Positions 1-64,000 of a stretch of DNA of 64,000 bases are shown here, in pieces. The notes below the pieces were generated by a model that searched no databases, was not told where the DNA came from, and saw only the letters and a list, made by a program, of their open reading frames with translations. Numbering within the stretch: the first letter of the stretch is position 1; the number at the start of each line of letters is the position of its first letter. The stretch is from assembly GCA_031411095.1 (NCBI GenBank), contig JANOAK010000009.1, positions 12,999 through 76,998 on the forward strand, written 5' to 3'. Position numbers and translations under genes: made by a program. This DNA comes from Flavobacteriales bacterium. GTDB lineage: Bacteria > Bacteroidota > Bacteroidia > Flavobacteriales_F > PHOS-HE28.

Positions 1-407
1 AGCTCAACGGTGCCCACCCCTGAAACGGGAATGCTCAGGATCGTGTACTCTTCTCCAGCGGTCCAGTTCATGCCGGCCTGCGCCATTTCATCAAAGCCGA
101 AACCAGCGAAGACCATGTAATTGAACGTGCCATCCTCGCGCACCTGGCCGGAGCGATGGGTGTTCACGGGGGCGTTCTCCGCAGCCACAGCATCACCCAA
201 GGTGATGTCCGTGTTCTTATCCCAGCGTAGCGAGAACACCACGCTGCTGAACACGCCATTGAACTCCGACGTGGGTCGCACCTTCACTTCCAGCGCACCG
301 TTGCCGTTGTTGAAAAGCCCGATGTCCATCGTTCCCTGCGCGAACAGGGCGGCAGAGAGACCGAAGAATGCCAGAAGTGCAATGGAGCGTGAGGATGAAA
401 GGGCCAT
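1..407 (-). CDS. Partial (5' end in window) hypothetical secreted protein; N-terminus MALSSSRSIALLAFFGLSAALFAQ signal peptide; continues beyond window start
   Basis: Manual translation of minus strand: ATG at 407..405, open frame to position 1; cleavable-looking signal peptide. Not in ORF track because it runs off the edge. Confidence 0.45.
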   Translation of the reverse strand, partial: MALSSSRSIALLAFFGLSAALFAQGTMDIGLFNNGNGALEVKVRPTSEFNGVFSSVVFSLRWDKNTDITLGDAVAAENAPVNTHRSGQVREDGTFNYMVFAGFGFDEMAQAGMNWTAGEEYTILSIPVSGVGTVE

Positions 408-580
408 GTTCTGCTGGTTTAGGGTACGTGCCGCAAGGGTGCAGCAGCCACGAAGTTAGCGCATGTTCCTGCGTTCGGCAATGGGAGGGAACGGAAAGGT
501 CCAACAGCTCCATGAACACCGTTCCGTAGCCGACGGATCTCCAACGCTGGGTGCTGGCGAGGGGGTATAAAAACCAAACA

Positions 581-601
581 GGGACCTCTTCAAGAGGTCC
601 C
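581..601 (-). terminator. Rho-independent terminator candidate downstream of response regulator gene
   Basis: Perfect palindrome GGGACCTCTT-C-AAGAGGTCCC (581..601) followed on minus strand by TGTTTGGTTTTTATA T-rich tract; lies between stop of 723..1418 gene and next minus-strand gene. Confidence 0.4.
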
Positions 602-722
602 TGCGTGGTTAACCTGCAAGGATTATGGAACCAGCGTCAGCCTCGGGAAGGAAGACCCGTCGGGTCTGACAACCATAAGACGATGGGTCCCCGGAGGGGT
701 TGCCTGAGCCGGGGCGCAAAGA

Positions 723-1418
723 TCAGGGCACGAACTTGTATCCCACGCCACGAACACTATGGAAGTGCCTGGGTCTCTGAGGGTCATACTCGAAATACTT
801 GCGGAAGGCGACGATGAAATTGTCGATGGTACGGGTGGTCGGGAAAACGTCATAGCCCCAGACCTTCTGCAGGATCTCCTCCCGGCTCACGACCTCGTTC
901 TCCCGGTCCATCAGCAGCTTCAGCAGCATGATCTCCCGCTGGGTCAATCGCTTCTCCAGACCTCGCTGGCCTTTGATGTCATAGGAATCGAAATCCACCT
1001 GATTGGTGCCGAAACTGCGCTTGCTGGGACCCAGGGAATTCGGGCTGGCACCATTGCGCTGCATCAGCTTGCCCACCCGCAACAACAGTTCCTCCAGTTC
1101 GAAGGGCTTGCCCAGGTGATCATCACCGCTGCGCAATCCACGGATGCGGTCCTGGGGCAGGGAACGGGCAGTGAGGAAGAGCACGGGGGTGGAATTCCCT
1201 TCGAGCCGCATCGTTTCACAAATGGTGAAACCGTCCACATCGGGCAACATCACATCCAGGACAATGCCGTCGAAACGCGCGCCCCGGATACGGTCCAAGG
1301 CCTCGCTGCCACGCACGGCCGTCGTCACGTCATACCCTTCCAGCTCAAAATTGAGGCGGAGGGTGGAGCGCAGGCTTTCCTCATCCTCCACCAGGAGCAG
1401 TCGCTTGTTGCTTTCCAT
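723..1418 (-). CDS. OmpR/PhoB-family two-component response regulator (REC + winged-helix)
   Basis: MESNKRLLLVEDEE...DVMLPDVDGF receiver motifs (conserved Asp), C-terminal winged-helix LTQREIMLLKLL...VRGVGYKF; ORF track 723..1613 trimmed to internal ATG at 1418 where homology begins. No adjacent histidine kinase. Confidence 0.85.
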   Translation of the reverse strand: MESNKRLLLVEDEESLRSTLRLNFELEGYDVTTAVRGSEALDRIRGARFDGIVLDVMLPDVDGFTICETMRLEGNSTPVLFLTARSLPQDRIRGLRSGDDHLGKPFELEELLLRVGKLMQRNGASPNSLGPSKRSFGTNQVDFDSYDIKGQRGLEKRLTQREIMLLKLLMDRENEVVSREEILQKVWGYDVFPTTRTIDNFIVAFRKYFEYDPQRPRHFHSVRGVGYKFVP

Positions 1419-1457
1419 ATCGGTGTGCAAAGATCGTTGAGGATACCTTCGTCGCAG

Positions 1458-1877
1458 ATGATGAACGAGGAACAATTGGCACTGGCCAATTCCTTCAGCG
1501 CGGGAACCTTGATGGAGACGCTGGGCATCCGCTATATTCCTTCGCCTGAAGGCACCATCGCGGCCACCATGCCCGTGGATGCCCGTACGCTGCAACCGAT
1601 GGGCCTGTTGCACGGTGGAGCCACGGTGGCGCTGGCCGAATCACTCGGCAGTGTTGGCAGCTACATGCTGGTGGACCGCGAGAAGCAGGCCGTGGTGGGG
1701 CTGGAGGTGAACGCCAACCACCTGCGTTCGGCGCGCAGTGGGTTCGTGAAAGCCACTGGTACGTTGGTGCACAAGGGGAGGACCACGCATGTCTGGGACA
1801 TCCGCGTGACGAATGACACGGACGAATTGCTGGCGTTGTGTAGATTGACCAACCTGATCATAGAGAAACGGACATGA
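1458..1877 (+). CDS. PaaI/YdiI-type hotdog thioesterase; candidate 1,4-dihydroxy-2-naphthoyl-CoA hydrolase (MenI-like)
   Basis: C-terminal 139 aa of ORF 759..1877 has hotdog PaaI motif LLHGGATVALAESLGS; ATG at 1458; stop overlaps menF start (ATGA at 1874). Confidence 0.7.
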   Translation: MMNEEQLALANSFSAGTLMETLGIRYIPSPEGTIAATMPVDARTLQPMGLLHGGATVALAESLGSVGSYMLVDREKQAVVGLEVNANHLRSARSGFVKATGTLVHKGRTTHVWDIRVTNDTDELLALCRLTNLIIEKRT

Positions 1878-2977
1878 GCAAGGAGGAGACCCTGCACACC
1901 GCATTGCGGTGGTGCATTGAACAGCGGCTCACGTTCGCAGCCTTCCGCTCGCCCGATCAGCATGTTCAGATCTGGGCGCAGCGCACGCCGGACCTGGAGA
2001 CCGTGGATGGGGCCTTGATGTGGGAACTGAACGAGGTGTTCGTGCTCGCTCCATTCCAACTCGATGCCACCAAGGTGCCCTTCATCCGATCGGATGTGGA
2101 ACTGGAGTTCGGCGAGTTCGGACCGGACATCGATCCCTTGAAGGAATGCGCGGGTGCCGACCAACGCACGTGGCCCTTGCCTGCGATCACGGACGCTGCG
2201 GCGTTCCAAGGGCAGGTGACCAAGGCCCGGGAGGCGCTCGTGCGCGGTGAAATGGAGAAGGTGGTGCTCTCCCGCGTGATGCACACGCCGATGCATGCGG
2301 CGCATGCGGTGGACCTGTTCCTGCGCGCTGTACGTGAGCAACCGCAGGCCTTTGTGGCCATGGCCAACACCCCGGACCACGGCCTGTGGCTGGGCGCCAC
2401 CCCCGAGCGCCTCGTGCTCGAGGAAGAGGACCACGTGACCGTGGACGCGTTGGCGGGGACCATGAAGAAGGAACTGGCTCCCTCGGACCACCAGGCCTGG
2501 GGCGCCAAGGAGCGACACGAACAAGCGGTGGTGGCCGACGCGGTGCTGGCCACCTTCAAACGGCTGGATCTGCAGAACATCCAGCGTGGGCCCACCGAAG
2601 TGTTGTCCAGCGCCAACATCGCTCACCTGCGCACACGGATCGAGGCTGACCTGGGCGTGAGCACCCTGAGCGATCTGGTGGTGGCCCTGCATCCCACGCC
2701 AGCGGTGTGCGGTATGCCAGCCGATAAGGCGCGTGGCTTCATCGGGTCGCACGAAGCGCATGATCGCGGCCTGTATGCGGGCTTCTGGGGTCCATGGAAT
2801 CCGGATGGTCGTACCGAGCTGTACGTGAACATCCGCTGCCTGCGTGTGTTCAACGAAGTGGCCTTGCTGTATGTGGGAGCGGGCATCACAGCGGGTTCCG
2901 ATCCGCAGCGTGAATGGGACGAGACCGAACACAAGGCGGCGATGTGGCTGCTGCCCATCATGTCGCTGGAGGGCTGA
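1874..2977 (+). CDS. menF: Isochorismate synthase (menaquinone-specific)
   Basis: 367-aa ORF with chorismate-utilising enzyme C-terminal domain (GAGITAGSDPQREWDETEHK); first gene of men cluster. Confidence 0.85.
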   Translation: MSKEETLHTALRWCIEQRLTFAAFRSPDQHVQIWAQRTPDLETVDGALMWELNEVFVLAPFQLDATKVPFIRSDVELEFGEFGPDIDPLKECAGADQRTWPLPAITDAAAFQGQVTKAREALVRGEMEKVVLSRVMHTPMHAAHAVDLFLRAVREQPQAFVAMANTPDHGLWLGATPERLVLEEEDHVTVDALAGTMKKELAPSDHQAWGAKERHEQAVVADAVLATFKRLDLQNIQRGPTEVLSSANIAHLRTRIEADLGVSTLSDLVVALHPTPAVCGMPADKARGFIGSHEAHDRGLYAGFWGPWNPDGRTELYVNIRCLRVFNEVALLYVGAGITAGSDPQREWDETEHKAAMWLLPIMSLEG

Positions 2978-3030
2978 AGGATACTTTCGCGCAGCCACAG
3001 ACCCTGCAAGCCGGGGCAAGGCCCCGAGGG

Positions 3031-4725
3031 ATGCAAACGAGCGATCACTTTTCCGCAGCCGAGCTGGCGCGTATTTGCGCGGCGAAAGGCGTGCGCCATG
3101 TGGTGATCAGTCCGGGCAGCCGCAGCGCGCCCCTGGTGATCGCGTTCCATCGGCAGCCGGAGATCCAATGCCTGCAGGTGATCGATGAGCGCAGCGCCGG
3201 CTTCTTCGCCCTGGGCATGGCGCAACAACTGCATGCGCCCGTGGCCTTGATCTGTACGAGCGGAAGTGCGGTGCTGAACTACGGACCCGCCATCGCCGAA
3301 GCTTACTACCAGCGCATACCGCTGCTGGTGATCACCGCGGACCGTCCCGAGGAATGGGTGGACCAGGGTGAAGGACAGGCCATCCGGCAACAAGGCGTGC
3401 TCGCCCTGCACATGAAGCGCAGTGTGCAACTTCCGCGAACCTTCACGGATGAACTTTCGCGTTGGCATTGTGGACGGTTGATCAACGAGGCGATCGATGC
3501 CACGCTGCTGCCTGTCCCCGGTCCGGTGCATGTGAACGTGCCCTTCGCCGAGCCCCTTTATGGCCATACCGAGGATCAGGGAGATTCACGGCTGATCGCC
3601 CCGGTGATGAGCGAGGCCTTCATCCTTCCTGACCATGCGCGCTGGCTGATCCATCAGCTTTCCACATCCCGCAAGGTGATGGTGCTCGCCGGGCAGGGCG
3701 TATGGAGCGAGGGACTGAAGAAGCAGCTCCTGCAGCTCGCGTCGCTTCCGCAGGTCACGGTGCACACAGAAGCCACCTCCAACCTCGATGATCCCGCGTT
3801 CATCGCGTGCATCGACCGTGTGATCGAAGGGGTGAACGATGCGAACGAGCAGGACCTGCGGCCCGACCTGCTGATCACCTTCGGTGGCGCCATCGTGAGC
3901 AAGCGGGTGAAAACGCTGATGCGCAAATGGCGGCCAGCGCAACATTGGCATATCGACCTGGGCCAGCGGCATTACGACACCTACCAGAGCCTCACGCACG
4001 ACATCGCCGTCTCGCCCGAGGTCTTCTTCGCACAGATCGCCGAGGCCGTGGTAGCGTCCACCCATCGCGTGGAAAGCATCTATGGCGAAGCTTGGAAGAT
4101 GCTGGACCAACGCACGCGTGCCGCACATGATCGCATCCTGGCCCAGGCGCCTTTCTGCGACCTTACGGTGTTCCGGATGTTGATGGAGCGTATCCCTGCA
4201 GGCAGCGATGTGCATCTGGCGAACAGCACGCCGGCCCGCTATGCACAGATCTTCGATCGTGTTCGCGGGCAGCGCTGGTTCAGCAACCGCGGCACGAGCG
4301 GCATCGATGGGTGCACGAGCACCGCCGTAGGCGCAGCGCATGCCACCCAACGGCCCACGACGCTGATAACGGGTGACACCGCGTTCTGTTACGACAGCAA
4401 TGCGTTCTGGAACGCGCACCTCTCCGCGCAGTTGAAGGTGATCGTGATCGACAACGGCGGTGGCAACATCTTCCGCTACATCGAGGGACCGGATACCGAC
4501 GCGGAGCTGCTGCCCTACTTCGAAGCACCGCACACGCGCAACATCGAGAAGCTGGTGATGAGCTATGACCTGCCGTACTACCGCGCGCACGATGCGGCTT
4601 CACTCGCGGATGCGTTGGACAAGCTGTATGCCGCGCATGATCGACAGGCCGTCCTGCACGTGGTGACCAACGCGGTCCTGTCGCCGAAAGTGTTGCGCGA
4701 CTACTTCAAACAACTGCGTTCGTGA
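3031..4725 (+). CDS. menD: 2-succinyl-5-enolpyruvyl-6-hydroxy-3-cyclohexene-1-carboxylate synthase (ThDP enzyme)
   Basis: ThDP-dependent enzyme motifs (GSRSAPL, GIDG...GDTAF..DNGGGNIF); start moved to ATG 3031 (MQTSDHFSAAELARI) to avoid overlap with menF. Confidence 0.9.
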   Translation: MQTSDHFSAAELARICAAKGVRHVVISPGSRSAPLVIAFHRQPEIQCLQVIDERSAGFFALGMAQQLHAPVALICTSGSAVLNYGPAIAEAYYQRIPLLVITADRPEEWVDQGEGQAIRQQGVLALHMKRSVQLPRTFTDELSRWHCGRLINEAIDATLLPVPGPVHVNVPFAEPLYGHTEDQGDSRLIAPVMSEAFILPDHARWLIHQLSTSRKVMVLAGQGVWSEGLKKQLLQLASLPQVTVHTEATSNLDDPAFIACIDRVIEGVNDANEQDLRPDLLITFGGAIVSKRVKTLMRKWRPAQHWHIDLGQRHYDTYQSLTHDIAVSPEVFFAQIAEAVVASTHRVESIYGEAWKMLDQRTRAAHDRILAQAPFCDLTVFRMLMERIPAGSDVHLANSTPARYAQIFDRVRGQRWFSNRGTSGIDGCTSTAVGAAHATQRPTTLITGDTAFCYDSNAFWNAHLSAQLKVIVIDNGGGNIFRYIEGPDTDAELLPYFEAPHTRNIEKLVMSYDLPYYRAHDAASLADALDKLYAAHDRQAVLHVVTNAVLSPKVLRDYFKQLRS

Positions 4726-5627
4726 ATCCCTGGCTGCATGCCTTCCGCCTGCGCACATTGCCTTTGGCCGTGAGCAGCATCCTGGTAGGTAGTGCGTTGG
4801 CCCATGTGGCGGATAGCTACAACGGTGTCCAGCAATTCAATCCGGCAATCCTTGTCCTTGCGCTGCTCACCGCCATTCTCCTGCAGGTCCTCAGCAACCT
4901 GGCGAACGACCTGGGCGACCACCAGCATGGCACGGACAATGAGGCGCGTGTTGGGCCTCAGCGGGCGGTGCAGAGCGGTGCCATCTCACCGGCGGCGATG
5001 AAACGTGCGATGCTGATCTGCGGAGCGCTGGCGCTCATCGCGGGTTGCACGTTGATCACCGTGGCGCTCGGCGTTACAATGTGGACATTGGCCTTTTTTC
5101 TCATCGGTCTTGCGGCCATCGGCGCGGCGGTGAAGTACACCTTCGGGAAGAACCCATACGGTTATGCCGGGCTCGGCGACGCGAGCGTGTTCCTCTTCTT
5201 CGGTATTGTGGGCGTGTGTGGTACGTTCTATCTGCACACGCGAGGCTTGCATCCGGCCGTGCTCCTGCCCGCGGTGGCCTTCGGACTGTTGAGCACGGGC
5301 GTATTGAACGTGAACAACATGCGCGACATCCACAACGATGCGGCCAGCGGAAAGCGGACGCTGGTGGTGCGCATGGGCAGCGCCAACGCTCGCATCTATC
5401 ACACGTTCCTGGTAGTAGGCGGTGTCGCCTGTCTCGTTGCGTTCACGCTGCGGACCCGATGTCCGCTGCAATGGATGTACCTGCCCGCATTACTTCTTCC
5501 ACTTGTACACCTCGTCATGGTGTGGCGAACGGCTGAGCCCCGCGACCTGGATCCGCAATTGAAAGTGCTCGCACTGAGCACCTTCCTCATCGCCTTGCTC
5601 TTTTCCTTCGGCTTATTCCTTTGGTGA
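4722..5627 (+). CDS. menA: 1,4-dihydroxy-2-naphthoate polyprenyltransferase (UbiA family)
   Basis: Polytopic UbiA-family protein, NDxxDxxxD-type motif (NLANDLGDHQHGTD); ATGA overlap with menD. Confidence 0.9.
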   Translation: MNPWLHAFRLRTLPLAVSSILVGSALAHVADSYNGVQQFNPAILVLALLTAILLQVLSNLANDLGDHQHGTDNEARVGPQRAVQSGAISPAAMKRAMLICGALALIAGCTLITVALGVTMWTLAFFLIGLAAIGAAVKYTFGKNPYGYAGLGDASVFLFFGIVGVCGTFYLHTRGLHPAVLLPAVAFGLLSTGVLNVNNMRDIHNDAASGKRTLVVRMGSANARIYHTFLVVGGVACLVAFTLRTRCPLQWMYLPALLLPLVHLVMVWRTAEPRDLDPQLKVLALSTFLIALLFSFGLFLW

Positions 5628-6683
5628 ATGCTCCGCGCGCGCTGGATCGAACATGTCCTGCATCCCCGCTTCGAACTGGGGACGAGCAAGGGCGTGATCA
5701 CCGACCGCACGGTATGGTACCTCATGGCCTGGCAAAGCGATCGGCCGGAGGTGGTCGGCATCGGCGAGGCTGCGCTCTTCCCCGGTCACAGCAAGGAATA
5801 CCCAGCCGATGTGAAAGCGAAGTTGCTCGAGCTGTGCGCCGACACCTCCGACTGGGAACTGCGGTTGCACACCGATCTGGTGAACGTGCCGAGCGTTCGC
5901 TTCGCGGTTGAACAGTGCCTGCGCGATCTGCAGGTCGGCGGATCCAAGAACCTGTTCCCCTCCGACTTCACCATCGGTCGCAGCGCCATACCCATCAATG
6001 GGCTGGTGTGGATGGGGGACAGGTCGATCATGAAGCAGCGCATCCGCGAGCAGATCGAAAGCGGGCATACCACGGTGAAGATGAAGATCGGGGCGATCGG
6101 GCTCGCCGATGAATTGGACCTGCTTCGCGCGGTGCGGGCGGAGTTCAGCGAACAGGACCTCGTGCTGCGCGTGGATGCGAACGGTGCATTCACCCCGACC
6201 GAGGTTCCTGGCGTGTTATTGCAGTTGGCCGACCTGCGGGTCCACAGCATTGAACAGCCGGTGGCGCCAGGGCTCTACGAGGTCATGGCCGACCTCTGTG
6301 CCACCTCGCCAGTGCCCATCGCCCTCGATGAGGACCTCATCGGCCTGAACACTCCGGGGTCCAAGGTGGATCTGCTGGAGAGTATCCGTCCCCAGTTCAT
6401 CGTCATCAAGCCGAGCCTGGTGGGTGGGTGGGCGGCCACCCAGCAGTGGATAGACCTGGCCGGGGCGCGCAACATCGGGTGGTGGATCACCTCGGCCTTG
6501 GAGAGCAGCATTGGGTTGAACGCGATCGCGCAATACACCGCGACGCTGGGCGTGAGCATCGCGCAAGGCTTGGGCACGGGGCGAGTGTACACGAACAATA
6601 TCCCGTCGCCCTTGGAAGCGGACCGTGGTCTGCTGCATTATCGACCCGAGGTGGAGTGGGACCTGTCATCGCTACTACGATAA
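5628..6683 (+). CDS. menC: o-succinylbenzoate synthase (enolase superfamily)
   Basis: Enolase-superfamily barrel motifs (VKMKIG, VDANGAF, IEQP, ALDED); immediately follows menA. Confidence 0.85.
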   Translation: MLRARWIEHVLHPRFELGTSKGVITDRTVWYLMAWQSDRPEVVGIGEAALFPGHSKEYPADVKAKLLELCADTSDWELRLHTDLVNVPSVRFAVEQCLRDLQVGGSKNLFPSDFTIGRSAIPINGLVWMGDRSIMKQRIREQIESGHTTVKMKIGAIGLADELDLLRAVRAEFSEQDLVLRVDANGAFTPTEVPGVLLQLADLRVHSIEQPVAPGLYEVMADLCATSPVPIALDEDLIGLNTPGSKVDLLESIRPQFIVIKPSLVGGWAATQQWIDLAGARNIGWWITSALESSIGLNAIAQYTATLGVSIAQGLGTGRVYTNNIPSPLEADRGLLHYRPEVEWDLSSLLR

Positions 6684-6692
6684 GGAGCGCGT

Positions 6693-7817
6693 ATGGCCTC
6701 GCCCTTCAACACGCTCACGATCGATGGTCGCACGCTTCACGGAGCGGAGATCACTGCATGGGCCGAGGAATTGGTGCGGCGCGAACACGGTGCTCCCTGG
6801 AGCGAGGAACTGCGCAATGTGTTGCGGATGCTCACCAGCGTTGATGGCTCGATCACCGCGCGAACGAGCGGCACTACCGGGGAACCCAAGGAGTTGCATT
6901 TCAGCGCCGCCGACCTCCGGGCCAGCGCTCGCCTGACCGGTCACACCTTTCGCCTGAGACAGGGGGATAGGGTCTTGCTCTGCCTGCCGTGCAATTTCAT
7001 CGCCGGACGGATGATGCTGGTGCGCGCGTGCGTGATCGGCCTGGACCTGCATGTCGTTGACCCCGCCGGACCCGTGCTCGACAAGCTGGACCCTTCGGAC
7101 CGATACCAATTCACCGCCATGGTGCCACAACAGTTGCATCGGGCGTTGCAGGATGACCGCCGACGGGTGGAGCGCCAGTTCGGAACGATCCTTCTGGGCG
7201 GAGGTCCGGTGAGCGCTGCGTTGGAGCAGGACATCCGAGGTCTGAACGTGCGGGTATTCCACAGCTATGGCAGCACGGAGACCTTGACGCATGTGGCCAT
7301 CCGCGAATTGAGCGGTGCACGTGCAACACCCGTCCTCGACGCCATTGGCGATATCACTTTCGACGAGGATGCTCGCGGCTGTTTGATCATCAATACCCCA
7401 CACCTCAGCGTTCGCAGGCATGTCACCAACGATCTGGTGGAGCTCAGGGATGAACGTCATTTCCGGTGGTTGGGCCGGTACGATCATATGATCCTGAGCG
7501 GCGGTCGGAAGATCAATCCGGAAGCTTTGGAGGCGCGCACCGCAGGCATCATTCCCTACGCACACTATTTCGCGGCCTACGAGGAGCAGGGCCACGGACA
7601 AGGCGTATTGATGGTGGTGGCCTCCGATCGTCCAGCTCCTGAACTGGTCGATGAACTGGGTGGCCTGTTACGGGGAGAGCTCGGCCGGCAGGAACTACCG
7701 CAACGGCTCATCGCCGTGGATCATATCCCGCGTACGGCCTCCGGCAAGATCATCCGCACCGGTTTCTGGGACGATGTACGGGACTCGGTCCTGTTCCGGG
7801 CGGCTGACAAAGTCTAG
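6693..7817 (+). CDS. menE: o-succinylbenzoate--CoA ligase (AMP-binding)
   Basis: AMP-binding motifs TSGTTGEPK, YGSTET, GKI; positioned after menC. Confidence 0.85.
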   Translation: MASPFNTLTIDGRTLHGAEITAWAEELVRREHGAPWSEELRNVLRMLTSVDGSITARTSGTTGEPKELHFSAADLRASARLTGHTFRLRQGDRVLLCLPCNFIAGRMMLVRACVIGLDLHVVDPAGPVLDKLDPSDRYQFTAMVPQQLHRALQDDRRRVERQFGTILLGGGPVSAALEQDIRGLNVRVFHSYGSTETLTHVAIRELSGARATPVLDAIGDITFDEDARGCLIINTPHLSVRRHVTNDLVELRDERHFRWLGRYDHMILSGGRKINPEALEARTAGIIPYAHYFAAYEEQGHGQGVLMVVASDRPAPELVDELGGLLRGELGRQELPQRLIAVDHIPRTASGKIIRTGFWDDVRDSVLFRAADKV

Positions 7818-8588
7818 TTCCACCATGGTCGAGGCGGTCCGCAGGCTACCGATCAACACATCGATGCAGAGGATGAGGCCGAGCATCTCGCAGATCTCCT
7901 CCAGCGTGTACACGGCGATGTAGAGCGGACTCACATACAGGTGGCAGGTGCCTTCCTCGTATGCGCCGCAGGGCATGAAGGTCATCTGCGCCGATGTCAT
8001 GATCGACGGTTGAAGGGGCTCTGCGATCTTGCCGCTGAGCATTTCGAGGAACACCGCGCCGAACACGTACACGGCTCCGCTCACCACCAGTCGGACGCGC
8101 AGGTCGCCGTTCAGTGCGATGAACCATCGGGTAAGCCAGAGCGCCAGGCCGATGGCAGCGATGCCATAAGGGATCACCCACGCGTAGTAGAGCCAACCGA
8201 ACACCGTGCCCGAGGTGGATCCATGGTTGAGGAGCCGGAGCGTAACGAACATGAACTTCTCGTGGATCTGCGAGCCTTCATCGATGCCCAGGAAGATGAA
8301 CACGCCGCACAAGGTGTACCACCCCCTGGCCAGGACGCCTTCGTTATTCCGGGCAATGATGGCCATCAACAAGGCGCCCATGAAGAACAGGAGCGCATTG
8401 AGGTCGGTGGGGAGATTGGACTCCAGGTCGAGGTCGAACAGTTCGGTCATCGCCTGTACCCTGTACTCCAGGACAAGGTGAGCGAAGACCACCACGAGAT
8501 GCAGGGCGACGAGGCCGCCCAACGTGTACAGAAGCACCCTAGGAATACGCGAGGCGGATATTCTGAGCGGTGGACCGGAGTTGCTCAT
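7695..8588 (-). CDS. Polytopic inner-membrane protein, unknown function
   Basis: 297-aa ORF with about 7 hydrophobic helices; 3' 123 nt overlap menE on the opposite strand (stop only at 7695). Confidence 0.5.
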   Translation of the reverse strand: MSNSGPPLRISASRIPRVLLYTLGGLVALHLVVVFAHLVLEYRVQAMTELFDLDLESNLPTDLNALLFFMGALLMAIIARNNEGVLARGWYTLCGVFIFLGIDEGSQIHEKFMFVTLRLLNHGSTSGTVFGWLYYAWVIPYGIAAIGLALWLTRWFIALNGDLRVRLVVSGAVYVFGAVFLEMLSGKIAEPLQPSIMTSAQMTFMPCGAYEEGTCHLYVSPLYIAVYTLEEICEMLGLILCIDVLIGSLRTASTMVELDFVSRPEQDRVPYIVPETGADDLAGGRTRDMIHGDEPLR

Positions 8589-8695
8589 ATGTTCGCAGGA
8601 ACTCGTCCGCGATCAAGACACAGCAAATCACCCTGCCTGCTCAACAGGAGCAAACAGAGGCAGAGAAGACAACGGCCGTATTGGCGAACGAACGA

Positions 8696-8845
8696 TTACT
8701 TGTTCCCCATGATCTTGAACATGCCTGTACCGCAGACGGGGCACGTGCCCTTCATCGCTTTGCGGCCATTGGCCATGGTATTCTCCTTGGGGTCCTTCAT
8801 GTCGCGCTTTGCTTTGCACTTCACACAATATGCTTCTACTGCCAT
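8696..8845 (-). CDS. Small zinc-ribbon protein (DUF5679-like), 49 aa
   Basis: Manual translation: MAVEAYCVKCKAKRDMKDPKENTMANGRKAMKGTCPVCGTGMFKIMGNK; two CxxC pairs; below the ORF-track size cutoff. Confidence 0.6.
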   Translation of the reverse strand: MAVEAYCVKCKAKRDMKDPKENTMANGRKAMKGTCPVCGTGMFKIMGNK

Positions 8846-8982
8846 GTTCAGGTGTGTTGGTCTTGTGATCTGATCGCTTTCAGTTTTGGAAAGTTAAGTA
8901 ACGGATCCGGAACATCAGGATGATGGCCGGTCAGTTTTGAACGATCATACCGGAGGTCGGGTTTCAACCGTGAAGGTCCGCA

Positions 8983-9435
8983 CTAAGGAAGCAGCATGTC
9001 AATATGCGGGATGCCGTCCCACATGTACGCCTCACTCGTTCGGCGGAACCCGAGCGAAGCATAGAAGTCGTGGAGATGCGCCTGTGCGGAAAGCGCCACC
9101 GGGACCGGGCCGAACAGCGCCCGGCAGCGGGCGATGGCTTCGATCATGACGGCCCGTCCAAGCTGTTCCCTGCGGTGATCAGGTTGCACAACCACCCGTC
9201 CGATGTGGGGATGTCCGTCCGCCGAGGGCGGTAACAATCGGGCGTAACAGAGCAGCAGGCCATCGGGCCCACGCGCGAAGAGATGGATGGCCGATGGATC
9301 CTGGCCATCGATCTCAGGGTAGGGGCATTGTTGTTCCACCACGAAGACATCCACGCGCAACCGCAGGATCGCATGCAGTTCATCCACGCTGAGCGCAGGG
9401 AACGGCAGGCACTTCCACTCCGGCGTGTGGCTCAT
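8983..9435 (-). CDS. GNAT family N-acetyltransferase (ElaA-like)
   Basis: 150 aa; acetyl-CoA binding core VVVQPDHRREQLGRAVM; 4-bp overlap with upstream helicase gene. Confidence 0.8.
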   Translation of the reverse strand: MSHTPEWKCLPFPALSVDELHAILRLRVDVFVVEQQCPYPEIDGQDPSAIHLFARGPDGLLLCYARLLPPSADGHPHIGRVVVQPDHRREQLGRAVMIEAIARCRALFGPVPVALSAQAHLHDFYASLGFRRTSEAYMWDGIPHIDMLLP

Positions 9436-12400
9436 GGGGCTACATCGATGAGAACGCCGTGACGCAGGTAAAGGAGATGCGCGCTCACCAGAGCATGGCC
9501 GATGTTGCGCAACAGACCTGCATAGGTCCGCACCTGTTGTTCATGCTCTGTGGCATGGGCACCGGTCTTGAAGTCGATCACCCGCAGGGTACTGCCATCG
9601 CTGATGATGCGGTCGGGGCGGTGCAGTTGGCCGTTGGCATCGATCAGGTCCGCTTCGGCATGCACCCGGAGTCCGGGAGCGAAGAAGGGTGCAACGGCGG
9701 GTAGTTCCAAGATCGCGTGTAGGCGGATCCTGAGGTCGTCCTGTTCAGCGGGAAGCATGCCCCAACGGGGTGCTTCATCGGCGATGGCCTTTGACAGGTC
9801 CTGGGGCACCTGAACGCGCGCGAGCACGGCATGCATTGCGCGACCGATCGAACGATGTGGATCAGGGTCGGCGGGGTCCCAGTCCTCCGGTGCCTCCCGC
9901 CGCATGACAGGTTTTGTCCGTCCACGTCCCATGCTGGGGCTCAAATGCCACGCGCCTTCCGGGCGTTCCTGTTCCCGCGCGAGCGCCGGTGCCCGTGCGC
10001 CGAACACCTTATCCTCGCCCGGAACCAGTTCCAATTGCTTCGCCAACACCGCGTCCGGTCCGACCTTCGCCCTTCCGTCAACCCCGGCGTACAACCGTAC
10101 TTCCGGCCGGGTGAAGGCCACATAGATCAGGTCCATGAGGTCGAGAGCGGACAGGTCATTCTCCTCCACGAGTTCAGCGAGGGCCACGCCATCCAGCGGT
10201 TTGTTCGGACGGATGAGGGCCGCTGGCAAGGGGTCGGCGATGCCGTGTGTATCGATCCACAGCAGATCGCGTTTGGCGCGTGTGTTCATGCCGGCCCACG
10301 GCACGATGACCACAGGGAACTGTAATCCCTTGCTCGCATGAACGGTCATGATGCGCACAGCACCCTGGCCGGTGGTTCCGCCCACGGAGCGCTCACTGGC
10401 TGTTCGTTCCCAGTGGTCCAGGAACTCCAGCGGAGCATCGCCATGTTCGCGCACGAACAGGTGCACCTCGTTCAGCAGACCCATGGTGAACGCATCCTGG
10501 GCGGGATCGGCGCCCACGGCGTCCGCAATGGCGTGGGCGAGGGCGAGCAAGGGCCTGCGGCGGTTGAGCGTGGGATGCCTCCGGGCCCAAGCCTCCAATT
10601 GGGCGCTGGGATGCGCGTCCGCGAATGGGTCCACGATGGCATCGCCCCCCAAGCGCATGGCCAGTAGCTGAGCGGCCATGGTGGCATTGGCGGGGGTGGG
10701 GCGACAGAGCCAGTGGAGCAGGGCCACGATCGCGCGCACGGTGGCATCGCCGCCCAAATTGAGGCCGTCCGGGGACACTACATCGAATCCGGCATCCAGC
10801 AGGGCGGCGGCGACCTGCCGCCCCTGGCCTTTGGTGCGCACCAGCACGGCCATGTCACCTGCGCGGAATCCATCCGACCGGGCTTCCTCCGCGGCAAATA
10901 CGGCGAAGGCGGGTGGCTCCGGTGTGGCCTCCTCGTCCTGCGGTTTTTCGCCGGTGTAACACCGCAGATGCACCAGACCCTGCATGGTGCGCCAGTGCTT
11001 CTGGTCCTGTGCATCATACACGCGCTGGTGCTTCTCGGGAAGCGTGTTTCGCAGACCGTCGAAGAGCGCGTTGTTGAAGTTCACGATCACCTCGGCACTT
11101 CGGCGGTTGTGCTCCAAGGGCTCCTTGGGTGCGTGGTGCCGCTTGAGGATCGCCTCGTGCTCTTCGCCGGCCGCCATGAGTTCGCGACCGAAGAGCGCGG
11201 GCAACTGCACGAATTGTTGTGCTTCGCCATTGCGCCAGCGATAGATGGCCTGCTTGGCATCGCCCACGAGCAAGGCCGAGCCGCCGCTGCTGAGCGCGTT
11301 GGTGAGCAAGGGCAGCAGCGCGTGCCATTGCAGCATCGAGGTGTCCTGGAACTCGTCGATGAGATAGTGTTGGTATTTCTCGCCAAGGCGTTCGTACAGG
11401 AAGGGGGCGGGTTCGTTCTGCACGATAGCGGCCACCCGCCGGGTGAGGTCGCTGAAGAAGGCGAGGCCTTCCTCGCGCTTGATCGATGCGAGTTGTTCGT
11501 CCAGCAGGTGCAGCGCGGCCGAGGAGAGCAGGTCGCGTTGCACGGCACATGTGATCAAATGGCGGTCCAGGTCACCGCTGGCGTGCAGGTCGCGCACGGT
11601 GATCACCGCGTTGCGTAGAAGTGGGGCGATGCGTTCCACGGAAGCGCGCCCCTCAGGCGAAGCGCCCTTGCTGTGCCATTCACCCTTTTCGAGGTTCTTC
11701 AGGGCGTTCTTGTTCTCCTCGATCCAGGTATCGAATTCGGCGAGCTTGCGGAGGAGCGAGGCCACACCTGTCTTTCCGGAGGCCAGATCGGATGTGACAA
11801 GTCCTTCGCGCTCCACGGCGGCAAGGGCCTCGCGGCCCAGTTTCCGGAGGCGGTCGCGGAAGGTGACAGTGCGTTCGCGCAGCTGTGCGCGCACGGCGAT
11901 GAACTGCGCACTGGTGATCTCGCGCATCTGGGCCAGCCGCGTCAAGGCCTGTTCCTTGCCGAGCTGATGGGATAGGTCCCGCAGCGGTTTATCAGGCCGC
12001 CAGTCCCGCTCCTGTTCGATCAGGTCGCCGCAGATCGCGGTGAGCAGCTGCGTCAGGGACTCATCACTGCCTGCCTCCTGCAACAGGCGCTCCACGGCAA
12101 GGTCGCGGTAGTATTTCTCCTCGGTGGTCATGCGCAGGTCACTGTCCAGTCGCAGGTCGCGCGCGAAGGGCATCACCACCCTTCGGGTGAAAGCATCGAT
12201 CGTGGTGACCGCGAACTGGGGCCAATGATGCAGCATGTGCGTGAGGGTGGTGCCGGCGCGTCGGCGTACCTCATCGGCATCCACCGCAGCCTTGTGCATC
12301 ACCTCCTCCTGCACATCGAGGAGGGCGCCGGTGAGCTCCGTTCCGTCGGCGAGGCCTTCGAGGTGGTCCAGGATGCGCTCGCGCATTTCGGCCGCTGCCT

Positions 12401-12581
12401 TGTTGGTGAAGGTGAGGGCGAGGATGGAAGCGTACCCATCCGGTGCGGGCCTCATCAAGGCCAGGCCGATATAGTGCTTCACCAGCGCATGGGTCTTGCC
12501 GGCACCGGCGGAACTGTGGAGCACCTGGAACATGCGAGGGAAGCGAGGAGCCGAAGGTAGACGACCAAGGGTGGTGTGCAT
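9432..12581 (-). CDS. AddA-like ATP-dependent helicase-nuclease (UvrD SF1 helicase + C-terminal PD-(D/E)XK nuclease)
   Basis: Walker A SAGAGKTHALV, motif II IDEFQDTS, C-terminal DANGQLHRPDRIISDG...IDFKTG nuclease motif. Likely true start MFQVLHSS at about 12533. Confidence 0.85.
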   Translation of the reverse strand: MHTTLGRLPSAPRFPRMFQVLHSSAGAGKTHALVKHYIGLALMRPAPDGYASILALTFTNKAAAEMRERILDHLEGLADGTELTGALLDVQEEVMHKAAVDADEVRRRAGTTLTHMLHHWPQFAVTTIDAFTRRVVMPFARDLRLDSDLRMTTEEKYYRDLAVERLLQEAGSDESLTQLLTAICGDLIEQERDWRPDKPLRDLSHQLGKEQALTRLAQMREITSAQFIAVRAQLRERTVTFRDRLRKLGREALAAVEREGLVTSDLASGKTGVASLLRKLAEFDTWIEENKNALKNLEKGEWHSKGASPEGRASVERIAPLLRNAVITVRDLHASGDLDRHLITCAVQRDLLSSAALHLLDEQLASIKREEGLAFFSDLTRRVAAIVQNEPAPFLYERLGEKYQHYLIDEFQDTSMLQWHALLPLLTNALSSGGSALLVGDAKQAIYRWRNGEAQQFVQLPALFGRELMAAGEEHEAILKRHHAPKEPLEHNRRSAEVIVNFNNALFDGLRNTLPEKHQRVYDAQDQKHWRTMQGLVHLRCYTGEKPQDEEATPEPPAFAVFAAEEARSDGFRAGDMAVLVRTKGQGRQVAAALLDAGFDVVSPDGLNLGGDATVRAIVALLHWLCRPTPANATMAAQLLAMRLGGDAIVDPFADAHPSAQLEAWARRHPTLNRRRPLLALAHAIADAVGADPAQDAFTMGLLNEVHLFVREHGDAPLEFLDHWERTASERSVGGTTGQGAVRIMTVHASKGLQFPVVIVPWAGMNTRAKRDLLWIDTHGIADPLPAALIRPNKPLDGVALAELVEENDLSALDLMDLIYVAFTRPEVRLYAGVDGRAKVGPDAVLAKQLELVPGEDKVFGARAPALAREQERPEGAWHLSPSMGRGRTKPVMRREAPEDWDPADPDPHRSIGRAMHAVLARVQVPQDLSKAIADEAPRWGMLPAEQDDLRIRLHAILELPAVAPFFAPGLRVHAEADLIDANGQLHRPDRIISDGSTLRVIDFKTGAHATEHEQQVRTYAGLLRNIGHALVSAHLLYLRHGVLIDVAP

Positions 12582-12622
12582 CGCTGATCGCGTTCATGGT
12601 CCGCTAGGGGTGCGGATATGGT

Positions 12623-12630
12623 AATTTTGG
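12623..12630 (+). promoter_or_regulatory. Candidate Bacteroidota -7 promoter element (TAATTTTG) upstream of mbnP-like operon
   Basis: Matches TAnnTTTG consensus about 56 bp upstream of ATG 12686; no clear -33 TTG. Confidence 0.25.
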
Positions 12631-12685
12631 CAGTGCCGCTGAACAGGGGGTTGAAGTCCCGTGTTCCTCATAAAGCACCTCTCCC

Positions 12686-13447
12686 ATGGATATGAAGCAC
12701 GGTCGGATGTTGTTGTATGGCTTGGGGGCTACGATCATGGCGGGTTGCGCCAAGGATGCGGAAGAGGTGCATGCCGACCTGGTGGGGGCACCTACGCCCA
12801 ACACGGTGGTGGCGATCACCATGGCGTATACACGCGCCGGTGCCGCGTTCGACAAGAACGTGCCATTCACGGACGCCGCAGGCACATTGGTACAGGTGCA
12901 GCGTTTGAACTTCTTCCTGAGCCAGCCCTCCTTCACGGACGCCACTGGCGACTCCGTTGCTGCGTTCCCGTCGAAGTATCTGCTCATCGACCTCGAAGAA
13001 GGCGGGGTTGTGCGCAACCTGGGCGAGCTGGATGGTCACCTGCACATGTTGCATGCCGGCCTTGGCCTCGATACGGCGATGAACCACACCGACCCCACCT
13101 TGGCCCCTCCGCCGATGAACGGTGCGAACCTGTGGTGGGGCTGGGCCGCAGGCTATCGGTTCCTGACCCTGGAAGGGAAGTACGACAGCAACAACAGCGG
13201 CACCATCGATGGCAACGATTTCACCTTCGACTATCACATCGGCATGGACACCCTTTATCGCCGGCTTGATCTGGAGGTGCATACCGCGGCCGATATGGGT
13301 GGCAACGTGGTGATCCCGCTCAGCCTGAGCGTGGATACGTTGTTCGCAGGTCTGGACATTGCCGCGCAGCCGGTGTTGGAAGTGGTGAACGACATCAGCA
13401 TTGGCCTCATGGACCGACTGCCGCGCGCGATAACGCACGTTGAATGA
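12686..13447 (+). CDS. MbnP-like periplasmic copper-binding lipoprotein (paralog 1)
   Basis: Lipoprotein signal MKHGRMLLYGLGATIMAGC; conserved W-x-W...GYRF segment (NLWWGWAAGYRF); upstream of di-heme peroxidases as in MbnP/MbnH pairs. Confidence 0.65.
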   Translation: MDMKHGRMLLYGLGATIMAGCAKDAEEVHADLVGAPTPNTVVAITMAYTRAGAAFDKNVPFTDAAGTLVQVQRLNFFLSQPSFTDATGDSVAAFPSKYLLIDLEEGGVVRNLGELDGHLHMLHAGLGLDTAMNHTDPTLAPPPMNGANLWWGWAAGYRFLTLEGKYDSNNSGTIDGNDFTFDYHIGMDTLYRRLDLEVHTAADMGGNVVIPLSLSVDTLFAGLDIAAQPVLEVVNDISIGLMDRLPRAITHVE

Positions 13448-14184
13448 AGCACCTCATCAGCATTTTTGTCCTGGCCATGGCCGTGTGCATGGCCTGCACC
13501 AAGGAGGATCCCACATGGCCGCCCGCGGGGCAGGTGGAGGTGACCTTCCGACCGCTGTGGAACGGCGAGGCATTCAATAAGAACACGGTGTACCTGAGCG
13601 CGGCGGACGAGCGCATACAGATCCAACAGGTGAAGTTCTACCTCAGCGGCCTCGAGCTGAAGGGGGCGGGAAGTGCCCTGATGAGCCCGGTGGAACTGCT
13701 CGACCTCACCAACGGCCCCATTCTGCGCAGGTATACTGTTCCAAGTGGGTCCTATGACAGTTTGCATGTGGCGCTCGGTCTTCCCCCCGAGGTGAACAGC
13801 GCCGACATCACGAACATCGACCCGAGCTCGCCGCTGGGGAACAACAGCGGTATGTACTGGACCTGGACCACCATGTACCGTTTCCTCATCTTCGATGGGC
13901 GGTTCGACACGGATGCTGCGGGCACGGGTACGCCCCCCTTCCAATTCAGCATTCACACCGGGCGTGACGCCTGCTTCCGTGAACGCACGATCGCCTTCCC
14001 CCTGCACGTTGCATCCGGAACACCGGCCAGCCTCTCCATCAACGTGGACCTGGCGCGGTTCTTCAGTGAGGGCACGGAGGTGTTGCGCTTGTCCGATGGC
14101 AGCCAGAGCCACGGAGCGGTGCAGGAACTGCCGCAGGCCATCAAGCTCAGTGACCTTGCGATCAAGGCCATATCGCCACAATGA
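13444..14184 (+). CDS. MbnP-like periplasmic copper-binding lipoprotein (paralog 2)
   Basis: Signal/lipobox MKHLISIFVLAMAVCMAC; MYWTWTTMYRF motif; ATGA-coupled to flanking genes. Confidence 0.65.
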   Translation: MKHLISIFVLAMAVCMACTKEDPTWPPAGQVEVTFRPLWNGEAFNKNTVYLSAADERIQIQQVKFYLSGLELKGAGSALMSPVELLDLTNGPILRRYTVPSGSYDSLHVALGLPPEVNSADITNIDPSSPLGNNSGMYWTWTTMYRFLIFDGRFDTDAAGTGTPPFQFSIHTGRDACFRERTIAFPLHVASGTPASLSINVDLARFFSEGTEVLRLSDGSQSHGAVQELPQAIKLSDLAIKAISPQ

Positions 14185-15203
14185 ACATGCGTGGTCCGTT
14201 CCTTCCCTTTCTGCTTGCCGCGGCCCTTCTCGCCGGCTGCTCGCGCGAACAGGTGGACCTGGAGGAACTGGATGATCCATATGTGGTGCAGATGCCGGCG
14301 GGTGCACCCATCCTGCCCGTACCGGAAGGAAATGCACTGACCGTGGCGCGGGTTCGCTTGGGCAAGGCGCTGTTCTTCGATGAGGATCTTTCCCTCGGCA
14401 ACGGCATCTCCTGCGCATCCTGCCATTTCCCGCAGTACGCGTTCAGCGATACGAGTGTGTTGAGCCATGGTGTGGGCGGTGCCACCGGCCTGCGCAACGC
14501 GCCCACGCTGGCGAACCTCGCGTGGCATCAAGGTTATTTCCGCGATGGGGGTGTGCCCACCCTGGAGCAACAAGTACTGGCGCCGATCCACAACGAGGAG
14601 GAGATGGCCTCGAACATCAACGATGCAGCCGCGCTCCTGCGCGATCGTGAACCCTATGCCAGCCTGAGCCGCAAGGCCTATGATCGCGTGTTGGACGGAT
14701 ACGTGATCACGCGCGCGATCGCGTGTTACGAGCGCACACTGGTGAGCGGCTGGTCGCGCTACGACCGCTTCCTGCACGGGGGCGACACGAGCGCATTGAC
14801 ACCGACCGAACGCCACGGATGGGAACTGTTCAACAGCGATGCCACGGGATGCCATGGCTGTCATGGCGGCTTCGACCTGAGCGACCATACCTACCGGAAC
14901 ATCGGTACTTCGCTCGATCACACGGTGGATCCCGGTCGTGAGCGCATCACCTTGCAGCCGGAGGACCGGGGGAAGTTCAAGGTGCCCACGCTGCGCAACG
15001 TGGCCCTTACGGCACCGTACTTGCACGATGGAAGCATGAGCACCCTCGAAGAGGTCGTGGAGCACTTCGCCAACGGCGGTGTGAACGACCCCAACAAGGA
15101 CCCGCTCGTTACCCCCCGATCGCTCAGCGCTCAGGAGAAGGCCGACCTGGTGTCCTTCCTGCGCGCACTGACCGATGACCGACCTTTGGACCAGGTGCCA
15201 TGA
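14181..15203 (+). CDS. Di-heme cytochrome c peroxidase family (MauG/MbnH-like), lipoprotein
   Basis: Two CxxCH (CASCH, CHGCH), CCP motifs FKVPTLRNVALTAPYLHDGS; lipobox LLAGC. Confidence 0.85.
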   Translation: MNMRGPFLPFLLAAALLAGCSREQVDLEELDDPYVVQMPAGAPILPVPEGNALTVARVRLGKALFFDEDLSLGNGISCASCHFPQYAFSDTSVLSHGVGGATGLRNAPTLANLAWHQGYFRDGGVPTLEQQVLAPIHNEEEMASNINDAAALLRDREPYASLSRKAYDRVLDGYVITRAIACYERTLVSGWSRYDRFLHGGDTSALTPTERHGWELFNSDATGCHGCHGGFDLSDHTYRNIGTSLDHTVDPGRERITLQPEDRGKFKVPTLRNVALTAPYLHDGSMSTLEEVVEHFANGGVNDPNKDPLVTPRSLSAQEKADLVSFLRALTDDRPLDQVP

Positions 15204-16342
15204 AGCAGCGTGAACGGATCCTCCTTCCCTTGTTGGTCTCACTGACCCTGGCCGCTTCGTGCAAGCGCGATGAGCCCGATGTGATCCCGGAACCCGCTCC
15301 AGTGGGCACGCCGTACACCCTGCAGATCCCGGCCAACCTTCCACCGATGTCCGTTCCGGCGGATAATCCCATGACCGTGGAAGGCGTGACGCTGGGTCGG
15401 CACCTGTTCTACGAGGAACGCTTGAGCGGGAACAACACCCAGAGCTGCGGCAGTTGCCATTCCCCGGCCTTCGCTTTCACGGACAGCACCAATGCGGTGA
15501 GCACGGGCATCGATGGGATCGCCGGCACACGCAGTGCCATGGCGCTGATCAACCTCGGTTATGCGGCGAGCTTCTTCTGGGATGGGCGAGCTCCATCATT
15601 GGAGGCACAGGCACTTGAACCGGTGACCAACCCGATCGAAATGCATGAGACCTGGCCTGCCGCCGTTTCGAAGTTGCAGGCGGATCCAGCCTATGTGGCC
15701 TTGTTCAACGCGGCGTTCGGGAGCACCACCATCGATTCCGCGAAGGTGGCCAAGGCCATCGCGCAGTTCGAGCGCACCATGATCAGTGGCAACAGCAAGT
15801 ACGACAAGGTGGTGCGCGGTGAGGCGGCGTTCACGCCGGATGAAGCGGCGGGCCTCACCTTGTTCCAGGCGGAAGGCGGACCCGTGGGTCAGCAGATCTT
15901 CCTGCCCGGCGGCGGCTTCGTGGTAGGCCAGGGAGGTGCCGATTGCTTCCATTGCCACACCGATGCAGCGGGGCTGTTCACCGATGAACAATTCCGCAAT
16001 AACGCGGTACAACCGGAGCCATACACCGACATTGGTCGCGGCGCCATCACGAACGATCCGTCGGACATCGGTCGCTTCAAGGTGCCCACGCTGCGGAACA
16101 TCATGCTTACGGCGCCCTACATGCACGACGGTCGTTTCACGACCATCGACCAGGTGATCGATCATTACAACGATGGTGGACATCCGAGCTTCACGGTGGA
16201 TCCCTTCATGAAGTTCACGGACCCGGACCTTACACTGGAGCTTACGGCACAGAAGCGCGCACAGTTGATCGCCTTCCTGCACACGCTCACGGACATGGAC
16301 TTCGTGAACAACCCGGCCTTTGCGGATCCCGGGCCGCCGTAG
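15200..16342 (+). CDS. Di-heme cytochrome c peroxidase family (MauG/MbnH-like), lipoprotein, second copy
   Basis: CGSCH and CFHCH, FKVPTLRNIMLTAPYMHDGR; lipobox LAASC. Confidence 0.85.
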   Translation: MKQRERILLPLLVSLTLAASCKRDEPDVIPEPAPVGTPYTLQIPANLPPMSVPADNPMTVEGVTLGRHLFYEERLSGNNTQSCGSCHSPAFAFTDSTNAVSTGIDGIAGTRSAMALINLGYAASFFWDGRAPSLEAQALEPVTNPIEMHETWPAAVSKLQADPAYVALFNAAFGSTTIDSAKVAKAIAQFERTMISGNSKYDKVVRGEAAFTPDEAAGLTLFQAEGGPVGQQIFLPGGGFVVGQGGADCFHCHTDAAGLFTDEQFRNNAVQPEPYTDIGRGAITNDPSDIGRFKVPTLRNIMLTAPYMHDGRFTTIDQVIDHYNDGGHPSFTVDPFMKFTDPDLTLELTAQKRAQLIAFLHTLTDMDFVNNPAFADPGPP

Positions 16343-16343
16343 C
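16323..16343. repeat. Left copy of 21-bp direct repeat (CGGATCCCGGGCCGCCGTAGC) flanking lower-GC T9SS-cargo block
   Basis: 20/21 identical to 22038..22058; overlaps stop of peroxidase gene. Confidence 0.3.
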
Positions 16344-16451
16344 ATAAGTTATAGACGTGCTTGGAAAGTCGAAGGATTTGGCGATCTTCGGCTAAGGGAT
16401 GCTCATATTCCCTGTAGTCGGTCGGTCGAGTTCATCCTTAACGATCAAGCC

Positions 16452-16775
16452 ATGACATACAAGACTCTCTCTCTCTACGCTAGCGTGATCTTCAGCGCAT
16501 TGATCTGTTCACTGAGCGTGGAGGCACAGCCCTTCATCCCCAGGGATCTGATGAATGAACAGGCCGGAGCTGGTTGGAATTTTGCATCGGCTTCGCACCG
16601 GGTATTCGATGTGGGTGGTACCTATCGGCCGGACGTCAAATACACCAGTGTGGGCACCCTGCCTTCGCTGTATCTGTTCGAAGAGGCCCGGACCGGTTGG
16701 GTAATGCCCATCCTCGACCCGAACAACCCCGGCCAACGATGCCATTCTGCGCCTGGATTGGAGCTTTGTGGGTGA
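16452..16775 (+). CDS. N-terminal fragment (signal peptide + about 80 aa) of SBBP-repeat T9SS protein, separated by frameshift
   Basis: MTYKTLSLYASVIFSALICSLSVEAQ signal peptide; frame terminates at 16775 while downstream frame is open from 16705. Confidence 0.35.
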   Translation: MTYKTLSLYASVIFSALICSLSVEAQPFIPRDLMNEQAGAGWNFASASHRVFDVGGTYRPDVKYTSVGTLPSLYLFEEARTGWVMPILDPNNPGQRCHSAPGLELCG

Positions 16776-19182
16776 ACGCGTACACGACCCGGAACCCCTG
16801 CTCTGGGATCCGATCGGTATGAAGTACAACTTCTATGAAACATACACGCCAACTGGAGTCACCGGTGTTGCAGCAGGGAAACGGGTGATCTACGAAAGCG
16901 TCTATGACAGCATCGATTACCACGTGCTGAGCAACAAAAGCGGTCCTAAATTCCTGATCGTCATTCGCCCGGGCGGCGACCCGTCGGACATCATGCTCAA
17001 GTTCGAAGGCCAGGATAGCATCAAGGTGGATGTGGATGGCGCTTTGAAGTTGATCAAAGGCACGTCGTTCATCAAGTTGCGCGAAGGCTTGGCTTACCAA
17101 CAAGTGGGTAACACCATAGTTCCCATTTCCTGGACCCCTGAATACGAGCATTACGGCACTAGCTTATTGGTAACATTGTCCTTGGGGGAATACGACCCGA
17201 CCTTGCCCCTCATCCTGCAGATCACCCCGGAAGTGCCACCGGCACCACCGCCGCCGCCGCCGTATACCGTCTTGCCCGAATGGTGTACCAACCTGGCCGG
17301 CACCGGAGGCAATGACATGGTGAGTGGGCTCGACCATGATGCTGATAGGAACGTCTATTACACTGGACATTCGAATAGTACAGGGGGGTTGCCGGTCACT
17401 ACAGGACTCATCACACAGACGGCAGGAAATTACGACTTCATCATTGGCCGGTTCAATGAACATTACGAGATGGAGGTAGATGGGACCTGGCTCACATACA
17501 TGGGCGGAGCAAATGATGATCGTGGATTTTCCGTGGCCTATGACGGCACCACGGATCGGGTGGCGGTGTGCGGTCAGGCGTACTCAAATACGGCAAGCCT
17601 TGTTCAGTACACCGGCGACCAGTATCACTCCAGTGGCTGGGGTGCGATCGCGCTGTTCGATGCCGCCAGTGGTGTCCGCGAGTATGCTACCCAGCTGAAA
17701 TTCACTTTCCAGTACTTCGGCGACCCAACCGACCTGGATTTTGATGCTGCGGGGAACCTGTATGTTGTGGGTGGGGGTAACATCTTGTACGCGGATTATG
17801 TCGATCCCGCGGGATCCTTGGACTATACGGCACACCAAGGTGCATATGACCCTCAATGGCTGGGTTTCGATGCGTTCGTGGCGCGCTTTGATCCGGGAAT
17901 GCACCTGACCTGGTTCACGGCGCTCGGTGGTCCTATTGAAGACCGGGCAACTGCCGTTGTGGTGGATAAGACCCACGGAAAGCTCTATGTAGGCGGGCGG
18001 ACCAACACCCCGAATAACTTGAATACGGCAAATTGCCCGGCTACAGGGGCATTCGATTTCCCTTTGTGTCCGGGCACGGGGTGGTTCCAGAACACATTAA
18101 ACGGTAACACCAACGCATTGGAGTGGGGCAACGATGGGTTCATTACGTGCTTCTCCCTCTTCGACCTTGGGATGGAATGGTCCACGTACTTCGGCAGCCC
18201 AGCGGATGCCGAAAGCATCACCGACCTTGCCGTAAATGGTCTGGGCGACCTTTATGCCGTTGGTTATTCCAACATGGCAGACCTTTCAACATCGAACTGT
18301 GCGTGGGATGGGGGCTTCTATTTTCCACGGTGCCAAGCGAATGGGGGATATAATGATCTGTCGAATGATGGATGGGCCAGCGGGCATTTCATCAGCCGGT
18401 TCAACATACAGCACGATCTCACTTGGAGCACATTCTTAAGCGGTGATTATTCCGAGTACTCGATCCAATACGGCGAATTGAACATGCCACATGTGGTTTG
18501 TGATGGAGCGAACAATGTGTTCGTGCACGGCAGCACCAGATCAGGCGCCATCAACAGTGGAGGAGGAACGCATGTGGTACCCATGACCTCGAATGCAGCT
18601 TACTACAACGAGTCGAACCACAAGGATGCACAGGTGGGTTGGTCCCCAGCCCCCTTGTTTGATGATTATGTAGTTGGTTTCACGGCCGCTTGCCAGATAA
18701 TCTACGCCACCATGGTCGGCGGTATAGGCCAGGATTTCGCTGGCGGCATTGATGTGTTCAGTGATCGGCTGTACATCTGCGGCGCAACAGGGGCCAATCT
18801 GCAATTCCCCTTGCATTGCCCAACATTACCTGGGTATCAGCCGTACTGTGCGAACCCCACCCCCGTTGTGGGCGATCATGACGGCTTCATTGCCCAACTG
18901 CAGTATTCCTATACGGTTGGGTTAACTGAGGCATCGATGGATCAAGACGAGCCTCTTCGACTTTACCCGAATCCGGTATCCCAGGAACTTACCGTGCAGT
19001 TCGGTGAATGGAAGGCGGATCAGGTTCTAATTGTGGACGCGACAGGTCGTACGATCCAGCAGTTGCCTGTGCAGGGGCGATCCAGCATGAACATCCAAGC
19101 ATCCGGATTAGCGCCGGGGAGTTACGCCCTGCGCGTATCGGATGATCGTGGTGTGCGATCAGCGTGGTTCATTAAGCAATAA
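16768..19182 (+). CDS. SBBP-repeat beta-propeller surface protein with T9SS type A C-terminal sorting domain (main frame; lacks own signal peptide)
   Basis: Repeated IIGRFN/FVARFD/FISRFN SBBP motifs, PPAPPPPPP linker, C-terminal LYPNPVSQELTVQF...GSYALRV Por CTD. Confidence 0.75.
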   Translation: MGERVHDPEPLLWDPIGMKYNFYETYTPTGVTGVAAGKRVIYESVYDSIDYHVLSNKSGPKFLIVIRPGGDPSDIMLKFEGQDSIKVDVDGALKLIKGTSFIKLREGLAYQQVGNTIVPISWTPEYEHYGTSLLVTLSLGEYDPTLPLILQITPEVPPAPPPPPPYTVLPEWCTNLAGTGGNDMVSGLDHDADRNVYYTGHSNSTGGLPVTTGLITQTAGNYDFIIGRFNEHYEMEVDGTWLTYMGGANDDRGFSVAYDGTTDRVAVCGQAYSNTASLVQYTGDQYHSSGWGAIALFDAASGVREYATQLKFTFQYFGDPTDLDFDAAGNLYVVGGGNILYADYVDPAGSLDYTAHQGAYDPQWLGFDAFVARFDPGMHLTWFTALGGPIEDRATAVVVDKTHGKLYVGGRTNTPNNLNTANCPATGAFDFPLCPGTGWFQNTLNGNTNALEWGNDGFITCFSLFDLGMEWSTYFGSPADAESITDLAVNGLGDLYAVGYSNMADLSTSNCAWDGGFYFPRCQANGGYNDLSNDGWASGHFISRFNIQHDLTWSTFLSGDYSEYSIQYGELNMPHVVCDGANNVFVHGSTRSGAINSGGGTHVVPMTSNAAYYNESNHKDAQVGWSPAPLFDDYVVGFTAACQIIYATMVGGIGQDFAGGIDVFSDRLYICGATGANLQFPLHCPTLPGYQPYCANPTPVVGDHDGFIAQLQYSYTVGLTEASMDQDEPLRLYPNPVSQELTVQFGEWKADQVLIVDATGRTIQQLPVQGRSSMNIQASGLAPGSYALRVSDDRGVRSAWFIKQ

Positions 19183-19188
19183 CTGCGC

Positions 19189-20571
19189 ATGAAGTATGTA
19201 TGTACGTGGCCGCTTCGCTGGCTCTTCGGGGGTGGTGTGTTCCTTGTCGCCCCGCTGCTTGTTTCAGGCCAATGGCAAAGCCTGGGTGGTGGAGTGAACC
19301 ATTTAGTCCACGCTTTTCTCGTCGATGAGGAGGCTGATGAACTGATCGTCAGCGGGTCATTTATACAAACCAACACGGACTCGCTGCTACTGCGGGGGCT
19401 CGGCCGATGGAATGGTCAAGAGTGGAACACTTTGGCAGGTGGAAGTGGGGATACGATCAACGGGAGCATGAATGCTGTTTGGGCGTTGGCCGAACACCAT
19501 GATACGCTCTTCATCGCCCATGGCAACATCATTTGGCATTACGACCCGGATCTGCTTGGCGCCGCCTATTTGACCGATAGTACATGGCATGCATGCGGAA
19601 GCCCGACCAATAATTTCTTCGTATTCGAGGAGAATGGTCGATTGTTCGGTGGAGGGGCTGATAGCTTGCAAGGCAGCTACATGCCGGGCGTCGTGGAATG
19701 GGTAGGCGGACAATGGACAACCCCACCGGGTTCACCCTTTGTGAACATCGCGGATGTATACGGTAGCGCATACTGGCACGGGCAGTACTATTTCGGTGGT
19801 GTTTTTCTGGTGGAGGGCAGCCGAAAGATCGTGGCGTACGACGGCGTGGACCAATGGTCGGGGCTGGGTGGCGGGGTCGGCGGGGTGCACATCAATGCCA
19901 TTGAAGGCTATGGTGACTCCCTGTATGTCGGGGGCTTCTTCACACCTGGACAGGATGTGCAAAGTCAGCACATCCAGATCTGGGATGGGGTTGGGTGGAA
20001 GCCTTTCTTCCCGGAAGTAGAATATTACGATCAAGTCTGGGATCTAGTCGTATATGACGGGAGCCTTTACATCTCTGGGGCGTTCAAATTCATAGACAGT
20101 GACACCGATTATTCCATCCTTCGCTACAACGGTCATGAGATTTGTGCGATAGGTGGATCGTTTATTGGTACAGGCACTTCAAGGCGATTGGCCTTCTTTA
20201 ATGGTGATCTCTATTCTTCGCTCCCGGTTGGATTCCCGTTTCTGCCAGGAGAACAAGTAGGCCGCTTGCCACTCAACGACCTTATCCCGGATCGCTGCGT
20301 TACAGTGAGCACTGGATTTGCTGAATCGCGATCAGAGACCACTTTCAAAGTCCATCCGAATCCCGTATCCCAGGAATTTACCCTGCAGTTCGGCGAACTG
20401 CAGGCGGATCAGGTGGTGATATTGGATGCGACCGGTCGTATGGTCCGGCAATTGCCGGTGGAGGGGCATTCCAGCTTGACCGTCCCGGCATCCGGATTCG
20501 CGCCGGGGAGTTACGCCGTACGTGTATCGGATGGTTCTGGTGTGCGTACAGCTTGGTTCATTAAGGACTGA
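19189..20571 (+). CDS. T9SS type A CTD-containing secreted beta-propeller-like protein (paralog A)
   Basis: Signal peptide; C-terminal VHPNPVSQEFTLQF...GSYAVRV sorting domain; 50-60% identical to next gene. Confidence 0.8.
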   Translation: MKYVCTWPLRWLFGGGVFLVAPLLVSGQWQSLGGGVNHLVHAFLVDEEADELIVSGSFIQTNTDSLLLRGLGRWNGQEWNTLAGGSGDTINGSMNAVWALAEHHDTLFIAHGNIIWHYDPDLLGAAYLTDSTWHACGSPTNNFFVFEENGRLFGGGADSLQGSYMPGVVEWVGGQWTTPPGSPFVNIADVYGSAYWHGQYYFGGVFLVEGSRKIVAYDGVDQWSGLGGGVGGVHINAIEGYGDSLYVGGFFTPGQDVQSQHIQIWDGVGWKPFFPEVEYYDQVWDLVVYDGSLYISGAFKFIDSDTDYSILRYNGHEICAIGGSFIGTGTSRRLAFFNGDLYSSLPVGFPFLPGEQVGRLPLNDLIPDRCVTVSTGFAESRSETTFKVHPNPVSQEFTLQFGELQADQVVILDATGRMVRQLPVEGHSSLTVPASGFAPGSYAVRVSDGSGVRTAWFIKD

Positions 20572-20572
20572 A

Positions 20573-21967
20573 ATGGTCTTGCTGAACAAATGTTGGCGGC
20601 GACACCGCTGGCTGGTCGCTTGCTCTCTGCTCGTTTTCATCCCGGGCGCAGCCACAGCTCAATGGCAAAGCATGGATGGGGGGGTGGATTTTGGCGTGAA
20701 CGCATTCATGGTCAGCGAGGACTCCACCAAATTACTGGTCAGTGGTGCCTTTGTCCATGCTTCCGTGGGTAGCCTGCGTGTAATGGGGCTGGCAAAGTGG
20801 GACGGAAGGCATTGGACCGGAGATGGTCTTGCCGGAGGCAGCGGGGACACGGTCAATGGTAGCATGAATGCGGTATATGCCATGGCACGGCATAACGACA
20901 CACTTTTCGTTGCGCATCACAGTATCATCTGGCACTATGATCCCGCCATGCTTGGTGTTGCCTACTTGGCCGATAGTGCCTGGCATCCATGCGGTAGCCC
21001 AAGCAGCACATTCTGGGTATTCAATGAAAATGGCAGGCTGTTCGGTGGTGGCCCCGATACGGTTCAGGGACAGCATATGCCGGGTGTGCTGGAATGGGTG
21101 GGTGGTGAATGGCGAACGCCGCCAGGTTCGCCGTTCGTTACTGGTGCCGCGCTCTATGCCAGTGCATTCTGGCACGATCAATACTACTTCGGTGGGGTTT
21201 TTCTTGCACTCGGAAGCAGAAAGATCGTAGCCTTTGATGGTGTTGACCAATGGAGCGGTTTGGGCGGTGGTGTCGGTGGCATACACATTAATTCGATTGA
21301 AGGTTATGGCGATTCGTTATATGTGGGGGGGTTTTTCACGCCTGGCCAGGATGTGCAGAGCAAACACTTACAGATCTGGGATGGTGCGCTTTGGAAGCCT
21401 TTCTTTCCCGAAGTGGATTTTCTAGGTCAGGTGACCGATATGGCGGTATACGATGGTAAACTGTATATCGCCGCTGGATATCGGTTTATTGACGACACAA
21501 CAGTGTATGGATTGCTCCGATATGATGGTCTCGAATTATGTGCAATTGGAGGGCCATTTTATAATAGCGGCGCAGTTATGCATTTGTCATTTTATCAAGG
21601 GAAGTTGATTGCTGCGCTACCTCCTGAATTTGCCCCGTTACCATACGAATGGAGCGGTCAACTTCCCTTGGCCGGCTTGATCCCTGACCGGTGTGTAGAA
21701 GTCAACACGGGTATTGCAGACTCGCGATCGGAGAGCACCTTTAATGTCTACCCGAATCCGGTATCACAAGAACTTACCGTGCAGTTCGGTGAACGGAAGG
21801 CGGATCAGGTGGTAATAATGGATGCGACAGGTCGTACGATCCAGCAATTGCCTGTGCAGGGGCGATCCAGCCTGACCATACCGGCATCCGGTCTGGCGCC
21901 GGGCACTTACGCCGTGCGCGTAGCGGATGATTTTGGTGTGCGTTCAGCGTGGTTCATTAGGGACTGA
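20573..21967 (+). CDS. T9SS type A CTD-containing secreted beta-propeller-like protein (paralog B)
   Basis: Start ATG 20573 (MVLLNKCWRRHRWLVACSLLVF); C-terminal VYPNPVSQELTVQF CTD. Confidence 0.8.
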   Translation: MVLLNKCWRRHRWLVACSLLVFIPGAATAQWQSMDGGVDFGVNAFMVSEDSTKLLVSGAFVHASVGSLRVMGLAKWDGRHWTGDGLAGGSGDTVNGSMNAVYAMARHNDTLFVAHHSIIWHYDPAMLGVAYLADSAWHPCGSPSSTFWVFNENGRLFGGGPDTVQGQHMPGVLEWVGGEWRTPPGSPFVTGAALYASAFWHDQYYFGGVFLALGSRKIVAFDGVDQWSGLGGGVGGIHINSIEGYGDSLYVGGFFTPGQDVQSKHLQIWDGALWKPFFPEVDFLGQVTDMAVYDGKLYIAAGYRFIDDTTVYGLLRYDGLELCAIGGPFYNSGAVMHLSFYQGKLIAALPPEFAPLPYEWSGQLPLAGLIPDRCVEVNTGIADSRSESTFNVYPNPVSQELTVQFGERKADQVVIMDATGRTIQQLPVQGRSSLTIPASGLAPGTYAVRVADDFGVRSAWFIRD

Positions 21968-21968
21968 A

Positions 21969-22040
21969 ATGGTCTTGCGGAACATATACTGGCGGCGACA
22001 CCGCTGGCTGATCGCTTGTGCGGTGATCCTCACTGGCCGG
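21969..22040 (+). pseudogene. Truncated 5' remnant of a further paralog (first about 24 codons only)
   Basis: ATGGTCTTGCGGAACATATACTGGCGGCGACACCGCTGGCTGATCGCTTG is about 85% identical to start of gene 20573; junction TTCATTAGGGACTGAAATGG conserved; homology stops at the 22038 direct repeat. Confidence 0.35.
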
Positions 22041-22058
22041 ATCCGGGGCCGCCGTAGC
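22038..22058. repeat. Right copy of 21-bp direct repeat (CGGATCCGGGGCCGCCGTAGC)
   Basis: 20/21 identical to 16323..16343; located exactly where paralog remnant homology ends. Confidence 0.3.
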
Positions 22059-22063
22059 GCGGT

Positions 22064-23602
22064 TCACGCCGCCTTCGTCCCTTCCTCGCGGATCGTTTCC
22101 GGCGTAGGGCGCCACGTGGTGCATCGCATCTTGTCGCCGAACACGGGGCTTTTGAAGAGGCTGGTCCCTAACAGCATGCGTGCACACTCCTGCACGCCTT
22201 CGGTGATGCTGGGGTGCGGGTGGATCAGGTCGGCGAGTTCGCGGATGCCGATGCCGGTGCGCATCATGAGGGCCACGGCCTGTATGGCGCTGCTGGCATG
22301 TTCGCCCACGGCGCGCATGCCGAGCACTTTCATGTCGTCATCATCCGTAACGAGCAACTTGAAGAAGCCGCGCGTCCTGCGCATGGCGATGGCGCGTGCA
22401 AGGCAGGCATAATCGAGCCGTGCCGTCCGATGTGCGATGCCGCGCTTGATGCATTCCTGTTCGTTGAGGCCCACGCCCGCCACCTCGGGATCCAGGAACA
22501 TGATGGTGCTCACGTTGTCATAGCTCAACGGGCGTTGCACCGCGTTGCACATCAGCTCCACCGCATGGCGGCCTTCCAATTCGCCGAGGTTCACGAGCAT
22601 ATTGCTGCCGGTGGCGTCGCCCACCACATGGATGTGTGGCACGCTGGTGCGCGTGTCGTTCACGATGATGTTGCCACTGGTTGGATCGAAGCTGACGCCG
22701 GTATGTTCGAGCCCCAGGCCGCTGAGGTTCGCGACCCGTCCCACGGACAACAGTGCCTTTTCAACGGCAACGGTCTCGCGATGCCCGTTGGGATAGGAGA
22801 GGGTGTACTCCACACCATGCGGCATGGCCTCCAGGCGTTCGAGCTTGGCGCTGCGATGGATGATGACGCCTTTCTTCTCCAGTTGCCGGGCGATGAGATC
22901 GCTGACGTCCTCATCCTCGAACGGCAGGATGCGATCGGCGCGGTCGATCAAGTGAACGCGGGTGCGGCCGAAGTTGCTGAAGATGGTGGCGAACTCGCAG
23001 CCGATGACACCGGCCCCGACGATCACGATGCTCTCGGGCAGGTCATCGATGCGGAAGATGCCATCGCTGGAGAGGATGCGTTCCTCATCCACGGTGATCC
23101 CGGGTGCGTTGCGTGGTCGGCTGCCCGTGGCGATGATGAAATGATCGGCGCGCAGTTCCGATCGATCGCCGGACCGGTCCACCACCACTTCATGCTCGTT
23201 CACGAAGCGTGCGATCCCGCGTACATGGTGGAAGCGATCCCGTCCCCGGCCCGAGGGGTCGGTGGCGTTCTCGAGCAGCTGCATGTGGCAGGCGTAGAGG
23301 TATTTGCGTTCGAAGACGGCCTCATTGAGCGTTTTGGTGATCTCATCCCAAGAGAGGCGGAACGGTTCGCGGCCACGCTGGCGGATGACCTCATTGGCAC
23401 TGGTCACGCGCTGGCTCAGTTCCCAGAGCGTTTTGCTCGTGAGCGCGCCGTTATAGATGCCGGTGCCCCCGATGCGTTCGCGCTCCACCAGCACAGTGCG
23501 AAGGCCGAGATCAACGGCGCGCATGGCGGCGGCATATCCGGCCGGGCCGCCACCGATCACACAGAGGTCATAATGTTCCATAGGTACGAGTGTCCGGTTC
23601 AT
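22064..23602 (-). CDS. Pyridine nucleotide-disulfide oxidoreductase class I homolog (Lpd/SthA-like flavoprotein) lacking the redox-active CxxxxC pair
   Basis: FAD motif VIGGGPAGYAAA; NAD motif VIVGAGVIGCEF; dimerisation-domain HPHPSITEG; active-site segment reads GGTGIYNGALTSK (Cys replaced by Gly and Ala). Confidence 0.8.
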   Translation of the reverse strand: MNRTLVPMEHYDLCVIGGGPAGYAAAMRAVDLGLRTVLVERERIGGTGIYNGALTSKTLWELSQRVTSANEVIRQRGREPFRLSWDEITKTLNEAVFERKYLYACHMQLLENATDPSGRGRDRFHHVRGIARFVNEHEVVVDRSGDRSELRADHFIIATGSRPRNAPGITVDEERILSSDGIFRIDDLPESIVIVGAGVIGCEFATIFSNFGRTRVHLIDRADRILPFEDEDVSDLIARQLEKKGVIIHRSAKLERLEAMPHGVEYTLSYPNGHRETVAVEKALLSVGRVANLSGLGLEHTGVSFDPTSGNIIVNDTRTSVPHIHVVGDATGSNMLVNLGELEGRHAVELMCNAVQRPLSYDNVSTIMFLDPEVAGVGLNEQECIKRGIAHRTARLDYACLARAIAMRRTRGFFKLLVTDDDDMKVLGMRAVGEHASSAIQAVALMMRTGIGIRELADLIHPHPSITEGVQECARMLLGTSLFKSPVFGDKMRCTTWRPTPETIREEGTKAA

Positions 23603-23708
23603 ACGTCGGCAGCGCGATATGGTTCGTCGGTCGGGGAATGTCGTTCGTCCGCTGGAAGGGTATCCTTTATCGGGCGGGTTCCGTTAGAACGGGCGGGAAA
23701 CACCGCCC

Positions 23709-26700
23709 ATGACCATCCGCCATCTGCTCCTTTCCGGTTCCACAGCGCTGCTGATGCAGGGCGCCCGTGCGCAGTGTCCGCAGTTATATGACTACTACGG
23801 CACGCCGAGCAGCACGCCACAGTGGTACAGCTGCAGCGGATCGAGCTTCACCCTGCTGATCGCCTCGCCCACGAGCATTGGGGCGTACAGCATCAATTGG
23901 GGTGATGGTTCACCCGTGCAGATGGGCGCGGCGCTGATCCCGCCGATGAGCGTGAACCACGTGTACACATCGGCCGTGGCCGAATACACGGTGACCTTCA
24001 CCGAAGCGGTGTCCGGTTGTGTGATCACAGGCACGGTGGTGATGGAGGAGAGCACGAGCGCCTCGATCCAGATCCCTGTCGGGGGGCTTACGCAGGTCTG
24101 CGCGCCCAAAGCGCTGGAGTTCATCAACAGCAGCACCAACACATCGCCGAACACGGTCTTCACCTGGGACTTCGGCGATGGTTCGCCGTTGGAGGTGTAC
24201 GACCACACCAACCTGGGCCAGACCGTAACGCACACGTACCTGCAGGGCACCGTGAACTGCGAAACGACCGTGCGCCTGTATGCGGAGAACAATTGCAATA
24301 CGCTGCAGGGAGGACCGAGCATCGCGACGTTCAATCCGATCCGTGTATGGGACCTGGACGACGCGGCCATCGCGCCCAGTGCCACGCTGTTATGCTGGCC
24401 GGATAACACCGTGACATTCGTCAACACCACGGACCGCAACTGTCTCAATCAAGGCAACATCTACCAGCGCTTCGAGCACTGGAACTTCGGCGACTACTGG
24501 GGCGCAGGACAGGACAGCATCATTGACTGGAGCCCGTGGCCGCCCACCTTCCCCCGCACCATCTCGTATCCCGGCATCGGCAGTTACGATGTCACCTTGC
24601 TCGACAGCAACTACTGCGGCATCGATACGGCCACGATCACGATCAACATCGTGCCGCCGCCGAGCGTGGCGTTGGTGGCCATGCCTGCGATGATCTGCTC
24701 GGGGGAGACGATCTTCTTCAACCAGACCACCACGGGGGGCGCCAACCACCATAGCTGGAACTTCGGTGATGGCGGCGGTTGGAACACGACCGGAGGTGGT
24801 GACCAGGCGCATACGTACAACACGGCGGGCGTGTTCACGGTGAGCTATGCGGCGAGCATCACCGGAGCATCCACCGGCTGCAGTGATACGGCCTCGGTAC
24901 AGGTCACGGTGCTGCCAAGTCCCACCGCGCAGTTCACCCTGGACAACGATGCCGCCTGTATAACGCTGGTGGCAGACCCCACGAACACTTCGGTGAACGC
25001 CATCACGTATCTGTGGGACTTCGGTGACGGCACCACGGACACGCAGTTCGATCCGCCGCCGCACACCTACGCCACCGTTGGCGACCACACCATCACGCTC
25101 ACCGCCACCAACGCCGACGGATGTCCGGACCAGGCGACCGTGGCGGTCCACGTGTACGCACCGCCACAGGTGGTGATCGGCGCACAGAACGTATGCGTGG
25201 GGGACGTGGCGCAATTCAGCGACCAGAGCATCACTGCACCGGGCAACCCGGTGATCCAGTGGGCTTGGGACTTCGGTGATGGGACCACCTCCACGGATCC
25301 ATCCCCGATGCACCCGTATTCCGGTGCAGGCACGTTCACCGTCACGTTGACCGTTACCACTCCCTACTGCAGCAGCACGGGTACGCAACAGGTATCCGTG
25401 CAGGCCAAGCCCACGGCCTCCTTCATCACCACGCCCACAGCGGGATGTTCGCCCATGACGGTGAACTTCACGAACACGAGCATTGGAGCCACCAATTACA
25501 GCTGGGACTTCGGGGATGGCGCGGGCGACAACGCGACCTCGCCTTCGCACACCTATGTGAACCTGGGCACCGCGGACAGCATCCGCACCGTTACGCTCAT
25601 CGTAAGCACACCCTTCGGGTGCAGTGACACGGCCAACGTGAACATCACCGTTTCGCCGGTGGTCACCGCCCTGTTCACCAACAACGCCGTGCCCGGATGT
25701 GCACCGGTGGACGCGGACTTCACCAACAACAGCGTGGGTGCCATGAGTTACCACTGGGACTTTGGTGATGGCGCCACGAGCAATGCGGTGAACCCCTCGC
25801 ACCAGTTCGTGAACAACACGCTCTTCCTGCAAATGAACACGGTGATGCTTGTGGCCACCAGTGCGGCGGGTTGTACCGACACGGCACAGCAGGTGATCAC
25901 GGTATTCCCCACGGCCAACTTCGTCTTCGTCACCGATCCGGACAGTGGTTGCAGCCCGTTCACCACCACCTTCCCGCCCGTGCTGGGCGCGGTGACGTAC
26001 GCTTGGGACTTCGGCGATGGCACCACCGGAAGCGGGGCGGCGCCCACACACACCTACACGGACAACAACGGCGTGGGTGCGACCTACACGATCACCTTGA
26101 TCGCGGGGAACGCCTTCGGTTGCAGCGACACCTTGAGCGCGCCGCTCACCGTGCTCCCAGCTCCCGTGGCCCAGTTCAACATCACCGGGGAGCCGGGATG
26201 TCATCCACTCACGGCGACGCTCACGAACACGTCCTTGGGCGCTTCGTCGTTCAACTGGACCTATGGCGACGGAGCGTCCTCGAACACCACCGCCACGCAA
26301 CACGCTCATGATTGGTACAACTTCCAAAGCACCGGCCCGGTAAGTTATCCGGTGACATTGGAGGCCACATCGGCCGCGGGGTGCAGCAGCACAGCCACAT
26401 CCACGGTCGTGGTATACCCGATCGTCTCAGCGCAGTTCACCGCACCTGCGGAGGGCTGCTCCCCCTTTGCGGTGAACTTGAGCGATCAAGGCTCGGGCGC
26501 CGTGCAGTGGATGTGGGACATGGGCGATGGGTCGGTGCTGGCGGGCAGCAGCGTCACGCATACGTTCGTGAACACCACCACGGCCGACCAGAGCTACCTG
26601 GTGACGCTCGTATCCACCTCGGCCTACGGATGCACGGACACGGTGACACATTCCATCCTGGTGCATCCCGTGCCGAATGCGGCGTTCATGGCCACGCCGT

Positions 26701-27719
26701 TCACACAGCAGTTCCCCGCTTCCACCGTGAACATCAACAACACCACGGCATCGGGTCCATGGACCTATTTCTGGGACATGGGCGATGACAGCACGAGCAC
26801 GGCCCAGGACCCGATGACGCATACGTATGCGACGTGGGGCACCTTCACCATGACACTGGTGGTGAGCAACGCCATGTGCACGGATACGGCCACGCAGAAC
26901 GTGACCATCACGCCGCCGATACCCACCGCCAGTTTCATCGGTCAGGGCGAAGGGTGCATGCCGCTCACGGTGCAGTTCACCAACACTTCGCTGCTGGGAG
27001 AGACGTACCTGTGGAACTTCGGCGATGGCGGAACGAGCCAGGCGGAGAATCCGTCATACACGTGGAACACAGCAGGGACCTTCACCGTGTCGCTCACGGT
27101 GGTCGCCGTGGGGGGTGGCGTGAACAGTGCCATCAAGGTCGACTCCATCGTGGTCCATCCGCGCGCGGAGGCCTTCTTCACCCTGCAGCCTACCGAGGTG
27201 ATGGTGCCGAGCCAACCTGTGCTCACGTACAACCTGAGCGGCAATGCGGACCAGTTCCAGTGGGACTTCGGTGATGGCGGCACGAGCACGGAGTTCAGTC
27301 CGGCACACTATTACCAGAATGCGGGTAGCTATGATGTCGCGCTGGTGGCGAACAACCAGTGGAACTGTCCTGACACCTTCAGCCTGCCCGGGGCGGTGAC
27401 CGGTCTTGTGGCCGGCGATATCCAGTTCCCCAACGCCTTCACGCCGGGTAACTCGGGCCCTACGGATGGCGTATACGACCCGCAAAGTTTTGACAATGAC
27501 CACTTCTTCCCCGTATACGAGGGCGTGCAGGACTATCACCTGCAGGTATTCGACCGTTGGGGCGAACTGGTCTTTGAGACGTTCGACGTGCATGTCGGCT
27601 GGGACGGATACTACCGTGGCCGGCCTGCGAAACAGGACGTTTATGCCTGGAAGGCCTATGCCCGGTTCAGCAGTGGGAACGAGACCACATTGACCGGTGA
27701 TGTCACACTCCTCAGATGA
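23709..27719 (+). CDS. PKD-repeat surface protein with T9SS type B (gliding-motility-associated) C-terminal domain
   Basis: At least 12 PKD units (WDFGDGT, YxWDFGDG); C-terminal FPNAFTPGNSGPTDG...FDRWGELVFE type B CTD. Confidence 0.85.
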   Translation: MTIRHLLLSGSTALLMQGARAQCPQLYDYYGTPSSTPQWYSCSGSSFTLLIASPTSIGAYSINWGDGSPVQMGAALIPPMSVNHVYTSAVAEYTVTFTEAVSGCVITGTVVMEESTSASIQIPVGGLTQVCAPKALEFINSSTNTSPNTVFTWDFGDGSPLEVYDHTNLGQTVTHTYLQGTVNCETTVRLYAENNCNTLQGGPSIATFNPIRVWDLDDAAIAPSATLLCWPDNTVTFVNTTDRNCLNQGNIYQRFEHWNFGDYWGAGQDSIIDWSPWPPTFPRTISYPGIGSYDVTLLDSNYCGIDTATITINIVPPPSVALVAMPAMICSGETIFFNQTTTGGANHHSWNFGDGGGWNTTGGGDQAHTYNTAGVFTVSYAASITGASTGCSDTASVQVTVLPSPTAQFTLDNDAACITLVADPTNTSVNAITYLWDFGDGTTDTQFDPPPHTYATVGDHTITLTATNADGCPDQATVAVHVYAPPQVVIGAQNVCVGDVAQFSDQSITAPGNPVIQWAWDFGDGTTSTDPSPMHPYSGAGTFTVTLTVTTPYCSSTGTQQVSVQAKPTASFITTPTAGCSPMTVNFTNTSIGATNYSWDFGDGAGDNATSPSHTYVNLGTADSIRTVTLIVSTPFGCSDTANVNITVSPVVTALFTNNAVPGCAPVDADFTNNSVGAMSYHWDFGDGATSNAVNPSHQFVNNTLFLQMNTVMLVATSAAGCTDTAQQVITVFPTANFVFVTDPDSGCSPFTTTFPPVLGAVTYAWDFGDGTTGSGAAPTHTYTDNNGVGATYTITLIAGNAFGCSDTLSAPLTVLPAPVAQFNITGEPGCHPLTATLTNTSLGASSFNWTYGDGASSNTTATQHAHDWYNFQSTGPVSYPVTLEATSAAGCSSTATSTVVVYPIVSAQFTAPAEGCSPFAVNLSDQGSGAVQWMWDMGDGSVLAGSSVTHTFVNTTTADQSYLVTLVSTSAYGCTDTVTHSILVHPVPNAAFMATPFTQQFPASTVNINNTTASGPWTYFWDMGDDSTSTAQDPMTHTYATWGTFTMTLVVSNAMCTDTATQNVTITPPIPTASFIGQGEGCMPLTVQFTNTSLLGETYLWNFGDGGTSQAENPSYTWNTAGTFTVSLTVVAVGGGVNSAIKVDSIVVHPRAEAFFTLQPTEVMVPSQPVLTYNLSGNADQFQWDFGDGGTSTEFSPAHYYQNAGSYDVALVANNQWNCPDTFSLPGAVTGLVAGDIQFPNAFTPGNSGPTDGVYDPQSFDNDHFFPVYEGVQDYHLQVFDRWGELVFETFDVHVGWDGYYRGRPAKQDVYAWKAYARFSSGNETTLTGDVTLLR

Positions 27720-27726
27720 TCGAACG

Positions 27727-29319
27727 ATGAAGCGCATCCTGCTCCTGACCATCCTTGGTACACTGCTCATGCCCGGCGCCTCCGCCCAGCAGAACTACAC
27801 CCGCACCCATAACAAGATGCTGGACGAGGCCAAGAGCCTGTACGGTGTCGAGCAATGGACCGAGGCGGCCAAGATCTACCGCAAGCTGGCGCCGGTGGAC
27901 ACCACCTTCGGCGAAGTGGCCTTCGAACTGGGGATGTGCCTTACGCACATACCGGGGCAACGCGATCAGGCCTTGCCGTATTTCGAACGCGCTGCCCGTC
28001 ATGGAGAACCCGATGCCCGCTATCAAGTGGCCCTGCAACGCCACCGCCAACAACGCTTTGATGAGGAGATCGAGCTGCTGCAGGCCTACAAGCAGGAGAC
28101 GGGCCGCAGTCTGGATAACCCCGAGGTGGACCGTCACATCGCCATGGCGAACGTGGCCAAGGAACTCACATCCGCACCTGTGCGGATGGAGATCCGGAAC
28201 ATGGGTGCATTGGTCAACAGCGCTGCGCACGACTATTGCCCGCTCGTGACCGCGGACGGGAACACCATGTACTTCACCAGCCGCAGGCAAGGCGGCACCG
28301 GTGATATGCGCGATCCCAGTGGACAGTACTTCGAGGACATCTACATGGCCAAGCGGATCGATGAGGTTTGGAGCAACGCCACCAACGTAGGCACGCCGCT
28401 GAACACATTCGTGCAGGACGCCACCGTGGGCCTCAACCCCGACGGTAGCTCCATGATCATCTATCGCACCAGCCAGAACCTCACCAGCGGCGACCTCTTC
28501 GAGAGCCAGCGCCACATGGGACTTTGGCAGATGCCGGAGAAGATGACCGAGCGCATCAACAGTGAATACCACGAGCCGAGTGCCACGATCGCGCCGGATG
28601 GCAATGACATCTATTTCACCAGCGACCGCGAGGGTGGTTACGGTGGTCGCGACATCTATCGGATCCGCAAGCTGCCGAACGGCGTGTGGAGCCTGCCCTT
28701 GAACCTGGGTCCCACCATCAACACGCCTTACGATGAGGACGCGCCCTTCATGCACAGTGATGGCACCACGCTCTTCTTCAGCAGCAACGGTCACGGCACC
28801 ATGGGTGGCTTCGACATCTTCAAGAGCCAGATGGTCGACCTGGACATGAACGGATGGACGCCGCCGGAGAACATGGGCTATCCCATGAACACGGTGAACG
28901 ACGACATCTACTTCTGCCTTAGCGAGGATGGCCAGACGGGCTACTTCAGCAGCGAACGTCCCGGCGGCCTGGGTGGTCAGGACATCTATCAAGCGGTGTT
29001 CCCCACGAGCCAGATCGACTACCTCGTGGTGCGGGGTGTGGTGACGGACATGGGTGAGGAACCGCTGAAGGGGCGGATCACGCTGGTGGACAAGTCGGAT
29101 ATGGAGATCGTGGGCGTGTACAATGCGAATGAGCGCACCGGTCGCTACATCATGGTGGTGCAGCCCAATGGGCATTATGCGATGACCGTGGAAGCGGTGG
29201 GGCATGAGACCCGCGTGATGGACCTCATGGCCACTGCGCCGAACGATGTGACGAAGGAGATCCCGCTGGACATCACGCTACTGCGCAACGAGAACACGGC
29301 GCGCATCGCCAAACCCTGA
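27727..29319 (+). CDS. TPR / PD40 (TolB-like) beta-propeller / carboxypeptidase-regulatory-like domain protein, T9SS type B cargo-associated
   Basis: Signal MKRILLLTILGTLLMPGASAQ; repeated PDGxxxYFTS PD40 motifs; C-terminal CarbopepD_reg-like beta-sandwich. Confidence 0.75.
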   Translation: MKRILLLTILGTLLMPGASAQQNYTRTHNKMLDEAKSLYGVEQWTEAAKIYRKLAPVDTTFGEVAFELGMCLTHIPGQRDQALPYFERAARHGEPDARYQVALQRHRQQRFDEEIELLQAYKQETGRSLDNPEVDRHIAMANVAKELTSAPVRMEIRNMGALVNSAAHDYCPLVTADGNTMYFTSRRQGGTGDMRDPSGQYFEDIYMAKRIDEVWSNATNVGTPLNTFVQDATVGLNPDGSSMIIYRTSQNLTSGDLFESQRHMGLWQMPEKMTERINSEYHEPSATIAPDGNDIYFTSDREGGYGGRDIYRIRKLPNGVWSLPLNLGPTINTPYDEDAPFMHSDGTTLFFSSNGHGTMGGFDIFKSQMVDLDMNGWTPPENMGYPMNTVNDDIYFCLSEDGQTGYFSSERPGGLGGQDIYQAVFPTSQIDYLVVRGVVTDMGEEPLKGRITLVDKSDMEIVGVYNANERTGRYIMVVQPNGHYAMTVEAVGHETRVMDLMATAPNDVTKEIPLDITLLRNENTARIAKP

Positions 29320-29325
29320 AGCTGA

Positions 29326-30327
29326 ATGCTGCAAAGGTCCGCAGGCGCTGTTGTGATGATCTGCATGCTGGGCCGCGTTGCGGCACAGGATGCGCACTTC
29401 ACGCAGTTCTATTCCGCGCCGACCTACCTCAGCCCAGCCTTCGCTGGTACCGGACTACAGACCCGTTTCGCGCTGCAGTACCGCGATCAATGGCCTTCGA
29501 TCCCGGGGGCCTTCGTCACCTACAACTTCGCGGCCGACCATTACCTCAGTGAGCTGAACAGTGGGGTGGGACTGCTGGTAACACATGACCAGGCCGGTAG
29601 CGGTGCCTTGCGGTACACCAACCTCTGCCTGCAATACGCCTACGAGATCGAATTGAAACGAAAGGTGTTCCTGCGGCCTGCGCTGCAGTTCGCCTATGTG
29701 AACCATTCGGTCGACCTTTCGCGACTGGTCTTCGGCGACCAGCTCGCGCGCGGGGGTAATGTGGGATCGTACGAGGACTTCACGGGCCGCAGCGCGCGGT
29801 ATGCGGATATAGGGGCCGGTCTTTTGTACTTCACCCCGAAGATGTGGCTCGGGCTCGGCCTGCATCACTTGAACGAGCCGAACCAGTCCTTAACGCTGCG
29901 CGAATCCGTGGTGCCGATGAAACTGAGCATGCACGGGGGCTATCGGATCAAGTTCAGGACACCGGTCATCAAGAAGCATCCGTCGAGCTTCATCGCCGCC
30001 TTTAATTACCGGGCGCAGGGCCAGTACGATCAGCTTGACCTGGGTGCGTACTTCGAGCGTGATCCCATTTTCGCCGGGTTATGGTACCGTGGTATTCCTT
30101 TATTCAAGGCGTATGCCGAGGGCTACCAGAACAACGACGCCATCGCTGCAGTGGTGGGCGTGAAGGTGAACGACTGGCGCTTCGGGTACAGTTACGACAT
30201 CACCATCTCGCGACTGGCCGCCAACAGCGGCGGTGCGCACGAGATCACCATGGTGTACGAGCTGGCGGACAAGCGCCGCAAGAAGAGCATGGCCAAGCGC
30301 CGGGTGGTGCCGTGTGCGAAGTTCTGA
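29326..30327 (+). CDS. PorP/SprF family T9SS outer-membrane protein
   Basis: N-terminal DAHFTQFYSAPTYLSPAFAG signature and beta-barrel pattern; follows type B CTD protein. Confidence 0.85.
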   Translation: MLQRSAGAVVMICMLGRVAAQDAHFTQFYSAPTYLSPAFAGTGLQTRFALQYRDQWPSIPGAFVTYNFAADHYLSELNSGVGLLVTHDQAGSGALRYTNLCLQYAYEIELKRKVFLRPALQFAYVNHSVDLSRLVFGDQLARGGNVGSYEDFTGRSARYADIGAGLLYFTPKMWLGLGLHHLNEPNQSLTLRESVVPMKLSMHGGYRIKFRTPVIKKHPSSFIAAFNYRAQGQYDQLDLGAYFERDPIFAGLWYRGIPLFKAYAEGYQNNDAIAAVVGVKVNDWRFGYSYDITISRLAANSGGAHEITMVYELADKRRKKSMAKRRVVPCAKF

Positions 30328-31311
30328 TCAGGGCTTCGCCAAGTACCCCACCCGCTCCCGTACCCGTTTCAGGGTAGCCCTTGCGACCACCCGCGCTTTT
30401 TCGGCCCCGATGCGCAATTGGGTGTCCAGTTCCACGCGGTCGTTCATCAGTGCCTGGAAGGTCGCGCGTTCCTTGGCGTATCGTTCGGTGAGCACGGCGA
30501 GCAGTTCCTTCTTCGCGTGGCCGTAGCCGTAGTTGCCCTGCAGGTAGTTCTGGCGCATGGCGGCCACCTGGTCGGGTGAAGCGACGAGTTCGTACAGTCT
30601 GAACGTGTTGTCAGTTGCGGGATCCTTGGGTTCCTCGAGCGTCCTGCTATCGCTCACGATGCCCATCACCTGCTTCTTCAGTTCCTTTTCGTCGGCGAAC
30701 ACGTTGATCGTGTTACCGTAGCTCTTGCTCATCTTCTGCCCATCGGTGCCGGGCACCACCATCACCTGCTGATCGATCTTGGGAGCGGGCACCACGAGGG
30801 TATCCTCGCCATAGGTGCGATTGAACGCGCTGGCGATGTCGCGCGCCATTTCGAGGTGCTGCTTCTGGTCCTTGCCCACCGGCACATAATGCGCATCGTA
30901 CAGCACGATGTCCGCCGTCATCAGCACCGGGTAGTAGAACAGTCCGGCGTTCACGTCGCTGAGGCGGTCGCTCTTGTCCTTGAACGAATGCGCGTTGGCC
31001 AGCATGGGGTAGGGCGTAAGGCAGCCCAGATACCACGTGAGCTCGGTGACCTCCGGCACATCGCTCTGGCGGTAGAAGGTCACCGCGTGCACGTCCAGTC
31101 CGCAGGCGAGCCACGCGGCGGCCACGGCGTAGGTGTGTTCGCGCAGGGTCTGCGGGTCGCGTACGGAGGTGAGGGAGTGCAGGTCGGCGATGAAGAGGAA
31201 GGCATCGTTGCCCGGCGCGGTGCTCATGCGGATGGCCGGTTCGATCGCACCCAGGAGGTTGCCCAAGTGCGGCGTGCCAGTGCTTTGGATGCCAGTAAGG
31301 ATGCGGGCCAT
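30328..31311 (-). CDS. trpS: Tryptophan--tRNA ligase
   Basis: HIGH-type TGTPHLGN and KMSKS motifs; start trimmed to MARILTGIQS (ATG 31311). Confidence 0.9.
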   Translation of the reverse strand: MARILTGIQSTGTPHLGNLLGAIEPAIRMSTAPGNDAFLFIADLHSLTSVRDPQTLREHTYAVAAAWLACGLDVHAVTFYRQSDVPEVTELTWYLGCLTPYPMLANAHSFKDKSDRLSDVNAGLFYYPVLMTADIVLYDAHYVPVGKDQKQHLEMARDIASAFNRTYGEDTLVVPAPKIDQQVMVVPGTDGQKMSKSYGNTINVFADEKELKKQVMGIVSDSRTLEEPKDPATDNTFRLYELVASPDQVAAMRQNYLQGNYGYGHAKKELLAVLTERYAKERATFQALMNDRVELDTQLRIGAEKARVVARATLKRVRERVGYLAKP

Positions 31312-31440
31312 GCGGAAGGATGAAGTTGCGCCGCCGAAGATAGGATCGCGTCCTTGTGGGGCGGCCATCGGCCGGAAGCCAGTAGCTTCGGTGCTGCGGT
31401 GCAGCTGCATTTACATTCGCGCTCCGTTCCGCCAGGAAGC

Positions 31441-32265
31441 ATGCCCGCCGCGCCCCACGTTCACCACGATTCGCCGTTGATCCCGGATGGGGAGGCCACG
31501 CGGAGCGTGTTGCTCAAGTGGCTGTTCGCACTGCCTCGTTTCGTGTTCAAGCTGTACTTCGGCGTCATCTTCTTCGGCACGCTGCTGCTGCTCTATGTGC
31601 CGTTCCGCATGTTGATGCGCAACGAGGATGGCTTCCCCAAGGCCTTCCGCCTGATGAACGCCTGGGGCGTGGTGCTCAATATCTTCCTGCTGGTGCCGGT
31701 GAGGCGGCTGAAGATGGCGCCGCTGCCCAAGCCGCCCTATGTGATCTGCGCCAACCATGGCAGCTACCTGGACATCGTGCACATGTACAGCCTGGGGCTG
31801 GATTATTTCCTGTTCATGGGGAAGTACGAACTGTTGAAGTGGCCGCTGGTGGGTATGTTCTTCAAGCGCATGAACATCGCGGTGAACCGGGGCAATCGCA
31901 CCGAAGCGGCGAAGGCCCTGTTGCGCGCCGGGCGTTCCATCGACAAGGGCATCTGCGTCTCCCTCTTCCCCGAGGGTACCATTCCGCACACCGCCCCGCG
32001 CATGAAGCCTTTCAAGGATGGGGCCTTCAAGCTGGCCATCGAGAAACAGGTACCGATCGTACCGGTGACCTTCATCGACCACTGGCGTTTGTTCGGTGAT
32101 CCGGCGGACCTGGTGAGCCGGGGTCATCCCGGCATTTCGCGGGTTGTACGGCACCCCTACATCGACACGAAGGGCATGAACGAGGCCGACCTTGATAACT
32201 TGCGCCACCGGGTGTTCGATATCATCCAAGCCCCGCTCATTGACGCATTCGGTAAGAAGCCATGA
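31441..32265 (+). CDS. 1-acyl-sn-glycerol-3-phosphate acyltransferase family (PlsC-like)
   Basis: NHGSYLD (HX4D) and FPEGT motifs; start at ATG 31441. Confidence 0.8.
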   Translation: MPAAPHVHHDSPLIPDGEATRSVLLKWLFALPRFVFKLYFGVIFFGTLLLLYVPFRMLMRNEDGFPKAFRLMNAWGVVLNIFLLVPVRRLKMAPLPKPPYVICANHGSYLDIVHMYSLGLDYFLFMGKYELLKWPLVGMFFKRMNIAVNRGNRTEAAKALLRAGRSIDKGICVSLFPEGTIPHTAPRMKPFKDGAFKLAIEKQVPIVPVTFIDHWRLFGDPADLVSRGHPGISRVVRHPYIDTKGMNEADLDNLRHRVFDIIQAPLIDAFGKKP

Positions 32266-32558
32266 AGATCGACGAAGCCACCCTGGACCGCATCGCTGAA
32301 CTCGCCCGCCTGGACGTGAGCGACCCCGCTGTGCGCAGCCAGTTGTTGGGCGACATGCAGCGGGTGATCGATTTCGTGGAGAAGCTCAACGAGATCGACA
32401 CGAAAGGCGTGGAACCGCTCATCCACCTAAGCGAGGAGACCAACGTGCTGCGCGAGGATGTGGCCCTGCCCGGCCTCTCCAAGAAGGACGTGCTGATGAA
32501 CTCCCCCGTGAAGGACAGCGACTACTTCAAGGTGCCGCGGGTGGTGGATAAGAGTTAG
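32262..32558 (+). CDS. gatC: Asp-tRNA(Asn)/Glu-tRNA(Gln) amidotransferase subunit C
   Basis: 98 aa, MKIDEATLDRIAELARLDVSD...PLIHL typical GatC. Confidence 0.85.
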   Translation: MKIDEATLDRIAELARLDVSDPAVRSQLLGDMQRVIDFVEKLNEIDTKGVEPLIHLSEETNVLREDVALPGLSKKDVLMNSPVKDSDYFKVPRVVDKS

Positions 32559-32657
32559 GGGAGCCCTGCTCTGCCGATCAGGATCCAAAGCATCCGCGAA
32601 TACCGAAGCAACGCGCGTGCGATGATCCCCCACCTTGTGCCAACATCCGCCACCACG

Positions 32658-35600
32658 ATGCTGCGTTCCTTGCTCCTCCTGCTTTCCTGTGCCCTTCTCA
32701 TCTCCACCTTCGCCCAGCTTGAGCCGGGCCGCTACAACGCCAGTAGCAGTGCGTTGCCACAGTGGGTGCAGCTGATGTACGCCGAGGACCCGGATCCCGG
32801 CGCGGTGGAGGCCGCCTTCAAGGCGTACTACGCCACGCACCCCTTCGAGAAGAACAGCCACACGCAATACTACAAGCGATGGAAAAGGGAGCTGGTCCAT
32901 GAACTGGTGCCGAAGGATCCGGCCCAGCGTGCAGCCTATCTCCAGGATCTGCATGCTTACCTGAATGCATCCGAGGCGCTTGCCGCCTCCCGTGCCGCCA
33001 ACTGGAGCTGCATCGGACCGATCGACTGGGACCATGGCTCGGTGGCCAAGAGCTACGCCAGTGGAGCCGCGCATGTGTACACCGTGGAGCAGGCGGCGAG
33101 CAACGGTAACATCTGCTATGCGGGTTCGGCGAATGCGGGCGTTTGGAAGAGCACGGACAAGGGGCTCAACTGGACCAACGTCACGAAGAACATGGTGCTG
33201 GGGCAGGTGCTCAGCGTGGAGATCGACCCCATCGACCCGAACATCGTGTGGGCCGCAGCGGAAGGGAAGCTCTACAAGACCCTCGATGGCGGCACAACAT
33301 GGAACACAGCGGGCGACGCGGCCTTCAACGCGCTCACGCATTCCATCCGCGACATCGTGTTGAATCCCACGAACAACCTGAAGCTCTTCGTGTGCAGCGA
33401 CAAGGGACTGTACCGCAGTGACAACGGAGGTAACACCTTCACCCAGGTGCAGAGCGGCATCTGGCAGGAGCTGGAGTTCAAACCCGGCGATCCGGCCACT
33501 GTGTATGCCGTGAAACAGACGGGTGTCGTCACGCAGTTCTGGCGCAGCACCGACAACGGCACCAGCTTCACCCAGCTGACCACCGGTTGGCCGGTGCCCG
33601 AGAGCCCGGACGAACAGAAGCGGACGGAGATCGCCGTTACGGCCGCAGCTCCGAACACGGTGTACGCGCTGTGCACCGGTGCCGCAAGCGGGGGTAGTGG
33701 CCTGTACGGCGTGTACAAGAGCATCGACAGTGGCAGCAGCTGGACCTTCCAATGCTGCGGCACGGGCCCCGGTGGCGTTCCGTCGGCGACGAACTACAAC
33801 CTGATGGGTTGGGACGATGGCGGCCAGGACGATGGTGGACAGTACTACTACGACCTCGCTTTTGCCGTGGATCCTGCGAACGCGAACAAGTTGATGGTGT
33901 GCGGTGTGAACCGCTGGGTGAGCACCGACGGCGGCGTCACCTTCACCTGCCCTGCGAAATGGAGCCACAGCAGCAAGGTGGATTACGTGCATGCGGACAT
34001 ACATGATATCCGGTACTACGGCAATGAGATCTGGGCGGCCTGCGATGGTGGCATCTTCTACAGCAACGACGGTGGCGCCACCTTCAACAAGCGGATCTTC
34101 GGCATCTCCGGAACGGATTTCTGGGGTTTTGGCGCGGGAGGTTGGACCGGGAGCCAGGTGATGCTCGGCGGGGCCTACCACAACGGCACCATGTTGAAGG
34201 ACAACAACGTGTACACGAACGGCTGGGTGTGCACGGACGGCGGTGATGGCTATCGTGGATTCGTGCATCCGCAATACGACCGGCGCGCGCTGAGCGATTA
34301 CGGCTACAAGATCCTCAGCGGTGATCGCCTCGTGGCGAACGTGAACGGCAGCTGGTCGAAGGAGCCGAATGCGAGTTACATCACCGGCGAGAGCAGTGAA
34401 GTGCTGTGGCACCCCAATCTGGTGAACACAGCGTTCGTGGGGAGCGGAACCGCCATTTGGCGCACCGATGACAACGGCACATCCTTCACCCTTGTGCATG
34501 AGTTCGGTGAGAAGGTCACGAGCATCGAGGTGGCTTTCAGCGATCCGAACACCATTTACGCATGCACCTACCTCGGTTGGTGGGATACGAAAAAGGTATG
34601 GCGCAGCACGGATGGTGGGGTGAACTGGACGGACATCACCCCCACGAGCGCGCTATTGAACGGGAATGTCTGGGTGCCCTATGACATCGCGGTGAGCGCC
34701 ACGGACCCGCAGACCCTCTCGTTATGCCGCACCAGCCAGTACGGCAATTCGCCGAATATCAATGGTTATGTGGTCTTCAAGAGCGTGAACGGAGGAGCAG
34801 CCTGGACGAACATCACGGATGCGAGCTTGAACAGTGAATGGCCGACGAACATCGTTCACCAGATGGGCAGCAACGGAGCGCTGTACATCGGCACGCGCCG
34901 GGCGGTGTACTACCGGAGTGATGCCGCCCCCACGTGGTCCTTGTGGAATGCCGGGCTGCCGGCGAAGATCTTCAGCACACGCATGCTGATCAACTACCGC
35001 GATGGCAAGATCCGCAACGGCACGGACCGCAGTGTGTGGGAGAGTGCGGTGGAAGCGCCTGCGCCGCCCGTTGCCAACTTCGCGGCGGACAAGCGCAGTG
35101 TGACCTGTCTGGCGCCCGGGGTGCAGTTCTGGGACAATAGCGCACTGTACGGCTCTGGTGCCATCTGGAGCTGGAGTTTCCCCGGCGGCAGTCCATCGAC
35201 CAGCACCAGCAGAAGCCCGTTGGTCACCTACAACGCACCGGGCGTGTATGACGTGTCGCTCACCGTGACGGACGTGAACGGAACGAGCACGCGGACGATC
35301 GCCGGTTTCATCACCTTCCAGAACAGCAGCGCAGCCACACCGGTCAGTGAGAATGCGGAGAACCAATTGTTGACGCCCATGGGTTGGCTGCTGGAGAATC
35401 CGGATGGTTTGGATACATGGAGCAACGTGGCTGTCACCGGTGCCGATGGCAATACCACGCGCGCATGGCGCATCGACAACTACTACTACAATGCGCCGGG
35501 TCAGGAGGACCGGCTGGTGACACCTGTGATCACCCTGGGGGGAAGCGCGGGTACAAGACTGAAGTTCCACCACGCGTACGCACCATACAGCAGCACGGCC

Positions 35601-36596
35601 TACCAGGATGGTTTGCGCGTGGAGATCAGCACCAACTGCGGTGCGAACTGGACCATGGTATACAATGCTGCGGGTGCGGCTCTGGGCACCGCACCGGTCA
35701 ACACCTCGGCATGGTCGCCCACCGCAGCGAACCAATGGTCGCTGCACGATCTGGACCTCAGTGCCTATGATGGCAGAAGTGTGGTGATCCGTTTCGTGGG
35801 GATCAACCAATATGGCAATCGCCTTTATCTGGACAACATCTCCATCACCAACAGCGGCATGCGTCTCGCCGTGAAGCTCATGCTCGAAGGTGCATTCGAC
35901 ACGGGCACCGGCAAAATGCGCGACGATCTGCGGGTCGCCGGTCTCATTCCTTCCACCGAACCGTACACCGCCGCTGGTTTCGCACAAGCGAGCGATGGCG
36001 GTGGCGAAGTGATCCAGGCCGGCGTGACCTCCACTACCGGCGATAATGCCATCGTGGATTGGGTGCAGGTTGAACTGCGGAACAGCACAACGCCGACCTC
36101 GGTGGTGGCCACACGCCCGGGGCTCGTGCAGCGCGATGGCGATGTGGTGGCGGAGGATGGTACCTCACCGATCTCCCTGCTTGCGGCAGCGGGCAACTAT
36201 CATGTGGCCGTGCGCCACCGGAACCACTTGGGCGCGATGACCGCCGTAACGGTGACCTTGAGTGCCGGGACCACGGTGGTCGACTTCACAAGTCCGGCCA
36301 CCGGCACGTATGGGACGCAGGCGCTGAAGACGATCGGTGCGATCAATGCATTGTGGATGGGCAACGTGGTGAAAGATGGCGCGTTGAAGTACACCGGTGG
36401 CGGCAACGACCGCGACCCGATCCTCGTGCGCGTGGGAAGCACGGTCCCCACGAACGTGGTCAGCGGCTATTTCCCGGAGGATTGCACACTGGACGGTCAG
36501 GTCAAATACACGGGAGGCGGCAACGACCGTGATCCCATCCTGGTGAACGTGGGCAGCACTGTGCCGACGAACGTGCGGGTGGAGCAGCTGCCTTAG
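32658..36596 (+). CDS. Large secreted BNR/Asp-box repeat (sialidase/GH74-like propeller) protein with PKD domain and lectin/MAM-like module
   Basis: Signal MLRSLLLLLSCALLISTFAQ; multiple S-x-D-x-G-x-(S/T)-(W/F) Asp-boxes; PKD segment (VYDVSLTVTDVNGTS); C-terminal tandem 35-aa duplication KYTGGGNDRDPILVxVGSTVPTNV. Confidence 0.75.
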   Translation: MLRSLLLLLSCALLISTFAQLEPGRYNASSSALPQWVQLMYAEDPDPGAVEAAFKAYYATHPFEKNSHTQYYKRWKRELVHELVPKDPAQRAAYLQDLHAYLNASEALAASRAANWSCIGPIDWDHGSVAKSYASGAAHVYTVEQAASNGNICYAGSANAGVWKSTDKGLNWTNVTKNMVLGQVLSVEIDPIDPNIVWAAAEGKLYKTLDGGTTWNTAGDAAFNALTHSIRDIVLNPTNNLKLFVCSDKGLYRSDNGGNTFTQVQSGIWQELEFKPGDPATVYAVKQTGVVTQFWRSTDNGTSFTQLTTGWPVPESPDEQKRTEIAVTAAAPNTVYALCTGAASGGSGLYGVYKSIDSGSSWTFQCCGTGPGGVPSATNYNLMGWDDGGQDDGGQYYYDLAFAVDPANANKLMVCGVNRWVSTDGGVTFTCPAKWSHSSKVDYVHADIHDIRYYGNEIWAACDGGIFYSNDGGATFNKRIFGISGTDFWGFGAGGWTGSQVMLGGAYHNGTMLKDNNVYTNGWVCTDGGDGYRGFVHPQYDRRALSDYGYKILSGDRLVANVNGSWSKEPNASYITGESSEVLWHPNLVNTAFVGSGTAIWRTDDNGTSFTLVHEFGEKVTSIEVAFSDPNTIYACTYLGWWDTKKVWRSTDGGVNWTDITPTSALLNGNVWVPYDIAVSATDPQTLSLCRTSQYGNSPNINGYVVFKSVNGGAAWTNITDASLNSEWPTNIVHQMGSNGALYIGTRRAVYYRSDAAPTWSLWNAGLPAKIFSTRMLINYRDGKIRNGTDRSVWESAVEAPAPPVANFAADKRSVTCLAPGVQFWDNSALYGSGAIWSWSFPGGSPSTSTSRSPLVTYNAPGVYDVSLTVTDVNGTSTRTIAGFITFQNSSAATPVSENAENQLLTPMGWLLENPDGLDTWSNVAVTGADGNTTRAWRIDNYYYNAPGQEDRLVTPVITLGGSAGTRLKFHHAYAPYSSTAYQDGLRVEISTNCGANWTMVYNAAGAALGTAPVNTSAWSPTAANQWSLHDLDLSAYDGRSVVIRFVGINQYGNRLYLDNISITNSGMRLAVKLMLEGAFDTGTGKMRDDLRVAGLIPSTEPYTAAGFAQASDGGGEVIQAGVTSTTGDNAIVDWVQVELRNSTTPTSVVATRPGLVQRDGDVVAEDGTSPISLLAAAGNYHVAVRHRNHLGAMTAVTVTLSAGTTVVDFTSPATGTYGTQALKTIGAINALWMGNVVKDGALKYTGGGNDRDPILVRVGSTVPTNVVSGYFPEDCTLDGQVKYTGGGNDRDPILVNVGSTVPTNVRVEQLP

Positions 36597-36684
36597 CGCC
36601 CGGTGAGGATCCTGGGGTCGTTCAAGTACGAGTACGTGCGTATCGCTCCCTGTTGTAGTACGTTCGCCTTTCAATTCAGGACCG

Positions 36685-37887
36685 ATGAGCACCACCACTT
36701 CCACCTCCTTCCTCCAGCACATTCAGAAGGAGCTCGATTCGATCAACGAGGCCGGCCTATTCAAGCGCGAGCGCATCATCACCAGCGAGCAGGGCGCGGA
36801 GATCACGGTGAACGGGAAGACCGTCCTGAACTTCTGCGCGAACAACTACCTGGGACTTTCATCGCATCCGGAGGTGATCAAGGCCGCCCATGCCACCCTC
36901 GATTCGCGCGGCTACGGCATGAGCAGCGTGCGCTTCATCTGTGGCACGCAGGACATCCACAAGGAATTGGAACAGAAGCTGGCTGACTTCCACGGCACGG
37001 AGGATACCATCCTGTACGCCGCGTGCTTCGATGCGAACGGCGGGGTGTTCGAACCGTTGCTGCAGGAGGCCGATGCGATCATCAGCGATTCCCTGAACCA
37101 TGCGAGCATCATCGACGGCGTGCGCTTGTGCAAGGCCATGCGCTACCGCTATGCGAACAACGACATGGCGGACCTGGAAGTGCAGCTGAAGACCGCGCGC
37201 AAGGACGGTGCCCGGCACATCCTCATCGTCACCGATGGTGTGTTCAGCATGGATGGCATCGTTGCCGACCTGAAGGGGGTGTGCGATCTGGCGGACAAGT
37301 ATGAGGCCATGGTGATGGTGGACGAATGCCACGCTGCGGGTTTCATCGGGAAGACCGGTCGCGGAAGTGTGGAAGCATGCGGGGTCACCGGTCGTGTGGA
37401 CATCATCACCGGTACGTTGGGGAAAGCACTTGGCGGTGCGATGGGGGGCTACACCACGGGTCGCAAGGAGATCATTGAAATGCTGCGGCAACGGAGCCGG
37501 CCCTACCTGTTCAGCAACTCCCTGGCGCCGGCCATTGTGGGAGCGAGCATCAAGGTGCTGGAATTGCTCACACAGAGCACCGCATTACGCGACAAGCTCG
37601 AAGCCAATGTGAAGCGTTTCAAAACGGGCATCGAAGCGGCGGGCTTCAAGACCCGTGGTGACCGCAGCGCCATTGTGCCGGTGATGTTGGGCGATGCCAA
37701 ACTCAGCCAGGTGATGGCGGACAGACTCCTGGAGGAGGGCATTTATGTGATCGGCTTCTTCTTCCCGGTGGTGCCGAAGGACACGGCGCGTATCCGGGTT
37801 CAGCTCAGTGCAGCCCATTCCGAGGCCCATATCGACCACGCTCTCGCGGCATTTGCGAAGGTGGGCAGGTCCCTCGGTATTGTCTGA
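36685..37887 (+). CDS. kbl: Glycine C-acetyltransferase (2-amino-3-ketobutyrate CoA ligase), PLP-dependent
   Basis: AOS-family PLP enzyme; Lys motif TLGKALGG; strong Kbl-like N-terminus. Confidence 0.85.
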
Positions 37888-38048
37888 TGGACAGCGAATT
37901 AGCTGAGGTTGAACGACCGTAGGTGGCTGTGTGGGACCCCTGCGGCGCAGGATACGCGTCCATCGGGCCGGGTGTCGCGTTCGTCGACCGAACATTTTGG
38001 CCCGTCGTTCAGTATAACGGCACCGGACCTGACCTTCCGACCTGCCTG

Positions 38049-41000
38049 ATGAACACATTCGGACCTGCATTCATGTACGCCCTTCTCAAGCCGAACCACC
38101 CACGATCGCAGCGATGGATCGCAGGCCTTATTGTGCTTTTGATGGGCCAGGTCGACCTTAAGGCGGCACCCGCCCTGGTGCAATCAAATACGGCTGTGAA
38201 TGGTGGGAATTCCTCGTCCATCACGGCCACTTACACTTCCACGCCAACGGCCGGGAACCTGCTGATCGCCATAGTTGGGAACAAGGACGTGCTAACCCTT
38301 GGTGCGCTCCCTGCGGGCTGGACGAAGGGGGTGGCGGACGAGAACAGAAGTCCGGGTCTGGTCATTCTCTACAAGATCGCGGGAGTTGCGGAGCCGTCCG
38401 ATGTCACGATCAATTATTCCGGTTCCACGCGATTGGGCTTGCAGATCTTCGAATACTCAGGTATTCCCGGGGCCACCTTGCGTCAGTTCGTCGAAACCTC
38501 AGGGTCTGGAACATCACTGGCGACGGGCACCGTCACATCGACCACGGCGGATGAGCTGATCATCACGGGCTTCACCATCGATGTTGGCACGACCTTCACG
38601 GGATGGTCCAATTCATTCACCGAGCGCACCGACGTGAACAACGGTGGTGCTCCTGCCTTCGCGGCGAGCTATGCTCTGGCCGATCGCGTGGCGACCGTAC
38701 CGGGCAGTTACCAGACCACGGCAACGGTCGGTAGTTCAGGGGCATGGCTGGGGATGATCGCACGATTTTCCTCCACTCCCAACCAGGCTTGTTTATGGCT
38801 CTCATCCAAGACCAACGCAGCTGTGCCCCCATTGAACGGTGGCATTTCATGGACGGATGGTGAAGTGGTCCAATTGTCCGACCCCAACCTGTCCTTGGTG
38901 GAACCCGGCACATCGAACGGAACATTCAGCACAATAGGGGACATCGACGACCTGGCGGGAGCGAACGAGGACATCGTGGCCATGCATTATGTGACCCGTC
39001 CAGTGACAGTGGGCACCGGGTCCAACGCGATCGCCCTTCAAATAGGCGATGTGCTTTTCTCATTGGCGGATGATGCGACCTTTTCCGGGCTGCTCGTTCA
39101 GAAGGAGGATGTCGCATTGTTCAGGCCCACGGTCCCTGGAAATTATTCAGCAGGTTCTGTGTCCATGTTATTGGACAACATGAATGGAAGGGAGATCAAC
39201 GCGATAGCCGTGGTGGAGCGCGCATGCACGGTGGGAACACAGGCCCTCAATGCCGGGGATGTGCTCGCCTCCTTTTCGGGAGATCCCTTCGACAAGAACA
39301 TCCATCGCTGCGTGATCAGTGCAGCCGGCGCCGGCGTTACCTCCGCAACGGTCACCACATTGCTCGAGGGGAGCGATATGGGTTTCGGAGGGGCGCACAT
39401 CGCGGGTCTATCCCTGGTTTGCGAAACCACTTACATCGGAGGGATCGTGCTGAATCCGGGCGCAGTGCTGCTGTCCCTGGAATCGTCGGATGCCGGTTTA
39501 GGAACGAACAACCTGCCCGTAGACAAATACGACATCTTCGCCCTTAATGTGTCCGTGGCTGAGCCGGGTGTTTCCACCGCAACGGCTATCAGGATCTTCG
39601 AGGGTGCCGATGCAGGGATCTTCTCCGGAGGAGAGGAATTTGATGCGATCAGCCTGGTCACATCGCGCAGCATCACGGGCACGGTGTACGAGGATGTGAA
39701 TTACGGTGGCGGTATTGGCCGCGATCGTTCCACGGCACTGGCCAATGGAGGTACGCGGCGTGCGAATGCCCGGGTGGAACTGTATAATGCCAGCGGGTCC
39801 TTCCTGAGCTTCACCAATACCGACGCAATGGGCCAGTACGAGTTCTCCGCTCTGCCAGCAGGAACATACACGGTGCGTGTGGTGAACAGCACGGTGAGCA
39901 GTGCGCGCGCTGGATATGTCGCGAACACACATCTGGCGGTGCAGACCTATCGCACCAATGCAAGCACAGGCGCGGTTGTCGCTGTCACCGATCGGGTGGG
40001 CGGCGAAGTGCCAGGCAAGGTGGATGCGGGAAACGGTAGTACCACGCTGGCTGCGCTGACCACGGCCTCCACCACTGCTCAGTCGGTGACCACGGTCGCC
40101 GTTGGTGCGACCGAAGTGACCAATGTCGACTTCGGCTACAGCTACAATGTGGTGGTGAACAAGAACGATGCGGGCCAGGGATCTCTGCGGCAGGTGATGA
40201 CGAACATGAACGCGTTGAGCAACGCTGGCTTGGCGATCCAGGGTCGTACGGCAGGTATCGATCATGGTGTCTTCATGCTGGCTGATGGCGTGGCACGTCC
40301 TGGCCTCACGGTGACGTATGCGACCATGTTCGTATCGGGCGCAGCGACCATCGTGCCGCTCACCCCGATGCCCTCGATCACCACACCAATGCTCTTGGAT
40401 GCGACCACACATCCTTTGTTCAGCACGGCTCCTATCATTGAGATCAACGGTACCAGTGCGGGCGCCACCACGGACGGTTTTACGCTGGCGGCGGGCAGTA
40501 CGGGCAGCACGGTCAAGGGCTTCGTGATCAACCGGTTTTTGGGCGATGGTATCCAGGTGAATGCTGGCGGCAACTTAATCCAGGGGAACTACATCGGGGT
40601 GAACGTGGCGGGGACCGCCGCGTCCGCCAATACGCTCACAGGCGTGAACATCGCGGCGTGCGCGAACAACGTGATCGGCGGTACGGCTGCGGGTCATGGC
40701 AATACGATCGCTGGCAATGGCGGAGCGGAGATCTCCATCAGTGGTGCCGCCTCCACGGGCAACCTGGTGCAGGGCAATAACATCGGTACCCGGTATAACG
40801 CGACCTCCGTCATAGCCAGTGCAGGTCAGGGCATCCTCCTGGCCAATACGGCGAGCAACAACAGCATTGGGGGCACCGTGGCCGGTGCCGGCAACGTGAT
40901 CGGGGGCAACGCGCAGGCGGGTATCGAGATCAAGGATGCCGGCACAAGCAACAACACGGTAGCGGGCAACTACATCGGTACGAACGCGAGCGATGCCGGC

Positions 41001-44000
41001 TTGGGCAACACGCTGCAGGGCGTGAAGCTCCAGTTGGGGGCAACGAACAATATGATCGGCGGTACGGTGCCGGGTGCCGGTAACATCATTGCATACAACG
41101 GCGCTCAGGGAGTGGCGCTGTTCTCCTTGACGGACATCGGCAACCGGATCCTCGGGAACTCCATCCATGACAACACCTTGATAGGCATAGACCTGGGCAA
41201 TGATGGTGTCAGTTACAACGACAATGGTGATCCGGACACGGGCCCCAATGGCAGGCAGAACTTCCCTAAGCTTACGAGCGCCACCACCCTTTCGGGCAAC
41301 ACCAGCATCACGGGCACGTTCAACAGCACATCCAACGCTACGTTCCGCATCGAGTATTTCTCGAGCCCGATCGGCGACGGCACGGGGTACGGCGAGGGGA
41401 CAACGTTCCTGGGCACGAATAACATCACGACCAACGCCGGTGGCACGGCCTCCATCAATGTCACGTTCACCGGTGTCACTGTGCCTTCAGGTTATACTGT
41501 ATGCGCCACTGCCACTAACGTCGGCACGAATAACACCAGTGAGTTCTCCGCCTTCGCCGCGGCCCCGACGGACAGCGATAACGATGGGGTCACCGACGAT
41601 GTGGACATCGACGATGACAACGACGGCATCCCCGACGATATCGAGGACCTGGGCTTCGACTCCCGTGGAGGCACGATCGCCTGTACGCAACCGGCGATGG
41701 ACTTCCAAAATCCCGTGTTGGATGCCGGTACAGCGAACACACCGGGGGCCATCTATCGCTTCACGAACGTGCTGCCCGGTATTGATGCACGGCTTTCCAT
41801 CGTGGCCATGAACAACGCCTCCCTAGTGACCGTTGATGATGGTGCGCAAGGCACTCCGGATTCCTGGCAGCCCGTGATCGACTTCACAGGCATCGGCACA
41901 CCAGGCGTCGATTTCAACATGCAGTTCGTTGTCGCTGGTACGACCACACCCCCTGCGACGGTCAGGCGGTTCGGCGGTACGACCTATGATGTGGATGGTG
42001 TGACGGACGTGGAATCATTCCTGTTCACGGCACCCTCTGTATATGCGGTGGATCAACCCACGCTGTTGGCGGCCCAGACCCTGCCGGGCGGCTTGGTGGA
42101 CATCAGTGGTGATGGCACCACGGATGGCGCCGGCATCAGCAGTGATCCACGATACCGGGGCTACTTCCAATATAAGAACACGAACCAGTTCAACTTCCGG
42201 TGTCAATTCAAGCGGACCACGGCGGGCACTACCCAGCGCTACTTAAGCCTGCGTTTCAACGAGTGTTTCCTGAACGACCTCATCAATGTGCAACTGTTCA
42301 TCGTGGATGGCCTGGACACGGATAACGATGGCGTACCGGACTACCTTGATCTGGACAGCGACAACGACGGCATTTACGACGTGGTGGAGGCAGGCTCGGG
42401 CCAGCCGCAGACCAACGGGATATTGAACGGGGGCGTAAGCACTTCGGGCCTGAAGGTCTCCGTGGATGCGAACCTGAACAATGCCATCGACTATACGCTT
42501 CGGGATTCAGATGGTGACAACAATTACGACGGTGTTGAACTGGATTCGGATGGTGACGGCTGTTTTGATGTCACGGAAGCCGGGTTCATCGACCAGAACG
42601 CGGACGGGCGACTGGGCAACGACCCCGTCCTTGTGAACGGAAGGGGGGTCGTCACCTCCGGTTCCGGAGGATACACCACACCTGCTGATGTGAACGCGAA
42701 TTCGGTCTATGACTACCGCGAGGACTCTAGCATCGCCATGAGTTGTCCTGGGAACATCACAGTTACGACCGGAGCGGGCCAGTGCACGGCGAACGTAACG
42801 GTCCCGGCACCACTGGTCACCTCGGCTTGCCGTGGGTATGCCATTGTAAACTCCTTCAATGGTATAAGTGACGCATCCGGTGCCTATCCCATTGGCATAA
42901 CGACGGTGAATTTCATTGTGACCGATGCCACAGGCGGATCCGCGGCCTGCTCGATGACCGTCACCGTGAATGATGTTCAAAGTCCGACCATCAGCTGCCC
43001 TGCCAACGTCAATGTGAACGCTAGCGCTGGACAATGTTCGGCAAGTCCCGTGGCCTTGGGTTCGCCCATCGCCACGTATGGTTGCGATGTGGCCACCATC
43101 ACCAATAACGCCCTTGTGAGCTATCCTGTTGGCACCACTCCCGTTACCTGGACACTGAGCACCGAGGACATTCCCGGTTATCTGGCTCCCGCGCTCATTC
43201 CCTCCTGTGTACCGTCGAATGCATTTCCCGGTCCGGTGAACAGTACCGGCGGTAGCATCACCCTGTCAAGTTCAACGGCCATTTACAACACGGTGGCCAA
43301 CGCGCTTACCACACCCAGCATGAACGGCTCAGCTTCTGCACTCTGCGACGGCATGACCTGTGCCGCCAACGGGGCTACAGCTTCCACATTGACCGTAACT
43401 CCAGGCTTGGGAACCGGTGTTCATGGTGCGTTGAATTTGGGCACCACCATCAGTGCGAACCGGCAGTACACTTCCGTGAACATCCCGAATGATGGACTGC
43501 TCACGGTTAACGGAAACCGCATCATTCGTTGCCAGGGCACGTTCCAGATGGGCACCAACACAACGCTCTCCATCAATGGTGACGTGGTGATCCACGCGAA
43601 TGATTTCAATGCGGACAATGACTTCAACATTAACGTGGTGAGCGGAAGTCTGGTGATCATTTCGGGCAATGACTTCAATGTCGGGAACAGGGCGCGGTTC
43701 ACGGCCCCAACGCCGACCGATCTGCTCGTCCTGTCTGCGGATGACATCTCGATCCAGGTGGATTTCATCGGCAAGGCCATGCTCTATGCAACGGATCGCG
43801 TGCAATTCTGGCCGAACTCCGTTCTGTACGGCGCCATGACCGGCAATAACGTGCAGGTGCTCCCCGATGCCACGGTATTTGGACTCGCATCCGGCTATTA
43901 CTGCCTACCGACCTACCTCGATCCCCCGCAGATCATCAATAACTTCAGTGCTGCTACCAACTCCATCAGTTATCCGGAGAATGCTACGAGCGTTTTGATC

Positions 44001-45233
44001 GACCTTCAGACCGATGACAACCTCAGCAGCGAGGCCAGTGGGTTGACCTATTCGCTCACCGGACCGGATGCTGGCGACTTCGCGATCACCGCGACCACCG
44101 GGGTCCTCAGCTTCGCCGCCACTCCCAACTATGAGGCACCGGCCGATGCCAACCTCGACAACGTATACCAGATAACGGTGACGGTAACGGACATCGATGG
44201 CTTCACGGATGCGCAGGCCTTCACGATCACCGTTACGAACGTGGCCACGCAGACCGGGACTTGCGTCCAGAACATTACGGTCGTGGATGCACAGCCCCCC
44301 ACGATCAGTTGCCCCGCCAACATCACTGTTCCAGCGGCCGCTGGGGCATGCACCGCCACTGTGACGTATGCTGCACCTGTGGGCACGGACAATTGTTCGG
44401 GTTCCACCACGGTGCGGATCGCAGGTCCCGCCAGCGGTAGCGTGTTCCCCCTGGGTACCACCACGATAACGCACCGGGTGACGGACGCAGCGGGCTATAC
44501 CGCGCAGTGTTCCTTCACGGTGACCGTGACCGATACACAGAACCCCACGATCAGCTGCCCGGCGAACATCACGGTGAACGTGGATCCGGGATCGTGCTCG
44601 GCGGTGGTGAACTATGTTGCGCCGGTCGGTACCGACAATTGCTCGGGCGCCACCACGGTGCGCATCGCAGGACCTGCGAGCGGCTCCACATTCGCTCCGG
44701 GTGTTACAACGATCACGCATCGTGTGACCGATGGGGCGGGCAATACGGCCACCTGCAGCTTCACGGTAACGGTGATCGCAGGGAACGATAACGACGCCGA
44801 TGGGCTGTGCGACAATGTGGACCTGGATGATGACAACGACGGATTGCTCGACGTGACGGAAGGGGGTGCAGCGTTGGACACTGACGGTGATGGCGTACCG
44901 AACCGCTTCGACCTGGACAGCGATAACGACGGCATCTACGACTGTGTGGAGTCCGGTTCCGGACAGGCATTCACGGCCGGTGTGTTGAACGGTGGCATCA
45001 CGGCGAATGGCATCCCGGTATCGGTGGATGCGAATGCGAACAACGTGGTGGACTACACGATCCGCGACAGCGATGGGGACGGCACGATCGACAGCTTGGA
45101 ACTGGACGCCGATGCGGACGGTTGCAATGATGTGATCGAAGCCGGATACACCGACGCGAACAGCGATGGTCGACTGGGTCCCGCACCGCTTACGGTGAAC
45201 GCCCGGGGTGTAGTGACATCCGGGGGGCCTTGA
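38049..45233 (+). CDS. Giant modular surface protein 1. Modules: variable head; SdrD-B-like; parallel beta-helix; TSP3-like Ca module A; HYR and cadherin-like domains; TSP3-like C-terminal module B. No T9SS CTD.
   Basis: ORF 37923..45233; signal-peptide-like start at 38049/38073. Motifs: YEDVNYGGGIGRD (SdrD B), [10 protein letters not shown] beta-helix turns, DxDxDG Ca loops, ISCPANITV...[12 protein letters not shown] units. Confidence 0.8.
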   Translation: MNTFGPAFMYALLKPNHPRSQRWIAGLIVLLMGQVDLKAAPALVQSNTAVNGGNSSSITATYTSTPTAGNLLIAIVGNKDVLTLGALPAGWTKGVADENRSPGLVILYKIAGVAEPSDVTINYSGSTRLGLQIFEYSGIPGATLRQFVETSGSGTSLATGTVTSTTADELIITGFTIDVGTTFTGWSNSFTERTDVNNGGAPAFAASYALADRVATVPGSYQTTATVGSSGAWLGMIARFSSTPNQACLWLSSKTNAAVPPLNGGISWTDGEVVQLSDPNLSLVEPGTSNGTFSTIGDIDDLAGANEDIVAMHYVTRPVTVGTGSNAIALQIGDVLFSLADDATFSGLLVQKEDVALFRPTVPGNYSAGSVSMLLDNMNGREINAIAVVERACTVGTQALNAGDVLASFSGDPFDKNIHRCVISAAGAGVTSATVTTLLEGSDMGFGGAHIAGLSLVCETTYIGGIVLNPGAVLLSLESSDAGLGTNNLPVDKYDIFALNVSVAEPGVSTATAIRIFEGADAGIFSGGEEFDAISLVTSRSITGTVYEDVNYGGGIGRDRSTALANGGTRRANARVELYNASGSFLSFTNTDAMGQYEFSALPAGTYTVRVVNSTVSSARAGYVANTHLAVQTYRTNASTGAVVAVTDRVGGEVPGKVDAGNGSTTLAALTTASTTAQSVTTVAVGATEVTNVDFGYSYNVVVNKNDAGQGSLRQVMTNMNALSNAGLAIQGRTAGIDHGVFMLADGVARPGLTVTYATMFVSGAATIVPLTPMPSITTPMLLDATTHPLFSTAPIIEINGTSAGATTDGFTLAAGSTGSTVKGFVINRFLGDGIQVNAGGNLIQGNYIGVNVAGTAASANTLTGVNIAACANNVIGGTAAGHGNTIAGNGGAEISISGAASTGNLVQGNNIGTRYNATSVIASAGQGILLANTASNNSIGGTVAGAGNVIGGNAQAGIEIKDAGTSNNTVAGNYIGTNASDAGLGNTLQGVKLQLGATNNMIGGTVPGAGNIIAYNGAQGVALFSLTDIGNRILGNSIHDNTLIGIDLGNDGVSYNDNGDPDTGPNGRQNFPKLTSATTLSGNTSITGTFNSTSNATFRIEYFSSPIGDGTGYGEGTTFLGTNNITTNAGGTASINVTFTGVTVPSGYTVCATATNVGTNNTSEFSAFAAAPTDSDNDGVTDDVDIDDDNDGIPDDIEDLGFDSRGGTIACTQPAMDFQNPVLDAGTANTPGAIYRFTNVLPGIDARLSIVAMNNASLVTVDDGAQGTPDSWQPVIDFTGIGTPGVDFNMQFVVAGTTTPPATVRRFGGTTYDVDGVTDVESFLFTAPSVYAVDQPTLLAAQTLPGGLVDISGDGTTDGAGISSDPRYRGYFQYKNTNQFNFRCQFKRTTAGTTQRYLSLRFNECFLNDLINVQLFIVDGLDTDNDGVPDYLDLDSDNDGIYDVVEAGSGQPQTNGILNGGVSTSGLKVSVDANLNNAIDYTLRDSDGDNNYDGVELDSDGDGCFDVTEAGFIDQNADGRLGNDPVLVNGRGVVTSGSGGYTTPADVNANSVYDYREDSSIAMSCPGNITVTTGAGQCTANVTVPAPLVTSACRGYAIVNSFNGISDASGAYPIGITTVNFIVTDATGGSAACSMTVTVNDVQSPTISCPANVNVNASAGQCSASPVALGSPIATYGCDVATITNNALVSYPVGTTPVTWTLSTEDIPGYLAPALIPSCVPSNAFPGPVNSTGGSITLSSSTAIYNTVANALTTPSMNGSASALCDGMTCAANGATASTLTVTPGLGTGVHGALNLGTTISANRQYTSVNIPNDGLLTVNGNRIIRCQGTFQMGTNTTLSINGDVVIHANDFNADNDFNINVVSGSLVIISGNDFNVGNRARFTAPTPTDLLVLSADDISIQVDFIGKAMLYATDRVQFWPNSVLYGAMTGNNVQVLPDATVFGLASGYYCLPTYLDPPQIINNFSAATNSISYPENATSVLIDLQTDDNLSSEASGLTYSLTGPDAGDFAITATTGVLSFAATPNYEAPADANLDNVYQITVTVTDIDGFTDAQAFTITVTNVATQTGTCVQNITVVDAQPPTISCPANITVPAAAGACTATVTYAAPVGTDNCSGSTTVRIAGPASGSVFPLGTTTITHRVTDAAGYTAQCSFTVTVTDTQNPTISCPANITVNVDPGSCSAVVNYVAPVGTDNCSGATTVRIAGPASGSTFAPGVTTITHRVTDGAGNTATCSFTVTVIAGNDNDADGLCDNVDLDDDNDGLLDVTEGGAALDTDGDGVPNRFDLDSDNDGIYDCVESGSGQAFTAGVLNGGITANGIPVSVDANANNVVDYTIRDSDGDGTIDSLELDADADGCNDVIEAGYTDANSDGRLGPAPLTVNARGVVTSGGP
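39660..42760. repeat. About 3.1-kb segmental duplication copy 1 (paired with 46860..49960), about 85-90% nt identity
   Basis: e.g. 40141 GCTACAATGTGGTGGTGAACAAGAACGATGCGGGCCAGGG vs 47338 GCTACAACGTGGTGGTGAACAAGAACGATGCGGGCCAGGG; collinear over SdrD-B/beta-helix/TSP3 region. Confidence 0.7.
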
Positions 45234-45518
45234 GCATCAGTTCCTTGCCCGCTCGATCCGAACGCCACAGTCACAAAGGATACTTTACGTCAAACGCTAG
45301 AGCGCCAGACGGTTAGTGGCGATAGGGCATGAATGATGGTCGGGTTGGCGCAGGATGGCCCCCTTGATCCGATCGTCGTTCGGATGGCCAAGAGCCATTC
45401 GTCGGCCGAACCAATTGCCTCGTCGATAGGTACAAGGGTCCGGAACTGACCTCCGACCTACGGTATGTACACCGGCGACCGCATCGTATCCACCTTCAAG
45501 CATGCCCTGCATCATCAC

Positions 45519-48500
45519 ATGATGGTCACGGGCATCCTCCGCTTTATCGGGGTGATGATGCTGTCCTTCAGCTTGACCCATTCGGATGGTCAGGCTCCCG
45601 TCCTGGATCCTTCCAAGAGCCCGACGCTCGCGGCAGTGAATGAGGATGCAGGCGCGCCAGTGGGAGCTGTGGGCACGCTCGTTTCGAGCCTTGTCGATCC
45701 CACGGTCCCATCGGGCCAGTTGGATAACGTAGCGGATCCGGATCCCGGAGCCTTATTGGGCATCGCCGTGATGGGTGCCAATACGAGCAACGGCACCTGG
45801 CATTATTCCATCAACGGTGGAACGAACTGGTTGCCCTTGGGCGTTGTGAGCGATGCGAATGCCCGACTATTGGCCGCAGACCTGAACACACGGCTGTACT
45901 TCCAGCCCAACGCGAATTACAATGGTACACTGGCCAATGCCATCACCTTCCGCGCATGGGATCAGACGGCTGGCACGAACGGCGGCCTTATGGCCGTGCC
46001 GGGCGGTGCATTGACCATTCTCGATGATTGTGACGTGTCGTCATACAGCAACAACGACGGCTCTCAGAACTGGGCCGGTGATTGGGCGGAGAATGACAAT
46101 GGTGGAGGTGGGTTCAGCGGTGGGGACATCGATCTGCCTGCACCTTTCTTGCGATTCAGGCCGAGCCAGGTCGGTGAATGGCTTTATCGCGAAGCGGACC
46201 TGCAAGGGGCGACCAGTGCGACACTTTCATTTGACCTGATCTACAATATCATTAATCCGGGTGGTCAAGTACAGGTGCAGATCTCCGACAATGGAGGTTC
46301 CACCTATACCACATTGTCCACCATTACGAATGCCACGCCGTTGGGCGTCCTGAGCTACAACATCACCGCCTTCGCATCGTCGAATACGCGTTTCAGGTTG
46401 TACGCTTCAGCGGCCAGTATTAACGGGATCCGCCTGGACTATGTGCGCGTCGATCTCACCAGGACGGGCGGATCCGCATCAGCCTTCTCTTCGTCAACAG
46501 ATGTGGCCGGTATGGTCGTGGGTCCGGTCGCCGACACCCCCTCCATCACCAATGCGAGCACGAACGAGGACACGCAGACCACCAGCGGCCTGGTGATCTC
46601 GCGGAACATCGTGGACGGTGCGGAGGTGACGCATTTCAAGATCACGGGCATCACCAACGGAACGTTGTTCCTGAATGATGGCGTAACGCCGGTCACCAAC
46701 GGCACCTTCGTCACCTTCGCCCAAGGCAATGCGGGATTGCGTTTTACCCCTGCGTACAACTTCAGCGGGAATGGCAGTTCCACCATCCAGGCCTCCGTAT
46801 CGAATGTCGACGCCGGGCTCGGTGGAAGCACGGCTACCGCTACCATCACCGTGACAGGTCAACCCGATCTGCAGGGCATCGTTTTCGAGGATATGAACTA
46901 TGGTGGAGGATCCGGACGGGATCGGGCCACGGCGATCGGCGGTGGCGGTTCGGTACGGCAGAACGCGCGGGTAGAACTGTACAATGCCACCGGTAACTTC
47001 ATTTCGTCAACATTGACCGATGCCAGTGGACTCTATACGTTCGACCTTCTGACGATCGGCACATACACGGTGCGCGTGGTGAACAGCACCGTGAGCAGTG
47101 CGCGGGCGGGCTTTGTGGCCAATACGCACCTGGCTGTGCAGACCTATCGCACCAGTGCGAACACAGGCTCGGTGGTGGCGGTATCGGATCACGTAGGAGG
47201 TGAAGTGCCTGGGAAGGCTGACGCGGGCAATGGCAGCACCACGCTTGGCGCACTGACCACGGCCACGACCACGGCCCAGAGCATCACCTCCGTGAACTTG
47301 GGCACTGCGAACGTGACCAACGTCGACTTCGGTTTCAGCTACAACGTGGTGGTGAACAAGAACGATGCGGGCCAGGGTTCGCTTCGTCAGGTGATGACGA
47401 ACATGAACGCGTTGAGCAATGCGGGCCTGGCCATCCAAGGGCGCACGGCAGGCATCGATCACGGTGTCTTCATGCTGGCAGATGGCGTAGCGCGTCCGGG
47501 CCTCACGGTGACGTATGCGACCATGTTCGTATCTGGAGCGGCGACCATCGTGCCGCTCACGCCGCTGCCCTCGATCAGCACACCGATGGTGCTGGATGCG
47601 ACCACGCATCCCCTGTTCAGCTCAACTCCCATTCTGGAGATCAACGGGGCCAGCGCCGGTGCGGCCACGGACGGGTTTACCTTGGCGGCGGGCAGCACGG
47701 GCAGCACCATCAAGGGCTTTGTGATCAACCGCTTCCTGGGCGATGGCATCCAGGTGAACGCCGGAGGCAGCTTCATCCAGGGGAACTACATCGGAGTGAA
47801 CGTGGCGGGATCGGCGGCATTGGCCAATGCGCTCACGGGAGTCAACATCAACAACGTGGGAACCACCACGATCGGAGGCGCGGCCGCGGGCCAGGGCAAC
47901 ACCATTGCGGGCAACGGGGGTGCTGAGGTACAGATCAACGGTGCCTCGGCTCTGAACAACACGGTGCAGGGCAACATGATCGGCGTGCGTTTCAACGGCA
48001 CCACGGTGATCCCCAGTGCGGGTTCCGGCGTGGTCGTGAGCGGCGGGGCCGACGGCACCCTGATCGGTGGGAACGTCGCCGGTGCCGGGAACATCATCGG
48101 GGGCAATGCCCTTACGGGGGTGGACATCAGGGATGCAGGTACAACGACCACGACCGTGTCGGGGAACCACATCGGAACGAACGCCTCGGATGCTGACCTC
48201 GGCAACACTCAGCAGGGCGTGAAGTTCTCGAACGGGACCACGGCGAATGTGATCGGAGGGACCTTAGCCGGCAGCGGGAACACGATCGCATGGAACGACA
48301 TGCAGGGGATCGCTTCCATCACGGGCACAGACGCCGGCAATCGGTTCCTGGGGAACTCCATCCATGACAACAGCTTGTTGGGGATCGACCTGAACAACGA
48401 TGGGGTGACATACAATGATCCCGGAGATGCGGATACGGGCCCCAACGCCAAGCAGAACTTTCCCAAGCTCACAGGAGCGAACACGGTCGGTGGCAACACG

Positions 48501-51356
48501 ACGATCACCGGCACCTTCAACAGCACATCGAACACCACCTACCGCATCGAGTACTTCTCCAGCCCGATCGGAGATGGCTCCGGATATGGCGAAGGCACGG
48601 CGTTCCTGGGCACGAACAACATCACGACCAACGGAAGTGGGAACGCCACGATAAACGTGACCTTTCCGGTCACTGTGCCCTCGGGACATGCGGTGTGCGC
48701 GACCGCGACGAACCTGACGACCAACAACACGAGCGAGTTCTCGGCCTTTGCCCAGGCACCCACCGACAGCGACGTTGATGGTGTAACGGATGACATCGAC
48801 ATCGACGACGACAACGACGGGATCCCGGACGACATCGAGGACCTGGGCTTCGACTCGCGTGGGGGCACGATGGCCTGCACGCAGCCGGCGATGAACTTCC
48901 AGAACCCGGTGCTGGATGCCGGCACGGCCAACACACCCGGTGCGGTGTACCGCTTCTCGAACGTGATCCCGGGGATCGACGCCCGCCTCAGCATCACAGC
49001 CATGTCCAACGCATCGATCGTGACGGTGGATGATGCCGCGCTGGGTACCCCCGACTCGTGGCAACCGGTGATCGACTTCACGGGCATCGGCACGCCAGGG
49101 ATAGACTTCAACATGAGCTTCGTGCTTGCCGGCACTACCACGCCAGCCGCAGGGATCACGCGCTTTGGCGGAACGACCTATGATGTGGACGGAACGGGCG
49201 AGGTGGAATCATTCCTGTTCACCGCGCCCTCAGTGTATGCGGTGGACCAACCATCGCTACTAGTGTATCAGACGCTTCCGGGCGGCTTGGTGGATATCAG
49301 CGGCGATGGTACAACGGATGGTCCCGGCATCAGTGGCGATCCGCGCTATCGGGCCTATTTCCAATACAAGAACACCAACCAGTTCAACTTCCGCTGCCAG
49401 TACAAACGGACCACCACTGGCACCACACAACGCTACCTGAGCCTTCGCTTCAATGAATGCTTCCTGAACGACCTGGTGAACGTGCAACTCTATATCGTGG
49501 ATGGCCTTGATACGGATGGCGACGGTGTGCCTGATTACCTGGATGTGGACAGCGATAATGATGGCATCTACGATGTGGTGGAGGCGGGCTCGGGCCAGCC
49601 GCAGACCAACGGCGTGTTGAACGGGGGCGTTACCACATCAGGATTGAAGGTCTCCGTGGATGCGAACCTGAACAATGCCATCGACTACACCCTGCGCGAT
49701 TCCGACGGTGATAACACCTACGACGGGGTGGAGCTGGATAGCGACAACGACGGCTGCCGGGACGTGTGGGAAGCGGGCTTCACCGACAACAACGGAGACG
49801 GCCTCCTCGGCAACATGCCGTTGATCGCCAACAACAGCGGCAAGGTCACCACCGGAACGGATGGTTACACCACACCTGCTGACCAGAACTCGAATGGTGT
49901 ATATGACCATCGCGAGGTATTTGCGATGAGCATGACCTGTCCGGCGAACATCAGCATACCCGCAGGTGCCGGTGTATGCACGGCGGCCGTCACGGTTCCG
50001 GCACCCACGGTGTTCGGTGCTTGTGGTGGGTTCACCCTCACCAACAGCTTCAACGCCACGGCCAATGCCTCCGGCACCTATCCCAAAGGCGCCACCACGG
50101 TGACCTTCACAGCCACGGATCTCATGGGGAACACGTTGACGTGTTCAATGACGGTGACGGTGAACGACACGCAATTGCCGCAGATCACCTGCCCGGCGAA
50201 CATCGCCGTGAACAATGACCCAAGTGTTTGTGGGGCAGCGGTGACCTATGTCGCTCCCGTTGGCACGGACAATTGCTCGGGCGCCACCACGGTACGGATC
50301 GCCGGTCCGGCCAGTGGTAGCGTGTTCCCGGTTGGAACCACAACGGTCACACATCGCGTTACCGACGGCAATGGAAGCACAGCGCAATGCTCCTTCACCG
50401 TAACAGTGAGCGACACCCAGCTGCCGCAGATCACATGCCCGGCGAACATTGTGATGAACAATGATCCAGGAGTGTGTGGTGCAGCGGTCACCTACGCGGC
50501 CCCTGTAGGCACGGACAATTGTCCGGGCGCAGCCACGGTACGCATCGCAGGGCCCGCCAGCGGCAGCGTGTTCCCGGTGGGCACCACCACGGTCACACAT
50601 CGCGTAACGGACGGCAGCGGTAATTCAGCACAGTGCTCCTTCACGGTCACGGTGAACGACGTTCAGAACCCCTCCATCTCGTGCCCGGCGAACATCGCCG
50701 TGGGCAGCAGCCCTGGCATCTGCGGGGCCGTGGTAAGCTATGTGGCACCGGTAGGGACGGACAATTGCGCGGGCATCGCCACCGTGCGGATAGCGGGTTT
50801 GGCCAGTGGCGCCACCTTCCCGCCCGGTACCACAACGGTCACTTATCGCGCCTCAGATGCTTCGGGCAACACGGCGCAATGCAGCTTTACGGTCACGGTG
50901 ACGGCCGCGGACAACGATGGCGATGGCGTGTGCGACAATGTGGACCTGGACAACGACAACGACGGAATATCGGATGCGGCGGAAGGTGGGGCAGCGTTGG
51001 ACACGGATGGCGATGGTGTACCGAACCGCTTCGACCTGGACAGTGATAACGACGGCATCTATGATTGCGTGGAGTCGGGATCGGCTCAACCGTTCACGGC
51101 CGGTGTGCTGAACGGTGCCGTCATCGCGAACGGGATTCCAGTATCGGTGGATGCCAACGCGAACAACGTGGTGGACTACACGATCAACGACAGCGATAGC
51201 GACGGAACGATCGACAGCCAGGAATTGGATGCGGATAATGACGGCTGCACGGATGTGATCGAGGCCGGCTTCATGGACACAAATGGCGACGGTGTGCCTG
51301 GCAACGCGCCGGTGACGGTGAATGGGAATGGGCTGGTGACCAGTCTCACCCCTTGA
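45519..51356 (+). CDS. Giant modular surface protein 2. Same core as protein 1 with a different head. Module order: SdrD-B-like; beta-helix; TSP3-like module A; 3 HYR; TSP3-like module B. No T9SS CTD.
   Basis: ORF 45465..51356; signal [19 protein letters not shown] at 45519; shares module order with gene 1. Confidence 0.8.
46860..49960. repeat. About 3.1-kb segmental duplication copy 2
   Basis: See copy 1. Confidence 0.7.
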
Positions 51357-51559
51357 GTGCTGCGGTTGGTGATCGGTATGCGTTGACCGATGATAGGGCT
51401 GGTGGACCGGCCGGATTGGAACAACCAAGGCCAGGAACATACGTAAGAGCCTATCATATGTCGGGCTCCCCCTTGGCTATTGATATGGCACGAAGCCGGC
51501 GACGCAGCAGCTCACCTGCGTCGCTCCCTATGATTTTGAACAGGGGATCGCCCCTGAAC

Positions 51560-53596
51560 ATGATCCGGAGCGCCGCGTCCGTGCGGGCCCTGCCCATGCT
51601 GTTGCTTGTCATTACCGCCCTTCCCATGGCGCTGCGCACGCAGGGGCAGACCAGCACCATCCGATTCAACGACGTGGTGAAGGGCGGCGTGGCCATGATC
51701 GGTAATTCGCATTACCTGCAATCCTCCGACTTCGACATCCCGGATCCTTCGATCGTCAACGACGTCGACGGTGATCCGTCGACCAGTATCTCCACCTCCG
51801 CGGACCTCATCCTGCCGGCGAACTCAACCATTGTGTACGCCTATCTGACGGTGGAAACCGGGTTTGAGAGCACGCCGGGGGACATGACCAGCGTGAAATT
51901 CCGGGTACCGGGAGGTGCGTACATCACCCTCACCAACGCATCCACCCAGTTCCTCGCCGTGCGCAGTGTGAACGACCCGGGCACCCGGAAATACCGGCAG
52001 ATGATATTCGACGTCACCGCCCTGGCCCCCGCCTCAGGCTATGTGAGCGTTGCTGGTGGCGGTGCCGCCGGCAGGTACTTCGTGGCCGACCCGACCCCCA
52101 ACTACCCGGTGGATCAGCGCACCAACATGGGTGGCTGGTCGCTGATCGTCGTCTACCGGAACGCCAGTTCGATCAACCGGAGCGTGGTGGTGGCGGATGG
52201 CTGGCGGTTCTTCGACAGCAATGGCGAGTCGGTGGATACCGACATCCCCAATGTGCGCATGCCGAACTCCGGAACCGTGACGGCAACGGTGGGGCTTACC
52301 GGTACCTACGGCGATCCCGCGCTAGCCGGCTATTGCCCTGGATGCACCGACTACCTGTCATTTGGTATTGCTGGAGGGGCGCTCACCGACCTCGCGGATC
52401 CGGTGGCCGGCACTACTACCGACGTGTTGAACTCCACCATCGGCTGGGCTCCGAACAACGATGTCAGCACGGACGGCGGTCCGGCCATCAGTGGGAACTA
52501 CACGGCCCGGGCGCCTTCCAGCGGGTTCACCCCCGCCAACTATGCGCCTGTCGGCAGCCAGGGATCCGCGCAGTACGACTCGGACATCTTCTCGGCCAGT
52601 GGCTTGCTCCCGGCGGACGGTTCGTTGCGCACTGTGCGTTTGCGGCAGCGATCGGTAGGCAGCGATTGGTTGGTATCGGGTTCGTACTTCATATCCGTGG
52701 AGACCGTGGTGGCCAACCTGGAACTGGGCATTGCTCCGGCGACCATCGTGGATGGGGGAACGGCCACGTATACATACACCATCAACAATTCCTTCCCCGG
52801 CGCGATCGACCAGACCGGGTTGAGCTTCACGAACACCCTGCCTGCTGGGATCGTCATCGCCCCTGTCCCGAACGCTATGATATCCTGTGGCGGAACCTTG
52901 GCCGCTGCGGCCGGGAGCAACCAGGTGGTCGTTTCGGGGGTGGACCTGAACAACGGTCAGAGCTGCACGATCACGGTGGATGTGACCAATGTGGCAGGGC
53001 AGGTCAATCCGGATTGCAGCGGCCTTCCTCTGGCCTTCACCAATGGCGTGGGGGACTTCAGCGGTTCGAACAACCTGGCCACCAGTGTCGGATCCATATG
53101 CCTGGAAGTGGTGGTGGATCCCTGTGATGCGATCGCATCCGGGAACCCCGATAACGATGGCGACACGGTCGCTGACCTCTGCGACCTTGACGATGACAAC
53201 GATGGCATACCCGATACCGCAGAAGGCGGAGATGCGCTGGACACCGATGGTGACGGGGTGGCGAACCGCTTCGACCTGGACAGCGACAACGACGGCATCT
53301 ACGATTGTGTGGAATCGGGTTCGGCACAGGCCTTCACGGCCGGTGTGTTGAACGGAGCGGTCACCGCGAACGGAATACCGGTTTCAGTGGATGCGAACGC
53401 GAACAACGTGGTGGACTATACGATCCGCGACAGCGATGCGGACGGAACGATCGACAGCCGGGAACTGGACGCTGACGGCGACGGTTGCCCCGATGTGATC
53501 GAAGCGGGATACACCGATGCCAACAGCGATGGGCGATTGGGGAATGCACCGCTTACGGTGAACGGTAACGGCGTAGTGACATCGGGTAACAACTGA
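51560..53596 (+). CDS. Large surface protein 3. Modules: variable head; DUF11-like domain; TSP3-like C-terminal module B. No T9SS CTD.
   Basis: ORF 51353..53596; signal [29 protein letters not shown] at 51560; C-terminal 150 aa about 80% identical to C-termini of proteins 1 and 2. Confidence 0.75.
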
Positions 53597-53871
53597 ACGT
53601 GATGCCTTCCGGGATCATCCATACACATCTGCCAGAGAACGGGTCAACTGCGCTACCTGCCGAGGAGCGTGCTGGCTACCGCATGGATGGACACCCATCG
53701 GACCAGGACCGGTCACGCGTGGCTGAACGCCCCGGACGGACCCTCTATTTCGATCGCCGGACGACGGCCGCAACCCGACCAGTGGAACCCTCTGGCCGGA
53801 ATACCGTACAAACGGAACGCATGGCGCCATGTAGCTCTCTCAACTCACTGGTAACCAGGCTTGAAGAAACG

Positions 53872-56800
53872 ATGAATTGGAATCGGATCTGTGCTTTCTT
53901 CCTTCGGGGAACTGGTCGTAGGATCATGTCCCCGGGGTCATTTGCTGCCTTGGTCGCGCTGTTTTTCGGCGTGGCCAGTGCGCAGGCACAGAATGGATAT
54001 ACCACGCCGGCGGATGCGAACGGAAACAGCATCTACGACTTTCAGGAGGCCACCACCCTGGCCATTACCTGTCCAGCGAATGTCACCGCGACCAATGCGC
54101 TGAACACATGCGGAGCTGCTGTTGTGGTCCCCGCACCATCCGCTTCAGGATATTGTGGATCATACACGCTGACGAACAGTTTCAACGGCACAGCCAACGC
54201 CTCCGGTACCTACCCTGTGGGTGTCACCACGGTGACATGGACCGCAACCGACCCACGAGGTCAAACGGCGAGCTGTTCCATGACCGTTACGGTAACCGAT
54301 ACACAGCTGCCCGCGATCACCTGCCCGGCGAACATCACGGTAGGCAATGATGCCGGTGTATGCGGTGCCGTGGCGAGCTATGTGGCCCCTGTGGGTTCGG
54401 ATAACTGTCCAGGAGCGACCACCGCGCGCATTGCTGGTCCTGCGTCGGGCAGCCTTTTCCCGAACGGGACGACCACGGTCACCCACCGTGTGACGGACGC
54501 TGCGGGCAACACGGCACAATGCTCCTTTACCGTTACGGTGAATGACACCCAGTTGCCGGTCATCACGTGCCCAGGCAACATTGTGGTGAGCAACGATCCA
54601 GGCGTTTGTGGTGCTACGGTGAGCTATGCCCCGCCGGTAGGCACGGATAATTGCCCGGGTCCGGTCACTGTGCGGACCGCAGGTCTTGCCCCAGGAAGCC
54701 TGTTCCCATTGGGCACGACGACGATCACCTACCGAGTGACTGATGCTGCGGGGAACATTGCACAGTGTTCGTTCACCGTTACCGTGAATGACACACAGGT
54801 CCCCACGATCACATGTCCCGCCAACGTAGCGGCCACCACCAACACCGGCTGCACAGCCACCGGCGTAGCGCTCGGAACACCCACCACCGCCGACAACTGT
54901 GGTGTGGCCACGGTGACCAACAACGCGCCTGCGGCCTTCCCGCTGGGTATCACCACGGTCACATGGACGGTGACGGACAACAGCGGTAACACCGCCACCT
55001 GCGCACAGACGGTGACGGTAACGGACAACGTGAACCCCACGATCACCTGCCCGGCCAACGTTTCCGCCACGACGAACACCGGTTGCACCGCGACGGGTGT
55101 TGCCCTCGGCACGCCGGTGACCAATGACAACTGCGGTGTGGCCTCGGTGACCAACAACGCGCCTGCGGCCTTCCCACTGGGCGTGACCACCGTTACCTGG
55201 ACCGTGACCGACAACAGCGGACGCACGGCGACGTGTACCCAGACCGTAACGGTAACGGACAACGTGAACCCCACGATCACCTGCCCGGCCAACGTTTCCG
55301 CCACGACGAACACCGGTTGCATCGCGACGGGTGTTGCCCTCGGCACGCCGGTGACCAACGACAACTGCGGTGTGGCCTCGCTGACCAACAACGCGCCTGC
55401 GGCCTTCCCGCTGGGCGCGACCACCGTTACCTGGACCGTGACCGACAACAGCGGTCGCACCGCCACCTGCGCACAGACGGTAACGGTGACGGACAACGTG
55501 AATCCCACGATCACCTGCCCGGCCAACGTAGCCGCCACGACCAACACCGGCTGCACCGCCACCGGTGTTGCCCTCGGCACACCGGTGACCAACGACAACT
55601 GCGGCGTGGCCTCGGTGACCAACAACGCGCCTGCGGCCTTCCCGTTGGGCGTGACCACCGTTACCTGGACCGTGACCGACAACAGCGGTCGTACGGCCAC
55701 CTGCGCACAGACGGTGACGGTGACCGACAACGTGAACCCCACGATCACCTGCCCGGCCAACGTTACCGCCACGACGAACACCGGATGCACGGCTACGGGT
55801 GTTGCCCTCGGCACGCCGGTAACCAACGACAACTGCGGTGTGGCCTCGGTGACCAACAACGCGCCTGTGGCCTTCGCGCTGGGCGTGACCACCGTTACCT
55901 GGACCGTGACCGACAACAGCGGCCGCACCGCCACCTGCGCACAGACGGTGACGGTGACGGACAACGTGAATCCCACGATCACCTGCCCGGCCAACGTAGC
56001 CGCCACGACCAACACCGGCTGCACCGCCACCGGTGTTGCCCTCGGCACACCCGTGACCAACGACAACTGCGGCGTGGCCTCGGTGACCAACAACGCGCCT
56101 GCGGCCTTCCCGTTGGGCGTGACCACCGTTACCTGGACCGTGACCGACAACAGCGGTCGTACGGCCACCTGCGCACAGACGGTGACAGTGACCGACAATG
56201 ATGCTCCCATTGCCGTATGCCAACCCGCGACCATTGGTCTGGATGGTTCCGGCATCGCTACGCTGACCGCCGCGGATGTGAACGGCGGCAGCACCGACAA
56301 CTGCAGCATCGCCTCCATAAGCGTGGTGCCGAACACCTTCAACGCCGTAGGCACATACACCGCGACATTGACCGTGACGGATGCGGCAGGCAACAGCAGC
56401 ACCTGTACCGCCACGGTGACGGTGACCGACAGCCAGCCACCAGTGGCCATTTGTCAGAACATCACCATCAACCTGAATGCTGGCGGTACCGTCACCATCA
56501 CTGCTGCGCAGATCGACGGAGGAAGCACGGACAATGGCACGATCACCTCGTTGGTCGCCTCCCAGACGAACTTCGATTGCACCGATCTCGGCCCCAACAA
56601 TGTCACCCTCACCGTTACCGATGATGGCGGCAACACGACGCAGTGCACGGCCGTGGTCACTGTGCAGGACATCATCGCGCCGGCGGCCATTTGCCAGAAC
56701 GCAACGATCTACCTCGACGGTGCCGGAAATGCGAGCATCGCCGCAGCTGATCTGAACAATGGCAGCACGGACAATTGCTCGATCGCCACCATCATCGCAA

Positions 56801-59800
56801 GCAAGAACGACTTCACCTGCGCAGACCTTGGAGCGAACGTGGTCACCGTCACCGTGACCGATCAGAGCGGCAATGGCACCAACTGCAATGCAACGGTGAC
56901 CGTCGTCGATGATATCGACCCGACCATCACATGCCCCGCCACCGTGAATGCCACCACCAATTCGGGTTGCACCGCCACGGGCGTCAACCTCGGAGTGCCG
57001 GTCACGGCCGACAATTGCAGCGTGGCGAGTGTCTCCCACAATGCGCCCGTAGCCTTCCCGATCGGCAGCACCACGGTCACCTGGACGGTGACGGATGGCA
57101 GCGGGAACACGGCCACCTGCACCCAGACGGTGATCGTGACCGATAATGTGCCGCCAACGATCACCTGCCCGGTCAACGTTAGCGCCAACACGAACAGTGG
57201 ATGCACGGCCACCGGGGTGAACCTGGGAACACCTGTCACCAATGACAACTGCGGTGTGGCCACTGTCTCGAACAATGCACCCGCCGCGTTCCCCTTGGGC
57301 AATACGGCAGTGACATGGACCGTGGTCGACAACAGTGGCAATACGTCCACTTGTGTTCAGACCGTGACCGTGGTCGACAATGGCTCGCCTTCGATCAGCT
57401 GTCCGCCCCACGTGAACACCACCACCAACAGTGGCTGTACGGCCACGGGTGTCAATCTCGGCGTGCCCATCACCAGCGATAATTGCAGTGTTCTCAGCGT
57501 GACCAACAACGCACCGGTGGCCTTCCCCTTGGGGACCACCACGGTCATGTGGATCGTGATGGACAACAGTTCCAATGGAGCCACGTGCATGCAGAGCGTA
57601 ACGGTCACGGACAACGTGCCGCCCACGATCACCTGCCCTGCTGCGGTGAACGTGAACACCAACAGTGGTTGCACCGCAACAGGCGTTGCACTAGGCACTC
57701 CGACGACCGCGGATAACTGTGGTGTGGCCAGCGTTACCAACAACGCACCCGCTGTGTTCCCCATCGGCAGCACCACGGTCACCTGGACCGTCACCGACAA
57801 CAGTGGTAACTCATCGAATTGCGCACAGACCGTCAACGTCACGGACATCACACTCCCCACGATCACCTGTCCCGCGAACGTCAGTGTTGGCACCAACAGT
57901 GGCTGCACGGCCACGGGAGTTGCCCTCGGCACGCCGGTGACCAACGATAACTGCGGTGTAGCCTCCGTGACCAACAACGCACCCGCGGCCTTCCCGTTGG
58001 GCGCGACCATCGTCACCTGGACAGTGACCGACAACAGCGGTAACCTGGCCACCTGCACACAGACCGTGACGGTGACCGACAACGTAGCTCCCACGATCGC
58101 CTGCCCACCGACGGTCAACGCCACAACGAACAGCGGTTGTACCGCAACGGGCGTGAACCTCGGCATACCTGTTACGAACGATAACTGCGGCGTTTCGAAT
58201 GTGGTCAATGATGCACCCGCTGCATTCCCGCTCGGCAGTACGACCGTGACCTGGACGGTAACGGACAATGCCGGTAATACGACGAGTTGCACACAAACGG
58301 TCAACGTACTGGACGATGTTCCGCCCGTAGCGGTCTGCCAGGCGGTCACCCTGTTCCTCGATGGCACGGGAAGTGTCGGTCTGGCAGCCAGCGCCGTGGA
58401 TAACGGCAGCAGCGACAACTGCGGCATTGCCAGCCTGAACGTGTCGCCCAATAGCTTCAATGCAGTGGGCACCTACACCGCGACGCTCACCGTGGTGGAC
58501 AATAGTGGCAACAGCAGCACCTGCACGGCCCTTATCACCGTGAATGACCTCGTTCCGCCGGTGGCCGTGTGCCAGCCTGTGACGATCTACCTCGATGGCA
58601 GTGGCAACGCGACGATCGTGGCCGGCGACATCGACGGCGGATCAACCGATAACGACGCCATCGCCAGCCTGGTCGCATCACAAACGAACTTCGATTGCAG
58701 CAATACGGGAGATAACAACGTGACCCTTACCGTAACGGATGACGGTGGCAATACGGCCAGCTGCGTGGCTGTCGTTACGGTGCTGGATACGATCAGGCCG
58801 AGCGTGGTTTGCAACGGCGTAACGGTGTCGCTGAACAACTTCGGCAGTGTGACCATCGATCCGGCGGATGTTGCTATGGCCACCACCGACAACTGTGGGA
58901 GCGGACCGTTGACCTTCAGCACAAGCGACAGCACGTTCATCGCTGTAGGCAGCTACACCGTGTGGGTGTATGTGATCGACGAAGCAGGCAACATCGACAG
59001 CTGCCAGGCAGTGGTTACGGTGAACGACCTGAACCCGCCGGTGGCGATCTGCCAGCCTGCGACGATATACCTGGACGGCAGCGGTAACGCGAGCATCACA
59101 CCGGCGGACATCGACGGTGGCAGCACCGACAACGGCACGATCGTGAGCATCACGGCAAGCCAGACGAACTTCGACTGCACGAACACGGGTGCGAACACGG
59201 TAACGCTGAGCGTAACGGATGACGGTGGCAACACCAGCACCTGCGACGCGGTGGTGACGGTACTGGATACCATCGCACCGGTAGCGGTTTGCCAGAACAT
59301 CACGGTGGCCCTGGACGGCAGCGGCAACGCGAGCATCGTGGCATCGGACATCGACGGAGGTAGCAGCGACAATTGTGCAGGCTTCACGCTGAGCGTGAGC
59401 CAGGCCATCTTCGACTGCAGCATGACCGGCGCGAACACGGTGACCCTGACGGTGACCGATGCCAGCGGTAACGTGAGCACCTGTGATGCCACCGTGACCA
59501 TCGAGGACAACACGATCCCAACGGTGGTGTGCAATGATGTGACGATCAACATGGATACCAACGGCTGGGCGGTGATCAATGCCAGCGCGATGGCCACGGC
59601 CACCACGGACAACTGTGGCGGTGGAACGCTTGAGTATACCACGAGCGTGGACAGCATCAATGTGGTGGGTACGCAGACGGTGTGGGTGTATGTGCAGGAT
59701 GCCAGCGGCAACATCGACAGCTGTTCCGCCACGGTCACCGTTACGGACCTGAACCCGCCGACGGCGATCTGCCAGGCTGCGACGATCTACCTCGACGGAA

Positions 59801-62800
59801 GCGGCGGCGCGAGCATCGTGGCGGCCGACATCAACGGAGGCAGCACGGACAACGGCACGATCGTGAGCATCACGGCGAGCCAGACGAACTTCGACTGCAC
59901 GAACACGGGTGCCAATGGTGTATGGCTTTACGTAACCGACGATGGCGGCAATATCGACAGCTGCCAAGCCACGGTGACGGTGCTCGACACGATCGCCCCT
60001 GTGGCGGTGTGCCAGAACATCACAGTGGCGCTCGATGGCAGCGGCAACGCCAACATCACGGCGAACGACATCGACGGTGGCAGCGGCGACAACTGCGCAG
60101 GCTTCACGCTCAGCGCGAGCCAGACGAACTTCGACTGCAGCATGACCGGGGCGAACACGGTGACCCTGACGGTGACCGATGCCAGCGGTAACGTGAGCAC
60201 CTGTGATGCCACCGTGACCATCGAGGACAACACGATCCCCACGGTGGTGTGCAACAGCGCCACGATCAACATCGGTCTGAACGGATGGGCGGTGATCAAC
60301 GCCGACGCGCTGGCCACGGCCTCGAGCGATAACTGCGGCAACGCTGCGCTGGACATCTTCACGGTGGTGGACAGCATCAACGTGGTGGGTGACAGCACCA
60401 TCTGGGTGTACGTGCAGGATGCGGCCGGCAACATCGACAGCTGCCAAGCCACGGTGACCATCACCGACCTGAACCCGCCAACGGCGATCTGCCAGCCTGT
60501 GACGATCCACCTGGACGGCAGCGGTAACGCGAGCATCACACCGGCCGACATCGATGGTGGCAGCACGGACAACGGCACGATCGTGAGCATCACGGCGAGC
60601 CAGACGGCCTTCGACTGCACGAACACGGGTGCCAATGGTGTATGGCTTTACGTAACCGACGATGGCGGCAACATCGACAGCTGCCAGGCCACGGTGACAG
60701 TGCTGGACACCATTGCGCCGAACGTTTCCTGCCAGGACTTCACGGTCTACCTTGACGCGAGCGGGGTGGCCCAGGTCCAGGACAGCGACATCATTGTGGG
60801 CACGGCTGACAATTGCAGCCCCTTGGTATCCACCGTGAGCGCCAGCCAGTTCACGAACATTGGAACATACCCGGTGACGGTCACCATCACCGACCCCAGC
60901 GGTAACAGCTCCAGCTGCTCATCCATCATCACGGTGCTGGACACCATTGTACCGCAGGTGAATTGCCTCGCCTTCACAGGAGTTGTTCTGCACCTGGACA
61001 GCAACGGTCAAGCGGTGCTCGATCCGGCCCAACTGGATGGCGGCAGCAGCGACAACGATACGATCGTCGCGCTCACCGCATCGCAGGTCCAGTTCGATTG
61101 CGGTGATATCGGCAACAACAGCGTCACGCTGTACGCGACGGATGCAGCAGGCAACGTGGATAGCTGCTTCGCAGTGGTCACCGTGCTCGACACCATCGCG
61201 CCCTCGGTCATTTGCCAGAACATCACGATAGCCTTGGACGGCAGCGGCAACGCGACCATCTCCAGCGCACAATTGGATAATGGCAGTTCGGATAACTGTA
61301 CGCTGGCATCCACCTCGGCAAGCCAGACGACCTTCGACTGCAGCGCTGTGGGTGTGAACGTGGTGACCCTTACAGCGATCGACGCAAGCGGCAACACAAG
61401 CAGCTGCAATGCCCTGGTAACGGTCATTGACACGATCATGCCGGTAGCGGTGTGCAACAACATCACCATTTACCTCGATGGCAGCGGCGTGGCCACGATC
61501 ACCGGACAGGACATCGACGGTGGATCCACGGACAATTGCGGTACGCTCACCTACACGGCAAGCCAGACCAGCTTCGATAGCGTGGGCGTATACACGGTGA
61601 TCCTCACGGTGACGGACGGCAGCGGTAACAGCAGCAGCTGCACGGCTACGGTGACGGTGAATGATATCGTCGCCCCGGAAGCGAACTGCCAGGCTGCGAC
61701 CATCTATCTCGACGGCAACGGCAATGCGAGCATTACGCCGGCCGACATCGATGGTGGAAGCACGGACAACGGCACGATCGTTGGCATCACCGCCAGCCAG
61801 ACCGCCTTTACCTGCAATGATCTGGGCATCAACGATGTGATCCTCACGGTCACCGATGATGGAGGTAACAACGACAGCTGCATCGCGGTGGTCACGGTGC
61901 TCGACACCATCGCACCGGTAGCGGTGTGCAACAACATCACCATCTACCTCGATGGCAGCGGTGTGGCCATCATCACCGGGCAGGACATCGACGGCGGTAG
62001 CACCGACAATTGCGGCATGCTCACCTACTCGGTCAGCGACACGAGTTTCGACAACGTGGGTACCTATACCGTGACCCTCACCGTGACCGATGGCAGCGGC
62101 AACAGCAGCACATGCACCGCGACCGTCACCGTGAACGATGTCAGCCTGCCCACGGCGAACTGCCAGCCAGCGACGATCTACCTCGATGCCAGCGGCAATG
62201 CCAGCATCACCGCCGCTGACATCGACGGCGGCAGCACGGATAACAGCGTGATCGTGGCTTTGGTCGCCTCGCAGACCGCTTTCGATTGTGGCGATCTGGG
62301 CGCTAACGATGTGATCCTCACCGTCACCGATGATAGCGGGAACAGCGACAGTTGCATCGCCGTGGTCACTGTGCTCGATACCATTGCACCGAACGTGGTG
62401 TGCAACAACATCACCATCTACCTCGACGGCAATGGCAACGTGGAGATCATCGGCGAGGACATCGATGGTGGTTCCACCGACAACTGTGGCACGCTGAGCT
62501 ACTCGGCGAGCACGACGATCTTCACGGCACCCGGTACGTATCAGGTAACGCTTATCGTAACGGATGCCAGCGGCAACAGCAGCAGCTGTACAGCAACGGT
62601 GGAGGTCCTGGTGGTCAACCTGCCTCCGGTGGCCGTGGATGACAGCATCTCCACGAGCGAAGGCGAAGCGGTGGTGATCGGCAACGAGGCCAACGATAGC
62701 GATCCGAACAACGATCCCTTCAGCACCACGGATGCGTCCGCCGGTGTGGGCAGCGTGGAGATCAACGGTGATGGTACGCTGACCTATACACCAGCAACGG

Positions 62801-63171
62801 GATGGTGTGGGACCGATACGGTCACCTACACCATCTGCGACAGTCTTGGACTTTGCGATGCCGCGATCATTCTGGTCACCGTCGTGTGCGATAACGACCT
62901 GGTGATCCCGCATGGCTTCTCGCCCAACGGTGATGGCATCTCGGATACGTGGGTGATCCAGGGCCTGGAGAACTATCCCGACAATTCCGTGAAGCTCTTC
63001 AACCGCTGGGGTGCGGAGATCTATGATGCGGCTCCGTATGGCAACGATTGGGATGGACGTAGCACCGCACCGATGACCATCAATGGTCAATTGCCTGCCG
63101 GCACCTACTTCTTCATCCTCGACCTGGGCAATGGAACGGTGGAGACCGGCGACCTGTACCTCAGTAACTAA
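53872..63171 (+). CDS. Giant SprB-like adhesin. It has dozens of HYR and Ig-like 80-86-aa repeats and a T9SS type B C-terminal domain.
   Basis: ORF 53599..63171; signal-peptide start at 53872 (MNWN...) or 53926 (MSPGSFAALVALFFGVASAQA); C-terminal PHGFSPNGDGISDTWVIQGL...FNRWGAEIYD type B CTD; PorP/SprF gene follows. Confidence 0.85.
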   Translation: MNWNRICAFFLRGTGRRIMSPGSFAALVALFFGVASAQAQNGYTTPADANGNSIYDFQEATTLAITCPANVTATNALNTCGAAVVVPAPSASGYCGSYTLTNSFNGTANASGTYPVGVTTVTWTATDPRGQTASCSMTVTVTDTQLPAITCPANITVGNDAGVCGAVASYVAPVGSDNCPGATTARIAGPASGSLFPNGTTTVTHRVTDAAGNTAQCSFTVTVNDTQLPVITCPGNIVVSNDPGVCGATVSYAPPVGTDNCPGPVTVRTAGLAPGSLFPLGTTTITYRVTDAAGNIAQCSFTVTVNDTQVPTITCPANVAATTNTGCTATGVALGTPTTADNCGVATVTNNAPAAFPLGITTVTWTVTDNSGNTATCAQTVTVTDNVNPTITCPANVSATTNTGCTATGVALGTPVTNDNCGVASVTNNAPAAFPLGVTTVTWTVTDNSGRTATCTQTVTVTDNVNPTITCPANVSATTNTGCIATGVALGTPVTNDNCGVASLTNNAPAAFPLGATTVTWTVTDNSGRTATCAQTVTVTDNVNPTITCPANVAATTNTGCTATGVALGTPVTNDNCGVASVTNNAPAAFPLGVTTVTWTVTDNSGRTATCAQTVTVTDNVNPTITCPANVTATTNTGCTATGVALGTPVTNDNCGVASVTNNAPVAFALGVTTVTWTVTDNSGRTATCAQTVTVTDNVNPTITCPANVAATTNTGCTATGVALGTPVTNDNCGVASVTNNAPAAFPLGVTTVTWTVTDNSGRTATCAQTVTVTDNDAPIAVCQPATIGLDGSGIATLTAADVNGGSTDNCSIASISVVPNTFNAVGTYTATLTVTDAAGNSSTCTATVTVTDSQPPVAICQNITINLNAGGTVTITAAQIDGGSTDNGTITSLVASQTNFDCTDLGPNNVTLTVTDDGGNTTQCTAVVTVQDIIAPAAICQNATIYLDGAGNASIAAADLNNGSTDNCSIATIIASKNDFTCADLGANVVTVTVTDQSGNGTNCNATVTVVDDIDPTITCPATVNATTNSGCTATGVNLGVPVTADNCSVASVSHNAPVAFPIGSTTVTWTVTDGSGNTATCTQTVIVTDNVPPTITCPVNVSANTNSGCTATGVNLGTPVTNDNCGVATVSNNAPAAFPLGNTAVTWTVVDNSGNTSTCVQTVTVVDNGSPSISCPPHVNTTTNSGCTATGVNLGVPITSDNCSVLSVTNNAPVAFPLGTTTVMWIVMDNSSNGATCMQSVTVTDNVPPTITCPAAVNVNTNSGCTATGVALGTPTTADNCGVASVTNNAPAVFPIGSTTVTWTVTDNSGNSSNCAQTVNVTDITLPTITCPANVSVGTNSGCTATGVALGTPVTNDNCGVASVTNNAPAAFPLGATIVTWTVTDNSGNLATCTQTVTVTDNVAPTIACPPTVNATTNSGCTATGVNLGIPVTNDNCGVSNVVNDAPAAFPLGSTTVTWTVTDNAGNTTSCTQTVNVLDDVPPVAVCQAVTLFLDGTGSVGLAASAVDNGSSDNCGIASLNVSPNSFNAVGTYTATLTVVDNSGNSSTCTALITVNDLVPPVAVCQPVTIYLDGSGNATIVAGDIDGGSTDNDAIASLVASQTNFDCSNTGDNNVTLTVTDDGGNTASCVAVVTVLDTIRPSVVCNGVTVSLNNFGSVTIDPADVAMATTDNCGSGPLTFSTSDSTFIAVGSYTVWVYVIDEAGNIDSCQAVVTVNDLNPPVAICQPATIYLDGSGNASITPADIDGGSTDNGTIVSITASQTNFDCTNTGANTVTLSVTDDGGNTSTCDAVVTVLDTIAPVAVCQNITVALDGSGNASIVASDIDGGSSDNCAGFTLSVSQAIFDCSMTGANTVTLTVTDASGNVSTCDATVTIEDNTIPTVVCNDVTINMDTNGWAVINASAMATATTDNCGGGTLEYTTSVDSINVVGTQTVWVYVQDASGNIDSCSATVTVTDLNPPTAICQAATIYLDGSGGASIVAADINGGSTDNGTIVSITASQTNFDCTNTGANGVWLYVTDDGGNIDSCQATVTVLDTIAPVAVCQNITVALDGSGNANITANDIDGGSGDNCAGFTLSASQTNFDCSMTGANTVTLTVTDASGNVSTCDATVTIEDNTIPTVVCNSATINIGLNGWAVINADALATASSDNCGNAALDIFTVVDSINVVGDSTIWVYVQDAAGNIDSCQATVTITDLNPPTAICQPVTIHLDGSGNASITPADIDGGSTDNGTIVSITASQTAFDCTNTGANGVWLYVTDDGGNIDSCQATVTVLDTIAPNVSCQDFTVYLDASGVAQVQDSDIIVGTADNCSPLVSTVSASQFTNIGTYPVTVTITDPSGNSSSCSSIITVLDTIVPQVNCLAFTGVVLHLDSNGQAVLDPAQLDGGSSDNDTIVALTASQVQFDCGDIGNNSVTLYATDAAGNVDSCFAVVTVLDTIAPSVICQNITIALDGSGNATISSAQLDNGSSDNCTLASTSASQTTFDCSAVGVNVVTLTAIDASGNTSSCNALVTVIDTIMPVAVCNNITIYLDGSGVATITGQDIDGGSTDNCGTLTYTASQTSFDSVGVYTVILTVTDGSGNSSSCTATVTVNDIVAPEANCQAATIYLDGNGNASITPADIDGGSTDNGTIVGITASQTAFTCNDLGINDVILTVTDDGGNNDSCIAVVTVLDTIAPVAVCNNITIYLDGSGVAIITGQDIDGGSTDNCGMLTYSVSDTSFDNVGTYTVTLTVTDGSGNSSTCTATVTVNDVSLPTANCQPATIYLDASGNASITAADIDGGSTDNSVIVALVASQTAFDCGDLGANDVILTVTDDSGNSDSCIAVVTVLDTIAPNVVCNNITIYLDGNGNVEIIGEDIDGGSTDNCGTLSYSASTTIFTAPGTYQVTLIVTDASGNSSSCTATVEVLVVNLPPVAVDDSISTSEGEAVVIGNEANDSDPNNDPFSTTDASAGVGSVEINGDGTLTYTPATGWCGTDTVTYTICDSLGLCDAAIILVTVVCDNDLVIPHGFSPNGDGISDTWVIQGLENYPDNSVKLFNRWGAEIYDAAPYGNDWDGRSTAPMTINGQLPAGTYFFILDLGNGTVETGDLYLSN
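54786..56225. repeat. Tandem array of six near-identical 240-bp (80-aa HYR) repeat units
   Basis: Units TITCPANV(S/A)ATTNTGCTATGVALGTPVTNDNCGVASVTNNAPAAFPLGVTTVTWTVTDNSGRTATCAQTVTVTDNVNP recur with over 90% nt identity every 240 bp. Confidence 0.8.
59029..60720. repeat. Higher-order tandem repeat: about 720-bp super-unit (three 80-86-aa Ig/HYR-like modules) in about 2.3 near-identical copies
   Basis: GACCTGAACCCGCC(G/A)(G/A)(T/C)GGCGATCTGCCAG recurs at 59029, 59749, 60469. Confidence 0.7.
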
Positions 63172-63183
63172 GTGGGCAAGCAC

Positions 63184-64000
63184 ATGAACACGAACAAACC
63201 CCTCCTTTCCGCACTTGCCGGCGGTCTCCTGGCGCTCTCCGCCATGGCCCAACAGGACCCGATGTACACCATGTACATGTGGAACACCATGGCCGTGAAC
63301 CCCGGGTATGCAGGAAGTGCCGGCATGATGACCGTTTCGGCCCTCGCGCGCCAGCAGTGGACCGGCCTGCAAGGCGCGCCCAGCACCCAAACCTTTGTGG
63401 TACACACCCCGTTGAAGGACCCCAGCATGGGAGTGGGTATGTCCATTGTCAATGACAAGATCGGACCTGTGCGCAACACGGGCTTCTACGGCGACTTCGC
63501 CTATCGCATACGGACCACCAAGCGCGCCCGACTGGCCTTTGGCCTCAAGGCGGGTGCCGATCTGTACCAGGCCGACCTCACCGGAGTGGAGAACCGCAAC
63601 GTGGACGATCCCTCCTTCAGCCAGAACATCTCCGGCAAGCTCCGCCCCAATTTCGGCTTCGGCCTGTATTACTGGTCCAAAATGGGATACGTGGGACTTT
63701 CCACGCCCAAGCTCCTTCAGAACGACCTCATCAGTGGGAACTCCGATATCGATAAGTTCCTCTATGGTCGTGTGCGGCGCCACTATTTCCTGATCGCCGG
63801 CTATGTGTTCAAGGTGAGCCGCGACATCAAGTTCAAGCCGTCCATGATGCTGAAGGCCGTGGAAGGTGCCCCGTTGAGCACGGATGTCACCGCCAGTTTC
63901 CTCTTCGTGGAGAAGTTCTGGGTGGGTGCCGCTTATCGTTACTGGGACGGCTTCAGCGCCATCCTCTCCATGCAGATCACCGATCAGTTGCGCGCAGGTT
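63184..64000 (+). CDS. PorP/SprF family T9SS outer-membrane protein (3' end beyond window)
   Basis: Manual translation MNTNKPLLSALAGGLLALSAMAQQDPMYTMYMWNTMAVNPGYAG...; signal peptide plus PorP/SprF N-terminal signature; not in ORF track (no stop in window). Confidence 0.8.
   Translation, partial: MNTNKPLLSALAGGLLALSAMAQQDPMYTMYMWNTMAVNPGYAGSAGMMTVSALARQQWTGLQGAPSTQTFVVHTPLKDPSMGVGMSIVNDKIGPVRNTGFYGDFAYRIRTTKRARLAFGLKAGADLYQADLTGVENRNVDDPSFSQNISGKLRPNFGFGLYYWSKMGYVGLSTPKLLQNDLISGNSDIDKFLYGRVRRHYFLIAGYVFKVSRDIKFKPSMMLKAVEGAPLSTDVTASFLFVEKFWVGAAYRYWDGFSAILSMQITDQLRAG

Follow-up and report, generated by a model that had tools for sequence, protein, structure and literature searches.

A conserved gene fission between a Ca-type module and its junction peptide at a T9SS adhesin locus of uncultured Flavobacteriales

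Gene content of the locus

The window, that is, the whole 64,000-nucleotide stretch of DNA analyzed here, carries four forward-strand open reading frames called mechanically at 37923-45233, 45465-51356, 51353-53596, and 53599-63171, which are referred to as P1 to P4. P1 likely starts with the ATG at 38073 (MYALLKPNHPRSQRWIAGLIVLLMG), the mechanical frame opening earlier, at 37923. It encodes a head protein of about 2386 amino acids (38073..45233, + strand) with SdrD_B/CarboxypepD_reg-like, HYR, and cadherin-like domains. P2 (45519..51356, + strand; about 1945 amino acids; another possible ATG lies upstream at 45465) is a second head protein and a paralogue of P1, with 63% amino acid identity across about 1460 residues and 74.5% nucleotide identity across 3.35 kb. 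The third head protein, P3 (51560..53596, + strand; about 678 amino acids), has DUF3344-like and DUF7933 domains and a signal-peptide-like N terminus with the cleavage site just before QTS. By inspection, all four N termini (4/4) show a basic n-region, a hydrophobic core, and a small-x-small site followed by Q, which fits the Q-rule for signal peptide cleavage in Bacteroidetes (PMC5837995).

P4 begins with a putative signal peptide (MSPGSFAALVALFFGVASAQA, 53926..53988, + strand; alternative ATG at 53872) cleaved before Q, which leaves a mature N-terminal peptide, QNGYTTPADANGNSIYDFQE (53989..54048, + strand). The stalk that follows (54049..62904, + strand) is made of an HYR_4C-type domain and about 17 HYR and other Ig-like repeats, with Big_9 and cadherin-like domains near its end. 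It includes tandem copies of 234 nt at 54801-56198, and its HYR units are 86-92% identical to one another at the nucleotide level. The Pfam matches of P4 comprised HYR (17 stretches), Big_9, cadherin-like, PKD_4, and other families, with no SprB repeat (PF13573) and no cohesin family among them. P4 ends with a type B T9SS C-terminal domain (CTD) and a stop codon (62905..63171, + strand; CHU_C [PF13585], 84.2 bits, cutoff 27; TIGR04131, 51.4 bits, cutoff 35), and a gene for a PorP/SprF-family outer membrane protein lies directly downstream (63184..64000, + strand; PF11751, 255 bits), cut by the end of the window. A second set of type B CTD and PorP/SprF genes is found in the same window at 23.7-30.3 kb.

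The original prediction had assigned both a type B CTD and a neighboring PorP/SprF gene to P4 alone among the four proteins, and signal peptides without a recognizable CTD to P1 to P3. Both assignments were supported, the second in that P1 to P3 have signal-peptide-like N termini by inspection: the CHU_C and TIGR04131 matches of P4 are above their cutoffs, the PF11751 match scores 255 bits, and no CTD family was found at the C termini of P1 to P3 with Pfam or NCBIfam, nor on the P3 tail even at an E value of ≤10 (CHU_C and Por_Secre_tail). The sole Por_Secre_tail match in P1 to P3 is internal in P1 and below threshold (21.3 bits, cutoff 23). P1 to P3 are intact long reading frames without a recognizable CTD, kept beside a type B CTD/PorP pair. 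Export by the T9SS is understood to need a CTD on each cargo, with type B cargo held by its own PorP/SprF.

P4 resembles the type B CTD adhesins that are paired with PorP/SprF proteins, such as SprB/SprF and other Flavobacterium johnsoniae pairs, in its giant repetitive build, its putative Sec signal peptide (by inspection), its TIGR04131/CHU_C CTD, and the PorP/SprF gene directly downstream; such proteins depend on, and are anchored by, their cognate PorP/SprF-like proteins (PMC9143113, PMC12618676). However, P4 is built of HYR repeats rather than SprB repeats and is therefore not an SprB orthologue or homologue. The suggestion that this may be a multicomponent SprB-like adhesin system is plausible, and the comparative data below strengthen it.

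The spacer between P3 and P4 (53597..53925, no strand) aligned with that of a related metagenome locus, L001, within a single continuous high-scoring pair at 77.8% nucleotide identity. It contains no recognized promoter, terminator, or Rfam element. A scan of the four spacers for sigma-70 promoters and terminators and a regular-expression search for the Bacteroidetes motif TAnnTTTG gave nothing above chance, and an Rfam search of 37-64 kb gave zero matches.

The Asp-rich module and its junction peptide

An Asp-rich module of about 120-135 amino acids occurs in five copies in P1 to P3, two internal (P1 and P2) and three C-terminal (P1, P2, and P3). P1 therefore has an internal module with a junction and a second module at its C terminus. 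Its internal Ca-type module (42306..42665, + strand; amino acids 1462-1581; 166 bits with the module hidden Markov model) ends in NGRGVVTSG and is followed by the junction peptide GYTTPADVNANSVYDYRE (42669..42722, + strand), which contains an EF-hand-like D-x-N-x-N-x-x-Y-D-x-x-E loop and leads into an HYR_4C-type domain; amino acids 1577-1600, from the module end into the junction, read NGRGVVTSGSGGYTTPADVNANSVYDYRE. The P2 internal module (49500..49862, + strand; amino acids 1346-1466) is likewise followed by a junction peptide (49863..49916, + strand; from amino acid 1467) and then by HYR_4C (PF23237) and HYR domains. Both internal modules thus run directly into GYTTPADxNxNxxYDxxE before the HYR domains. 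The C-terminal module of P1 (44799..45230, + strand) has a D-rich lead-in and ends in RGVVTSGGP and a stop codon, and those of P2 (50922..51353, + strand) and P3 (53162..53593, + strand) have the stop codon directly after the module, so that the exact C terminus of all three proteins is the module end, VTSGxx. At amino acid 131, P4 reads GVASAQAQNGYTTPADANGNSIYDFQE, and its mature N-terminal peptide corresponds to the element that stands directly behind the module in the fused copies.

These positions confirmed the module and junction motifs predicted in P1 to P4. The modules at the C termini of P1 and P2 had been missed; the module-terminal genes number three, and the picture shifts from one split pair to several heads with a common module and one stalk. 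Self-comparison showed that the junction similarity is collinear, abutting, and far beyond chance. P3 residues 627-747 matched P2 residues 1346-1466 (64% identity, E = 7e-44), P3 residues 627-746 matched P1 residues 1462-1581 (66%, E = 5e-45), and P2 residues 1466-1962 matched P4 residues 132-596 (53%, E = 1.5e-137), the last match abutting the P2-P3 module match with zero gap. P1 and P2 resemble P3 in the shared module alone and are therefore not true mosaics of P3-like and P4-like parts, as had been proposed.

The terminal modules are 78-83% identical among themselves at the nucleotide level, compared to 66-68% with the internal copies, and they are the best-conserved portion of P1 to P3. 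The dN/dS ratios were 0.09-0.19 for the module, 0.32 for the P3 head (against L001), and 0.11 for the P4 N-terminal region. On direct reading, each module holds 5 or 6 Ca-loop motifs of the DxDxDGxxDxxD type, and an AlphaFold2 (AF2) model gave a coil-rich Ca-loop structure. In its DxDxDGxxDxxD/E loops, its coil-rich prediction, and its likely Ca binding, the module resembles TSP3 and bacterial TSP3 repeats (PF02412 and PF18884). However, it scored below the Pfam cutoff of 25 bits (TSP_3, 16.7 bits; TSP3_bac, 7.8 bits) and forms a unit of about 120 amino acids with its own fixed loop order, conserved Cys, and terminal hairpin. No model in the searched copy of Pfam was above threshold on the module. 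At an E value of ≤10, the module and peptide gave only subthreshold TSP_3, TSP3_bac, and Binary_toxB Ca-loop matches and no dockerin (PF00404), EF-hand, or CTD model. A sequence search of PDB chains with the module gave nothing at an E value of ≤1, and fold searches gave no informative match.

We compared the module with 66 other Bacteroidota loci from representative genomes, in which 92 copies reached the end of the model. None of these was terminal (0/92); Y-x-x-P/T followed the module in 89 of 92 copies, and GY..P followed it in 70 of 92. Because the module is never terminal in this set and is almost always followed by this element, the P3/P4 boundary cuts a normally covalent composite unit. 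The claim that P3 and P4 are a split version of the contiguous unit in P1 and P2 is therefore well founded, the unit being contiguous also in about 90 copies from these 66 loci. When the P4 N-terminal region was used as the query, generic HYR fragments overwhelmed the homologue matches, and P0234 was the sole informative one.

Conservation of the split and turnover of the heads

The split arrangement was found in seven loci, namely, the window and six metagenome loci (L001, L084, L085, L086, L087, and L159). All seven genes detected that start with a signal peptide and QNGYT[TI]P have a same-strand module-terminal gene immediately upstream, and within these loci all 13 module-terminal genes detected (13/13) lie upstream of such a gene. 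The relatives carry one to three module-terminal genes. Across the loci, including the window, the heads are varied and include beta-helix/SdrD_B/HYR, DUF3344/DUF7933, LTD with fn3 and GBD_T9SS_assoc, NIDO with HYR, and lectin-like types and some heads without a Pfam match. A single fission in one lineage (GC content, 56-63%) probably gave rise to all seven loci, so that the co-occurrence is phylogenetically nonindependent and could partly be inherited synteny.

Two of the contigs, L001 and L085, are visibly frameshifted in the style of long-read assemblies, which would fit an explanation of the P3 stop and P4 start as a sequencing or assembly error or as a pseudogenized giant gene. However, the stop, a spacer of 250-600 nt, and a new signal peptide with A-x-A before Q recur in seven independent assemblies, P3 and P4 are in different reading frames, and dN/dS is below 1 on both sides. 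An artifact or gene decay is thus very improbable, the recurrence effectively refuting it. Programmed frameshifting or read-through joining P3 to P4 was also discarded, given the different frames, the spacer of about 390 nt, and the new signal peptide between them.

A strictly C-terminal, highly conserved module in 13 genes of the seven split loci, beside type B CTD/PorP systems and with no other recognizable CTD on P1 to P3, could itself be a new export or anchoring signal. It would be either a third type of T9SS C-terminal signal or a tag recognized by PorP/SprF or another outer membrane component, and P1 to P3 would be secreted independently of the P4 N terminus. The module is, however, internal nearly everywhere else: besides its absence from termini in the 66 Bacteroidota loci, it was terminal in only 3 among the best 150 representative proteins, all 3 from the split-locus lineage. 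The T9SS CTDs analyzed structurally are reported to have a compact beta-sandwich fold, which the modeled coil-rich Ca-loop structure does not resemble, and CHU_C and Por_Secre_tail gave no match even at an E value of ≤10. We therefore consider an export signal unlikely.

Gene content and terminal modules change between relatives, while the fission junction is fixed in all seven loci. L001 has an extra gene of 1709 amino acids, the last of the head genes is a different one in L159, and the three heads of L087 are different again. The 5' end of P2 in the window is collinear with L001 gene 1 and its 3' end with the extra L001 gene, so that P2 looks recombinant relative to L001 in the alignments. 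The P3 terminal module is 91% identical to the module of the nonorthologous L001 gene 1 and 77% identical to that of its positional orthologue, a pattern that suggests gene conversion. Such turnover had been anticipated in the proposal of a cassette-style locus evolving by module exchange. The differing gene content, the apparent recombinant, and the suggested conversion agree with this proposal, whereas the fixed junction does not.

In its strongest form, the proposal would make the locus chiefly an array of cassettes that recombine rapidly and so vary the adhesin, with the module and the HYR repeats as recombination substrates and a transient P3/P4 boundary. The extra L001 gene, the composite P2, the P3 module pattern, the different last head gene in L159, and the mutual similarity of the P4 HYR units are all in line with it. 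However, the same boundary is present in seven loci between which module identity has fallen to 53-62%, and neither inverted repeats nor an invertase nor silent cassettes were seen. Recombination accounts for the turnover of heads, not for the kept cut or the tip peptide, and we regard a transient boundary in such an array as quite improbable.

In this uncultured high-GC Flavobacteriales lineage, a fission has thus split a composite unit exactly between its two parts, the Asp-rich Ca-type module ending in VTSG and the G-Y-T-x-P peptide with its D-x-N-x-N-x-x-Y-D-x-x-E loop, which are contiguous elsewhere in the Bacteroidota. The upstream half became the C terminus of CTD-less heads that have since multiplied and diversified, with unrelated head domains, and the downstream half became the mature N terminus of the giant HYR-repeat protein P4. 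The split arrangement is conserved and under purifying selection. The assignment to this order is based on the similarity of the TrpRS sequence to those of metagenome-assembled genomes labeled 'Flavobacteriales bacterium'.

A candidate docking pair

We give slightly less than an even chance to the reading that this old fission has been kept as a docking pair, in which the C-terminal module of the CTD-less heads binds the tip peptide of a T9SS-anchored HYR stalk. The collinear exact junction, the Rosetta-stone pattern, the co-occurrence, the diverse heads with a common tail, the high conservation and low dN/dS of the terminal modules, and the retention of intact CTD-less genes beside a type B CTD/PorP pair all favor docking. 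Rosetta-stone fusion/fission pairs are an established predictor of interaction in comparative genomics, and P3 and P4 conform to the pattern in being adjacent and co-oriented (in the seven loci) and in corresponding to consecutive parts of one polypeptide in paralogues and other genomes. They differ in that the break runs through a small conserved unit instead of separating two large independent domains, and in that one side has since multiplied. The fused internal copies in P1 and P2 count against docking, as the lineage tolerates both states.

The structure models and conservation point in the same direction. AF2 predicted the N-terminal peptide of P4 alone as a low-confidence coil (pLDDT, 53 and 62, compared to 90-98 for the HYR domains), and in the fused P1 context it predicted the junction peptide with pLDDT of 84, 83, and 71, contiguous with the module, although unequal alignment depth confounds this contrast (the peptide is covered by about 4 rows in model A5 and by about 20 in model A3). 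Across the seven loci, the N-terminal 20-mer of P4 has a mean identity of 88%, compared to 61% for the next 90 residues, and the A-x-A context before Q is kept in 7/7 loci, in agreement with the Q-rule (PMC5837995).

The alternative is a fission without continued contact, in which the cut fell at a tolerated linker, the module folds and functions alone, and P1 to P3 are independent exported proteins. The module might then bind the cell's own lipopolysaccharide or glycans or a substrate in a Ca-dependent manner, or self-associate, and the P4 peptide would be a Ca loop with its own role. In the AF2 model, the final beta-hairpin of the module (PVLV-NGRG-VVTS) lies wholly upstream of the cut, so that the module may be complete without GYTTP. 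The module also matches more than 5000 representative protein clusters, and in other phyla the Y-x-x-P element follows only 1 of 22 copies. Inherited synteny from the single ancestral event could explain the gene order. In a Patiriisocius metagenome-assembled genome, a module-terminal reading frame (P0021) has no partner nearby. However, P0021 has no signal peptide, and part of an oxidoreductase is joined to it in the same frame; it looks like a chimeric remnant and is for these reasons a weak counterexample, which we dropped as a true stand-alone case. Fission without contact also leaves unexplained why conservation is higher in a predicted-disordered peptide than in the folded domain that follows it, why Y-x-x-P/T is nearly obligatory after the module in the Bacteroidota, and how CTD-less giant proteins would reach the surface. 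We consider loss of contact possible and lean against it.

Under the docking reading, Sec export would come first. The C-terminal module of a head would then bind the N-terminal peptide of P4, which would be exposed and, when no head is bound, disordered; binding would probably depend on Ca and would mimic the fused architecture inside P1 and P2. From what is known of type B CTD proteins, P4 would be exported via the T9SS and held at the surface by its PorP/SprF partner, which would place a docked head at the distal tip of the stalk. Heads might be drawn through the T9SS behind the P4 N terminus or dock after separate export. The T9SS transports folded proteins (PMC9251779), and we found no precedent in the literature for hitchhiking of a CTD-less partner. 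With several heads in competition for the single tip peptide, the tip of the adhesin would be interchangeable. One P4 N terminus holds one head, so docking leaves the stoichiometry with at least three heads unexplained. Covalent rejoining of the intein or sortase type was discarded, as no intein or nucleophile motif was present; the mature N-terminal Gln of P4 is likely pyroglutamate under the Q-rule and thus blocked, which also argues against it.

A similar layout is found in the sprC-sprD-sprB-sprF operon of F. johnsoniae, where accessory genes lie upstream of the adhesin; the likeness lies in CTD-less accessory genes preceding a type B adhesin and PorP/SprF on one strand. To our knowledge, neither SprC nor SprD has been reported to share a module that other genomes join to the adhesin N terminus. 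In type B systems, we found no described counterpart for the conserved free N-terminal stalk peptide or for one to three upstream CTD-less genes sharing a module that matches the usual covalent neighbor of that peptide. By analogy of organization only, the locus recalls dockerin-cohesin cellulosomes, in which unrelated proteins carry a common C-terminal module of about 70-130 amino acids with EF-hand-like Ca loops and an anchored scaffold is encoded nearby, and the logic of interchangeable tips resembles that of a scaffoldin carrying enzymes that share a dockerin. In contrast to cellulosomes, the module has no Pfam dockerin match (E value of ≤10), P4 has no cohesin domain, and a peptide of 20 residues at the stalk N terminus would serve as the receptor, with one site per stalk, in a diderm and with a T9SS route.

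The locus is of interest since large, conserved CTD-less proteins are hard-wired beside a type B CTD/PorP pair and their tail matches the free N-terminal peptide of the stalk. The analysis further delineates a module that is very widespread in the Bacteroidota and has a nearly obligatory Y-x-x-P cap. Should tail and peptide not bind, the locus would remain a clean and dated case of a fission after which one half expanded. The fuller proposal, a new T9SS adhesin built from separate polypeptides, in which Ca-dependent docking modules clip onto the N-terminal peptide of P4 and swappable heads hitchhike or dock outside, is in our judgment rather doubtful. If tail and peptide do bind, however, this would count as a first case of a noncovalent multisubunit T9SS adhesin, possibly with piggyback export. 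Binding would also provide a simple handle, consisting of a 20-residue peptide and a module of about 130 residues, and would explain how one anchoring and secretion apparatus presents several binding heads.

Gene layout and module copies at the HYR locus

TrpRS encoded in the window shares 84-86% identity with proteins labelled "MAG: Flavobacteriales bacterium," which places the host among uncultured Flavobacteriales, with a GC content of about 60%. Four genes in one orientation occupy 37.9-63.2 kb of the window. P1 (ORF 37923-45233; likely start, 38073), P2 (45465-51356), and P3 (ORF 51353-53596; likely start, 51560) encode large head proteins, and P4 (ORF 53599-63171; likely start, 53872 or 53926) encodes a giant HYR-repeat stalk. 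The spacers are about 200-390 nt, and a PorP/SprF gene runs from 63184 past the window end. In Pfam and NCBIfam scans, HYR, HYR_4C, and SdrD_B/CarboxypepD_reg-like domains were found in P1 and P2, with an additional cadherin-like domain in P1, and DUF3344-like and DUF7933 domains were found in P3. P4 has 17 HYR stretches, Big_9/cadherin-like domains, and a type B T9SS C-terminal sorting domain (CTD) (CHU_C, 84 bits; TIGR04131, 51 bits). The same scans detected no CTD of type A or B on P1 to P3. Within P4, tandem 234-nt units (78-aa HYR) at 54801-56198 are 86-92% identical in nucleotide sequence, compared to 65-77% for the remaining HYR array; this high mutual identity suggests recent amplification, and assembly collapse is a hazard there. 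Antisense ORFs of up to 1083 aa over P4 (54160-57411 and 60919-63783, minus strand, and others) most likely arise from high GC and repetitive codon usage and do not represent genes.

The locus contains five copies of an Asp-rich module of about 120-135 aa with serial DxDxDGxxDxxE/D loops. The two internal copies (P1, aa 1462-1581; P2, aa 1346-1466) run in frame into a GYTTPADxNxNxxYDxxE element, an HYR_4C-type domain, and HYR repeats. The other copies form the exact C-termini of P1 (...VVTSGGP*), P2 (...LVTSLTP*), and P3 (...VVTSGNN*); the original prediction had correctly reported the P3 end but overlooked those of P1 and P2. The terminal modules are 78-83% identical to one another in nucleotide sequence and 66-68% identical to the internal copies. 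Mature P4 begins with QNGYTTPADANGNSIYDFQE, immediately past a putative A-x-A|Q signal-peptide site; Gln is the typical first residue of Bacteroidota signal peptidase I substrates (PMC5837995). By BLASTP, P2 1346-1466 matched P3 627-747 (64%, E 7e-44) and P2 1466-1962 matched P4 132-596 (53%, E 1.5e-137). The two stretches of P2 abut and are collinear, which bears out the proposal that P3 and P4 are a split version of the architecture contiguous in P1 and P2. The P1 and P2 cores share 74.5% nucleotide identity across 3.35 kb; the further proposal that these two proteins are mosaics of P3-like and P4-like parts did not hold, as they contain nothing P3-like beyond the common module.

The module and the split arrangement in other genomes

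A module profile run against one genome per species returned 79 loci, mainly from Flavobacteriia, Saprospiraceae, and Cytophagales, with a few from cyanobacteria and gammaproteobacteria and one from a myxobacterium. The 66 Bacteroidota loci held 92 module copies extending to the profile end. None of the 92 was C-terminal, and 89 had Y-x-x-P/T within a few residues after the module (GY in 78/92; GY..P in 70/92), compared to 1 of 22 copies in non-Bacteroidota phyla. By these counts, the P3|P4 boundary falls inside a unit that is usually continuous elsewhere. That the module is a new export or anchoring signal is improbable when its terminal position on the CTD-less P1 to P3 is weighed together with its internal position in these genomes. 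Short database proteins carry an unbroken ...NG.VTSG.DGYT.P.D.D.NG..D..E string, tandemly repeated in some. In a whole-library search, the module matched 5044 representative clusters, including giants in which as many as 73 stretches match; in the best 150 of these clusters it was very C-terminal in only 3, all of which are P1/P2 relatives at 70-75% identity or carry another head. No Pfam model exceeded its threshold on the module in the copy searched (TSP_3, 16.7 bits; cutoff, 25), and there was no dockerin match. The module and GYTTP.D loop also occur as 174-aa tandem arrays, with 17 copies in one Tenacibaculum ORF (L076, 5456-20329).

The P3|P4-type split was found in six more metagenome loci: L001 (an ENA contig, about 78-82% identical to the window in nucleotide sequence), L084, L085 (GC, 63%), and L159, the last three reached through database proteins P0005, P0234, and P0368, respectively, and L086 and L087, detected by a P4 N-terminus scan. 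In each, one to three genes ending ...VTSG(GP/NN/GL)* or ...VTSLTP* precede a spacer of 250-600 nt. The P4-type gene that follows encodes a putative signal peptide with A|Q at its end and a mature N-terminus of QNGYT[TI]P.D..GN..YDFQE, and it runs via HYR repeats to CHU_C on contigs long enough. Counting the window, a module-terminal gene lies directly upstream of the QNGYT[TI]P-type N-terminus in 7/7 loci. An artefact or pseudogene is effectively excluded by this recurrence in seven assemblies. The heads comprise beta-helix/SdrD_B/HYR, DUF3344/DUF7933, LTD plus fn3 plus GBD_T9SS_assoc, NIDO plus HYR, and lectin-like types, and several without a Pfam match.

The terminal modules form two clades, with identities of 76-92% among the window and L001 copies, 65-90% among those of L084, L086, L087, and database protein P0003, and only 53-62% between clades, indicating that the cut is old. 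Between the window and L001, the P3 head has a dN/dS of 0.32, the P4 start 0.11, and the module 0.09-0.19. At the level of sequence, these comparisons show that a fission split a conserved composite unit and that selection has retained both halves. The upstream half has since multiplied and diversified, and the downstream half carries the lone CTD/PorP pair of the split unit. The P3-P4 spacer (window 53597-53925; L001 10340-10720) and the P2-P3 spacer lie inside one continuous 77.8% HSP with L001, aligning at roughly the level of the adjoining coding regions, and scans for promoters, terminators, and Rfam elements recognized none. On the L001 minus strand (17690-20339), a Ty1/copia-type gag_pre-integrase and RVT_2 gene directly follows the P4-like fragments on an otherwise bacterial contig and could be chimeric assembly or eukaryote-derived DNA. 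The sole terminal module of known context without a partner is P0021, from a 37%-GC Patiriisocius MAG. This 189-aa ORF ending ...KVTSDGL* (L081-L083; e.g., L083 9860-10570) has no signal peptide and shares its frame with a FAD-oxidoreductase fragment at its N-terminus. At least 17 contigs preserve it, flanked by selO and an Rrf2 regulator. A chimeric remnant is the best reading, the other being an odd cytoplasmic protein.

Turnover of heads and tails

The original prediction of shuffled modules applies to the heads and tails of the locus but not to the junction. In L001, an additional module-terminal gene of 1709 aa separates the P2-like gene from the P3-like one. The body of P2 in the window is collinear with the first gene of L001, while its 3' end and everything downstream are collinear with the extra gene onward. 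The P3 module shares 91% identity with its counterpart in the L001 first gene versus 77% with that of the L001 P3 orthologue, which suggests gene conversion among the tandem terminal modules. L159 and a further locus, L160, have yet other gene sets. Cassette recombination as the chief function is favored by this turnover and disfavored by the unshuffled junction, and it is very unlikely.

The P4 tip peptide and candidate docking

In the P4-type proteins of the seven loci, mature residues 1-20 have a mean identity of 88% and the following 90 residues (HYR_4C-type domain) have 61%, while the signal peptides are without conservation. AlphaFold2 modeled the first 202 mature residues of P4 as two Ig-like domains (pLDDT, 90-98), with residues 1-20 lacking secondary structure (pLDDT, 53 and 62). 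Fused in P1 aa 1455-1691, the tip segment reached pLDDT 84/83/71, continuous with the module at 83-90; the domain downstream was poorly modeled owing to a shallow alignment. The contrast between the peptide alone and fused is confounded by alignment depth; it is consistent with a module-dependent conformation, short of proof. In the fused model, a hairpin (PVLV-NGRG-VVTS) was placed just upstream of the cut and lies wholly before it, so the peptide is not merely a missing strand of the module hairpin. In conservation and in these models, the tip peptide resembles a binding motif.

For type B CTD proteins, a cognate PorP/SprF-like protein is both a requirement and a lasting binding partner (PMC9143113, PMC12618676), and the T9SS transports folded proteins (PMC9251779). 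We propose that the C-terminal module of P1, P2, or P3 binds the P4 N-terminal peptide, probably via Ca. Docking would rebuild in trans the fused unit present inside P1 and P2 and would leave the head at the far end of the HYR stalk, away from its anchor. Such a head-to-tail complex would topologically equal one long polypeptide, so that one CTD might, in principle, suffice for the two proteins; docking after separate export is the alternative. We hold this reading as a whole tentatively, at somewhat less than even confidence. Fission without lasting contact, with an autonomous module, is a less likely yet credible alternative.

Taken with its PorP/SprF partner, P4 is a typical case of the type B CTD cargo/shuttle class, and it is not an orthologue of SprB. 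The head/stalk logic resembles that of dockerin-cohesin systems, but the P1-P4 locus has no dockerin or cohesin; the split pair conforms to the Rosetta-stone rule. A second, independent type B set at 23709-30324 (a 1336-aa CHU_C protein that also has 12 PKD domains, a protein with PD40 repeats, and a PorP/SprF gene at full length) contains no module-terminal genes, and therefore the split arrangement is, within the window, peculiar to the HYR locus. The three tandem genes at 16768-21964 all encode a type A T9SS sorting domain (Por_Secre_tail); GC falls to 0.53-0.56 there, versus about 0.61 elsewhere, and the stretch may be an acquired island. At 32622-36596, a 1324-aa Sortilin/VPS10 and PKD protein without a CTD match has a duplicated C-terminal segment of about 35 aa (KYTGGGNDRDPILVxVGSTVPTNV). 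We found no published description of a T9SS adhesin on which proteins without a CTD dock. The split arrangement is a variation on the T9SS type B adhesin class; the docking reading would be more novel and is testable.

Follow-up and report, generated by a model that had tools for sequence, protein, structure and literature searches.

Cargo of the T9SS is defined by a C-terminal domain (CTD) on every exported chain. Giant surface adhesins that follow this rule with a type B CTD are found in Flavobacteriia, Saprospiraceae and Cytophagales. These proteins contain a module of Ca loops, a 'GYTxPxDxNxN..DFxE' loop, an Ig-like stalk and a CHU_C CTD in one polypeptide. A multigene arrangement is seen in F. 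johnsoniae, where CTD-less accessory genes lie upstream of a giant type B adhesin and a PorP-like gene lies downstream (sprC-sprD-sprB-sprF). SprC shares its track of motion with SprB (PMC12635249), and SprF is bound by SprB (PMC9143113).

We analyzed a stretch of 64,000 nucleotides (the window) in which the parts of such an adhesin are distributed over several genes. The module, the loop, the Ig-like stalk and the CHU_C CTD are all present, but unlike in the single-chain adhesins, they are divided between CTD-less head genes and a stalk gene that begins with the loop. The gene layout is like that of sprC-sprD-sprB-sprF, for which no split between module and loop has been reported. We propose that the heads dock on the stalk by Ca-dependent fragment complementation, a reading to which we give an even chance. 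It draws on features that were observed: the architecture, how it recurs, and the constraint that acts on each half. The association is putative, and we infer both that it depends on Ca and how the heads are exported.

Head genes, stalk gene and terminal modules

All window genes described here are on the + strand. Protein 1 (38073-45233; likely start M at 38073 in an ORF that opens at 37923) has a putative signal peptide ('..LLMG|QVDL', read by eye) and SdrD_B-like, beta-helix, HYR and cadherin-like domains. Protein 2 (45519-51356) has its own signal peptide ('..THSDG|QAPV'). Protein 3 (51560-53596) also has a signal peptide, and its head contains DUF7933 and a weak, sub-threshold match to DUF3344. 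Pfam and NCBIfam models gave no match to the type B CTD (CHU_C / TIGR04131) on proteins 1-3, and no type A CTD (TIGR04183 / PF18962) at their C-termini. The one type A match, at residues 614-657 of protein 1, is internal, overlaps SdrD_B and scores 21 bits against a cut-off of 23.

The heads of these proteins had been described as unrelated to each other. This holds for protein 3, whose whole head differs from those of proteins 1 and 2, and for the first 450-560 aa of the latter two. However, proteins 1 and 2 share 1189 aa at 75% identity (residues 563-1746 and 449-1633, respectively) and their last 340 aa are 72% identical; apart from the N-terminal regions, they differ only in an insert in protein 1. 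In addition, residues 1466-1813 of protein 2 align with residues 132-475 of protein 4 at 66% identity.

Protein 4, the stalk (53821-63171; candidate starts at 53821, 53872 and 53926), has a signal peptide cleaved at 'AQA|Q', before 53989. Some 17 HYR/Ig-like repeats precede a type B CTD at 62905-63162 (PF13585, E 7e-24, residues 3103-3183; TIGR04131, E 9e-14). The next gene begins at 63184 and runs off the window at 64000. It encodes an outer-membrane protein of the PorP/SprF family (PF11751, E 1e-75 at 63184-63999, profile positions 2-249 of 273), to which protein 4 is presumed to be anchored by its type B CTD. The setting beside a T9SS adhesin (CHU_C/TIGR04131) and PorP/SprF, as given in the original prediction, is confirmed.

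A tblastn search with the tail of protein 3 returned three terminal copies of a common block at E 1e-65 or better, at 44859-45224 in protein 1 (90%), 50910-51344 in protein 2 (83%) and 53102-53593 in protein 3. The terminal modules themselves occupy 44868-45230 (protein 1, ending '..VVTSGGP*'), 50991-51353 (protein 2, '..LVTSLTP*') and 53231-53593 (protein 3, '..VVTSGNN*'). They contain about six DxDxDG or DxNxN loops and are 81-88% identical to each other over a 121-aa core, and the ORFs stop 0-1 residue past them. A shared C-terminal block on CTD-less proteins had been predicted and is indeed present. Its predicted length of about 150 aa includes one extra upstream pair of TSP3-like loops, and the core is about 121 aa; in protein 1, extra TSP3-like loops begin at about 44787. 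Nor is the module purely C-terminal, since proteins 1 and 2 each have a second, internal copy.

A widespread Ca-loop module and its last loop

The complete internal module of protein 1 (42306-42668, AF2 pLDDT 93-96) is directly followed by the loop 'GYTTPADVNANSVYDYRE' (42669-42722), which completes the full module as its last Ca loop. In protein 2, the same unit spans 49500-49916, with the module at 49500-49862 and the loop at 49863-49916. The internal copies read '..VVTSGSG-GYTTPADVNANSVYDYRE-HYR' and are 65% identical to the terminal copies. According to hhalign, the module is a duplication of two halves, A and B (98.6%, E 1e-15), and the loop fills the position that is held in half A by a 17-residue segment. 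In other genomes, the loop trails the module whatever comes next, which can be HYR, other Ig-like domains or another module. The loop is therefore part of the module and not of the stalk.

Proteins 1-3 stop at '..VTSGxx*', and mature protein 4 starts 'QNGYTTPADANGNSIYDFQE-HYR'. The chain is cut exactly before the loop: the terminal copies are one Ca loop short, and protein 4 supplies that loop. The mature N-terminus of protein 4, 'QNGYTTPADANGNSIYDFQE' (53989-54048), is thus our proposed docking element. It begins with a conserved Gln at +1, in agreement with the Bacteroidetes Q-rule (PMC5837995), which fixes the mature N-terminus two residues ahead of the loop. Formation of pyroglutamate at this end of the stalk might affect docking. 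In the AF2 models, the loop of protein 4, which has no module beside it, has a pLDDT of 59-64, compared with 88-98 for the HYR domains of the same protein and 92-96 for the protein 1 loop modeled in cis after its internal module. This difference also speaks for the loop as part of the module, although the low value for protein 4 by itself could merely reflect its position at the N-terminal end.

A cut of this kind would also arise if sequencing errors, through assembly or gene calling, had broken one long gene, and frameshift-like fragmentation is in fact seen in some genes of L001, another locus with the split. An artefact is nevertheless scarcely credible here. Assemblies from NCBI, ENA and JGI, which are independent of each other, place the stops at the same codon; 200-500 nt of non-coding DNA and a new signal peptide come next. 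Furthermore, the reading frames of proteins 3 and 4 differ, and the gap between them has no module-like coding potential. This gap holds a conserved non-coding element, 'CGACCAGTGGAACCCT...CGTACAAACGGAACGCATGG' (53776-53820), that is common to related loci.

The shared block represents a single copy of a module that consists of two duplicated halves with Ca2+ loops (DxDxDG / EF-hand-type) and is widespread in giant extracellular proteins. This module falls into 7247 clusters at 50% identity and is left without annotation by Pfam and NCBIfam models. The module is mostly internal and often arranged in arrays, with up to 19 repeats in one protein. The usual Bacteroidota single chain consists of a head, the module, a 'GYTxPxDxNxNxxYDFxE' loop, an Ig-like stalk and a type B CTD; among 61 module-bearing proteins from GTDB genomes, 34 have a CHU_C type B CTD in cis. 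Elsewhere, the module accompanies RTX, GlyGly-CTERM-like tails and CTDs of type A as well as type B. It is also found in Cyanobacteria, Gammaproteobacteria and Myxococcales, which do not have T9SS.

This distribution bears on the suggestion that the block is an unrecognized sorting signal. A terminal module that serves in T9SS export or anchoring would be read by the translocon or would bind PorP/SprF or LPS via Ca2+. The module does take the position of a CTD at the C-terminus in a T9SS type B locus, and in other Bacteroidota, proteins with a head homologous to that of protein 3 (P0353-P0356) have a type A CTD where protein 3 has the module. However, a module that is mainly internal and is present in phyla without T9SS is not a T9SS-specific signal. 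It matches no CTD model, and AF2 gives loops with only short helical turns, unlike the CTD beta-sandwich. The signal would also leave the N-terminal loop of the stalk unexplained. The suggestion thus finds no support, and we regard such a role as highly improbable. The original prediction had set a mainly internal module in unrelated proteins, with no genomic association to T9SS components, against an attachment role. Half of this pattern was found, in that the module is mainly internal and occurs in unrelated giant proteins, also in phyla that lack T9SS.

Recurrence, constraint and the proposed docking

The same split is present in nine further metagenome loci, which represent eight distinct organisms, as L084 and L087 seem to come from a single organism. 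In the window and in each of these loci (L001, L081, L083, L084, L085, L087, L089, L090 and L091), a head ORF stops just before the loop and is adjacent to a stalk ORF with a signal peptide plus the loop. L087 was chosen via its loop-first protein, and here a module-terminal gene lies upstream of the loop-first gene. The other eight were chosen via module-terminal proteins, and in all of them the loop-first stalk gene closes the gene series. A single high-GC clade (57-64% GC) accounts for most of the recurrences, which are therefore not fully independent. L083 belongs to a divergent lineage with 48% GC and a non-HYR stalk, and the break point is identical to the residue across divergent lineages. 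In L082 (38% GC), a module-terminal gene is followed by an MscS channel gene, with no stalk gene adjoining.

Both halves, the terminal module and the stalk loop, are under strong constraint. The terminal modules have a dN/dS of 0.08-0.19 at a dS of 0.7-1.5. Across loci, identity reaches 88% in the stalk loop, as against 50% in the 80 aa that follow it and 25% in the signal peptide. In contigs of the same genus, the counterparts of protein 2 keep 75-80% identity only over their final 266 aa; the remainder is 35-50% identical and rearranged.

These values speak against another explanation, in which the module is only a Ca-stiffened spacer and the split a neutral relic of gene fission, with proteins 1-3 acting alone (in the periplasm or after export by some other route) and never rejoining protein 4. 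Modules that are mostly internal, in arrays, across many phyla and secretion contexts are compatible with a spacer, as is L082 with its terminal module and no neighboring stalk gene. A relic loop should decay, yet this loop is the best-conserved part of the N-terminal region of the stalk (88% vs 50%). The same break point recurs in divergent lineages, and strong purifying selection acts on the terminal modules even as the heads diverge. Giant adhesin-like proteins trapped in the periplasm for want of a CTD would have no evident use, and the protein 3 head bears a CTD elsewhere. We judge the relic explanation to be unlikely.

Alternatively, the heads could be cassettes, one of which is fused to the stalk by recombination at the module/loop boundary for phase or antigenic variation, so that separate genes represent an 'off' or stored state. 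Several heads upstream of one stalk, HYR and module repeats common to several genes, and the large differences in head content between close relatives would agree with such a store. However, the module copies are at most 83% identical in DNA and their dS is 0.7-1.5, so they have not undergone recent conversion, and DNA similarity of the terminal copies stops at the stop codon. Each head is encoded by an intact ORF with a signal peptide of its own. Proteins 3 and 4 share no possible recombination substrate, neither a recombinase nor inverted repeats were noticed at the junctions, and the fused state was seen in none of the ten loci. Cassette switching is thus highly improbable.

In this lineage, the adhesin chain is thus encoded in pieces, and the break separates the module from its final loop. 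There are one to three head genes; each has its own Sec signal peptide, lacks a CTD and ends at the truncated module. The following gene provides a signal peptide, the missing loop, the HYR stalk and the type B CTD, and the PorP/SprF gene comes after it. In the docking that we propose, the T9SS would export the stalk, and the PorP/SprF partner would hold it on the surface, in line with what is established for type B CTDs. A head would then bind the N-terminal loop of the stalk with its truncated C-terminal module, restoring a complete Ca-bound module. By such complementation, one stalk could display alternative, fast-evolving heads. The heads may travel out together with the stalk or be captured on it. 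Assembly of the CTD-less heads on the stalk Ca loop in the periplasm, with a ride through the T9SS as passengers, is a tentative proposal that we consider less likely than not. Folded proteins are moved by the T9SS (PMC9251779), and EF-hand subdomains of calbindin D9k can reassemble non-covalently (PMC7674454). No earlier case of CTD-less partners exported by the T9SS turned up in our literature search, and the stoichiometry of three heads to one loop is counted against docking. The attachment idea of the original prediction is retained on the strength of the exact one-loop truncation, its recurrence, the constraint and the type A CTD in place of the module in homologues of the protein 3 head; the partner has changed, and is proposed to be the N-terminus of protein 4 and not PorP/SprF or a cohesin.

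If docking is correct, large CTD-less proteins would reach the surface via a CTD-bearing partner, and CTD-based predictions of the T9SS secretome would miss such proteins. Passage of the heads through the T9SS as passengers would be the first hitchhiker-type export in T9SS. The adhesin would then be of a plug-in type, in which fast-evolving tips could be swapped and the stalk, CTD and PorP/SprF anchor stay untouched. The 20-residue loop and the 121-aa module would form a compact natural connector, probably Ca-switchable, that could be used in Bacteroidota surface display. The analysis also defines a repeat module that is very common (>7000 clusters at 50% identity) and is covered by neither Pfam nor NCBIfam.

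Comparison with known Ca-loop systems

The Asp-rich DxDxDG loops and the scarcity of secondary structure are shared with thrombospondin/COMP type 3 repeats (PF02412) and bacterial TSP3 (PF18884), and some homologues have precomputed Pfam matches to these families. The copies in the window are sub-threshold for TSP3 families (E 0.005-0.56); for PF02412, protein 3 scores 16.9 bits and the module alone 10.4 bits, with a gathering threshold of 25 bits. A duplicated unit of 121 aa with 'VSVDANxNN..DY' and 'GYTTPAD' loops is outside the description of these models. Of the loops predicted as TSP3 / dockerin-like, the loops themselves are found, but TSP3 models stay below threshold and dockerin models do not match.

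By reading of the sequence, several module loops fit the 12-residue EF-hand pattern D-x-[DN]-x-[DN]-G-x-x-D-x-x-E, and the stalk loop DANGNSIYDFQE fits it except for S at position 6. EF-hand Pfam models gave no match to the module, and a PDB sequence search with the module returned only Calaxin, at a marginal E of 0.05. The reconstitution of calbindin D9k from EF1 and EF2 (PMC7674454) is similar in that pairing Ca-loop units can reassemble from separate chains. It differs in being an experimental dissection and not a natural split, and the model of the window module has little helix.

The cellulosome offers a related logic. As with dockerin, a duplicated C-terminal Ca-loop module is found on varied cargo, and non-covalent docking on a surface scaffold is proposed; several cargos would share one receptor type. 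This much of the predicted cohesin-dockerin-like logic remains. The dockerin family (PF00404 / Dockerin_1), whose model has two 22-residue Ca-loop/helix segments, was not detected on proteins 1-3 at E<=0.01 or with the module alone at E<=1, and Pfam scans of proteins 1-4 and 10 further window ORFs found no cohesin. The host here is a diderm with a T9SS-exported scaffold. Also unlike cohesin, the putative receptor consists of a 20-residue N-terminal loop, and in homologues this loop and the module form one covalent chain, so the proposed interaction would be fragment complementation and not the binding of two independent folds.

Layout of the locus and copies of the module

The locus comprises four genes in the same direction, encoding proteins 1-4, with a PorP/SprF gene next to them. 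Judging from sequence, it is best read as a split adhesin, in which proteins 1-3 would be the heads and protein 4 the stalk. Protein 1 lies in an ORF at 37923-45233 with a likely start at 38073, protein 2 at 45465/45519-51356, and protein 3 between a likely start at 51560 and its end at 53596. Mature protein 4 begins at 53989 and its stop is at 63171. The PorP/SprF gene runs from 63184, 3' of protein 4. By eye, all four proteins show a plausible Sec signal peptide, and the residue at +1 is Gln in each. In protein 4, ~17 HYR repeats are followed by a type B T9SS C-terminal sorting domain (CTD; PF13585, E 7e-24; TIGR04131), and neither a type A nor a type B CTD was found on proteins 1-3 with Pfam and NCBIfam.

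The original prediction described a terminal block shared by proteins 1-3 on unrelated heads and suggested a docking or sorting signal; the analysis confirms part of the observation and supports part of the interpretation. When the protein 3 tail was used as a tblastn query, five copies of a ~121-aa Ca-loop module were found in the window, not three. The three terminal copies (44859-45224, 50910-51344, and 53102-53593) are borne out, with 83-90% identity, but internal copies with ~65% identity are also present in protein 1 (42306-42665) and protein 2 (49500-49856). The 121-aa module cores align without gaps. At the DNA level, the terminal copies are ~82-83% alike, and the similarity stops at the stop codon. 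The heads are not all unrelated, since proteins 1 and 2 match over 1189 aa with 75% identity and over their final 340 aa with 72%. Protein 3 has a different head, with DUF7933 and a weak, sub-threshold match to DUF3344.

Within protein 4, six tandem 234-nt HYR repeats of 90% identity are found at 54801-56198, and more repeat arrays at 56968-58190 and 61446-62584. The length of the stalk is probably variable. A conserved non-coding element, 'CGACCAGTGGAACCCT...CGTACAAACGGAACGCATGG', is located at 53776-53820, with ~170 nt between it and the stalk signal peptide downstream. It also occurs in two related loci (L001 and L081) and partly in two others (L089 and L090), and could be a promoter, operator, or leader. 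A scan for sigma-70 promoters and terminators gave background levels; such a scan is unsuited to Bacteroidota.

The window is a Bacteroidota contig of ~61% GC; it encodes further cargo of the T9SS and has another PorP/SprF locus. This second type B locus (23709-30327) encodes a 12-PKD-repeat protein with a CHU_C CTD (23709-27719), a PD40/TPR protein (27697-29319), and the second PorP/SprF (29326-30327). At 16000-22000, GC falls to 0.53-0.56, compared with ~0.61 elsewhere in the window, and this stretch, which holds three type A CTD genes in a row (16768-19182, 19189-20571, and 20522-21967), may be an acquired island.

The GYT loop and the position of the split

In Bacteroidota, internal modules are commonly followed directly by 'DGYTxPxDxDxNxx(Y/F)D(F/Y)(Q/R)E', the last Ca loop of the module (the GYT loop), whether the next domain is HYR, another Ig-like domain, or another module. 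The module is a tandem duplication in which half A resembles half B (hhalign, probability 98.6%, E 1e-15). A loop of its own closes half A, and the GYT loop holds the equivalent position in half B. In the window, this loop follows the internal modules of protein 1 (42669-42722) and protein 2 (49863-49916), and the terminal copies in proteins 1-3 stop exactly before it ('..VTSGxx*'). Past its 'AQA|Q' cleavage site, protein 4 reads 'QNGYTTPADANGNSIYDFQE' and continues with HYR domains. Its Gln fits the Bacteroidetes Q-rule of Gln at +1 (PMC5837995); by this rule, two residues of the mature protein precede the loop. Residues 1466-1813 of protein 2 are 66% identical to residues 132-475 of protein 4, and the alignment begins at the loop. 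The terminal modules lack the loop and protein 4 starts with it; thus, a chain of head, module, loop, stalk, and CTD is cut there. With single-residue precision, the cut separates the module from its last Ca loop.

Two ways of rejoining the chain were rejected. For read-through or frameshifting between proteins 3 and 4, the frames differ, and ~390 nt of non-module sequence plus a signal peptide lie between them. For split-intein or sortase-type ligation, motifs of this kind were not seen, and the N-terminal Gln of the stalk is expected to be cyclised.

An AF2 model of protein 1 residues 1445-1696 (module, loop, and first HYR domain) has a mean pLDDT of 84 and a pTM of 0.75, with pLDDT values of 93-96 in the module and 92-96 in the loop. 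The modeled region has mainly non-regular structure with short helical turns, and Foldseek matches in the PDB were confined to its Ig-like HYR part. When the mature N-terminus of protein 4 was modeled alone, the loop reached 59-64 and the HYR domains 88-98. These predictions fit a loop whose order comes from the module and not from the stalk; the low loop values could also reflect its position at the N-terminus.

Recurrence and conservation of the split

Contigs with module-terminal proteins were reached through the matches of protein searches. In seven loci (L001, L081, L084, L085, L089, L090, and L091), one to three genes ending in '..VTS+3 residues*' are followed by a stalk gene with a signal peptide, 'QNGYTTP(A/D)Dx(N/D)(G/N)Nx(I/V/T)YDFQE', and HYR domains. 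CHU_C is present where these loci reach the end of the stalk gene. There are three heads in L085, one of them with an LTD/fn3 head. L087, chosen through its loop-first protein, has a module-terminal gene upstream; its stalk N-terminus is identical to that of L084, and the two are probably from the same organism. The same split is seen in L083 (48% GC), where gene 1 ends in '..GRVTSGGL*' and gene 2 has a signal peptide, then 'SQGYTTPADLNGNGTPDYLE', and a stalk of a different, non-HYR Ig-like type. However, L082 (38% GC) is a counter-example, in which an MscS gene follows the terminal module. In L088 (35% GC), the contig stops 144 nt past the stop codon of the module-terminal gene, and in L092 a further head gene comes next, then the contig end. 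An artefact explains less of the evidence than a split adhesin does.

In related loci, genes for a TPR-SpoIIE phosphatase, DUF6272, and SiaC precede the head genes (L084 1-1046; L085 3105-6587; L087 1-386) and look like a partner-switching regulatory set. Upstream of protein 1, the window lacks this set and encodes an aminotransferase (36685-37887). On the minus strand of L001, a 1093-aa ORF at 17690-20339 has gag_pre-integrase and RVT_2 domains of the Ty1/copia retrotransposon type on an otherwise bacterial contig, and this assembly may be chimeric.

Were the cut a neutral relic of gene fission, less of the evidence would be explained than by a split adhesin. Between paralogues and between loci, terminal modules have a dN/dS of 0.08-0.19 at a dS of 0.7-1.5; they are old and under selection, without recent conversion. 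The stalk loop of 20 residues has a mean identity of 88% among nine loci, compared with 50% in the next 80 aa and 25% in the signal peptide. In protein 2 counterparts from same-genus contigs (TrpRS within the same 90% cluster), the last 266 aa alone hold 75-80% identity, and the remainder is 35-50% identical and rearranged. The heads vary, and their ends are conserved. Recombination cassettes, again, would account for less of the evidence than a split adhesin.

Distribution of the module and a possible head-stalk attachment

The module was not recognised by Pfam or NCBIfam; TSP_3 stayed at 10-17 bits, below its cut-off of 25, and neither dockerin nor EF-hand was matched. A PDB sequence search gave no related solved structure, the best match being a weak one to Calaxin, an EF-hand protein (E 0.05). 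The module profile matches 7247 of 1.84 billion representative proteins at E<=1e-3, and 979 of these reach E<=1e-30. The best matches are giant proteins (1100-7300 aa) in which the median number of nearly complete copies is five. The best 79 loci (one genome per GTDB species) are mainly from Flavobacteriaceae, Saprospiraceae, Cytophagales, and Chitinophagales, and include Cyanobacteria, Gammaproteobacteria, and one Myxococcales MAG. The module is nearly always internal in them, with 130 to >1000 residues after it. The ends of complete module-bearing ORFs include a CHU_C type B CTD (34/61), a type A CTD (2/61), RTX repeats (4/61), and, in several of the 61, a GlyGly-CTERM-like tail. Protein homologue searches returned proteins of up to ~1.75 times the query length, that is, fragments and short genes and not full-length giants; the module stands at the protein end in 12 of 116 matches to the extended module. 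Given the mixed C-termini and wide taxonomic spread, the module is a general extracellular Ca-loop unit, usually in cis with a type B CTD in Bacteroidota. In itself, it is common and not specific to the T9SS.

Arrays outside Bacteroidota (L030, L036, L055, L061, L064, L070, L075, and L078) have RTX nonapeptide or GlyGly-CTERM-like ends ('GGC + hydrophobic stretch + RRR'); therefore, the module travels with several secretion or anchoring systems. Six module-bearing Flavobacteriaceae proteins without CHU_C (L003, L012, L017, L018, the second ORF of L077, and another GTDB locus) share the ending '..V(I/V)TNRRIT(Y/H/F)RV(K/H/N)K(N/D/E/S)*' behind an Ig-like 'YQWQ' domain. It could be a C-terminal signal that has so far gone unrecognised.

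The C-terminus varies among homologues of the protein 3 head (38-59% identity). P0337 has a terminal module, P0353-P0356 have a type A CTD (Por_Secre_tail confirmed on two), and Chryseobacterium homologues have another conserved C-terminal domain. The module therefore sits where relatives have their export or anchoring domain. The module as a direct sorting signal nevertheless explains less of the evidence than a split adhesin. A conserved end of ~90 aa, '..GMMV(F/Y)D..CLKIYT..W.CF.TQ.CP', is seen in P0339, P0341, P0345, P0349, P0350, and P0352, several of them named Chryseobacterium; it has PF26696 on four of the six in precomputed Pfam and may be another C-terminal targeting domain.

In a split adhesin, the type B CTD would direct export of the stalk and PorP/SprF would anchor it, a step already established with type B cargo (PMC9143113). 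Each head would attach when its truncated module complements the loop at the N-terminus of the stalk; for EF-hand subdomains, reassembly from separate chains is known (PMC7674454). The T9SS carries folded proteins (PMC9251779), so passenger export of the heads is conceivable; we found no precedent in the literature for passenger export through the T9SS. The precise, recurrent, and conserved split of the module between heads without a CTD and a stalk that has one does not seem to have been described before. The closest functional analogue of the proposed head-stalk attachment is the cohesin-dockerin pair.
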